From assembly GCA_043736875.1 (NCBI GenBank), contig JAYTBU010000035.1:1-32024 (forward strand): DNA of 32,024 bases, given 5' to 3'. Source of the DNA: a bacterium (GTDB taxonomy: Bacteria > Patescibacteriota > Minisyncoccia > Phycocordibacterales > UBA5272). Below are positions 1-32,024 of the stretch, in pieces (within the stretch, counting starts at the first letter, position 1; each line of letters opens with the position of its first letter). The notes beneath the pieces are model-generated. The model worked only from the letters and a program-made list of their open reading frames with translations. It was not told where the DNA came from and did not search any database. Position numbers and translations under genes: made by a program.

Positions 1-2
1 GT

Positions 3-380
3 GCGGGAAGATATGTGGCCGCCACAGAACCCGCCTCAGAAAACAAAAAAGCAAATGGTAATGTACATTTTTTTGTTGGAGACAAAAACATAGCAGATAG
101 ATTTATAAAAATAGGTTTTACTTTTTCTTTTGGTGGTGTCATAACTTTGTGTCATGATTATGATGAAGTTTTAAAATATATAGACCTAAAACATATACAC
201 GCCGAGACAGATAGTCCATATGTAACTCCAAAAGGTATAGACGGAAAAAGAGTTGGCAAAATAAATAGCTCAGAATATGTAGATGTTATAATAGAAAAAA
301 TAGCAGAGATTAAAAATATAGAAATAAGTAAATTAAAAACGCAGTTAGAGCTTAATTTTAAAAGAGATTTTAAATTGTAA
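3..380 (+). CDS. tatD: TatD family deoxyribonuclease, C-terminal part (5' truncated by window edge)
   Basis: Motifs GNVHFF, SFGGVIT and ETDSPY match TatD. The frame is open to the window start. Confidence 0.9.
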   Translation, partial: AGRYVAATEPASENKKANGNVHFFVGDKNIADRFIKIGFTFSFGGVITLCHDYDEVLKYIDLKHIHAETDSPYVTPKGIDGKRVGKINSSEYVDVIIEKIAEIKNIEISKLKTQLELNFKRDFKL

Positions 381-434
381 GATTTTTTATTTTTATAAAA
401 TGTTAATATTTTAGTCACAAAAAACACTTGTATG

Positions 435-443
435 TGTTATAAT
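435..443 (+). promoter_or_regulatory. Extended -10 promoter (TGTTATAAT), leaderless type
   Basis: TG-T-TATAAT, then 6 nt, then ATG at 450. Confidence 0.75.
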
Positions 444-449
444 ATAAAG

Positions 450-1793
450 ATGTTAAATAAAAGCAAAACACATATATTTATAAGTAAAAGTATTTTGATT
501 ATTTTTGCTTTTTATAGTATTTTTAACTTTTCTTTTGCACAGAGTTTGGACAAAGAAAAACTTAATCAAGAACTTAAACAATTAGAAGTAGAAATAGAGA
601 GTCATAAAAAAGTTATAGACGAGACAAAAAAGAAGGGTAGTAGTCTGGAAAGGGACATAACTATACTTGATACAAAAATAAAAAAAACAGAAACAGAAAT
701 AAAGCTGAGAGATAAAAGTATACAAAATCTGGCTTATAGTATATCTGATAAAAATAAAAAAATACTAACCTTGGATCAAAAGCTAGAGAGAGAAAAACTT
801 GCAATGAAAACTGTCTTGCGTGATATTAATTTTAAAAGTGCTCAGACTAGTGAGGCTCTAACTTTTCTTTCTGGTGACTCTATATCAGAATCTGTAGACG
901 CGCTTTATGGTTCAAATAGTTTAAAAAAGAGCCTCATATCTTCTTCTGATGTTGTAAAACAGACAAAGAAAGTTATCATAGATGTAAAGCAAGACCTGGA
1001 AGACAACAAAGATGAAGAGGAAAGTTTAAAGTCACAGCAAGTAGCAAAGAAACAAGAAATACAAGAAGTTAAAGGAGAGAAAAAAGAGGTCTTAAGTATA
1101 ACAAAAGGTGAAGAGAAAAAATATAAAGAAGTGCTTAAAAATGCTGAGAAAAAAGCAGCAGAAATAAGGACGGCTTTGTTTTCTTTTAAAGATGGTAGTA
1201 CTGTTAATTTTGGTAATCTATACGATTACGCAAAACAGGCTTCGGCTGCGAGCGGTGTACGTACCGAGTTTATACTTGCGATATTAGAACAAGAGTCCGC
1301 TTTTGGATCTAATGTGGGTCAGTGTTATGTTTCGGACGAAAAAGGTTCTCTTGTGTCGATGAAAAATAGCGCAGCAAAAGGAAGTATGAAACCTGACAGC
1401 GTACCTCATTTTTTTAATATTACTAAATCAGTTGGTAGAGACACTTATAAGACAAGAGTTTCTTGCGCCCTATCTTACGGTTATGGTGGGGCTATGGGTA
1501 TGAGTCAGTTTATGCCGGCAACTTGGGTTGGTTACGAGAGTAAAATTAAAAAATCTACGGGCGAGTCTATTGCTGATCCATGGAATCCGAGGCATTCTAT
1601 TGCTGGTACTGGATTTTTATTAAAAGATAATGGAGGTGCTGGTGGTGATTATAGCGGTGAGAGAAACGCTGCGTGTAAGTATTATTCTGGCTCAGGGTGT
1701 AGTAAATCAAGCAATGCAGCTAATTACGGCAATCAAGTTATGAATAGAATAAATGGCATACAAAATAAAATAGACATACTAAAAAATAATTAA
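450..1793 (+). CDS. Secreted coiled-coil protein with C-terminal lytic murein transglycosylase (MltB/SLT_2-like) domain
   Basis: Signal peptide ending SFA-Q, long heptad region, ILEQESAFG (catalytic Glu) and GGAMGMSQFMPATW. Start moved from 432 to 450 because MCYN is the translated promoter motif. Confidence 0.85.
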   Translation: MLNKSKTHIFISKSILIIFAFYSIFNFSFAQSLDKEKLNQELKQLEVEIESHKKVIDETKKKGSSLERDITILDTKIKKTETEIKLRDKSIQNLAYSISDKNKKILTLDQKLEREKLAMKTVLRDINFKSAQTSEALTFLSGDSISESVDALYGSNSLKKSLISSSDVVKQTKKVIIDVKQDLEDNKDEEESLKSQQVAKKQEIQEVKGEKKEVLSITKGEEKKYKEVLKNAEKKAAEIRTALFSFKDGSTVNFGNLYDYAKQASAASGVRTEFILAILEQESAFGSNVGQCYVSDEKGSLVSMKNSAAKGSMKPDSVPHFFNITKSVGRDTYKTRVSCALSYGYGGAMGMSQFMPATWVGYESKIKKSTGESIADPWNPRHSIAGTGFLLKDNGGAGGDYSGERNAACKYYSGSGCSKSSNAANYGNQVMNRINGIQNKIDILKNN

Positions 1794-1796
1794 AAT

Positions 1797-2657
1797 ATGA
1801 AAAAAAACATAAAAAAAATATTAAATATAATTTTGACGAAGGCGCGCTTGGTTCCCTCTGGGATTAAGCGCGAGGAGAAATTAGTATTTAGTATTTTTTT
1901 TATATTCTTAACGTTTACAAATTTTTCTTTTGCGCAAGAAGTTGTTGATGGGGTAAAATATGAAAACATAAAAGTCTATACAGAAAAACATGACTATATA
2001 CAAATAGTAAATAGCTGTAATCATGCATGGCAAGGAGTATGCGTAAATGCAAGATCAGGTCCAAGCACTAAATCTGGAAAAATAATGAAGCTACGCAATG
2101 GTACAGTGCTGCGCCTAGCAGAGACAAAAGAAATAGGTGGACAGGTGTGGTACAGAGTAGAGTTCAAAGAGTGGTTACGTTATCCAGAAAGGATTAAGGG
2201 AGATGTGTATGTTACAGCTGAATATGCATATCTTTTAAAAGATCTAGAAAAAGAAGAGATAGGTCAAAATATAGAAGCTGTCACAGAGAAGAAAATAGTC
2301 GTTGACATTAAAAAACAAAAACTAATAGCATATGATGGCGATAAGGTGTTTTTGGAAAATGTTATATCAACAGGTATAGCCGAGGCACCAACAGAAAAAG
2401 GTACATTTTATATTTTTAGGAAAATACCAAGCAGGTATATGCAAGGACCAATACCAGGGGTAAATAAAAAAGAGTATGATTTGCCTGGAGTACCTTGGAC
2501 CATGTATTTTACAGGGGACGGAGCTGCTATTCATGGTGCTTATTGGCACAATGATTTTGGGAGAAAGCACTCGTCAGGATGTGTCAACTTACCGACAGAT
2601 ATAGCAGAAAAGTTATATAAGTGGGCAGACATAGGTATGAGTGTGGAGATAAGATAA
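1797..2657 (+). CDS. L,D-transpeptidase (YkuD family) with SH3-like domain
   Basis: AIHGAYWH...SSGCVNL catalytic motif; VNARSGPST SH3b-like motif; signal peptide. Confidence 0.9.
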   Translation: MKKNIKKILNIILTKARLVPSGIKREEKLVFSIFFIFLTFTNFSFAQEVVDGVKYENIKVYTEKHDYIQIVNSCNHAWQGVCVNARSGPSTKSGKIMKLRNGTVLRLAETKEIGGQVWYRVEFKEWLRYPERIKGDVYVTAEYAYLLKDLEKEEIGQNIEAVTEKKIVVDIKKQKLIAYDGDKVFLENVISTGIAEAPTEKGTFYIFRKIPSRYMQGPIPGVNKKEYDLPGVPWTMYFTGDGAAIHGAYWHNDFGRKHSSGCVNLPTDIAEKLYKWADIGMSVEIR

Positions 2658-2660
2658 TGT

Positions 2661-2697
2661 ATAAAAATAGCGGCGCCGTAGGCGCCGCTATTTTTAT
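2661..2697. terminator. Perfect 17-bp inverted repeat, probable bidirectional terminator (C-GTA-G loop)
   Basis: ATAAAAATAGCGGCGCC-GTA-GGCGCCGCTATTTTTAT between convergent genes. Confidence 0.85.
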
Positions 2698-2707
2698 TTT
2701 ACCGTAA

Positions 2708-3448
2708 CTACTTTACCATCTTCAAAGCTTGGTCTATAACCTTGCTAACATACTTTTCATCACGAGCACCGTTGATCATGGTTATTATCTTGTAGTCGTT
2801 ACCATCTTTTAGTAACACAAAAGTGTTGGGAGTTCCTTGCACACCAACATCGCCTCCATCAGCTATGTCAACCTCAACTTGCGCTGCATATTTTCCAGAG
2901 CTCACACAGTTTTTAAAGTCAGTTACATTTAGTCCTAGTCCTGTAGCAGTAGTGTTTAGGCTCTCTGGATCTAGAGTATCGTTGCCGCCAGTTAGTTCAA
3001 ATATTTTACTTATGTAATTTTTGTAAACTACCTGCCCACCAAGCTCACGAGCGCAAAGAGTAGCCTCAGCCTCTTTTGGAGCTCTTTTATGAAAAGGTAG
3101 AGGGTAATGTCTATAGGCTATAGATATTTTTCCTGCATATTTTTCATATATTTTGTCCATAGTCTCAGTGTGGAACTTTTTACAAAATGGACATTCTAAA
3201 TCAGAATACTCAAGCAGAACAACTTTGTCATTTACTTCACCAATTACGAACTCTTCTTGTTTCAATTCTCTGCCAGAAAATAGACTGTCAGGATCTGTAA
3301 AAGAGGTTTCAGTTTTACTTACTCCCATATTTTTAAAACCAAGGAATATTGCTAATGCTATAAATAGAGAGGCTATTATTATAGATAGTGCAACAGATAA
3401 TTTTGGCTCTGCTTTTTCTTCTTTGTGATGTTTATTTGTATTTTCCAT
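2708..3448 (-). CDS. Membrane-anchored DsbA/BdbD-family thioredoxin-fold protein
   Basis: N-terminal TM helix; EYSDLECPFC active site; GVQGTP cis-Pro loop. Confidence 0.9.
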   Translation of the reverse strand: MENTNKHHKEEKAEPKLSVALSIIIASLFIALAIFLGFKNMGVSKTETSFTDPDSLFSGRELKQEEFVIGEVNDKVVLLEYSDLECPFCKKFHTETMDKIYEKYAGKISIAYRHYPLPFHKRAPKEAEATLCARELGGQVVYKNYISKIFELTGGNDTLDPESLNTTATGLGLNVTDFKNCVSSGKYAAQVEVDIADGGDVGVQGTPNTFVLLKDGNDYKIITMINGARDEKYVSKVIDQALKMVK

Positions 3449-3473
3449 ATATTTATATTATACTATATAAATC

Positions 3474-4052
3474 ATGAATTTAAAAACGCTTATCCACTTT
3501 ATAAAAATAATCATAAAGTCACTTTTTGAGTTTATACCGATATTATCATTTTTTATGGCTTATGAGTTCACAAAAGGTAATTTCTTTACTTCTACTTTTG
3601 TGATGATGCTCACAACTATCATTTACACTTTTTATACTTTTCATAAAGAAAAGAGAATACCTTATTTGGCACTGTTTATATCTTTAGAGACCACTTTTTT
3701 TGGTAGTCTCACACTTTTTTTAAAAGATCCTGTATATGTACAGATGCGTGATAGTTTTTATGATATTATTTTGGGTGTAACTATTTTGATTACTGGGTAT
3801 TTAGATGCACCTGTTATAAAAAAGTTTTTTGGACATATATTTAATTTGGAAGATGCTCTTTGGAAAAAGTTATCTTATCAGTGGGCAGCTTTTTTATTAA
3901 CTTTCGGGGTAACAAATGAATATATTAGAAGACATTTTACAGAAAATATTTGGGTTGATTACAAATTCGTAGTATTTTCTATTACAGTAACTTTTGCTCT
4001 TTATCTTTTTTGGAAATATAAAAAGAGTGTAAAAAATCTAGAATTAGTTTAA
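3474..4052 (+). CDS. yciB: Intracellular septation protein A (YciB/IspZ family) membrane protein
   Basis: EFIPILSFF, FFGSLTL, W..L...W..F and NEYIRRHF.E.IWV.YK patterns; multiple TM helices. Confidence 0.8.
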   Translation: MNLKTLIHFIKIIIKSLFEFIPILSFFMAYEFTKGNFFTSTFVMMLTTIIYTFYTFHKEKRIPYLALFISLETTFFGSLTLFLKDPVYVQMRDSFYDIILGVTILITGYLDAPVIKKFFGHIFNLEDALWKKLSYQWAAFLLTFGVTNEYIRRHFTENIWVDYKFVVFSITVTFALYLFWKYKKSVKNLELV

Positions 4053-4099
4053 TTATAATTAAAATGTTATTATAAAAAAAGTAAATAAAAAATATAAAT

Positions 4100-4783
4100 A
4101 TGCAAAGTAAAACAAATAATATAATAGTGTGCAGGGACCTTATAAAGGTTTTTAAAGACGGAGACAAGGAGACAAAAGTTTTGAAAGGTGTAAATATCGA
4201 GATACAAGAGGGTGAGTTTGTGGCTATTATGGGAAGATCAGGAGCTGGTAAAAGTACTTGTATGTACCAGCTTTCCCTGCTAGACGAGCCGAGTGGTGGT
4301 GAGATAGTTATAGATGGTGAGAATACTCATAATATGGATGAAAAAGAAAGGACAGATTTTAGGCTTTTCAAGCTAGGGTATGTGTTTCAGGACTATTCAC
4401 TTATACCAGAATTATCGGCACTTGAAAATGTGGCACTACCTCAGATGCAGCAGGGAATAAGTTTCGATACAGCAAGACAAAATGCTAGAGCCTCGCTGGA
4501 GAGTGTGGGACTAGGCCACAGAGCAGATAACCTCCCAAGCCAAATGTCAGGAGGTGAGCAGCAGCGTACAGCGGTAGCGAGAGCTATATCACACAAACCT
4601 AGAATACTTTTTGCTGATGAGCCAACAGCGAACCTTGACGTAGAAAATAGTGACAGAGTGATAGAGATATTTAAAAAATTAAACAAAGAAGGTTTAACAA
4701 TAGTCATGGTTACTCACGAAGAGGAATATGGAAAGGTTACAGATAGAGTTGTGCGTCTCGCTGACGGAGTTGTAACTATTTAA
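4100..4783 (+). CDS. ABC transporter ATP-binding protein (LolD/MacB-type)
   Basis: Walker A GRSGAGKS, signature MSGGEQQR, Walker B ILFADEPT and H-loop VTHE. Confidence 0.93.
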   Translation: MQSKTNNIIVCRDLIKVFKDGDKETKVLKGVNIEIQEGEFVAIMGRSGAGKSTCMYQLSLLDEPSGGEIVIDGENTHNMDEKERTDFRLFKLGYVFQDYSLIPELSALENVALPQMQQGISFDTARQNARASLESVGLGHRADNLPSQMSGGEQQRTAVARAISHKPRILFADEPTANLDVENSDRVIEIFKKLNKEGLTIVMVTHEEEYGKVTDRVVRLADGVVTI

Positions 4784-5439
4784 ATACGTAGACTTCTCAT
4801 ATTTATCGGACTGTCATTATAGGCTATTATTTCCCACGGTTCTGAAAAGAAATTAAGCGGACTATACTCCAATACTGTTATACCGGCATTATCAGCAGGA
4901 TTAAGTGTGGACATTTTTATATAGGTGCTCACATCTAACTTGTCACCATACAATAGGACACATAAAAACATTTTTAGAAATATACCATGAGTTATACAAA
5001 GAGTAGATGATTTTGAGTTTTTTTCTAGAAAAGTTTTTAACTTAAGAGCCCTATCTTTTAGATCTTGAAAGTTCTCCTCGTCATCCCACCTAGCATCAGC
5101 AGAGTGAAAGCTTTTATCCATAAAGTTTATAGCTTCAAATGTTATGGGGTCCTCATATTGCAAGCCTATTATTTTACTAGGGTTTTTCCTCTCCGAGAGT
5201 AAGGGTGTGTACTCTATGCTTACATTTAGACTTTTTAATACCTCCTCACTAGTTTCAATAGCTCTTTGAAATGGGCTACAAAATATATTCTTAATATTAA
5301 AGTAAGAAAGCCTCTGTCCTGTTTGAAAAGCTTGAAGGTGCCCTTTTTCAGATAGGCCACCATCTTCACCTTGTCTTATTTTTTTTGCATTCAAAATTGT
5401 TTCACCGTGGCGAATAAAATATATTTTTCTAGTTAACAT
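4780..5439 (-). CDS. Histidine phosphatase (phosphoglycerate mutase family)
   Basis: FIRHGET, SPFQRAIET, LSE and ITHG motifs. Confidence 0.9.
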   Translation of the reverse strand: MLTRKIYFIRHGETILNAKKIRQGEDGGLSEKGHLQAFQTGQRLSYFNIKNIFCSPFQRAIETSEEVLKSLNVSIEYTPLLSERKNPSKIIGLQYEDPITFEAINFMDKSFHSADARWDDEENFQDLKDRALKLKTFLEKNSKSSTLCITHGIFLKMFLCVLLYGDKLDVSTYIKMSTLNPADNAGITVLEYSPLNFFSEPWEIIAYNDSPINMRSLRI

Positions 5440-5577
5440 TTTTTTATTTACATGTTAACATATAACATTTTGCCATATACATAAAGTATAACAGTTATAA
5501 TTATTATTAAAAAGAGGGCAATGTATTTTAAAGTAGTGTTTAATCTCATGATATAATTATACAACAAAAATCTTATA

Positions 5578-5647
5578 TGTGTATAATACTTTTCCACAGT
5601 ATTTTATTTTAACATATATGTGTACAAAGATTAAAATATGTGGATAA
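5578..5647. promoter_or_regulatory. Cluster of DnaA-box-like 9-mers
   Basis: TGTGTATAA 5578-5586, TTTTCCACA 5590-5598 and TGTGGATAA 5639-5647 fit TTWTNCACA. TGTGTACAA 5619-5627 has one mismatch. Confidence 0.55.
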
Positions 5648-5700
5648 GTAAAGTTTTTTACTGGATCTTTATAGTATAATAAAAGTAAGTACAAAATAAT

Positions 5701-8067
5701 ATGCAAACAAAAAACTATTTTACAAAAATCATATTAACATTATTAGTTTTATTTTCTTTTTCATTGACGGTCAGTGCTCAGTTTTTTACACAAGAGACAT
5801 CTGATCCTAACTTGGTAAATAGAAACAGAATATATTCTCCAGACACTAGGAATAAAAATATAATAGATACAGCAGCTATACATACTTATTGTAATCTATC
5901 TAAAATATTCTCCTCTGAAATAGAGAGAGAGAAGTGTTTTGTCTCTGGAGGTCAGACTACTATACAAAATACCCCATCAGATCCAGTAGACCTATCTCAA
6001 ATAAATGCTACACTACAGTCTCAAGCTAATGATATACAGAACCTTAAAAACAGACCAGAGGGTACAGTAGTAAAGTATGTTAATACTGGCTCCACCAGAG
6101 TAGTTCAAGGTTCTACAGTGTCTATACCGGGAAAAGATGGTAGAGGTATAGTTTCTACAGTGCAGAATACAAATGGAAGCATAACCTTTAAATATACAGA
6201 CGGGACAACTTTTACTACTATACCTAGCTCAAATGGTAACAATGGTACAGGATTATCTGGTTCTCCTATATCACCTTTTAATACAAATTATAGTTATCAA
6301 TACGTTCCTGTAGCAGGACCAAGCACTGTATCTGCTCCTGCAAATAATTATTATAATACATATGTTAGTGCTGCAATGTCAGCGGGTACAAGCACAGCGC
6401 TTACAATTAGTGGTACAGGTGCAACATCTAGTCCTTATATTTTTGATTTAAAATCTTGTGCAAATAATCAAATGCTAGGATTTAGCACAACTACAAACAC
6501 TTGGGATTGTAAAAAAACTAATTTAAAATACTATGACGAGTCAATTGTAAATCCTTCTGGGGCACCTATTGCTTCTGGTGCTAATAGTGTAGCAATAGGA
6601 GACACAGCCAGAGCAGTCGCCTCCTCTTCTATGGCTATAGGTTACAAAGTTACAACTACCGGTGAGGAGTCAGTCTCTTTTGGAGGTAATAGTACTAGTA
6701 GCGGTGATCTTTCTGTAACTAGTGGTTTATATAACTTAGCTTCAGGTCTAAGATCTGTCGCTTTTGGTATAAGTAACTCAGCAACAAATGAGGACACTGT
6801 TACTGTGGGTGTTCAAAATACAGCTACAAGTAAGTACGCAGGATCTATAGGTAGAATAAATACCTCTTCTGGACTCGGCTCATATACCATAGGAAATGTA
6901 AACAATGTTTCAGGTAACTTTTCTATTGCATACGGTGCCTCTAATACAGTATCAAACGGAGATAGTTTAGCTATAGGTAATGAAAATAATATAACAGGAG
7001 ATAATTCACAAGTTGTGGGTAAATTAAACACTGTTAACGCTAACAAGACAGGAGTTTTTGGACTCTACAATACAGCACTGTCTGACTATGCTTATATCTT
7101 TGGGGCTTCTAATACAGTAGCACTAAACGCTACCAATTCTATAGCTATAGGTCAAAATATAAATAATATAACACCAAACACTATACAAATAGGTTTAAGT
7201 GATTTGAAAAAATTAACAATATTACAAAATGGTTGGATGGGTCTTGGTGGCAGAACTGCACCGTTAACCAGTGGCAACTGTAATCCAAGCACATTAAACG
7301 CTACAGCGACTTGTCCAGAGACAGAGATGTTACGTGTACCAGGTAAAATAGTAGCACAAGCTTTTGAAGTTAATAGTGCGGCTGATCTTGCTGAGAACTT
7401 TCCAGCAGATGAGATTGATTTAGTGGCTGGAACCATAGTTCAGTTCAGCACTACAACTCATTTGTGGAACACAGGAGGCACAAGTGATGCTGCAGGAGAG
7501 TATGAGCTTAATGGCGTAGAAAAAGCAAAAGATAGTAAAAAAGCTATCGGTGTTATAGCTACTAATCCGGGTATAATACTGGGAGGTAATACAAAAAATA
7601 GCGTGCCTGTTGCATTTTCTGGACGTGTGCCAGTGCGTGTTACAGCTGAAAATGGTCCAGTTAAAAAAGGAGATAAGATAACATTGTCATCTCAATTTTC
7701 GGGCACAGGAGCAAAGTTAATTGGTAGTGGTCAAGTTGTTGGTACTGCCATGAGCGAGGACACTGGTAAGGGTATAGTCTTGATGTTAGTTAAAAATGAA
7801 TATATATACGAGTCAAATGATATATCTACTATTGTATCATCAACCTTACAAAATAATACTATCTCTACATCTGTACCAACCTCAAATATAAATCCATTAC
7901 AAAATACAAATTCATTATGTATAGAAGAAGTATGTTTGGATAAAAATCTACTTAAAAAACTTATAGATTTTATAAATAACTTTATACCAAACACCAATAG
8001 TGGAGCCAGCACAGTTTCTCCTGAAATAAATAATACAAGCACGACAAATGAGGCCATTACTATCTAA
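5701..8067 (+). CDS. Secreted adhesin/tail-spike-like protein: YadA-head-like repeats plus peptidase G2/intramolecular-chaperone-like domain
   Basis: Signal peptide; S/T/N-rich region; about 14-aa S.AIG/S..FG repeats; ADLAENF...IGVIATNPG...VAFSGRVPVRV...GPVKKGD; LCIEEVCL near the C-terminus. Confidence 0.75.
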   Translation: MQTKNYFTKIILTLLVLFSFSLTVSAQFFTQETSDPNLVNRNRIYSPDTRNKNIIDTAAIHTYCNLSKIFSSEIEREKCFVSGGQTTIQNTPSDPVDLSQINATLQSQANDIQNLKNRPEGTVVKYVNTGSTRVVQGSTVSIPGKDGRGIVSTVQNTNGSITFKYTDGTTFTTIPSSNGNNGTGLSGSPISPFNTNYSYQYVPVAGPSTVSAPANNYYNTYVSAAMSAGTSTALTISGTGATSSPYIFDLKSCANNQMLGFSTTTNTWDCKKTNLKYYDESIVNPSGAPIASGANSVAIGDTARAVASSSMAIGYKVTTTGEESVSFGGNSTSSGDLSVTSGLYNLASGLRSVAFGISNSATNEDTVTVGVQNTATSKYAGSIGRINTSSGLGSYTIGNVNNVSGNFSIAYGASNTVSNGDSLAIGNENNITGDNSQVVGKLNTVNANKTGVFGLYNTALSDYAYIFGASNTVALNATNSIAIGQNINNITPNTIQIGLSDLKKLTILQNGWMGLGGRTAPLTSGNCNPSTLNATATCPETEMLRVPGKIVAQAFEVNSAADLAENFPADEIDLVAGTIVQFSTTTHLWNTGGTSDAAGEYELNGVEKAKDSKKAIGVIATNPGIILGGNTKNSVPVAFSGRVPVRVTAENGPVKKGDKITLSSQFSGTGAKLIGSGQVVGTAMSEDTGKGIVLMLVKNEYIYESNDISTIVSSTLQNNTISTSVPTSNINPLQNTNSLCIEEVCLDKNLLKKLIDFINNFIPNTNSGASTVSPEINNTSTTNEAITI

Positions 8068-8773
8068 TCTTTTAAATATAAGCATAACGCTTTTTGTTAT
8101 TAGTTTTATTTACTCTGTGTTTAATTTAACTTTTAATATACCAGTTTATTTTATATTTTTTATTATTACAATTAGTTTATTTTCTATTTTTTTAGTAAAA
8201 AGTAAAAGTAAAAAAATGTATATACTTATAGTCTTGTCTTTTTTATGCTTGTTTATATTGTCTTATTTAAATACAAAATATTTAACAAATGTAAATACTA
8301 AAAACAACTCAGAAATTTCAGACGACATAAATAAGACAAATAAAAATCTTGTCATGGGAGCAGAAAAAGAAGCTAGTACAGAAAGTTTAATACAAGACAT
8401 ACAAATAGATATTAAGAATAATATAGATAAAGAGATTATAAAAGAAAAAATATTATACACCATACAAAAAGCAGAGGAAAGAAAAGATAAAAATCTTAGT
8501 ATTAGTTATTTAGATTTGGGGCACGTATATGAAATAGCTTTTGTTTCTGGATATTCTGAAGCTGGCAGTAAAGCATTAGAGTCTTATAATCAGTATTGTC
8601 TACTGGAACCTAATGATGCCAACTGTTACGCTACCGTAGCTAGATTTTTAATAATAGATAAAAATAGAAAAAAAGAAGCTATAATTTTTGCAAAAAAAGC
8701 CTTGGAATTATCTAAAGATGGACAAGAGACAGAAAATTACAACAAGCTTTTAAATTATATTGAGAAGTTATAA
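8048..8773 (+). CDS. Membrane protein with C-terminal TPR-like repeats
   Basis: Three N-terminal TM helices; YLDLGHVY, ALESY...LEPND and AIIFAKKALELS TPR patterns; overlaps the upstream gene by 20 nt. Confidence 0.65.
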   Translation: MRPLLSNLLNISITLFVISFIYSVFNLTFNIPVYFIFFIITISLFSIFLVKSKSKKMYILIVLSFLCLFILSYLNTKYLTNVNTKNNSEISDDINKTNKNLVMGAEKEASTESLIQDIQIDIKNNIDKEIIKEKILYTIQKAEERKDKNLSISYLDLGHVYEIAFVSGYSEAGSKALESYNQYCLLEPNDANCYATVARFLIIDKNRKKEAIIFAKKALELSKDGQETENYNKLLNYIEKL

Positions 8774-8782
8774 TTTAAATTT

Positions 8783-9907
8783 TTAATTTTCTAATGAAAG
8801 ATTTGGATCGGCACGTAGATTAACAGCTTCTTTTTGAGTAAGTGGTTTTATATTATTTTGTATTTTGATAAAAGCCATAGCTGCTATCATTACAGCATTG
8901 TCAGTAGATAGATTTTTTTCTGGCAAGTGTATGTTCAGATTATCTTTTTCACAAATATCAGAAAGTGTTTTTCTTATGTGTGTATTTGCAGATACACCGC
9001 CACCAACTATTAGGCTCTTTGCATTGTATAAGTAAAGCGCCTCACGAGTTTTTTTAGAGAGCACGTCTGTAACTGCATTTTCAAATTCCATACAGAACAT
9101 TTCTAACTCACTTTTTTCTAATTTATGTCTTTCCACTTTACTTATGACACTAGTTTTTAGTCCTGAAAAAGAAAAATTAAGATCATGGCTGTGTAACATG
9201 GGTCTCGGTAAGCGGAGCTCTTCACGTACGACACCTGTCTTTTTTCTGGCAAGGTTAGCAAGCTTGCTTATTTCTGGTCCACCAGGATAAGGCAGTCCGA
9301 GAGTGCGAGCAGATTTATCAAAGCATTCACCTACAGCATCATCGAGGGTAACCCCCACTTTTTTATATTTATAAATATTCTCTATTTTATTTTCTGACAC
9401 ATTTATATCTTTTTTATTTTGGGTTATGCTTATAATCTCTGTGTGTCCACCAGAAATAAGCAATGCAATAGACGGCAAGCTGGGCGCATTTATTTTAAAA
9501 GTATCTTCATTTACCTTGGACATAAGTGATGCGTATATATGGCCCTCCATGTGATTGATGGGGTAGAGAGGTATATTATATTCTCTGCTTATTTTTTTGG
9601 CTATCTCTATACCTGTCCAAAGCGCAGGGGAAAGTCCAGGCCCATTTGTAACGGCGATAGCGTCTATTTTTTTAAAATTATTTTCATTGCCGATTGCTTG
9701 CTCTAGGAGTATCGGTAGGTTTTTTAGATGTTCACGTTTTGCGACATTTGGATAGACTCCGCCATATTCTCGGTGTATATCTATTTGGGATATGAGTAGA
9801 TTTTTTTCAATAGTAAAAGAAGAGGAAATCTCTTTGTCAGATTTTCTAAAGTTTATTATGCATATTGCTGTCTCGTCGCAGCTAGTCTCTATCGCAAGTA
9901 GTCTCAT
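8783..9907 (-). CDS. tsaD: tRNA N6-adenosine threonylcarbamoyltransferase TsaD
   Basis: LAIETSCDET, GPGL, NHMEGH, SGGHT, DDAVGECFDK and TDNAVMIA motifs. Start moved to ATG 9907 (MRLL). Confidence 0.97.
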   Translation of the reverse strand: MRLLAIETSCDETAICIINFRKSDKEISSSFTIEKNLLISQIDIHREYGGVYPNVAKREHLKNLPILLEQAIGNENNFKKIDAIAVTNGPGLSPALWTGIEIAKKISREYNIPLYPINHMEGHIYASLMSKVNEDTFKINAPSLPSIALLISGGHTEIISITQNKKDINVSENKIENIYKYKKVGVTLDDAVGECFDKSARTLGLPYPGGPEISKLANLARKKTGVVREELRLPRPMLHSHDLNFSFSGLKTSVISKVERHKLEKSELEMFCMEFENAVTDVLSKKTREALYLYNAKSLIVGGGVSANTHIRKTLSDICEKDNLNIHLPEKNLSTDNAVMIAAMAFIKIQNNIKPLTQKEAVNLRADPNLSLEN

Positions 9908-9913
9908 GTTTTT

Positions 9914-9922
9914 ATTATAACA
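9914..9922 (-). promoter_or_regulatory. Extended -10 promoter (TGTTATAAT), leaderless type, for tsaD
   Basis: Minus strand reads TGTTATAAT-AAAAAC-ATG. Confidence 0.75.
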
Positions 9923-10027
9923 CAAATAAATATATTTTTAAATTAAAAAGCTATAGTAAAATATATTTGTGAAAAGTTAAAAATACTACACACCCATTTC
10001 GTATTGTGTTATACTATTTAAAAGAAT

Positions 10028-10468
10028 ATGAAAATAAATATAATTTATATAGGTAGTAAAAAAAGTGTACATAGTGAGCAGATAGACGAATATAAAAAAA
10101 GATTAACCAGATACGCTGACATAGACGAGCTTCGTATAGAGCATAGTGACATAAAAAAAGAGGGAGATATAATAGAAAACAAAATAGAAAAAAGTGATTA
10201 TGTTTTACTGCTAGACGAAACAGGTAGTGCTATGAGCAGTATAGACTTTGCAGAGTTTATAGATGCAAGGCAAAATAGTAGCGTCAAAAAACTTGTTATA
10301 ATTATCGGCGGAGCATATGGAGTTAGTGAAAATATAAAAGAAAGAGCAAATAACACAATGTCACTGAGCAAGATGGTTTTCCCGCACGAGCTAGCTCGCC
10401 TTATAATATGGGAGCAGTTATACAGAGCTTATAGTATTTTGGGTGGGGGATTGTATCATCATGAGTAG
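10028..10468 (+). CDS. rlmH: 23S rRNA pseudouridine-1915 N3-methyltransferase
   Basis: LLDETG...SS..FA, IIGGAYG and SLSKMVFPHELARLIIWEQLYRA...YH SPOUT motifs. Confidence 0.96.
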   Translation: MKINIIYIGSKKSVHSEQIDEYKKRLTRYADIDELRIEHSDIKKEGDIIENKIEKSDYVLLLDETGSAMSSIDFAEFIDARQNSSVKKLVIIIGGAYGVSENIKERANNTMSLSKMVFPHELARLIIWEQLYRAYSILGGGLYHHE

Positions 10469-10476
10469 TTACTGAT

Positions 10477-10505
10477 TTGACAACAGTATTTTAAAATAGT
10501 ATAAT
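10477..10505 (+). promoter_or_regulatory. Perfect consensus sigma70 promoter
   Basis: TTGACA (10477-10482), 17 bp spacer, TATAAT (10500-10505). Confidence 0.85.
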
Positions 10506-10567
10506 CCACTAGGTTAATATAGTGTACCGATTTTAAAACACTTGTTCTTTTTAGATAGGTTATCATT

Positions 10568-11197
10568 ATGAGTAATTTTTTACGGTCATCAGAAACTCTA
10601 AAGTTAGCTTCATCTCTGCTTGAGTGTGCTTCTCAGTGTTTTTTTTCAGAGAAAGATATTGTCTTTCTTGTTAACAGTAAAGATAAACAGCAACAACTTC
10701 GAGAATTTTTACAAAAGCTTATTAGCCCCATATATGATTTTACTGATAAGAGTAAAATACAGACCTCTAAAGATCAAAACCTGTCTAACTTGATCCAGAT
10801 GGGTAAATACTCTCAGTATGATATAGACTCTTTTTTGAAGAGGCACCCTGATTTACCAATTTCTTATGATTGGGGTAATTATGAGTACCGATTGGTCAGC
10901 TTTGACAAGCCTGTCAGTGAAAAAGAGTTTTTGGAGGAGCTGAACCGAGATAGTTTCCTGAGTGCTTCTATTCGTCATCTACTGGTCTACGGAGCGATGT
11001 TTCCAGAATCTGATGACTGTATTGTCTCGACTCGGCTGAGTAACATTATTGATGGGCAGTTGTGTTGTCCGGCTATTTTTAAGGATAAGAAACATGAACG
11101 TCGCGAACTAACATCATGGAGAATGTCTTCTTTAAAAAATCTACAGCCAGTCGAGAGACGTTTTTTTCTCACTGTAAAAAAGCTTAGTAAATGTTAG
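10568..11197 (+). CDS. Hypothetical protein (monocistronic orphan)
   Basis: 209-aa ORF bracketed by its own promoter and terminator; no confident family assignment. Confidence 0.75.
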   Translation: MSNFLRSSETLKLASSLLECASQCFFSEKDIVFLVNSKDKQQQLREFLQKLISPIYDFTDKSKIQTSKDQNLSNLIQMGKYSQYDIDSFLKRHPDLPISYDWGNYEYRLVSFDKPVSEKEFLEELNRDSFLSASIRHLLVYGAMFPESDDCIVSTRLSNIIDGQLCCPAIFKDKKHERRELTSWRMSSLKNLQPVERRFFLTVKKLSKC

Positions 11198-11214
11198 TCG
11201 GTAATAAGAGCAGC

Positions 11215-11246
11215 AAACCCCTTCTATTTTAGAAGGGGTTTTATTT
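11215..11246 (+). terminator. Intrinsic terminator
   Basis: AAACCCCTTCTA-TTT-TAGAAGGGGTTT followed by a T-rich tract. Confidence 0.8.
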
Positions 11247-11284
11247 ATATAAAACATGTATATATTAAAATAGTGTAGATACTC

Positions 11285-11313
11285 TTGAAAAAAGATTGGA
11301 AATGTAGTATAAT
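11285..11313 (+). promoter_or_regulatory. sigma70 promoter of rpmE
   Basis: TTGAAA, 17 bp spacer, TATAAT. Confidence 0.7.
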
Positions 11314-11347
11314 ACACAAATAATATAAAAAGTAAGAAAATAACTAT

Positions 11348-11557
11348 ATGAAATCAGACATACATCCAAAATACACAACAGAGACAGATACTACATGTAT
11401 CTGCGGGGCAACGTATAATTTTGGCTCTACATTAAAAGATGTAAAGATTGAAATCTGCGCATCGTGCCATCCATTTTATACGGGACAAGAAAAATCTTTG
11501 GACACTACAGGTAGAGTAGATAAATTTAAAAAGCGTGTAGCGAAAGCGACAGCTTAA
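11348..11557 (+). CDS. rpmE: 50S ribosomal protein L31 (Zn-binding type)
   Basis: MKSDIHPKY, CxC, CxxCHPFYTG and GRVDKF motifs. Confidence 0.97.
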   Translation: MKSDIHPKYTTETDTTCICGATYNFGSTLKDVKIEICASCHPFYTGQEKSLDTTGRVDKFKKRVAKATA

Positions 11558-11963
11558 TATTTTTCTCGCCCCATACTTGTATGGTGTCAGGTTCTAAAAT
11601 ATCAACATAATAGAGACAGTCATCAGTGGTGACTGTTTTTATTTTACCAAGAGTATAGGTGTCAGTATTTTTATTATAAATGTATATCGCCACCTCGCCA
11701 TCTGTACATGCGACAACCAGGTCACCATTTTCAAATTCTGCCACATCTTCTATATTCACCAGCCACCCATCAGTACTGGTTATCTTTTCTAGGTATTTTT
11801 CAGTGGCGGAAGCGAAGCTTCCGCCACTAAGCAGGCCACCTTTTTCTACGACCTTTATCAAGCCATCTTCACCAGCCGCTACTTTTTTACCAGAAGCTAA
11901 AACTTTTACAACATTTACTTGTGCACTATAACCTTTTTCATCTGTAAGGGTTTCTGTTTTCAT
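11526..11963 (-). CDS. Small WD40-like repeat protein
   Basis: VNVVKVLASGKKVAAGEDGLIKV and IEDVAEFENGDLVVACTDGEVAIY resemble propeller blades. Start moved to ATG 11963, 6 nt after TGTTATAAT. Confidence 0.6.
   Translation of the reverse strand: MKTETLTDEKGYSAQVNVVKVLASGKKVAAGEDGLIKVVEKGGLLSGGSFASATEKYLEKITSTDGWLVNIEDVAEFENGDLVVACTDGEVAIYIYNKNTDTYTLGKIKTVTTDDCLYYVDILEPDTIQVWGEKNIKLSLSLHAF
11802..11828 (+). repeat. Perfect 12-bp intragenic inverted repeat with C-GAA-G triloop
   Basis: AGTGGCGGAAGC-GAA-GCTTCCGCCACT. Confidence 0.9.
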
Positions 11964-12011
11964 GATACAATTATAACACAAAAATATTTATTTATTTGTA
12001 TTATTTTTATT

Positions 12012-12458
12012 TTAGTATTTAAATATTTCTTCTATCTTCTCTCTTGTGTTGCTCAATTGATTCTCAAATAAAAGATATTTACCCAGCTCTTCGTATTTAA
12101 CCCATTTGCAGGATCTGACCTCACCTCCTTGTATCCTTATCTCACTCTCGTCACCTATAAAACTAAAACCAAAAAAGTATCTCTCCGAGCCAATATATTC
12201 TTTTCCGTCTTTAAAGAGTTTAATTTTTGTAAATTTAAATAAAAGAGAACGATCACTCTTTCCCACAAACTCTAAAGATTTTTTTTCTACACCAATCTCT
12301 TCTTTTATTTCTCTGTAACAAGCTTGCTCCAGTGTTTCATTTTCTTCTAGACCACCACCAAGAATAGCAAAATATTTCTCTTCAAAAGATTCTAAATTAA
12401 GCAAAAGAAATTCTTTATTTTGATTAATTATTAATGCTGATATTCCTTTTCTATACAT
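12012..12458 (-). CDS. NUDIX hydrolase
   Basis: Nudix box GGLEENETLEQACYREIKEEIG. Preceded by TGTTATAAT-6 nt-ATG. Confidence 0.9.
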   Translation of the reverse strand: MYRKGISALIINQNKEFLLLNLESFEEKYFAILGGGLEENETLEQACYREIKEEIGVEKKSLEFVGKSDRSLLFKFTKIKLFKDGKEYIGSERYFFGFSFIGDESEIRIQGGEVRSCKWVKYEELGKYLLFENQLSNTREKIEEIFKY

Positions 12459-12577
12459 AATATTATTATAACATAAAAATATATAGTGTGTAAAAAGATA
12501 ATAAAGAGAGTATACAAAAAATTTGCTTTGCTAAGCTATGTTTCTATGTTATTATATATTTATAAAAAATAAAATAT

Positions 12578-13006
12578 ATGGACCTACAAATAAAATTACA
12601 AAATACAACACTTAAAATAAGAGTGGCGGGGCTAATAAAAACAAAAGATGGTTATCTTTTTGAAAAACAAAGTAAAGATAATTATTTTTTTCTTGTTGGG
12701 GGTAAAGTTATGTTAAATGAATCCTCAGAAGAGACAATAAAAAGAGAAATAAAAGAAGAGATAAATATGGAGGTAAGAGAAGTTAATCAAAAAAGTGTTA
12801 TTGAAAACTTTTACACTTCTTTTGGGGAAAATATACATGAGATATGTTTTGTTTATGAGGTAAAAGAAATATTTTCTGGCGAGATTCCTTTTGGTTTTGT
12901 AGAAATTGCTTTTGATGATTTAGATAAAAATGATATAAGGCCGATAGTTATAAAAGATATATTAAAAAGTGAAAAGAGTATTTTCAAGAATTATATTATA
13001 AAATAG
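12578..13006 (+). CDS. NUDIX hydrolase
   Basis: Nudix box GGKVMLNESSEETIKREIKEEIN; IENFY...HEI.F.Y. Confidence 0.88.
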   Translation: MDLQIKLQNTTLKIRVAGLIKTKDGYLFEKQSKDNYFFLVGGKVMLNESSEETIKREIKEEINMEVREVNQKSVIENFYTSFGENIHEICFVYEVKEIFSGEIPFGFVEIAFDDLDKNDIRPIVIKDILKSEKSIFKNYIIK

Positions 13007-13090
13007 AGTGTAAAAACTTTTACTTATACACATAACAAAAAGTCTGTATTTTATTTATATGTTATAATATAAGTATAACAAATAAAATAT

Positions 13091-13867
13091 ATGCAAAAAG
13101 AATTATTCAGTTTTGGTTTAACGTCACTTTATAAAGTATTAACTGTTTTAGTTTCTATACTTTGTGTGCTGGCTATTATTTATACTGTCAACACATACAA
13201 AGAGGGTAAGATAATAGGATCAAGTGCCACAAATATAATCTCGGTCAGTGGCAAAGGAGAAGTAAAAGCCGTGCCAGATATTGCAAATATAAACATAACA
13301 ATACGTGAGTCAGGTATTGTCTCAAAAGAGGCAGAAGAAAAAGTGTCTATAAAAACAGACAAATTTTTAAAAGAAATAAAAACACTTATAAATGAAAAAG
13401 ATATAAAAACAGAAAGTTATAATGTTAATCCAAAATATAATTATGGTGTAAATAATAATTATGGCAATCCAAAAATAGAAGGTTATGAAGTGAGTCAAAA
13501 CATAACATTAAAAGTAACTGATGTTAAAAATGTTGCAAAAGTTTTAGAGATGATAACAAACAATGGTATAGGGGAAATGTCTGGTCCAAATTATCAAACA
13601 GATGAGATTGGTAAATATACCGATGAGGCAAGAGCAATAGCTATAAAAGATGCAAAGGAAAATGCTAGAAAATTAGCAGAGCAGCTTGGCGTTGATATTG
13701 TTCGTATGACAAGTTTTTCTGAAAATGGAGATTACAGCCCTGCTGCATATGCTCGTATGGAAAAATCTCTCGGTGCAGCTCAAAGTGTGCAAGATTTTGC
13801 TCCTCAAATACCAACAGGAGAAAATACTATAAAATCAAATGTAACCATAACTTTTGAGATAAAATAG
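13091..13867 (+). CDS. SIMPL/DUF541 (BP26-like) protein
   Basis: N-terminal TM helix; ISVSGKGEVKAVPDIA, AR..AI.DAK..A..LA and V.ITFEI motifs. Confidence 0.9.
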   Translation: MQKELFSFGLTSLYKVLTVLVSILCVLAIIYTVNTYKEGKIIGSSATNIISVSGKGEVKAVPDIANINITIRESGIVSKEAEEKVSIKTDKFLKEIKTLINEKDIKTESYNVNPKYNYGVNNNYGNPKIEGYEVSQNITLKVTDVKNVAKVLEMITNNGIGEMSGPNYQTDEIGKYTDEARAIAIKDAKENARKLAEQLGVDIVRMTSFSENGDYSPAAYARMEKSLGAAQSVQDFAPQIPTGENTIKSNVTITFEIK

Positions 13868-13888
13868 TTACTAATAATTTTTGCAAAT

Positions 13889-16648
13889 ATGAATAATACA
13901 CCTATTTTTAATAATCCAACAGAGGAGATAGAGTATTTGCGTGCAAAAATAAAAGAAAAAGAATTATCTCTGCAAAATATCCCAAACAGATACGAGGTTG
14001 CTGACCATGCAAAAAGTGTAATTAGGGAACACAAAGAAAATGTACAAAGTGCAGAAGTAAATCCAAGTAATCAAAATATAAATACTTTAAATAAAAGTAC
14101 TCAGTCGCTAAGTGGCGAGGTATTAGAAGTCAAAAATATTTTACACACTTTATCTGGAAAAGATACGGATAGACAGGTGGCGCAGCTGGCGAGTGTGATG
14201 TTGGACAGAGGTGTCAGATTCGCAATAGACATAGCAGAGAAGATAAATAAACCAGAAATAGAAGATGACTTTCACAAGTTTTTAATTAATTATCTACTCT
14301 CAGATCACAATGATAAAGAAAAAGATATAAGTAAAAAAGAATGGAAGGCATTACATTTAAAATTATTTGAAATAGTACCACCACCATTTGATCCGGCAGG
14401 AGAAAAAAAAGACATAAAACAATATTGTCAATTGATGGAGCAGATGTATGCTGCATTGCAAATGATAGCAAATGATCCGGAAAATAGTAAAGACAATTAT
14501 TATAGTTTAGAATTGTCTATTGCCAACGGTTCAAATCAGGTGGTATTTTATGTGGCTGTGCCTGTAGAAGTGGAGGCTATACTTGAAAAGACCTTGCAGG
14601 GTTATTTCCCTGGTATAGAAGTGAGAGAAAAAAAAGAGGATTATAATATCTTTCACGATAAAGGTTATCAAGTTGCAGCTATAGCAAATCAGCATGAAAA
14701 TGCAGCTCTTCCAATAAAAACATATAAAACTTTAGAGGGTGATCCTATAACTGTAATTATAAACTCTTTTGCAAAATTACAAAAACATGGTGAAGGAGCA
14801 GCTATGCAAATACTTGTCAGGCCTGTTGGTGATACTTTTAAAAAGTCTTTTGGTAAAACTTTGGACAATATGCAAAAAGGAGGAGATAATTTTTCAAAAG
14901 CTTTAGATAGAGAATCTTTTTTTAAAGGAGCTGTTATGTCATTTTCTGAAATGATGAAAGATAAAAGTGAAAATGACAAAAATAAAGAAAAAGAAAAATC
15001 ATACAAGGATAATGAACATACAAAACTTATCACAGAAAAACTTTCTAGTACTATAGTGGACACAAATATCAGGTTATATGCCAGTGCTGCGAACCTAGAT
15101 AGGGCAAAGTTTATAATAAGTGATATGAAAGCTAGCTTTAAACAGTACACAGAAAATAATGGTAATTATCTTGATTTTACAGATTATGATATAAAAGACC
15201 TGATCACTCATACTCACGATTTTACATACAGATTATGGAAAAATGAAGAGTCCTTGCCGCTTAATTTTTCAGAGCTTGCGACGCTCTATCATGTGCCTGG
15301 GTATGTAAAAGATTTTATACAAGTTAAAACTGCAAAAATGGTTATGGCACCAGCGCCGCTAGACTTGCCTCAGGAGGGGGTGCTACTTGGCTACAATGAA
15401 TTTCGCGATATAAAAACTCCGGTGCATTTGGGGCGTGAAGACAGGGTGCGTCATTTGTATGTACTCGGTCAGACGGGTACAGGTAAGACTGTGACTCTTA
15501 AAAATCTAATAATACAAGATATATTAAACGGTGACGGTTGTTGCATGATAGATCCTCATGGTGATGATGTGAATGAGATACTCGCAAATGTCCCTCCCGA
15601 GCGTTATGATGATGTAATTTATTTTGACCCAGGATATGCGCCCATGCCTATGGGGCTCAATATGTTGGAGTATGATCCAGAATTTCCAGAATTAAAAACA
15701 CTGGTTATTAATGAGCTTTTAGGGATTTTCAATAAACTTTTTGACATGAAGTCTAGTGGTGGTGCTGGGTTCGAGGCTATGTTTCGTAATGCTACGCAGC
15801 TGGTGATGGAGCATCCAGAAAGTGGTAATACTTTACTTGAAATATCTCGCGTATTATCAGACAAAGATTTTCGTGACTATAAACTTTCCAAATGTAAAAA
15901 CCCAATGATACATCAGTATTGGAAAAATGCAGAAGCGACAACAGGTGATCAAGGGCTAGCCAACTGGGTGCCATTTATTAACAGTAAAATAGATCCATTT
16001 TTGACCAATGACATATTGCGCCCTGTAGTAGCGCAGGAGAAATCAGCTTTTAATATACGCGAGATTATGGACAAGAAAAAAATATTTTTGGTTAATCTGT
16101 CCAAAGGAAAACTTGGAGAGATAAACGCTAACCTGATAGGGCTTATACTGATAGGTAAATTTGCCCAGGCGGCGCTCGCTAGAGTAAACAGTAAAGAGAG
16201 GCCAGACTTTTATCTATACCTCGACGAGTTTCAAAATGTGGTAACACCTGCCATATCATCTATATTGTCAGAAGCTAGAAAGTATAGACTTAGCTTAAAT
16301 ATCGCTCATCAGTTTTTAGGACAGTTACCTCCGGATATTAAAGATGCTGTTTTTGGTAATGTTGGTAACATGTGTATCGGTCGCGTGGGTCCAGACGATG
16401 CTCAGTTTTTAGAGAAACAATTTGCTCCAACATTTACTGCATCTGATATTATGCGCATAGAAAATCAAAATAGTTATGCAAAGATACTGAGTAAAGGCAT
16501 GCCACAAAAAGCATTTTCACTGCATATACCATTTAACAACAGAGGTAATCCAGAAGTAGCTGAGATGCTAAAGAAAATGAGTTATGAAAAATATGGCAGA
16601 CCAAGAGAGGAAGTGGAGGAGGAGATACTGAGTAAGTATAATATTTGA
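13889..16648 (+). CDS. VirD4/TraD/HerA-like P-loop ATPase (type IV secretion coupling-protein-like)
   Basis: RHLYVLGQTGTGKT (Walker A), IDPHGD, LYLDEFQ (Walker B), SEARKYRL...AHQ. Confidence 0.88.
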   Translation: MNNTPIFNNPTEEIEYLRAKIKEKELSLQNIPNRYEVADHAKSVIREHKENVQSAEVNPSNQNINTLNKSTQSLSGEVLEVKNILHTLSGKDTDRQVAQLASVMLDRGVRFAIDIAEKINKPEIEDDFHKFLINYLLSDHNDKEKDISKKEWKALHLKLFEIVPPPFDPAGEKKDIKQYCQLMEQMYAALQMIANDPENSKDNYYSLELSIANGSNQVVFYVAVPVEVEAILEKTLQGYFPGIEVREKKEDYNIFHDKGYQVAAIANQHENAALPIKTYKTLEGDPITVIINSFAKLQKHGEGAAMQILVRPVGDTFKKSFGKTLDNMQKGGDNFSKALDRESFFKGAVMSFSEMMKDKSENDKNKEKEKSYKDNEHTKLITEKLSSTIVDTNIRLYASAANLDRAKFIISDMKASFKQYTENNGNYLDFTDYDIKDLITHTHDFTYRLWKNEESLPLNFSELATLYHVPGYVKDFIQVKTAKMVMAPAPLDLPQEGVLLGYNEFRDIKTPVHLGREDRVRHLYVLGQTGTGKTVTLKNLIIQDILNGDGCCMIDPHGDDVNEILANVPPERYDDVIYFDPGYAPMPMGLNMLEYDPEFPELKTLVINELLGIFNKLFDMKSSGGAGFEAMFRNATQLVMEHPESGNTLLEISRVLSDKDFRDYKLSKCKNPMIHQYWKNAEATTGDQGLANWVPFINSKIDPFLTNDILRPVVAQEKSAFNIREIMDKKKIFLVNLSKGKLGEINANLIGLILIGKFAQAALARVNSKERPDFYLYLDEFQNVVTPAISSILSEARKYRLSLNIAHQFLGQLPPDIKDAVFGNVGNMCIGRVGPDDAQFLEKQFAPTFTASDIMRIENQNSYAKILSKGMPQKAFSLHIPFNNRGNPEVAEMLKKMSYEKYGRPREEVEEEILSKYNI

Positions 16649-16665
16649 TTCTAGTAAGAAAATAA

Positions 16666-16698
16666 AAAAGTGTTTGCAAATATTTTGCAAACACTTTT
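16666..16698. terminator. Perfect 15-bp inverted repeat, probable bidirectional terminator
   Basis: AAAAGTGTTTGCAAA-TAT-TTTGCAAACACTTTT between convergent genes. Confidence 0.85.
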
Positions 16699-16708
16699 AG
16701 GTCTTAAA

Positions 16709-16924
16709 CTATTTCTGTCTATTTTTAAATTTATATTTTAATCTCCTCCAGAAATTTTCAATTTCTGGAGTTTTTGCTTTTAATGCTGCGTCAGCTTTGT
16801 TAAAAGAAAAATGTATAAAGAGCGCAGAAGTTATCAGTCCCAGCCCCCAGAATATAAGCTTTAATTTAAGCAAGATGAGCAAAAGTACTCCTACAGCTAC
16901 CCACAAAAATGTTTTCATAATCAT
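16709..16924 (-). CDS. Small two-TM membrane protein
   Basis: Hydrophobic N-terminal half and basic tail; TAATG stop/start overlap with the upstream gene. Confidence 0.6.
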   Translation of the reverse strand: MIMKTFLWVAVGVLLLILLKLKLIFWGLGLITSALFIHFSFNKADAALKAKTPEIENFWRRLKYKFKNRQK

Positions 16925-17643
16925 TACTCCTTATTTTTAGTTTCAAGAAATGGTTTAACTTTTTGATGTAGACGTAAACCAACATCAAACACACTGTATA
17001 ACTTGTATATCCAGTAAATTGCGAATATCTCATACTCAGAAAGATAATTTATATTCTTCTCAGAATTAGCAGAAGTTTCATATTTCCACCATTCTTTTAA
17101 AAATTTTTTCCAGTCTTTTGCTCTAGATAAAAAATCAGCATCAAAGTATAAGTTACTAAAACCAGAAAAAATCACAAATGTATCATTAAATTTCTCATGA
17201 TCAGCCATCTCTATTTTATGAGAGTGTAGATATGCATGAGCAACTTCATGTGCCAGTGTTCTGACTATTTCTTCGGTGCCGTAAGTTAAAACATTTAAAC
17301 TAACTTTAATCTTGAATGTATAAGATTCAAAATCTTTAGACTCTGTGTCTGGTATGTTTTTTGGTATAGATATACTTGCAAGTGTGCCAGCTGGCATATC
17401 TATCAAAGAGAGATCAAAATTACATTTTAAACCATAATGCTTTGCTATATCCTCCGCTACAAAAGTTAATGTATTAACATTATCTAGTTTATAGCTTTTT
17501 GCCAAGGACAAATCATAAGAGTAGGGCAGCCCCGACTCTTTGTATATTTCTATAGATTTCTTTATGTATTCAGGTATTATAAATATGTCAAAAGATGTGA
17601 GCATTACTCGCCTCCTTACTATGTTATATATGTTATTGAACAT
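16924..17643 (-). CDS. HExxH zinc metallopeptidase-like protein (ImmA/IrrE-like); start uncertain
   Basis: RTLAHEVAHAYL...HEKFND motif. The ORF is open to 17691; ATG 17643 was chosen as a plausible start. Confidence 0.6.
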   Translation of the reverse strand: MFNNIYNIVRRRVMLTSFDIFIIPEYIKKSIEIYKESGLPYSYDLSLAKSYKLDNVNTLTFVAEDIAKHYGLKCNFDLSLIDMPAGTLASISIPKNIPDTESKDFESYTFKIKVSLNVLTYGTEEIVRTLAHEVAHAYLHSHKIEMADHEKFNDTFVIFSGFSNLYFDADFLSRAKDWKKFLKEWWKYETSANSEKNINYLSEYEIFAIYWIYKLYSVFDVGLRLHQKVKPFLETKNKE

Positions 17644-17721
17644 TTTTTTTGCTAATAATTTTAGTAGCAAAAACCTCTTATAATATAGCATATTTTTAAG
17701 CTTTTAACAAAGTGTTTTTTG

Positions 17722-17730
17722 TGGTATAAT
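17722..17730 (+). promoter_or_regulatory. Extended -10 promoter for the tRNA-Cys/mreB unit
   Basis: TG-G-TATAAT, 45 nt upstream of the degenerate tRNA copy. Confidence 0.55.
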
Positions 17731-17775
17731 ATGTATATAAGATTTTATCTATAAAATAGTAAATTTTTAAAAAAA

Positions 17776-17844
17776 GATGCAGTGGCGAAGTGGTAACCAT
17801 AATGGTCTGCCAGAAAAAATAGACACCATGCGCAGATTGAGATT
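17776..17844 (+). pseudogene. Degenerate tandem copy of tRNA-Cys
   Basis: Three blocks identical to the tRNA, in order: 22 nt (17776-17797), TGGTCTGC (17803-17810) and CACCATGCGC (17824-17833). No TTC loop or 3' acceptor strand. Confidence 0.75.
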
Positions 17845-17862
17845 GGGATAGGGTTAAAATAT

Positions 17863-17937
17863 GATGCAGTGGCGAAGTGGTAACGCTGTGGTCTGCAAAA
17901 CCACCATGCGCGAGTTCGATTCTCGCCTGCATCTCCA
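17863..17937 (+). tRNA. tRNA-Cys (GCA)
   Basis: Acceptor GATGCAG/CTGCATC; anticodon arm GTGGT-CTGCAAA-ACCAC; T arm GCGAG-TTCGATT-CTCGC; U73; encoded CCA. Confidence 0.97.
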
Positions 17938-18986
17938 TGTTAGAAAAATTAAAAAACAAATTCTCAAATGATATAGGTATAGACCTCGGAACTGCTAATA
18001 CTCTGGTTTATGTTCGTGACGTAGGTATAGTGCTCAACGAGCCAAGTGTCGTAGCTGTTAATGTAAAGACTGATAGAATGGTAGCTATAGGTGAAGCAGC
18101 AAAACAGATGATGGGCAGAACCCCAACACATATCAAGTGCGTGAGACCACTAGTTGATGGTGTGATCAGTGATTATGAGATAACTGAGGAGATGTTAGGT
18201 TACCTTATTAACAAAGCTAACAATATACATAAAAAGTTCCTGCGCCCACGTGTTGTAGTTGGTGTGCCAGTAGGCATAACTAATGTTGAGACTAGGGCGG
18301 TATATGATGCTGCGCGCGCCGCAGGCGCGCGCGAAGTGTACATTATCGAGGAGCCTATGGCTGCAGCTATAGGTATCAAGATGCCAGTGCACGATGCAGA
18401 AGGTTCTATGATCATAGATATAGGAGGGGGTACAACTGACATAGCGGTCATCTCTCTCTCAGGTATAGTGAAAGCAAAGTCTGTGAAAATTGCAGGGGAT
18501 AAGCTAACTAGTGATATTGTTACTTATTTTAAAGATGATCATAAGCTTCTTATTGGAGAGAAAACAGCAGAAGATATAAAAGAAAATATAGGATCAGCTA
18601 TGCCTATTGGAGACCCAGCTGACATGATAGTACGTGGCCGCGATATGGTTTCTGGATTACCAAAAGAGATAACGATAAGCGACAGTGATATTAGAAAATG
18701 CATGTATCAGTCTATATCGTTAGTAATAGAATCAGTTAGGGAAGTAATAGAGATGACGCCACCAGAAGTTTTGATAGATATTATGAGAAAAGGTATAGTG
18801 GTTGCTGGAGGAGGAGCTTTGATCAAAGGCTTACCAGAATTAATGCAAATACAATTAAAAGTTCCTGTGCATGCATGTGAAGATCCTCTTACTGCTGTTG
18901 CACGTGGTTGCGGTATAATCTTAGAAGATGTAGAAAAGTATAGAGATGTTTTAATAAAAGACCATGAAGAAATCGCATTTAGATAA
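17937..18986 (+). CDS. mreB: Rod shape-determining protein MreB
   Basis: IGIDLGTANT, RPLVDGVI, EEPMAAAIG, IDIGGGTT and AGGGAL motifs. ATG 17937 gives the normal N-terminal length. Confidence 0.97.
   Translation: MLEKLKNKFSNDIGIDLGTANTLVYVRDVGIVLNEPSVVAVNVKTDRMVAIGEAAKQMMGRTPTHIKCVRPLVDGVISDYEITEEMLGYLINKANNIHKKFLRPRVVVGVPVGITNVETRAVYDAARAAGAREVYIIEEPMAAAIGIKMPVHDAEGSMIIDIGGGTTDIAVISLSGIVKAKSVKIAGDKLTSDIVTYFKDDHKLLIGEKTAEDIKENIGSAMPIGDPADMIVRGRDMVSGLPKEITISDSDIRKCMYQSISLVIESVREVIEMTPPEVLIDIMRKGIVVAGGGALIKGLPELMQIQLKVPVHACEDPLTAVARGCGIILEDVEKYRDVLIKDHEEIAFR
18312..18332 (+). repeat. Perfect 9-bp all-GC intragenic inverted repeat with C-GCA-G triloop
   Basis: GCGCGCGCC-GCA-GGCGCGCGC inside mreB. 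Confidence 0.85.
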
Positions 18987-19707
18987 TAATTTTTATACAA
19001 AGTTTTTTTTAGCAGTATCTATTTTTTTAATTATATACTATTTTTTTAATTATAATATTAAAAATTTTTTTATAAATAATTATGTAAATATTTATACTAA
19101 AATAAATCTCTTCAAAACTGAAAATACGAATCAGTTAAAAGCTCTAGATTTTGAGAAACAAAAATTAGAAAATAGAGTATTTGAGCTTGAGCAGTATATT
19201 AAAAATGCAAGCGATACAGCTTCTATATTAAATATGGGTCAAATAGAAGTTGTTGCAGCAAGTAAAATATCAAACAATTTTTTATCAAAAAATATAATAT
19301 ATAGCGATCTTATCCTGAACAAGGGTCTTGTCGAATATGTAAAAAATGATGATATGGTTTTTGTTTCAGGATTTAAACCTGTCGGTTTTATTTCTGAGAC
19401 ATATAACTCCTCATCAAAAGTCACCTTATTTACACAGGATAAATTAGAAACAAAAGCAGTAATTAAAATAGGTCAAGATTATATATCTTTAAAATTAATT
19501 GGTGACGGCACATTTGGATTTACTGCAAATGTACCAGACTCTATAAATCTAGAAATTGGTCAAGCTGTGTACACCAATAACTCTGATAATTTTTCTCTAG
19601 GTAATATTATTGACATTAAAAATGAAGACAGTACAAAAGAAAAAATACTTTATATAAACTCTAATTATTCTAATCATGAAGGTTCTGCCTTTTATGTTCA
19701 GATATAA
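18964..19707 (+). CDS. mreC: Rod shape-determining protein MreC (divergent)
   Basis: Position after mreB; TM helix, short coiled coil, then LILNKG...V...D.V...VG.I and V.LFT patterns. Confidence 0.75.
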   Translation: MKKSHLDNNFYTKFFLAVSIFLIIYYFFNYNIKNFFINNYVNIYTKINLFKTENTNQLKALDFEKQKLENRVFELEQYIKNASDTASILNMGQIEVVAASKISNNFLSKNIIYSDLILNKGLVEYVKNDDMVFVSGFKPVGFISETYNSSSKVTLFTQDKLETKAVIKIGQDYISLKLIGDGTFGFTANVPDSINLEIGQAVYTNNSDNFSLGNIIDIKNEDSTKEKILYINSNYSNHEGSAFYVQI

Positions 19708-19722
19708 ATCATTAAAGCTAAT

Positions 19723-19878
19723 ATGAAAAAGAATCACCTTAAAATATTTTCACTTATTATTTTCCTAGCATCCATTTTAATAGATATTTTGTATTCGGGT
19801 TTTCTGCCTATTTATAGTATAATGTGTTTAGTTTTATATATAATCATACATGTCACTATTCCATATATTCGCAAATAA
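19723..19878 (+). CDS. 51-aa two-TM protein in the mreD position (mini-MreD candidate)
   Basis: Translated by hand: MKKNHLKIFSLIIFLASILIDILYSGFLPIYSIMCLVLYIIIHVTIPYIRK. Fills the mreC-mrdA gap and overlaps the mrdA start. Confidence 0.6.
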   Translation: MKKNHLKIFSLIIFLASILIDILYSGFLPIYSIMCLVLYIIIHVTIPYIRK

Positions 19879-21568
19879 AAATAAGAGAAATACAAAAGAA
19901 ATAGACCCAGAAGATATTTTTTTAGAGTCTACAAATCTTTCAAATCTTGATCAGGATAATTTTGAGGGGCGTTTTGAAAAGCTTATAGAAAAAAAACTTT
20001 TTTATTTTATAGCAGCATCTTTAGTTCTGGTATTTAGTTTTTTTACTTATAAAGCAAGTTTGATACAAGTAAAAGATTATGAGAAGTGGAGTAATTTGGC
20101 TGACAAAAATTACCTAAAAAAGACCCCGATATTTCCTAGTCGCGGTGTAATAAAAGATAGAAATGGAGAGCTGTTGGTGTGGAATGAAGATGTTACAAGC
20201 TCCACCAATACTATATCAAGTAGATTTTATACAAAAGATTTAGGTATCTCTTCTTTGCTTGGATATGTCTCGTACCCTAAAAAAGATAAGTCTGGACATT
20301 TTTGGCAAAATGATTATATAGGTTCTGCGGGATTGGAAAAAAAATACAATGACGTACTCTCTGGAGTTAATGGTGAAAAAGTTATAGAAATAAATGCTAA
20401 CGGTACCATAGCAAAAGATAATATATTAAATAAACCAGTAGATGGTAAAAATGTAGAGACTAATATAGATGCGCGTCTTCAAAAAATATTTTATAACAAA
20501 CTAAGAGACGTCGTAGATGTTCAGGGTTTTGATGGTGGTGCTGCAGTTATGATGAATGTAAATACGGGAGAGGTGCTAGCTCTTGTAAGTGTCCCAGATT
20601 TTGACAGTAACATATATGCAAATGCTACAAATACAGAAGACAAAAAAATTAAAAATAGTTATTTGGAAGATGTTAGGACTCCTATGTTAAATAGAGTTAT
20701 TAACGGCTCATACGTTCCTGGATCTGTTGTAAAGCCGTTCATGGCTTATGCTGCACTTTATGAGGGTGTTATAGGTGAGTATGGCAATATATATTCTAGT
20801 GGGCAGTTAGTTATAAAAAATAAATATGGTGGACCAGATACTATTTTTCGTGACTGGAAAGCTCATGGTTATGTAGATGCTAGAAAAGCTATAGCAGAGA
20901 GTAGTGACGAGTATTTTTATCAAGTTGGAGGTGGCTACATGGATCAGGCTGGAATAGGAATAAATAAAATAGAAAAGTATATGAAGTTTTTTGGATTTGC
21001 TAGTAGTACAGGTATTGATTTTCCTTCAGAAAAAATCGGAATAGTCCCGAGTATAGAATGGAAAAAGAAAAATTTTGCTGAAGGTGATTGGCTACTTGGT
21101 AATACCTATCACACATCTATAGGGCAATATGGATTCAAGACGACACCACTAGAGTTAGTGAGATCTATAGCTATCATTGCTAATGGTGGTAGGTTAGTTA
21201 TTCCAAAAATTTTGAAAATAAAAAACCTGGAAGAAGTAATAACTATGCAGACAGATTTGAAACTTGATCAAAATATATTAAAAGTTATGCGTGAGGGTAT
21301 GCGAGGTGCTGCAGGTGAGGGAGGTACAGCGCATTATTTTTCTGATTTACCTTTTAAAGTCAGTGCAAAAACTGGTACAGCGCAGCTCGGTTTTAATAAT
21401 GAAAGAGTTAACAGCTGGTCTAGTGGATACTGGCCCAGCGAAAATCCAAAATACGCTTTTGTATTTATGATGGAGGATGGTCCAGCGAGTAACAAAGTAG
21501 CAAGCAGCAAGATAATGAGGCACGTCTTTGGGGACATTCTAGAGACTTTACCAGAATATACAAAGTAA
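19850..21568 (+). CDS. mrdA: Penicillin-binding protein 2 (class B transpeptidase)
   Basis: RGVIKDRNG, G..GLEK.Y, PGSVVK (SxxK), SSD and KTGTAQ motifs; mre cluster context. Confidence 0.92.
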   Translation: MSLFHIFANKNKRNTKEIDPEDIFLESTNLSNLDQDNFEGRFEKLIEKKLFYFIAASLVLVFSFFTYKASLIQVKDYEKWSNLADKNYLKKTPIFPSRGVIKDRNGELLVWNEDVTSSTNTISSRFYTKDLGISSLLGYVSYPKKDKSGHFWQNDYIGSAGLEKKYNDVLSGVNGEKVIEINANGTIAKDNILNKPVDGKNVETNIDARLQKIFYNKLRDVVDVQGFDGGAAVMMNVNTGEVLALVSVPDFDSNIYANATNTEDKKIKNSYLEDVRTPMLNRVINGSYVPGSVVKPFMAYAALYEGVIGEYGNIYSSGQLVIKNKYGGPDTIFRDWKAHGYVDARKAIAESSDEYFYQVGGGYMDQAGIGINKIEKYMKFFGFASSTGIDFPSEKIGIVPSIEWKKKNFAEGDWLLGNTYHTSIGQYGFKTTPLELVRSIAIIANGGRLVIPKILKIKNLEEVITMQTDLKLDQNILKVMREGMRGAAGEGGTAHYFSDLPFKVSAKTGTAQLGFNNERVNSWSSGYWPSENPKYAFVFMMEDGPASNKVASSKIMRHVFGDILETLPEYTK

Positions 21569-21699
21569 AAGAAATTAGCATTAAGTCAATAGTGATAAAT
21601 ATTCTAAAAAATGGTATGATATAAACAAGTAAGAATCTATAAAAATAAAAATTACTCTTAATTAAATCTTAAAAATAAAATAATAGCCAAAATAAATAT

Positions 21700-22167
21700 A
21701 TGGAAGAAAAAGAATACATCACCTTAGAAAAAAAAGAATTGCTGGATATAGAGTTAAAAGAATTAACAGAAGTGAAAAGAAAAGAGATAGCTAGTGCATT
21801 AGAATATGCAAAGTCTCTCGGTGACCTATCAGAGAATGCCGAGTATCATCAGGCTCGTGAGGATCAAGCTCACTTAGAAGACAGAATACGTGAGATAGAG
21901 CATATCCTTAAAAATGCTGAGATAACTGAGAGACATCATGCAGGAAAGGTTGAACTAGGTGCAACAGTATCAGTAAAGAAAAAAGGAGAAAAAACAGTTA
22001 GAAAGTTTCTTATGGTTGGAAGTGAGGAGGCTGATGTGGCCGCAGGCAAAATCTCAAATGAATCAGCTCTTGGAAAAGTATTATTAGGAAAAGTAGAAAA
22101 GGATGAGGTTAGTTTTACAAATCCAAAAGGTGAGGTTGTCACTTATGTTGTTGTGGATATAGAATAG
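21700..22167 (+). CDS. greA: Transcription elongation factor GreA
   Basis: GDLSENAEYH and KIS.ES.LG..LLG motifs. Confidence 0.97.
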   Translation: MEEKEYITLEKKELLDIELKELTEVKRKEIASALEYAKSLGDLSENAEYHQAREDQAHLEDRIREIEHILKNAEITERHHAGKVELGATVSVKKKGEKTVRKFLMVGSEEADVAAGKISNESALGKVLLGKVEKDEVSFTNPKGEVVTYVVVDIE

Positions 22168-22188
22168 TTTAAAATTTTTACTAGAAAA

Positions 22189-24192
22189 ATGAAACAAAAA
22201 ATATCCTTAAATCATGTTCGTAGTGAGTATCTGAAACATTTCAAAGAAAATGTTAATTTCCCACATGGGATAATAGCGAGTAGTCCGCTAGTGCCTGACA
22301 ATGATCCGACGACACTTTTTACAGGGTCTGGTATGCAGCCGATGTTGCCATATCTACTTGGGCAATCACACCCTTTGGGGAAAAGAATAGCAGATAGTCA
22401 AAAATGTTTCAGATCACAAGATATAGAAGAGGTCGGAGACAACAGGCACACTACATATTTTGAAATGCTCGGCAACTGGTCACTCGGTGATTATTTTAAA
22501 ACAGAGCAGATAGATATGATGTGGGATTTTCTTATAAACAAAATAAATCTTGATCCCAAAAATCTATACATATCAGTTTACAAAGGCAATGAAAAGCTGG
22601 GTATAGGTCAGGATATGGATGCGGTAAAAGCTTGGCAAAATAATTTTGCAAAGTATTTTAATGTTAGTGCAGAGGAAATAAAAGTAGGACAAAATCCAGA
22701 AGTTGATGGCATGAGAAATAGTGAAAAGATGTTTGCATATACTGATAAGAAAAATTGGTGGAGTAGAGCTGGTGTGCCAGACAATATGCCTGTCGGCGAA
22801 CCGGGTGGTCCTGACACAGAGATGTTCTATGATTTTGATCCAGAAAATAAAGAGCAAGTTCATGAGAAAAGTCAATGGTCAAAAGATGTCTGTAATCCTA
22901 ACTGTGACTGCGGTAGATATGTCGAGATAGGTAACAATGTATTTATGCAATACAAAAAGAGAGAGAGTGGCGTCGAGGAGCTTATGCAGAAAAACGTGGA
23001 CTTTGGTGGTGGCCTCGAGCGTATAGTCGCAGCATGTAATAATGATAGTGACATGTTTAACATAGACGCTTTTGACAATGCTAAAAATATTTTAGAAAAT
23101 ATGTCTAACACAAAATATGTGAGTGATAAAAATGTTACTTTTACAGACCTTGCTCATCCGACTTTTGCTTATCGTGTTGTGCTGGATCATGTGCGCGCTG
23201 CGACTATGCTGATCGGTGACGGTGTTTACCCGGGTAACAAAGATCAGCAGTACTTTGTGCGCAGACTGATTAGGCGCGCAGTCAGATTTGCTAGAAATAT
23301 CGGCATCAATCAAAACTTTACAGCAGAGGTGGCACAGACTTTTATAGATTTTTACAAGAGTCACTATACATATTTAAATGATGAAAATAAAATATTGGAA
23401 ATCAAAAAAATAATAGATGATGAAGAGAGTAAGTTTCGAAAGACACTTGAGTCAGGTCTGAAAGAATTTGAAAGGCTTTGTAAAACAAAAAATCAGTGGA
23501 AAGAAAACATGAAAGAAGGTTCTGTTAATTTTGATATTAGCGGAGAAGATGCTTTTAATTTGTTACAAAGTTTTGGATTCCCAATTGAGCTTACTTGTGA
23601 ACTTGCAAAAGAAAGAGGTTTGACTGTAGATATGGTTTGGTTTAATGCATTAAAAAACGAACATGCTGAGAAGAGTAGAACAGCGAGTGCCGGCAAGTTC
23701 AAGGGTGGCATGGGTGGTGACGGTGTGATAGAGATAAAGTATCACACAGCGACACATATGTTACATCAAGCACTAAAGATGGCACTAGGAGAAAGTGTGC
23801 AGCAAAAAGGTAGTAATATAACTAGCGAGAGACTGCGCTTTGACTTTGCATTTGAAAGAAAGATGACAGAAGAGGAAAAACAAAAAGTAGAAGAAATAGT
23901 AAATGAAAATATCACCGCAGATCACAAGATGATACGCGAAGAGATAAGTTACGATGAGGCCAGAAGCAGAGGTGCTATAGGACTTTTTGATAATAAATAT
24001 GGTGATAAAGTTTCTATCTATCATATGGGTACAGAGAGTACAGGGAAAAACCGTGGAGACGAGGGTCTATTTTCTATAGAGTTCTGTGGTGGTCCACATG
24101 TAGAGAGTACTGGGGATATGGGCGTATTTAAAATAGTAAAAGAAGAAGCGGTGAGTGCGGGAGTGAGACGTATAAAAGCTGTTTTAGGATAG
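22189..24192 (+). CDS. alaS: Alanine--tRNA ligase (short form)
   Basis: LFT.SGMQP, RHTTYFEMLGNWS, GPDTE and DFGGGLER motifs; editing motifs HTATH and CGGPH; ends at GVRRIKA. Confidence 0.97.
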   Translation: MKQKISLNHVRSEYLKHFKENVNFPHGIIASSPLVPDNDPTTLFTGSGMQPMLPYLLGQSHPLGKRIADSQKCFRSQDIEEVGDNRHTTYFEMLGNWSLGDYFKTEQIDMMWDFLINKINLDPKNLYISVYKGNEKLGIGQDMDAVKAWQNNFAKYFNVSAEEIKVGQNPEVDGMRNSEKMFAYTDKKNWWSRAGVPDNMPVGEPGGPDTEMFYDFDPENKEQVHEKSQWSKDVCNPNCDCGRYVEIGNNVFMQYKKRESGVEELMQKNVDFGGGLERIVAACNNDSDMFNIDAFDNAKNILENMSNTKYVSDKNVTFTDLAHPTFAYRVVLDHVRAATMLIGDGVYPGNKDQQYFVRRLIRRAVRFARNIGINQNFTAEVAQTFIDFYKSHYTYLNDENKILEIKKIIDDEESKFRKTLESGLKEFERLCKTKNQWKENMKEGSVNFDISGEDAFNLLQSFGFPIELTCELAKERGLTVDMVWFNALKNEHAEKSRTASAGKFKGGMGGDGVIEIKYHTATHMLHQALKMALGESVQQKGSNITSERLRFDFAFERKMTEEEKQKVEEIVNENITADHKMIREEISYDEARSRGAIGLFDNKYGDKVSIYHMGTESTGKNRGDEGLFSIEFCGGPHVESTGDMGVFKIVKEEAVSAGVRRIKAVLG

Positions 24193-24228
24193 AGTCACCT
24201 CTTCCATTTTATGTTATAATATATTGAT

Positions 24229-25262
24229 ATGCATACTCAGGAAGACTTAAGGGTATTCTATACAAAACAAGTAGCAAGTATTGTGCGTAAGATAAGATAT
24301 TATTACCAATCGGCTAAGTCAGACTTGATACATTCTAAAATTAATGAAGCTAAATACAGGCAGTTAAAAAAACGAGCCCTGATGATGTTAGTTGATTTTC
24401 ACCTAGCATACTCAGGCGAAATTATAAAAAGAAACAACACTTCAAAAATAAATTATACTTCAAAAATTCTAGGTATGTCTGAGAGTCAAATATCACTTTT
24501 AGCTCTCGAAAAATGGGAGGATAATGTTATTACTTCACGGGATATTATTGAATTATGTCAAGACATATACAACAAAAGCCTAAGTATGCTGGAGCCAAAA
24601 ATACAAAAAGGTGAAGAGTATATAAAAGGTGTTCATGTCAGTGAATACAAAGTTGGTGGTAAAGAGCTGGTAATCATAGTGCCCGGTCTGCCGCATATTT
24701 ATGAAGAAACAGAAACACCACTTTTTTTAATATACATGGATATGATGTGATTAATTTTTCATATAAAGGATCAGTACTAAGTGAGCAAAGTAAGATACTT
24801 GCTCCAGAAAAAGACCTCGAGACGCTGCTCGATTTTTATAAGGAAAAATACAAAAAGATAATTATCGTAGCGTGTAGTTTTGGAGGTTATGTGGCACTCA
24901 ATGCGACTTATCCAGAAGATGTTGTGAATAAAATATTTATTGTGTCAGGTGTAGTTAATTTTACTTCAGTAAAAGGAATAGAAACACTTCCAAAGTACCT
25001 GGCTTTGGAGAATCCTTTTATCTATAGTTGGGATGAAAAAAGAATAGAGCAGTATATTGAAACATCAACATATCCAAAAACTTTAGCTCAAAATGTGTAT
25101 TTTTTTCATGGCATAAAAGACGAGCAAATATCCTGCAGTGAAGTTTATAGATTCGCCAAGGAAAATAGTTATTCTTTTACAGAAATTGATGAGGGACACA
25201 TATCGCTTAGAAAGTTTTGTGCTGGCTATGTTAATGAATTTTATAAAATAATAAATAATTGA
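24229..25262 (+). CDS. Alpha/beta hydrolase with N-terminal unknown domain, split by a -1 frameshift (ORFs 24229-24750 and 24747-25262)
   Basis: ORF1 ends with LVIIVPGLP. The -1 frame continues FFNIHGYDVINFSYKGS...ACSFGG...HGIKDEQI...GH. Confidence 0.7.
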
Positions 25263-25302
25263 AGAAATTTTCTGTAAAAATAGATTATAGACATTGGTAA
25301 AT

Positions 25303-25333
25303 TAAAAAGCCCGCGCGAAGCGCGGGCTTTTTA
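25303..25333. terminator. Perfect 14-bp inverted repeat terminator (C-GAA-G loop)
   Basis: TAAAAAGCCCGCGC-GAA-GCGCGGGCTTTTTA. Confidence 0.85.
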
Positions 25334-25362
25334 TATGCTTATTTTAATGTTATAATAACAAC

Positions 25363-27405
25363 ATGAAGCACACAACATATACAAAAAAAGATTTTTCTTG
25401 GGTAAATATGAAAGAAGATAAGCTTTTAGCTTTCCCAAAAATTGCAACAAATAGCATAAAAGAAAAGTTGAAAACTTTTCAAAGTATAAAAAAAGAAAAT
25501 AGAACTTTTGAAAATACTGTGTTAGCTTATGAAAATGCTAACGAAAAAGAGAGTATAACTTTTCACAAAATATCTACACTTGGTATGGTTAGTGATAAAA
25601 AAAGTATTAGAGATGCTGTGAGTGTCGCGGAGGTGGAGTTCCATAGTCTTATGGTCGATGTTAGTTATGATATTAAAAACTATAAAGCATTTAATGATTA
25701 CTATACAGGTAATTATATTTTAGAAAAAAAAGAAAATAAATTAGATTCACAAGACATTAAGTTAGTCGAGGATATATTTCGCGGTTTCAAGCGTATGGGT
25801 TTTGATTTAGAAAAAGAAAAACAAAATAGAATTAAAAAAATAGAAAAAGAAATAAGTAAATTATCTACAGAGTACGACAAGAGACTAGCTGAAAATACAG
25901 ACCATATACTATGTGACGAAGAAGAGATGTCTGGTATACCAGAAAATGTTAAAAATTCTTTTCTAAAAATAAAAATACAAGATAAAAAAACAAAAAAAAT
26001 AAAAGAATTATATAAAGTAACTTTGGAGTACCCAGAATATGGTCCATATATAAAGTATGCAGATAATAGAGAAAAAAGACAAGAGATATACAAATTATTT
26101 TCAAATCAAGGAGGCAAGAGAAATGTAGAAATATTAGAAAAATTAATTATGCTTCGTGCTGAAAAAGCAAAGATTTTAGATTATGCACATCATGCTAACT
26201 ATGTAACTGAAAATAGAATGGCTAAGAATAGTAAAAATGTCTACAGTATGATTAATAGTATGTTAAGTGGCTTAAAGAAAAAGAAAGATGAGGATTTTCA
26301 AGAGATTATAAACAAAGGAAAAGAAATAGGTATAAAAGATTTTAGATTAAGTGACAGTGAGTACATCACCAATAAGATATTAGAAGAAAAATATGCTTTT
26401 GACCAACAAGAAGTTAGGCAATATTTTCCTCTAGATCATGTGCTTACAACTATGTTCGATTTATTTGGTGGCCTTTTTGGTTTCGAGATTAAAAAAAATG
26501 ATATAAAATTATGGCACAAAGATGCTGTTTTATACGAAATACATAATAAAAAATCTAAAAACAGAAAAGAAAATAGTGAAGCAATAGCACATATTGCCAT
26601 GGATTTATTTCCAAGAGAAGGGAAGTTCGGCCATGCTTGTATGATGCCAATAATAGAAGGTGTAGAGCTGGACAGTGGTACTTATAGATCGCCACTTGTA
26701 GCTATTATTTGTAATTTTTCAAAACCACAAAAATCTACAAAAAATATAAAGTCTACACCAAGCCTACTTACTATTGGTGAAGTGGAGACTCTTTATCATG
26801 AGTTTGGGCATTCGCTACATGCAGCGTTAACTAAAGCCAAACACAACAGTCATGCAGGTACAAATGTTGTATGGGACTTTGTAGAAGTTCCTAGTCAGCT
26901 ATTAGAAGAGTGGGTGAGCGAAGAAAAAGTTTTAAGTAAAATCTCAAAACATTATGCAACAGGAAAGTCTTTGCCTAAAAATATAATATATAAAATTAAA
27001 AATCTAAAAACTTTTATGCAAGGCATGCATTATACCAGACAGTCAGTGCAGTCTCTGCTTGATATAGATCTATATACAAATAAAAAGCAAGATGCAGTCA
27101 GTCATTATCACGAGCTTACAAAAAAACATTTACACAAGCAAGAGAAAGATATTTTATTTGTAAGTAAATTTGCCCATATTGCTCGTGGTTATGATGCGGG
27201 GTATTACAGTTACATGTGGGCGGAAAATATAAGCAAAGATATATATAGTGTATTTAAAAATAAAAATATTTTTGATAAAAAAATAGGAGTAAAATACAGA
27301 AAAGAAATTTTGGAAAAAGGTGGAAGTAGGGAAGAGAGTGACAGTGCAGAGATTTTTTTAGGTAGAAAAATAAATCAAAAAGCTTTGGCTGAGTCTCTTG
27401 TGTAG
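25363..27405 (+). CDS. M3 family zinc oligopeptidase (oligopeptidase A/thimet-like)
   Basis: DLFPREGK.GHA, TLYHEFGH, DFVEVPSQLLE and GYDAGYYSYMWA motifs. Preceded by TGTTATAAT-6 nt-ATG. Confidence 0.95.
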   Translation: MKHTTYTKKDFSWVNMKEDKLLAFPKIATNSIKEKLKTFQSIKKENRTFENTVLAYENANEKESITFHKISTLGMVSDKKSIRDAVSVAEVEFHSLMVDVSYDIKNYKAFNDYYTGNYILEKKENKLDSQDIKLVEDIFRGFKRMGFDLEKEKQNRIKKIEKEISKLSTEYDKRLAENTDHILCDEEEMSGIPENVKNSFLKIKIQDKKTKKIKELYKVTLEYPEYGPYIKYADNREKRQEIYKLFSNQGGKRNVEILEKLIMLRAEKAKILDYAHHANYVTENRMAKNSKNVYSMINSMLSGLKKKKDEDFQEIINKGKEIGIKDFRLSDSEYITNKILEEKYAFDQQEVRQYFPLDHVLTTMFDLFGGLFGFEIKKNDIKLWHKDAVLYEIHNKKSKNRKENSEAIAHIAMDLFPREGKFGHACMMPIIEGVELDSGTYRSPLVAIICNFSKPQKSTKNIKSTPSLLTIGEVETLYHEFGHSLHAALTKAKHNSHAGTNVVWDFVEVPSQLLEEWVSEEKVLSKISKHYATGKSLPKNIIYKIKNLKTFMQGMHYTRQSVQSLLDIDLYTNKKQDAVSHYHELTKKHLHKQEKDILFVSKFAHIARGYDAGYYSYMWAENISKDIYSVFKNKNIFDKKIGVKYRKEILEKGGSREESDSAEIFLGRKINQKALAESLV

Positions 27406-27504
27406 CTGAGGATATTTTTCTATTTTTGTGTATAATCTTATTTTTTTATAAAAAGTTTATGCTATAATGATGATAAGAAATAGTATTTTCTAATTATAAA
27501 ATAT

Positions 27505-29088
27505 ATGCAAGAGTTATTAGATGTTATAAAAATATTTACAAGTCCAGTAGAGCCAGTACAAGGTCAAAGAGCTAGAGTGTATGTGGTGATAGAAAATAAA
27601 AATCAAACACAAGATTTTTTTGGAAAAGTGTCCTTGGAATGTAGCAAAAAAAGTTTTGGATCAGAGCAAATATTATCAGTATTTAAAGGTGGTCAAGATG
27701 GCGTATGGTTTGATGATGTTGTGCAAGAAGGAGGTGAAAATAATTGTAATGTTATTATAAATGACAATGTGGGTAAAAAAACTTATCAGGAAAATAAAAA
27801 CTTTATAGCAATAGGAGATACTGATAGAGATGGTGTTCCAGATAATACTGATAATGATGATGATAATGATGGGTTGCTGGATGTGGATGAAGTAAAGCTT
27901 GGAACTGACCCACTAAAAAAAGATACAGATGGTGACGGTGTAGAAGATAAACAAGACAAATTCCCAAAAGATAAAAGTGAATGGGTCGATTTTGATATTG
28001 ATGGTGTAGGAGATAATGCAGATAATGACGATGATAACGATGGAGTTACAGATAACGAAGAAAAAAATCTAGGTAGCGACCCTAAAAAGGCAGATAGTGA
28101 TGGTGATGGACTTTCAGATTTAAAAGAAAAAGAGCTCGGTACCAGCCTTGTTAATAAAGATACTGATGGCGATGGATTAGATGATATGTATGAGTATAAT
28201 AATGGCACAGATCCTAAAAATAGAGACAGTGACAATGATGGTATAGTAGATAGCAAGGATCCTTTTCCTTTGGATAACAAAGAAAGTTACGATACAGACA
28301 AAGATGGCAAGGGGGACAACACTGATGATGATGACGATAATGATGGTGTATTAGATATAGATGAGATAAAGTATGGTACAGATAGTAAAAAATATGACAC
28401 AGATGGTGATGGTGTAAGTGATGGTGACGAAGTTAAAAATGGTACAGATCCACTGAAAAAAGACACTGATGGTGATGGTGCAAATGATGATATTGATAAA
28501 TTCCCATTAAATAATCTTTACAGTAAGGATGTGGATGGTGATGGTCTGCCAGACGAGCTTGAAAAAAAGTATGGTATTTCTCTTTCTGTAAATAATGCAA
28601 ATGACGATGAGGATAGGGATGGAATAAGTACAAAAGATGAGTTATTAAAATATAATACAGATCCAACAAAAGCAGATACTGATGGGGACAATATAAGTGA
28701 TGAAAAAGAAATACAAATAAAAAGCTCACCAATACTTTTAGACAGCGATAGTGATGGTATAAATGATGATATGGATAAATATATTTTGGATAATAAAAAT
28801 GGAGAGGGTGATGACGACAATGATGGTATAATCACAAAAGTAGAAGAGGTAAATCATCTTGATCCTAAAAATCCAAATACTTATTTTTTAAAAGATAAAT
28901 GGAGTTATCACATTATAAATTGGTGGTGGATATATGTAATTGTTGGTATCGGTAGTTTTTTTGCAAAAAAATATCTAGAATATGTCTCATATAAAAATAG
29001 TAGAGAAGAGAAAATTAGAAATAGAAAAAGAGAATTGGACGAAGAAAATAATATCAGAAGTAGAATACTTAAAAATAATAAAAAATAA
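27505..29088 (+). CDS. Thrombospondin type-3-like calcium-binding repeat protein with C-terminal TM anchor
   Basis: Many DxDxDG repeats with E...GTDP..D and D.FP.D units; WWWIYVIVGIGSFF TM helix; charged tail. Confidence 0.85.
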   Translation: MQELLDVIKIFTSPVEPVQGQRARVYVVIENKNQTQDFFGKVSLECSKKSFGSEQILSVFKGGQDGVWFDDVVQEGGENNCNVIINDNVGKKTYQENKNFIAIGDTDRDGVPDNTDNDDDNDGLLDVDEVKLGTDPLKKDTDGDGVEDKQDKFPKDKSEWVDFDIDGVGDNADNDDDNDGVTDNEEKNLGSDPKKADSDGDGLSDLKEKELGTSLVNKDTDGDGLDDMYEYNNGTDPKNRDSDNDGIVDSKDPFPLDNKESYDTDKDGKGDNTDDDDDNDGVLDIDEIKYGTDSKKYDTDGDGVSDGDEVKNGTDPLKKDTDGDGANDDIDKFPLNNLYSKDVDGDGLPDELEKKYGISLSVNNANDDEDRDGISTKDELLKYNTDPTKADTDGDNISDEKEIQIKSSPILLDSDSDGINDDMDKYILDNKNGEGDDDNDGIITKVEEVNHLDPKNPNTYFLKDKWSYHIINWWWIYVIVGIGSFFAKKYLEYVSYKNSREEKIRNRKRELDEENNIRSRILKNNKK

Positions 29089-29092
29089 AATT

Positions 29093-30679
29093 ATGAAAGT
29101 CTCTAGAGTATATGCGGCCCAAGTTAGTGGACTAAACGGTAATATCATATCTGTAGAGACTGATGTGACTACTGGTGTATATAGCTTTGTTATAGTTGGA
29201 CTACCTGACCAGTCTGTCGCAGAAAGTAAAGAACGTGTACATGCTGCTCTTAAAAATAGCGATTATGATAGTCCTAAAAGCAGGAATCATAAACTGACTG
29301 TATCTCTTGCTCCGGCTGATATAAGAAAAGAGGGTCCTGTATTTGATCTTGCTGTCGCTATATCATACCTAGTTAGTGTTGGAGATATAAAGCGTGACGA
29401 TATAGGAGAGTTTATATTTGTTGGTGAGTTGTCGCTTATGGGCCAGCTCCAACCACTAAAAGGTGCGCTCGCTATCGCTCGCGCCATAGAAAAATCTCAC
29501 ACAGAAAAGAAAAATATTTCTGAAAAAGAAAATAAAGAATCTTTGGCTAAAATAAAAAAACCAAAACTTTTTTTACCAAAAATAAATGCAAATGAAGCAG
29601 CTTTAATATCTGGTATTGATGTCTATGGCGTAGAAAATATAAAAGAAGTGGTAGAATTTTTAAAAGGGAATATAACCCTTGAACCGTTAGAGCATCAAAA
29701 GATAATTAAAAAAGAAAATACTTATCCAGACATAGGAGAGGTGAAAGGGCAAGCGCTCGCGAAAAGGGCGCTACTTATCGCTGCCGCTGGTGGACACAAT
29801 ATTTGTCTTTATGGGCCGCCAGGAACAGGAAAGACTATGCTCGCAAAAGCTTTTACAGGCATACTTCCGGACTTATCTTTTGAGGAGAGTTTAGAAGTAA
29901 CAGGTATACACTCTGTCGCAGGATCTTCCAGAGAGATACAGACACACCCACCACTACGTAGCCCGCATCATACCAGCAGTTATGTATCTATTATTGGAGG
30001 AGGTTCTACACCAAAGCCGGGTGAGATAACCCTAGCCCACAAAGGTGTATTATTTTTAGACGAGTTCCCAGAGCATGATAGCAAAACACTAGAGGCTATG
30101 CGTGAGCCATTAGAAGATGGCATAGTTCGTATCTCAAGAGCGAGAGGGTCAGAAGTTTTCCCGGCAGATTTTATTTTACTGGCTGCCATGAATCCGTGTC
30201 CATGTGGTTATCAGGGGAGTAAAGTAAAACAGTGTACATGTAAACCAAATGATATAGATAGGTATCAAAGAAAAATATCTGGACCAATTATGGACCGTAT
30301 TGATCTTTGGGTTTTTGTACAAAATATAGCTTATGAGGAACTGAGTAAAAAAACTAATGAAGAAAAAATCTCTCCAAAATTAAGAACTGAAATAATAAAT
30401 GCTAGAGACTTTTCTAAAAATAGAAATGAAAAATTAAATATTAAAAATAAACTCAATAAAAACTACAGCAGCAAGGAGTTGCATGCGGTAGCAGACTTGG
30501 GAGAAAAAGAAATAGATACCTTAAATAAATTGTCTAATCAATTAAATATATCTCCTAGAGCATATCATAGAGTACAGAGAATAGCTAGAACTATAGCTGA
30601 TTTAGAAAACTCTGAAAAAGTTTTAGAGCAGCATATAATGGAAGCTTTTCAGTACAGACCCAAAATTGGAGTGCAATAA
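29093..30679 (+). CDS. comM: YifB/ComM Mg-chelatase-like AAA+ ATPase
   Basis: IVGLPD..V.ES.ERV, GPPGTGKT, PGEITLAHKGVLFLDEFPE and AAMNPCPCG motifs. Start moved to ATG 29093. Confidence 0.93.
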   Translation: MKVSRVYAAQVSGLNGNIISVETDVTTGVYSFVIVGLPDQSVAESKERVHAALKNSDYDSPKSRNHKLTVSLAPADIRKEGPVFDLAVAISYLVSVGDIKRDDIGEFIFVGELSLMGQLQPLKGALAIARAIEKSHTEKKNISEKENKESLAKIKKPKLFLPKINANEAALISGIDVYGVENIKEVVEFLKGNITLEPLEHQKIIKKENTYPDIGEVKGQALAKRALLIAAAGGHNICLYGPPGTGKTMLAKAFTGILPDLSFEESLEVTGIHSVAGSSREIQTHPPLRSPHHTSSYVSIIGGGSTPKPGEITLAHKGVLFLDEFPEHDSKTLEAMREPLEDGIVRISRARGSEVFPADFILLAAMNPCPCGYQGSKVKQCTCKPNDIDRYQRKISGPIMDRIDLWVFVQNIAYEELSKKTNEEKISPKLRTEIINARDFSKNRNEKLNIKNKLNKNYSSKELHAVADLGEKEIDTLNKLSNQLNISPRAYHRVQRIARTIADLENSEKVLEQHIMEAFQYRPKIGVQ

Positions 30680-30708
30680 AATAAAATTTTTTATGTTATA
30701 ATATAAAT

Positions 30709-31584
30709 ATGAAAAAAATAATAGTATTGTATCATGATAAATGCATGGATGGATCAGCTAGTGCATGGGTTTTTTGGAAAAAATATGGTGACAGTGCGGA
30801 CTATGTTGCTGTTAGTGATAGAGATAATTTGCCTGGTATATTTACAGAAGTAGATAATAAAGAAGATATTAAAAAAAACAAAAAAAACATAGATATATTC
30901 ATAGTTGATTTTTGTTATAAAAAAGAAGTATTACAAAAATTATTATCAGAATACAAAAGCTTAACTGTTTTAGACCATCATATCTCTGCAAAGAGTGATA
31001 TAGAAAGTATAGAAAATCATGTATATGGTACAGATAAGTCGGGTGCATATTTGGCTTGGGAATACGTTTTCCCGGATACGGAAGTGCCTTTGATTATAAA
31101 GTATGTTAGTGACGGAGACTTGTGGCAGCATAAGATGCTAAATCATAAAGAGGTTTTGGGTTACATACATAATCCCACATCAGAAACTGTTTTTCAAAAA
31201 TTAAATAGAATAAATAATGAATTAGAGAATAGTTTTGATCAAGTTTTAAATATTGGTAAAATACTAAAAGACTCTTTTGAGATTAGGGTTAAGTATTTAT
31301 TAGAAAACAAGAGGGAGATTGTATTTGCTGGACATAAAGTCTGGGCAGTAAATGGGCCAAGAGAAATGCGTAGTGAGGTGGGGCATGAGTTGGCAAAGAT
31401 TAGCGGCACTTTTGGTGTTTACTATTACATAGATGAGACCGGCCTCAAAATAAGCTTGCGCAGCATGTCAGATTTTGATGTATCTAAAATAGCAGAGATA
31501 TATGGGGGAGGGGGACATAAAAATGCAGCAGCGATAGATAAAAAAGATTTTGATTTTGATAGTTTATTTTCAGACTTTAAGTAA
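30709..31584 (+). CDS. DHH/DHHA1 family phosphoesterase
   Basis: YH..C.DG, IVDF, LDHH, SLRS and GGGGHKNAA motifs. Preceded by TGTTATAAT-6 nt-ATG. Confidence 0.92.
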   Translation: MKKIIVLYHDKCMDGSASAWVFWKKYGDSADYVAVSDRDNLPGIFTEVDNKEDIKKNKKNIDIFIVDFCYKKEVLQKLLSEYKSLTVLDHHISAKSDIESIENHVYGTDKSGAYLAWEYVFPDTEVPLIIKYVSDGDLWQHKMLNHKEVLGYIHNPTSETVFQKLNRINNELENSFDQVLNIGKILKDSFEIRVKYLLENKREIVFAGHKVWAVNGPREMRSEVGHELAKISGTFGVYYYIDETGLKISLRSMSDFDVSKIAEIYGGGGHKNAAAIDKKDFDFDSLFSDFK

Positions 31585-31585
31585 A

Positions 31586-32023
31586 TTATTTTTGACAAAT
31601 ATCACAAAAAATAGTAGCCCTACCAGCTATAATAGTTTTCTTTAAAGTATTTTTACATATAGAGCAAGGTGTATTATTTTTACCATAAACTTTGTGCATT
31701 TTAGCATAACCTCCAGCGCTACCATCCGAAAGTTTGTAGTCAGATATAGATGATCCTCCCATTTCTATCGCCATCTTTAATATTTTCTGTATATTTGTAT
31801 ACAAGGTTTTTAATTCGTCACCAGCTAAAGTTTTGGTATTTCTAATTGGCAATACTTTAGAAGCAAAACACACTTCATCAGCATATATATTGCCACAGCC
31901 AACTACCACAGACTGTTCTAGCAGGACTTGCTTTATATTTTTATTTTTAGTTTTTATATTTTCTGTAAAATATTCTAGTGTAAAGTTTTTATCAAAAGGT
32001 TCTAGTCCTATTTTTTGAAAGTG
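31586..32023 (-). CDS. mutM: Formamidopyrimidine-DNA glycosylase, C-terminal part (5' truncated by window edge)
   Basis: H2TH motif G.GNIYADE, GGSSISDY, and zinc finger CSIC...GRAT.FCDICQ. Confidence 0.93.
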   Translation of the reverse strand, partial: HFQKIGLEPFDKNFTLEYFTENIKTKNKNIKQVLLEQSVVVGCGNIYADEVCFASKVLPIRNTKTLAGDELKTLYTNIQKILKMAIEMGGSSISDYKLSDGSAGGYAKMHKVYGKNNTPCSICKNTLKKTIIAGRATIFCDICQK

Positions 32024-32024
32024 G

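Follow-up and report, generated by a model that had tools for sequence, protein, structure and literature searches.

Palindromes in or beside genes have been described in several settings. Rickettsia palindromic elements (RPEs) are lineage-specific palindromic repeats of roughly 100–150 bp that lie in frame in the coding genes of a small AT-rich genome, are translated, and have no known transposase. REP/BIME sequences, with their RAYT (Y1) transposases, are described as small GC-rich, imperfect, extragenic palindromes at gene ends, with a GTAG/CGTC tag at one end and proposed roles in termination or mRNA stability (PMC3733652). The GC clusters of AT-rich yeast mitochondrial genomes are GC-rich palindromes that turn over rapidly, proliferate and diversify without an enzyme of their own, GC42 being 42 nt long (PMC4478555). 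Template switching is reported to create and maintain perfect hairpins (PMC8794818), and the hairpins ascribed to it, studied in RNA genes and promoters, acquire perfect reverse-complement arms in one step, with multi-base compensatory change and homogenization and extension of the arms (PMC8794818; PMC13100816). Perfect inverted repeats of up to 284 bp, both arms of which encode conserved residues, are reported from functional mitochondrial genes of Nematomorpha (PMC6649704). At the physical level, d(GNA) loops with a C-G closing pair form exceptionally stable hairpins, whereas their RNA equivalents are far less stable (PMC13037366; PMC3201870); the d(GCGNAGC) mini-hairpin is treated there as a physical property, with a handful of examples from phages and plasmids (G4 origin, ssiA, N4 promoter), and a chromosomal family with dozens of members, such as the one reported below, does not appear in that account (PMC13037366).

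The window analyzed here, a 32,024-nucleotide stretch of a bacterial genome (GCA_043736875.1 JAYTBU010000035.1:1-32024), contains four hairpins that the original prediction had grouped by a common C-GNA-G triloop; their stems, loops and coordinates proved exact, each with a C-G closing pair and GNA on the + strand. The hairpin at 2661-2697 has a 17-bp perfect stem, with an 8-bp GC core between A and T tracts, and the loop GTA; that at 11802-11828 has a 12-bp perfect stem and the loop GAA (TTC in the mRNA); that at 18312-18332 has a 9-bp perfect, all-GC stem and the loop GCA, here on the sense strand; and that at 25303-25333 (+) has a 14-bp perfect stem, with an 8-bp GC core and A/T tracts, and the loop GAA. 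Over 6001-22960 and 23002-26000, a second assembly of the same source run (Logan contigs) is identical to the window but, because it was built from the same reads, does not constitute independent data.

All four hairpins belong to one genome-wide family of perfect palindromes, with about 68 copies in a genome of 668,598 bp (33% GC; 90.9%-complete assembly). The copies are built on a short GC core whose C-GNA-G center becomes C-TNC-G when read from the opposite strand. The enrichment suspected at the outset was borne out against dinucleotide shuffles: perfect hairpins with a stem of at least 8 bp and a C-GNA-G or C-TNC-G center number 68 genome-wide, with 0.05 expected, and perfect hairpins with any 3-nt loop and a stem of at least 8 bp number 131, where 20 shuffles average 26.3. 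The shared loop geometry is likewise real and highly non-random, with a C-GNA-G or C-TNC-G center in 55 of 64 GC-rich-stem triloop hairpins, C-ANG-G in 0/64, and a closing pair that is C-G in 59 and G-C in 5. The 55 carry the very motif of the d(GCGNAGC) mini-hairpin, in which a 5'-C/G-3' pair closes a GNA loop (PMC13037366; PMC3201870). Among 70 stems compared over their first 9 bp, 66 are perfect, one has one mismatch and three have two, and G-T pairs number 0. Cores recur well beyond chance, with only 33 distinct inner 8-mers among 66 hairpins (58.7 expected; minimum of 49 in 2000 simulations); the core of the hairpin at 2661 is common to six other copies, and identical palindromes of 23–25 nt are found in unrelated genes. 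Thirty of the 68 copies are intragenic, the density between genes being about ten times that inside them. This multi-copy family has proliferated in a lineage-specific manner, and its behavior is that of DNA that copies itself rather than that of a dedicated signal.

The intergenic copies look like ordinary transcription stop signals, often bidirectional. The hairpin at 2661-2697 lies 3 nt past the stop of a YkuD-type gene (1797-2657, +) and also 10 nt past the stop of a DsbA-like gene (2708-3448, -), while that at 25303-25333 lies 40 nt past the stop of ORF 24747-25262 (+) and 29 nt ahead of an M3 peptidase gene. Because both sit just past stop codons with A/T tracts, the former, which a terminator scan also flags, is predicted to be a bidirectional intrinsic terminator and the latter an intrinsic terminator; to this extent the original suggestion of DNA-level signals, as opposed to terminators only, went too far. 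A GC-rich stem-loop followed by a T/U tract is present at both of these sites, whereas the hairpins at 11802 and 18312 have no T tract. Across the genome, most intergenic copies lie at most 40 nt from a stop, and of the 31 with both flanking genes known, 11 are between convergent genes, 20 between tandem genes and 0 between divergent genes (7.5 divergent expected by length). In five relatives, the site orthologous to 25303 is occupied by different perfect hairpins, whose loops are 4 nt long, and in G012 the site orthologous to 2661 has a perfect 29-bp stem. The resemblance to intrinsic terminators is therefore one of stem, T tract, position past stops and enrichment between convergent genes. 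The family departs from them in its loops, nearly all of 3 nt and obeying a fixed G-N-A / T-N-C rule, in stems that are perfect over up to 22–29 bp, and in cores that recur repeatedly, also inside genes without T tracts.

The remaining two hairpins lie inside genes, as the original prediction had it. The first, at 11802-11828, is carried by ORF 11526-11981 (-), which encodes a conserved hypothetical protein of 151 aa that has no Pfam family, is restricted to the genus and finds a match in 7 of the 12 other genomes of the genus. The hairpin translates in frame as SGGSFASAT; orthologs have an 18-column gap at this site in G003, G004 and G006 and other short sequences in G007, G011 and G005, and the alignment identifies the hairpin as a lineage-specific in-frame insertion in a variable loop. 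The second, at 18312-18332, is carried by mreB (17937-18986, +). The listed mreB ORF starts at 17877, but because it overlaps a tRNA (17863-17934) and relatives align from about residue 15–21, the true start is probably near 17937. This hairpin encodes the MreB segment ARAAGAR with codons that the genome seldom uses, and it recodes conserved residues at a length that is the same as in other genera. The 3' arm encodes G-A-R, which other genera also have, and in the 5' arm T/A-K/R-N/S has been swapped for A-R-A, the reverse complement of the 3' arm, with length unchanged. In the ancestral arm, the third codon positions, rich in GC, are derived too, pointing to selection or bias in favor of a stable stem beyond copying. 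Perfect as it is in 7 of the genus's 10 species, the mreB hairpin could have a function. In having both arms encode conserved residues it recalls the Nematomorpha palindromes, but those are long and come from animal mitochondria, whereas the copies within genes here are 21–27 nt, GC-rich and built on a fixed triloop (PMC6649704).

These two examples represent the two ways in which intragenic copies differ from their orthologs. In 16 copies comparable with G005, nine fall at indels or variable loops (11802 is missing in three orthologs), and seven are recodings without change of length; some copies are lineage-specific in-frame insertions that span about 6–7 codons. The intragenic copies are translated in frame as short Gly/Ala/Ser/Arg-rich stretches forming extra loops, and they appear to be tolerated rather than needed.

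Turnover among species is rapid. Each species has its own dominant core, and among the genomes of one family, pattern matches range from 0 to about 37, with matches in 0 of the 4 genomes of group g2. At sites that can be compared with G005, the hairpin is shared at just 1 of 16 inside genes and at 0 of 6 between genes. The nearest relatives are distant (MreB 78–84% identical), so insertion boundaries are approximate. All 16 copies in G012 have shared GC cores flanked by outer arms that are specific to each copy yet exactly symmetric, giving stems of 11–23 bp. The loop itself can flip: two 178-nt contig ends that match at 173/178 positions, as co-assembled variants, differ in their loops when read in the same orientation, one having GTA and its counterpart TTC.

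The reading we favor, tentatively and slightly short of calling it probable, is that the palindromes are made, and kept perfect, at the DNA level by template switching, the intergenic copies serving in termination and the coding copies being tolerated. Single-stranded DNA would fold back during replication at the very stable d(C-GNA-G) mini-hairpin, and a polymerase switching templates could then copy one arm from the other, which would perfect, extend or newly create a palindrome; favored GC cores may be copied between sites without a dedicated transposase. Perfect stems lacking G-T pairs, species-specific cores, arms symmetric within each copy and the loop flip all count for copying, both between arms and between sites. 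The stems, the arms and the flip, along with GNA on either strand relative to transcription, fit a DNA-level process better than selection on RNA alone and support that part of the original claim. As in the template-switch hairpins described elsewhere, mreB shows an arm that is the reverse complement of its neighbor, with clustered changes and conserved length, as would be expected of such an event, and the symmetric outer arms match as well. The difference is that here a genome-wide family shares GC cores, has a fixed GNA center and includes in-frame coding copies, set against the RNA genes and promoters of those studies (PMC8794818; PMC13100816). Against the template-switching account stands the fact that local switching alone leaves identical GC cores at unrelated sites unexplained.

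A broader version, which we regard as doubtful, makes C-GNA-G mini-hairpins the seed of a general, enzyme-free origin, perfecting, growth and spread of palindromes in AT-rich genomes. The triloop, on an exposed lagging-strand template or nascent strand, would drive template switching, the host would co-opt intergenic copies as terminators, coding copies would persist because self-correction and protein constraint freeze them, and one process would operate across candidate-phyla-radiation (CPR) bacteria.

Alternatively, function could lie at the RNA level only, with intergenic copies acting in termination, intragenic copies being mRNA structures under selection as stability barriers or pause sites, and both perfection and the loop rule arising from selection on RNA folding. 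The clear terminator context of the intergenic copies agrees with this, as does conservation of the mreB hairpin at synonymous sites in those seven species; in G011, moreover, the sense RNA keeps G-U pairing at both changes to that hairpin, consistent with RNA constraint. GNA is somewhat more often on the sense strand (19/30 intragenic copies, 14/20 tandem intergenic copies), but about one third of the copies have UNC instead of GNA in the transcript. Selection on RNA should also have spared G-T (G-U) pairs, since C-to-T changes are harmless to an RNA stem, yet none occurs in the 70 stems. Intragenic copies lack a U tract and lie scattered along genes, and the copy-specific, exactly symmetric outer arms reach 23–29 bp, more than termination requires. 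The much lower stability of the mini-hairpin in RNA than in DNA (PMC13037366) and the 4–5-bp spacers reported as usual for perfect inverted repeats near bacterial gene ends (PMC13155455) also count against this reading; ViennaRNA returns identical energies for the GNA and TNC strands, the model being blind to the loop effect. We consider an RNA-only explanation unlikely.

A second alternative is that these are non-autonomous mobile palindromes, a miniature form of the REP, RPE or GC-cluster type, cut and pasted or copied by an enzyme that is unrecognized or missing from the 91%-complete assembly. The many copies of each species' own core, stem recurrence far above chance, the lineage-specific insertions and the identical palindromes in unrelated genes are what such mobility would produce. 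The recodings without length change (7/16) are unlike simple insertion, however, and the outer arms are specific to each copy. When the flanks of copies were compared, no target-site duplication, flanking direct repeat, shared flank, common foot tag or donor was identified. The HUH transposase and diversity-generating retroelement (DGR) genes that the original prediction proposed to look for did not materialize either: the Y1/HUH profile PF01797 has 0 matches in this 90.9%-complete genome, and the single reverse transcriptase (C45:9374-10345) scores best as retron type (PADLOC RT_VI, 3.4e-36; NCBIfam retron St85, 6.2e-27, under the cut-off). No TR/VR pair was found near this gene, the sole nearby repeat being a 48-nt exact direct repeat. 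A DGR was rejected given the retron-type enzyme and the lack of a TR/VR pair, and IS200/IS605-type HUH palindromes given the lack of a Y1 gene and hairpins that are perfect and isolated. REP/RAYT, although it too involves small GC-rich palindromes at gene ends, was likewise set aside; REPs are extragenic, imperfect and tagged (PMC3733652), whereas the stems here are perfect, 30/68 copies are intragenic, and the flanks have no common GTAG/CGTC tag. The yeast GC clusters resemble this family as GC-rich palindromes in an AT-rich genome that turn over rapidly, proliferate and diversify without an enzyme of their own; they differ in their larger units and mitochondrial setting, the present units being much shorter, carried on a bacterial chromosome, strictly bound to the triloop rule and seen without target-site duplications (PMC4478555). 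Units of about 40–150 bp with target-site duplications are unlike those here, the coding copies being 21–27 nt with no flanking direct repeats seen. RPEs are another parallel, shared features being palindromic repeats in a small AT-rich genome, in-frame translation, lineage specificity and no known transposase; what sets the present family apart is its small size inside genes, perfection, GNA triloop, modules shared with terminators, and some recodings. Taken with this evidence, mobility of that kind appears improbable.

Host signals acting in single-stranded DNA, by priming or SSB exclusion on the lagging-strand template, fork pausing, or protection of taken-up DNA, are quite improbable. Primase sites include mini-hairpins, to which SSB binds poorly (PMC13037366), and the strand richer in G, presumably the template for the lagging strand, has the GNA in 46 of 66 copies genome-wide and in 37 of 48 where absolute skew is at least 0.08, with 8 of the 12 conflicts between gene strand and skew following skew. 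Mononucleotide skew alone predicts 39.6 of 66, however, so strand polarity as a signal is modest; the rule that GNA is always on the + strand, true of all four hairpins in the window, dissolves genome-wide (C-GNA-G 33, C-TNC-G 35 on contig strands). The absence of copies from some genomes of a family in which others have dozens would be odd for an essential signal, and site turnover between species and the excess between genes also speak against it. Assembly or sequencing artefacts from palindromic reads are scarcely credible: contig ends have eight hairpins within 100 nt (1.1 expected), but the second assembly of the same reads is identical, copies are in frame within conserved genes, and the same mreB hairpin occurs in independently assembled genomes of six other species.

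Tiny palindromes in frame within essential genes such as mreB, with modules in common with terminators and a DNA-specific loop rule, would connect three subjects that are normally kept separate, namely the evolution of terminators, selfish palindromic repeats and template switching during replication, and the GNA seed idea, if true, would offer a testable physical cause for where hairpins, and hence terminators, newly arise. In practical terms, the hairpins break metagenome assemblies, as the eight contig ends indicate, give proteins residues specific to a lineage, and distort what is inferred from codon usage and alignments in CPR genomes.

Three further terminator-like perfect hairpins with other loops lie in the window. 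One, at 16666-16698, has an AT-rich 15-bp stem and the loop TAT and is located between convergent genes; another, at 16746-16770 (+), has an 11-bp stem and the loop TTC with T-A as its closing pair, and a T tract comes after the hairpin. The third, at 11215-11241 (+), lies 3' of ORF 10568-11197 and has a 12-bp stem with the loop TTT, not GNA, in the same perfect-palindrome style as the GNA-loop hairpins.

The four hairpins of the window match the original prediction exactly in coordinates, stems and loops when the sequence is re-examined: perfect stems of 17 bp (2661-2697, loop GTA), 12 bp (11802-11828, loop GAA), 9 bp (18312-18332, loop GCA) and 14 bp (25303-25333, loop GAA), each with GNA on the + strand and a C-G closing pair. 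The window comprises the entire contig C35 of a genome of 668,598 bp (G000; 55 contigs, 33% GC, 90.9% complete), in which 131 perfect triloop hairpins (stems of at least 8 bp) were counted, compared to a mean of 26.3 in 20 dinucleotide-preserving shuffles of the genome. The loop geometry shared by the four is clearly non-random, with C-GNA-G (33) and its opposite-strand form C-TNC-G (35) found in 68 hairpins relative to 0.05 expected and a shuffle maximum of 1. Among 96 perfect hairpins with a GC-rich inner stem (loops of 3-9 nt scored), 64 have a 3-nt loop; 55 of these triloops carry C-GNA-G or its complement (TTC 21, GAA 15, TAC 8, GTA 6, TGC 2, GGA 2, GCA 1), 59 of the 64 are closed by a 5'-C...G-3' pair, and none has a C-ANG-G centre. 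This 3-nt rule is unusual, since the spacers of bacterial perfect inverted repeats, in the consulted passages of a published survey, are mostly 4 bp, and 4-5 bp just past gene ends (PMC13155455).

We tentatively favour, at somewhat less than an even chance, the reading that these hairpins form a GNA-seeded palindrome family, kept up by template switching and by spread of its cores, whose members are terminators or tolerated coding copies. The d(C-GNA-G) mini-hairpin, credited in excerpts of two papers with exceptional stability as DNA and far lower stability as RNA (PMC13037366, PMC3201870), would seed a family of GC-cored palindromes; template switching between arms would create, perfect and extend them; favoured GC cores would spread from site to site, by a route that we infer; intergenic copies would act as terminators; and coding copies would be tolerated where a Gly/Ala/Ser/Arg stretch is harmless or where the residues already fit reverse-complement coding. 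Folding with ViennaRNA, as DNA and as RNA, gives equal energies for the GNA and TNC strands and is silent on a loop effect. The closest known kinds, as portrayed in the consulted parts of the sources, are intrinsic terminators, Rickettsia palindromic elements, yeast mitochondrial GC clusters (PMC4478555), REP/RAYT elements (PMC3733652), Nematomorpha coding palindromes (PMC6649704) and template-switch-made hairpins (PMC8794818); the G000 family differs from these portrayals in its 21-27-nt units within genes, its strict GNA centre, its perfect stems and its modules common to terminators and coding copies. A literature search of incomplete coverage returned no published description of such a family in CPR/Patescibacteria.

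Genes were defined as the longest non-overlapping ORFs (709 genes, 89% coding), and of 70 rows with a stem of at least 7 bp, the 68 whose inner stem is GC-rich divide into 38 copies between genes and 30 inside them. Both neighbours are known for 31 of the intergenic copies, of which 11 are convergent, 20 tandem and none divergent, the 87 divergent regions holding none vs. 7.5 expected from length; a stop codon lies within 40 nt of most intergenic copies, and their GC core has A tracts before it and T tracts after it. Within the window, hairpin 2661 lies 3 nt past the stop of a YkuD-type gene (1797-2657, +) and 10 nt past that of a convergent DsbA-like gene (2708-3448, -), hairpin 25303 lies 40 nt past one gene and 29 nt ahead of an M3 peptidase gene, and a consensus scan flags 2661 together with perfect 3-nt-loop hairpins at 11215, 16666 and 16746. 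Judged by this arrangement, the intergenic copies read as intrinsic terminators, presumably bidirectional between convergent genes. No published description of GNA-triloop terminators was found in a literature search with subscription journals mostly outside its coverage, and a terminator preprint (10.64898/2026.05.29.728758) has no passage on triloops. The tandem perfect-palindrome terminators at 16666 and 16746 come after a gene (13889-16648, +) for a 919-aa protein that weakly matches domains of TrwB/TraG-type coupling proteins and HerA/DUF87 ATPases.

Termination-like contexts would also suit an explanation in which the hairpins function at the RNA level, which we regard as unlikely. Centres of the C-GNA-G/C-TNC-G type with at least five G:C pairs in the first 9 bp comprise, over those 9 bp, 66 perfect stems, one with one mismatch and three with two; none of these G000 stems contains a G-T mismatch, and because C-to-T changes are harmless to an RNA stem, this absence is a sign of DNA-level upkeep. 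The only two-mismatch stems (C18:11583, C39:3004 and C54:4479) have all their mismatches at stem positions 3-4, where two of them show tandem G-A/A-G and the other shows C-T/T-C, so that the arms are in effect partly direct rather than inverted. In the same-genus genome G012, 16 fetched copies of two cores are all intergenic and have the GC core in common, while their A/T-rich outer arms vary from copy to copy with exact complementarity within each over 11-23 bp; such symmetric arms are superfluous for termination and would be explained by copying one arm from the other. The G012 site orthologous to 2661 (locus L071) carries a perfect palindrome of 61 nt (stem of 29 bp, loop TAC) that lies 4 nt past the YkuD orthologue and far exceeds a terminator's need. 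Intergenic sites also turn over: relative to the same-genus genome G005, the same hairpin was found at 0 of 6 comparable sites and another perfect hairpin at 4, and the stretch ahead of the M3 peptidase gene holds, in five relatives, perfect stems of 13-15 bp with other sequences and 4-nt loops.

Hairpin 18312 within mreB (17937..18986, +) was compared across 26 orthologues (10 of the genus and 16 of other genera). All 10 genus orthologues encode AAR[A/T][A/G]GAR, and seven have a perfect hairpin, including that of G007, in which an Ala-to-Gly change gives the loop GGA and keeps GNA; G002 shows one G-C to A-T compensatory double change (Ala to Thr) and one mismatch, two C-to-T changes produce G-T pairs in G011, and G010 has lost the hairpin with an identical protein. 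None of the 16 orthologues from other genera has the hairpin, their sequence encoding A(T/A)(K/R)(N/S)AGAR or similar, and the hairpin therefore originated within the genus without length change. The ancestral G-A-R is encoded by the 3' arm, whose reverse complement has taken the place of the earlier 5' arm, with three residues altered, as would be expected of a template-switch event, a process that, according to the consulted part of the source, both creates and maintains hairpins (PMC8794818). Copying alone is insufficient for mreB, because the ancestral arm has itself acquired derived GC-rich third codon positions. Rfam has no family for any hairpin, its sole match in the window being a tRNA gene at 17863-17934 (+, 65.1 bits), inside which the GTG start listed for the mreB ORF (17877) falls; since alignment to relatives begins only at residue ~15-21, the true start is probably near 17937.

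Intragenic copies are translated in frame as short stretches of GC-rich codons that are rare in G000 (GCG, GCC and CGC each 11% of their synonymous class, GGC 15%, TTC 12%), yielding peptides such as GGGSEAAA (four unrelated proteins), GAARSAAP (two proteins) and GAALRAAP (a third), as well as SGGSFASAT (ORF 11526-11981, -) and ARAAGAR (MreB) in the window. Against 416 kb of G005, 16 of 32 hairpin-bearing genes could be aligned across the hairpin: nine sites show indels or variable loops (+7 codons at both C28:16208 and C53:19459, +6 codons at C50:19179), seven show recoding of existing residues without length change, and only one, mreB, has the identical perfect hairpin in G005. ORF 11526-11981 encodes a genus-restricted hypothetical protein with matches in 7 of 12 other genus genomes, and the residues contributed by hairpin 11802 sit in a length-variable loop, with an 18-column gap in G003, G004 and G006 and unrelated short sequences in G005, G007 and G011; the alignment marks this copy as a lineage-specific in-frame insertion.

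Such insertions, together with recurrent cores, would fit a miniature mobile element moved by an enzyme that escaped recognition, an explanation that we consider improbable; recurrent and species-specific cores also count as signs of a DNA-level process. The 66 copies contain only 33 distinct inner 8-mers, whereas position-wise composition predicts 58.7 and none of 2000 simulations gave fewer than 49. Cores track context: all 7 copies of one core lie between genes, a second core has 4 of its 5 copies inside genes and the remaining one at a contig end, and all 4 copies of a further core are inside genes. In a survey of 41 genomes of the taxonomic family, with between 0 and about 37 pattern matches per genome, the pattern occurs in all nine other sampled genomes of the genus, each with a dominant core of its own (in G012 two cores reach 9 and 6 copies; one core has 7 copies in G001, and one has 4 in G011), and in 0/4, 3/8, 7/8, 5/5 and 3/4 genomes of the genera g2, g4, g5, g7 and g8, respectively. 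Across the wider order, 153 of 201 genomes match a loose pattern, and since GC-richer genomes match the pattern and its control alike, only some carry the true element, e.g., G140 (26 matches vs. 1 control); the reversed-pattern control also catches true GAA-loop hairpins, so its counts overstate chance. Metagenome contigs searched for closer strains gave 376 pattern matches, none from a relative.

No target-site duplications or common flanks were seen by eye in 68 aligned flanks, and a search of the 90.9%-complete genome with PF01797 gave no matches and no Y1/HUH transposase, which speaks against the HUH-type mobile palindromes that had been proposed. The suggested search for a diversity-generating (DGR) reverse transcriptase found a single reverse transcriptase (C45:9374-10345, -; locus L031), which is best classed as retron-type (PADLOC RT_VI, 3.4e-36; NCBIfam retron St85, 6.2e-27, below cut-off) and not DGR, being without a TR/VR pair; no link between it and the hairpins was found. 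The adjoining gene encodes a P-loop-like protein of 231 aa, whose NTPase/kinase matches are all weak, and is flanked by the only repeat nearby, a 48-nt exact direct repeat (C45:8235-8282 and 9290-9337); a defence island and a scar left by integration are possible explanations of the region.

The claim that GNA is always on the + strand holds for the window (4/4) and fails genome-wide, where 33 copies lie on + and 35 on -; the window's uniformity is attributable to its uniformly positive GC skew. With local skew computed over ±10 kb and the hairpin masked, 46 of 66 copies have GNA on the G-rich strand (p = 0.002), where a mononucleotide-skew background predicts 39.6; among the 48 copies at an absolute skew of 0.08 or more, 37 do. 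Of the 30 intragenic copies, 19 have GNA on the sense strand of transcription, as do 14 of the 20 tandem intergenic ones, and where gene strand and skew conflict (n = 12), eight follow skew and four follow the gene. The polarity is real yet modest, does not track transcription alone and, in this fragmented assembly, is not clearly beyond compositional asymmetry. A host signal in single-stranded DNA, to which a strand preference would lend itself, is very unlikely on this evidence.

An artefact has negligible probability: positions 6001-22960 and 23002-26000 show no differences from contigs of the probable source run (the same data, hence not independent), in which hairpins 2-4 are without variants, gaps or joints, and this identity to a second assembly rules out an assembler quirk for the covered stretches. 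Among sequencing runs, this DNA was found only in that probable source sample, as contigs, and in no RNA run listed. Eight GNA-type hairpins lie within 100 nt of G000 contig ends (C2:1, C12:1, C39:1, C49:13, C27:35625-35647, C10:5718, C11:16930 and C42:27943), relative to ~1.1 expected, and overlaps between contig ends are frequent, many being exactly 98 nt long and some consisting of stretches of 97-98.5% identity; from this excess of hairpins and overlaps, palindromes and strain variants seem to break the assembly graph. Two such ends, C31:38-215 (reverse) and C49:1-178, are identical at 173 of 178 positions and are either strain variants that were assembled together or products of a recent duplication. 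In a loop flip that counts among the signs of a DNA-level process, and besides three further differing sites, their loops read GTA and TTC in the same orientation, so that both outer loop bases have changed together, GNA has switched strand, and the encoded protein has Val in one and Phe in the other.

What the first reader, a model, noticed from the sequence alone, without database searches (positions are those of the whole stretch)
17863..17945. tRNA-Cys CCA end overlaps the mreB start codon
Seen: the tRNA ends ...CTGCATC-T-CCA at 17937, and that final A is the A of the mreB ATG (CC[A]TG TTA GAA, MLEKLKNKFSNDIGIDLG). There is no spacer, RBS or other in-frame ATG before the IGIDLG motif. Inference: the mreB-mreC-mrdA mRNA has a tRNA as its 5' leader. 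Maturation that keeps the encoded CCA would remove the mreB start. RNase Z-type cleavage after U73 would instead release a near-leaderless CCAUG mRNA, like mitochondrial tRNA punctuation. This could link tRNA processing to cell-elongation gene expression.
Basis: partly seen in the sequence, partly recalled or inferred. Interest (0 to 1): 0.85.

Follow-up and report, generated by a model that had tools for sequence, protein, structure and literature searches.

The report
tRNA gene fused to mreB start codon
In a tiny-genome bacterium that mostly makes messenger RNAs with no leader, the only cysteine tRNA gene runs straight into the start codon of the cell-shape gene mreB, so cutting the tRNA free probably creates the mreB message, much as happens in mitochondria.

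Summary
tRNA-Cys(GCA) spans 17863-17937, and its encoded A76 is the A of the mreB ATG.

The junction is real. An independent 21.1-kb assembly and short contigs from three other studies bridge it. It is missing from all 29 species-level relatives checked.

The context changes the reading:
- **Leaderless genome.** In this 0.67-Mb, 33% GC CPR-type genome, a -10 box ends exactly 6 nt before the ATG in 135 of 585 ORFs. SD-like motifs are rare.
- **Relatives.** Six relatives (four congeners) have such a leaderless promoter on mreB.
- **Recurrence.** Two more tRNAs here abut ORF starts: Lys/atpB and Lys/C39 peptidase. At least nine further tRNA-gene pairs do so in relatives.
- **Enzymes.** RNase Z was not found in any of 41 genomes. 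RNase P, a CCA-adding enzyme, RNase J and a TTHA0252-type beta-CASP nuclease are present.
- **tRNA ends.** All 31 tRNA genes encode C74.

Best reading: the tRNA promoter drives mreB. An unidentified endonuclease cuts at the tRNA 3' end, perhaps after C74, and releases a (near-)leaderless mRNA. The CCA enzyme then repairs the tRNA.

No RNA data exist.

The parts
17720..17730 (+). Extended -10 promoter-like box TGTGGTATAAT. It is the likely promoter of the whole tRNA-Cys/mreB unit, with an expected start near 17737.
   Evidence: Sequence. It matches the genome-wide TGnTAnnnT promoter type. An X4 contig joins 17720-17775 directly to the tRNA. Function is inferred, not shown.
17776..17862 (+). Decayed upstream copy of tRNA-Cys (87-nt repeat unit). 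The first 22 nt of the tRNA are identical, the anticodon loop carries an 8-nt insertion, and the T arm and 3' acceptor strand are lost.
   Evidence: Alignment A1, 78% column identity. BLAST hit at 17776-17810, 89%. Not called by ARAGORN or Rfam. Absent from the X4 contig (skips 87 nt) and apparently from X3.
17863..17937 (+). tRNA-Cys(GCA) with U73 and an encoded CCA. It is the only tRNA-Cys in the 91%-complete assembly.
   Evidence: ARAGORN. Rfam 65.1 bits. Seven of seven acceptor pairs. CysRS present. 97-99% identical to tRNA-Cys of four congeners, which also encode TCCA.
17934..17937 (+). Junction U73-C74-C75-A76, where A76 is the A of the mreB ATG. This is the proposed endonucleolytic cleavage window: after U73, C74 or C75.
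   Evidence: Sequence. All 31 tRNA genes carry C74. Cleavage itself is inferred. A precedent for cutting between the two Cs in an RNase-Z-less bacterium is in PMC3848588 (passages read).
17937..18986 (+). mreB, 349 aa.
   Evidence: Pfam MreB_Mbl 435.7 bits over residues 10-335. The start is homologous to the orthologues' starts. Of the 22 differences listed for the X2 strain inside mreB, 20 fall on third codon positions (my count from the table).
18964..19707 (+). mreC. It overlaps the end of mreB by 23 nt and has no SD.
   Evidence: Pfam MreC 31.2 bits. Upstream sequence.
19723..19878 (+). 51-aa hydrophobic ORF between mreC and mrdA, in the position where mreD would sit. Unverified.
   Evidence: ORF list. 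No family search was run.
19850..21568 (+). mrdA / PBP2-type transpeptidase.
   Evidence: Pfam Transpeptidase 177.9 bits and PBP_dimer 57.4 bits.
16924..17691 (-). Divergent SprT-like metalloprotease gene that bounds the intergenic region.
   Evidence: ORF. Pfam SprT-like E 8e-5, below the cut-off.

Best explanation
The tRNA-Cys gene and mreB-mreC-mrdA form one transcription unit, driven by a promoter upstream of the tRNA. The organism normally starts translation on mRNAs whose 5' end is the AUG itself. Here the 5' end is made by RNA processing rather than by a promoter.

Proposed steps:
1. RNase P frees the tRNA 5' end.
2. An endonuclease other than RNase Z cuts within U73-C74-C75-A76. After C74 is most likely, because C74 is encoded in every tRNA gene of the genome.
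3. The cut yields a tRNA ending in ...U73-C(C) and an mRNA beginning (C)(C)AUG with a 5' phosphate.
4. The CCA-adding enzyme completes the tRNA end.
5. The ribosome initiates on the (near-)leaderless mreB mRNA.

Candidate nucleases are the conserved TTHA0252-type beta-CASP ribonuclease and RNase J.

Shown: the geometry, the absence of any room for a promoter or RBS, genome-wide leaderless architecture, recurrence of such junctions, and which enzymes are present or not found. Inferred: co-transcription, the cut and its position, CCA repair, and leaderless translation of the processed RNA.

The arrangement looks like a general expression mode of this lineage (bacterial 'tRNA punctuation'). It does not look like a regulatory device specific to cell elongation.
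For: 1. **Geometry.** The junction and the orthologous start are as described.
2. **No promoter in the tRNA.** The bases at -12..-7 before the ATG are GCCTGC, not a -10 box. Promoter-like hits across 16600-19100 are no more frequent than in shuffles (13 vs 11.6 +/- 3.6).
3. **Leaderless genome.** Of 585 first-ATG ORFs of at least 100 aa, 135 have TANNNT ending exactly 6 nt before the ATG, 83 of them with TGn. Background at other spacings (12-39 nt) is 24-44 and 1-11. SD-like 4-mers peak at only 20.
4. **Leaderless mreB in relatives.** mreB has TGnTAnnnT plus 6 nt plus ATG in 6 of 29 relatives examined: G001, G002, G008, G010, G016, G022.
5. **Recurrence in this genome.** 3 of 31 tRNAs abut an ORF ATG at offset 0-1: Cys/mreB, Lys(TTT)/ATP-synt_A of 268 aa, and Lys(CTT)/Peptidase_C39_2 of 188 aa. 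Expected by chance: 0.028.
6. **Recurrence in the genus.** Of 20 tRNAs with an ATG 0-3 nt after the tRNA end (found by pattern in 13 genomes), 13 open ORFs of at least 88 aa. By comparison, 16.5% of all ATGs in the genome do so (binomial P 1.6e-6; relatives are not independent). Two more cases at 0-3 nt were found in 5 other genomes of the family. Nine of 10 such ORFs have Pfam domains. In five of them the profile begins at residues 1-7.
7. **Enzymes.** RNase Z: 0 of 41 genomes over cut-off, own best 19 bits. Found: RNase P RNA and RnpA, a 512-aa CCA-adding enzyme, RNase J, and a beta-CASP nuclease with E 1.7e-73 to TTHA0252, kept in 38 of 41 relatives.
8. **tRNA 3' ends.** C74 is encoded in 31 of 31 tRNA genes. 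The 20 CCA-less genes have A75 (17) or T75 (3), so the A of an abutting ATG sits where A75 usually is.
9. **Precedent.** In P. acnes, which also lacks an obvious tRNase Z, dRNA-seq found cleavage inside encoded CCA 'always between the Cs' (PMC3848588, passages read).
10. **Open start region.** The mRNA start region 17935-18000 is almost unstructured (-3.6 kcal/mol).
11. **Persistence.** The junction is held in strains from three other studies, and variation in mreB is mostly synonymous.
Against: - There is no RNA evidence of any kind: no RNA run holds the stretch. Co-transcription, the cut and leaderless translation are therefore all inferred.
- The tRNA-Cys/mreB junction is absent from all 29 species-level relatives examined, so it is young. 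A further 14 named loci also lack it, but these may overlap the 29.
- In an unbiased sample of the tRNAs ARAGORN called in 28 relatives' tRNA-Cys loci, none abuts an ORF at 0-3 nt. Abutment is therefore a minority state, and G000 is unusually rich in it.
- Downstream genes of the operon (mreC, orf51, mrdA) also lack SD. This ribosome can therefore start at internal AUGs, and processing may not be obligatory.
- atpB in most congeners has a 12-23-nt SD-less leader rather than none.
- An encoded CCA is an anti-determinant for RNase Z-type cutting in model bacteria (recalled, not tested here).
- The nuclease is unidentified. The beta-CASP and RNase J assignments are guesses.
- A 5'-monophosphate mRNA would be a substrate for the 5'-exonuclease activity of RNase J (established knowledge of the family).
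- The genome is 91% complete, so 'not found' for RNases is not proof of absence in G000. However, several relatives listed at 100% completeness also lack RNase Z.
Confidence: 0.6

Rival explanations
1. The tRNA is not cut away before translation. The full tRNA-mreB RNA is the working mRNA. The folded tRNA acts as a 5' cap-like structure that protects against the 5' exonuclease of RNase J, and ribosomes start SD-independently at the AUG right after it. The tRNA matures only when the mRNA body is degraded 3'-to-5' by the RNB-family exonuclease down to the acceptor stem. Each transcript would then serve first as mRNA and later as tRNA.
For: Internal genes of the same operon start without SD, so internal SD-less initiation exists. 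The only 3' exonuclease family found is RNB (RNase R/II). RNase PH/PNPase, RNase E/G, RNase Y and RNase Z were not found. RNase J is present. atpB of congeners has short SD-less leaders.
Against: The AUG touches a stable 7-bp acceptor stem (tRNA fold -26.7 kcal/mol). That leaves no single-stranded RNA upstream for the ribosome's mRNA channel. The spacing of real-gene junctions is tightly limited, with the AUG starting 1-3 nt after the discriminator. This fits a requirement for a terminal AUG better than mere tolerance. The genome's dominant promoter geometry places the 5' end on the AUG. Trimming back to the encoded CCA would still destroy the start codon only after use, so this rival is not excluded.
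Confidence: 0.2
2. A cryptic promoter inside or just before the tRNA gene gives mreB its own primary transcript. The start would be either exactly at 17937 or inside the tRNA, for example from the TTGAGA-17-TATGAT match at 17837-17865, which predicts a start near 17872.
For: The consensus scan lists TTGAGA-17-TATGAT with 10 of 12 matches at 17837-17865.
Against: No TAnnnT box lies 5-8 nt before the ATG. Promoter-like hits are at shuffle level (13 vs 11.6 +/- 3.6). The 17837-17865 match lacks the TGn extension typical of this genome. Its -35 half lies in the decayed copy, which the X4 strain, and apparently X3, lack. The two tRNA-Lys junctions likewise have no -10 box in the acceptor region.
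Confidence: 0.07
3. The junction is a recent, nearly neutral or slightly harmful rearrangement. mreB is poorly expressed or dispensable because a second MreB paralogue exists, and nothing is specifically processed.
For: The junction is absent from 29 species-level relatives. G000 and nearly all relatives carry a second MreB-like gene of 46% identity, at C52:2972-3955 in G000.
Against: The junction is held in strains from three other studies that differ by about 1-8%. Twenty of the 22 differences listed for the X2 strain inside mreB are third-position changes, which indicates purifying selection in the frame set by ATG 17937. Ten to twelve independent tRNA-gene junctions of the same kind involve essential genes such as atpB.
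Confidence: 0.08

Closest known systems
Mitochondrial tRNA punctuation (Ojala, Montoya and Attardi 1981). Reference seen only in the reference lists and passages of PMC10941002 and PMC4633059. The model itself is recalled.
   Same: tRNAs directly flank coding sequences with 0 to a few nt between them. Excising the tRNA defines the mRNA 5' end. The released mRNAs are leaderless and translated without SD. The CCA is added or repaired after cleavage.
   Different: In mitochondria RNase Z makes the 3' cut, whereas no RNase Z was found here. Here only a minority of tRNAs (3 of 31) punctuate, and most leaderless mRNAs come from promoters. This is a bacterial chromosome, not an organelle. There is no RNA evidence yet.
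Bacterial tRNA-mRNA co-transcription units such as E. coli thrU-tyrU-glyT-thrT-tufB
   Same: tRNA genes and a protein gene share a promoter, and the mRNA 5' end arises by tRNA processing.
   Different: In E. coli a spacer with a Shine-Dalgarno site separates the last tRNA from the ORF. Here the spacer is 0 nt and the CCA overlaps the ATG.
Cleavage inside encoded CCA in Propionibacterium acnes (Lin et al. 2013, PMC3848588; passages read).
   Same: The bacterium lacks an obvious tRNase Z, has many leaderless mRNAs, shows an endonucleolytic cut 'always between the Cs' of the encoded CCA, and has a CCA enzyme presumed to repair the end.
   Different: No case was reported there of the downstream product being an mRNA that starts at its AUG. 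It is a different phylum, and that organism has RNase E, PH and D, which were not found here.
Promoter-derived leaderless mRNAs (Actinobacteria, Deinococcus, archaea). Mycobacterial and Streptomyces examples are in PMC4633059 and PMC4681348 (passages read).
   Same: Translation from a 5'-terminal AUG, with the -10 box about 6-7 nt upstream. This is the norm in this genome and for mreB in six relatives, four of them congeners.
   Different: For mreB here, a tRNA gene occupies the place of the -10 box. The 5' end must therefore be processed (monophosphate) rather than primary (triphosphate).
MazF-generated leaderless mRNAs in E. coli. Mentioned in passages of PMC3848588; details recalled.
   Same: Leaderless mRNAs created post-transcriptionally by an endonuclease.
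   Different: MazF is a stress toxin that cuts at ACA and leaves a 5'-OH. Here the determinant would be the tRNA structure, under normal growth.

Membership tests
tRNA-Cys (canonical elongator tRNA) | Cloverleaf that scores above the Rfam tRNA threshold, with a GCA anticodon | tested here: met
   Rfam RF00005 scores 65.1 bits against a gathering score of 29. ARAGORN calls anticodon gca. Seven of seven acceptor pairs.
tRNA-Cys (canonical elongator tRNA) | U73 discriminator (a CysRS identity element; recalled) | tested here: met
   T at 17934, after the acceptor strand CTGCATC. CysRS gene present.
MreB/Mbl actin-like protein | Full-length match to the family profile, including the N-terminal phosphate-1 motif | tested here: met
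   PF06723 scores 435.7 bits over residues 10-335 of 349. IGIDLGTA lies at residues 13-20.
tRNA punctuation (mitochondrial type) | tRNA directly abuts the coding sequence on one transcript, with no promoter or RBS between | tested here: met
   0-nt spacer with a 1-nt overlap. No -10 box within the tRNA 3' part. Co-transcription itself was not observed.
tRNA punctuation (mitochondrial type) | RNase P present for the 5' cut | tested here: met
   RnpA scores 36.6 bits, over cut-off. RNase P RNA scores 85.6 bits, E 4e-27, full length but below the gathering score of 100.
tRNA punctuation (mitochondrial type) | RNase Z makes the 3' cut | tested here: not met
   TIGR02651: own best 19 bits against a cut-off of 293, and 0 of 41 genomes over cut-off. 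G000 is 91% complete, but several relatives listed at 100% completeness also lack it.
tRNA punctuation (mitochondrial type) | Released mRNAs are leaderless and translated as such | not testable with these tools
   There is only indirect support: 135 of 585 ORFs have a -10 box 6 nt before the ATG. No RNA run is available.
Primary (promoter-derived) leaderless mRNA | A -10 element about 6-7 nt upstream, so that transcription starts on the A of the ATG | tested here: not met
   Positions -12..-7 are GCCTGC, inside the tRNA acceptor strand. The feature is met for mreB in six relatives.
Classical bacterial tRNA-ORF operon (tufB type) | Spacer with a Shine-Dalgarno site between the last tRNA and the ORF | tested here: not met
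   There is no spacer. The bases before the ATG are tRNA.

The most novel reading that the evidence does not exclude
A whole lineage of CPR/Patescibacteria (Paceibacteria-like) would use tRNA 3'-end processing as a regular way to make translatable mRNAs: bacterial tRNA punctuation. An RNase-Z-independent endonuclease, possibly the conserved TTHA0252/CPSF73-type beta-CASP enzyme, would cut every pre-tRNA after the universally encoded C74. Where an ATG sits at positions 75-77, the downstream product is a ready-made leaderless mRNA with a 5' phosphate. Genes could then lose their own promoters and ride on tRNA promoters. tRNA-Cys|mreB is the most extreme case, with the start codon sharing a base with the CCA end.
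Probability: 0.45. Interest if true: 0.85.

Novelty: new variant of a known kind. Interest (0 to 1): 0.72.

Why it matters
If RNA data confirm it, this would be tRNA punctuation operating in a bacterium. Until now that way of defining mRNA 5' ends has been associated with mitochondria.

It would show three things:
- Processed, 5'-monophosphate, AUG-terminal RNAs feed the leaderless translation pathway in a bacterium.
- tRNA and mRNA maturation can share a single phosphodiester bond, so that one transcript must sacrifice either the encoded CCA or the start codon.
- An unidentified enzyme replaces RNase Z in a large group of uncultured bacteria.

It also matters for annotation. Gene callers that forbid overlap between a CDS and a tRNA, or that require an RBS, will truncate or miss such genes. 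Finally, it offers a route by which streamlined genomes can shed promoters.

Tried and rejected
**RNA evidence.** The look-up of sequencing runs listed no RNA holder for 17600-18300. Expression, 5' ends and cleavage could not be examined.

**More copies of the junction.**
- An exact 26-nt junction pattern found 0 stretches in metagenome contigs.
- An 18-nt sub-pattern found 72 stretches. All are chance matches in unrelated contigs of 42-72% GC, and none has an MreB-like N-terminal (GIDLG) motif after the ATG.
- mreB loci of 29 relatives have 0 tRNAs upstream. These were the best 30 loci of 41 genomes searched, so 11 genomes' mreB loci were not examined. Flanks reach up to 1.5 kb, and one locus has only 84 nt upstream.
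- 14 named genome-contig loci have 0 tRNAs. Some may be the same genomes as the handles.

**tRNA-Cys context.** In 28 relatives tRNA-Cys lies in a Cys/Leu/Lys/Leu tRNA cluster and is never next to mreB.

**atpB.** Only 1 of 25 relatives' loci (G006) has tRNA-Lys(TTT) upstream, with a 13-nt spacer after the CCA.

**Anti-SD check.** A short conserved 16S 3'-region motif was not found in the assembly. The 16S rRNA 3' end, and so the anti-SD, could not be read.

**Internal promoter.** Rejected as the main reading; see the rival explanations.

**Literature.** Searches found no paper in the held library that describes a bacterial tRNA whose 3' end defines a leaderless mRNA start. The following were seen only as passages through 'find': PMC4681348, PMC12641178, PMC4633059, PMC12641261, PMC6851277, PMC4946936, PMC10941002 and PMC3848588. 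Subscription journals are not covered, and supplements are closed. The Haloferax tRNA-like-element work (Holzle et al. 2012) is recalled only, and its text was not seen.

**Other tools.** No structure prediction or complex prediction was run, because none would bear on the question.
Full report
**What is in the sequence**

ARAGORN finds one tRNA in the window, tRNA-Cys(GCA) at 17863-17937 on the + strand. Rfam's tRNA model scores it at 65.1 bits, against a gathering score of 29. The gene ends ...CTGCATC-T-CCA. The last A, at 17937, is the A of an ATG that opens a 349-codon frame ending at 18986.

That frame is MreB (Pfam MreB_Mbl 435.7 bits). It is followed by mreC, a 51-aa ORF and a PBP2-type mrdA. 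No ATG, GTG or TTG lies in frame between 17940 and the IGIDLG motif. The only upstream in-frame start is inside the tRNA. In 29 relatives the MreB orthologue begins at the homologous residue, for example MFEKWKNKFSNEIGIDLG.

**Is the junction real?**

The window is contig C35 of a 668,598-base, 55-contig, 33% GC assembly that is 90.9% complete. Record titles of genomes with 55-85% identical MreB name Patescibacteria, Ca. Paceibacteria, Campbellbacteria and Nomurabacteria. This is therefore a CPR-type bacterium.

- A Logan contig of 21,100 nt from run X1 covers 17500-18400 with no difference. X1 is probably the source sample, so this is a second assembler rather than second data.
- Contigs from three other studies bridge position 17937:
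  - X2 has 453 nt over 17855-18307 with 24 differences.
  - X3 has 301 nt over 17859-18134 with 23 differences.
  - X4 has 151 nt that joins 17720-17775 to 17863-17957 with 3 differences.
- Of the 22 differences listed for X2 inside mreB, 20 fall on third codon positions (my count from the table; 17 rows of that table were not shown).
- No listed difference falls in 17848-17946.

Both genes thus look functional, and the junction is maintained in diverged strains.

At species level the junction is not conserved. None of 29 relatives' mreB loci has a tRNA upstream. Nor do 14 named loci, which may overlap those 29. In 28 relatives tRNA-Cys sits in a tRNA cluster with its own TGTTATAAT promoter about 10 nt upstream. 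The four closest congeners also encode TCCA, so the encoded CCA is ancestral and the rearrangement joined mreB exactly at it.

**Surroundings**

An extended -10 box, TGTGGTATAAT, lies at 17720-17730.

Between it and the tRNA lies a decayed copy of the tRNA (17776-17862). Its first 22 nt are identical, and it has an 8-nt insertion in the anticodon loop and a ruined T arm and 3' acceptor strand. The X4 contig lacks this 87-nt unit. The X3 contig has a TGTGTTATAAT box about 10 nt before the tRNA instead.

In every version the only promoter-like element lies upstream of the tRNA. The six bases at -12..-7 before the ATG are GCCTGC. Promoter-like matches in 16600-19100 are no more frequent than in shuffles (13 vs 11.6 +/- 3.6). 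mreB must therefore be transcribed through the tRNA. This is an inference from anatomy.

**The organism is leaderless-dominated**

I took the first ATG of 585 non-overlapping ORFs of at least 100 aa and asked where a TANNNT hexamer ends relative to the ATG.

- 135 have it exactly 6 nt upstream, and 83 of those carry the TGn extension.
- At spacings of 12-39 nt the counts are 24-44 and 1-11.
- SD-like tetramers peak at only 20.

With a start 7 nt after the -10 box, transcription begins on the A of the ATG.

mreB itself has this TGnTAnnnT-6-ATG geometry in G001, G002, G008, G010, G016 and G022. In this lineage mreB is therefore normally a leaderless mRNA. In G000 the tRNA gene occupies the place of the promoter.

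**The junction type recurs**

In G000, 3 of 31 tRNAs are followed at offset 0-1 by the ATG of a long ORF:
- tRNA-Cys/mreB.
- tRNA-Lys(TTT)-C|ATG, before an ATP synthase subunit a gene of 268 aa.
- tRNA-Lys(CTT)-C|ATG, before a Peptidase_C39_2 gene of 188 aa.

Gene-start density predicts 0.028 such cases (Poisson P about 3e-6).

I then ran a T-loop-to-ATG pattern over 13 congeners, followed by ARAGORN and ORF checks. This gave 20 tRNAs with an ATG 0-3 nt after the tRNA end. I dropped a dense tRNA array (L138) and one tRNA-tRNA junction (L096) before counting.

- 13 open ORFs of at least 88 aa.
- One opens 60 aa.
- One runs off its contig.
- Five open 18 aa or fewer.
- Only 16.5% of all ATGs in the genome open 88 or more codons (binomial P 1.6e-6, overstated because relatives are not independent).

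Distinct pairs are Gln/88-aa ORF, Asp/FeS-assembly, Ala/Exo_endo_phos, Phe/DHH, Met/DHH, Val/DUF192 (five genomes) and Gly/NUDIX. In five other genomes of the family there are also Leu/BacA and Lys/SpoU.

Nine of ten such ORFs have Pfam domains. In five of them the profile starts at residues 1-7, so the abutting ATG is the real start.

Against this, the tRNAs ARAGORN called in 28 relatives' tRNA-Cys loci, which were not selected by the ATG pattern, include no abutment at 0-3 nt. The state is therefore a recurrent minority, and G000 is rich in it.

**tRNA 3' ends and enzymes**

- Eleven of 31 tRNA genes encode CCA. All 31 encode C74. The 20 CCA-less genes continue with A (17) or T (3), never C.
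- In true-gene junctions the AUG begins at tRNA position 75, 76 or 77. All four junctions with CCA-encoding tRNAs read CCA|TG.
- RNase Z was not found. The own best score is 19 bits against a cut-off of 293, and 0 of 41 genomes are over cut-off, including relatives listed at 100% completeness.
- RNase Y, RNase E/G and RNase PH/PNPase were also not found in G000.
- Found in G000:
  - RNase P RNA (85.6 bits, below the gathering score) and RnpA.
  - One RNB exonuclease.
  - RNase J.
  - A 512-aa CCA-adding enzyme.
  - A 460-aa beta-CASP ribonuclease most like T. thermophilus TTHA0252 (E 1.7e-73) and CPSF73/Int11/aCPSF1. It is kept in 38 of 41 relatives.
- CysRS is present, and this is the only tRNA-Cys gene in the assembly.

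**Mechanism proposed**

The tRNA promoter makes a precursor of leader, tRNA-Cys and mreB-mreC-mrdA. RNase P frees the tRNA 5' end. An endonuclease that is not RNase Z cuts between U73 and the AUG. I favour a cut after C74 for three reasons:
- C74 is universally encoded here.
- The A of abutting ATGs sits where A75 usually is.
- In P. acnes, another leaderless-rich bacterium without an obvious tRNase Z, dRNA-seq showed cuts inside encoded CCA 'always between the Cs' (PMC3848588, passages read).

The products would be tRNA-Cys ending in ...U-C, which the CCA enzyme completes, and an mRNA starting C-AUG. For the tRNA-Lys junctions the mRNA would start exactly at AUG.

The first 66 nt of the mRNA are nearly unstructured (-3.6 kcal/mol). 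Metallo-beta-lactamase nucleases leave a 5' phosphate and a 3' OH (family knowledge). That would suit both leaderless initiation and CCA addition.

All steps after transcription are inferred. No RNA run holds this stretch.

**Rivals**

- The uncut precursor may be translated, with the tRNA acting as a protective 5' structure and maturing only when the mRNA decays 3'-to-5'. Internal genes of the operon also lack SD, so SD-less internal initiation exists. However, the AUG touches a 7-bp stem, and the narrow 1-3-nt spacing in real-gene junctions argues for a terminal AUG.
- A cryptic promoter has no sequence support.
- A neutral accident with an unexpressed mreB is opposed by the synonymous pattern of variation and by persistence across strains. 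A second MreB paralogue does exist, though.

The idea that the junction links tRNA processing to cell elongation finds no support. The partner genes of such junctions are functionally unrelated.

**Comparison and novelty**

Functionally this works like mitochondrial tRNA punctuation feeding leaderless translation. It fails one defining feature of that system, RNase Z, and it applies to a minority of tRNAs.

It differs from classical bacterial tRNA-ORF operons (tufB type, recalled) by having no spacer or SD. It differs from ordinary leaderless mRNAs by having a processed rather than a primary 5' end.

Seven literature searches found no description of a bacterial tRNA whose 3' end defines a leaderless mRNA start. 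The library lacks most subscription journals, and supplements were closed.

I rate it a new variant of a known kind. It would be of high interest if RNA mapping confirms it, and it is directly testable.

Noticed in passing
G000 whole genome (all 31 tRNA genes; e.g. window 17935): Every tRNA gene encodes C at position 74. The 20 genes without CCA continue with A (17) or T (3), never C. This suggests a 3'-processing rule tied to C74 in a genome where RNase Z was not found.
   Followed up: partly
G000 whole genome: The genome is leaderless-dominated. A TANNNT box ends exactly 6 nt before the first ATG in 135 of 585 ORFs (83 with TGn), often as TATGTTATAAT. SD-like motifs are rare.
   Followed up: yes
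G000 tRNA genes (upstream strings): Many tRNA genes have TATAAT ending about 8-11 nt before tRNA position +1. Their 5' leaders would then be only about 1-4 nt long, which makes them near-leaderless tRNAs.
   Followed up: no
window 17776-17862: This is a decayed tandem copy of tRNA-Cys (87-nt unit). It is present in G000 and in the X2 contigs, absent from the X4 contig, and apparently absent from X3. Whether it is a remnant duplication or was lost in other strains by recombination across the 22-nt identical stretch is unresolved.
   Followed up: partly
G000:C21:8344-9723 (+): A 460-aa TTHA0252/CPSF73-type beta-CASP ribonuclease is conserved in 38 of 41 relatives that show no RNase Z. It is a candidate for the missing tRNA 3' endonuclease.
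   Followed up: partly
G000 whole genome: The RNase set is minimal. RNase P, RNase J, one RNB exonuclease and the beta-CASP enzyme were found. RNase Z, Y, E/G and PH/PNPase were not found (assembly 91% complete).
   Followed up: partly
G000:C52:2972-3955 (-): There is a second MreB-like paralogue of 46% identity. Nearly all of the 40 relatives searched show one as well.
   Followed up: no
window 19835-19852: A TATAAT box ends 5 nt before the mrdA ATG, inside the 51-aa ORF. It may be an internal leaderless promoter for mrdA.
   Followed up: no
G000:C54:12256-13752 (-): A second cysS-like frame is interrupted by one TAA, alongside an intact cysS at C27:23579-24871.
   Followed up: no
L138 (G008:C6:16400-18230): A dense array of about 17 tRNA genes, all with encoded CCA and 0-5-nt spacers. 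This is unlike the rest of the genus and may be of foreign or phage origin.
   Followed up: no
G000:C42:27978-28035 (-): The 3' half of a tRNA is cut by the contig end, so ARAGORN does not call it. It also has C74-A75 and is followed by a terminator-like hairpin rather than an ORF.
   Followed up: partly
L124 (G007) and L126 (G004): The same DHH/DHHA1 gene, with the same N-terminus, abuts tRNA-Met in one congener and tRNA-Phe in another. The abutments therefore arose independently.
   Followed up: partly
G000:C1:8712-9092 (+): The RNase P RNA matches the bacterial type-A model over its full length but scores only 85.6 bits, below the gathering score of 100. It is a divergent RNase P RNA.
   Followed up: no
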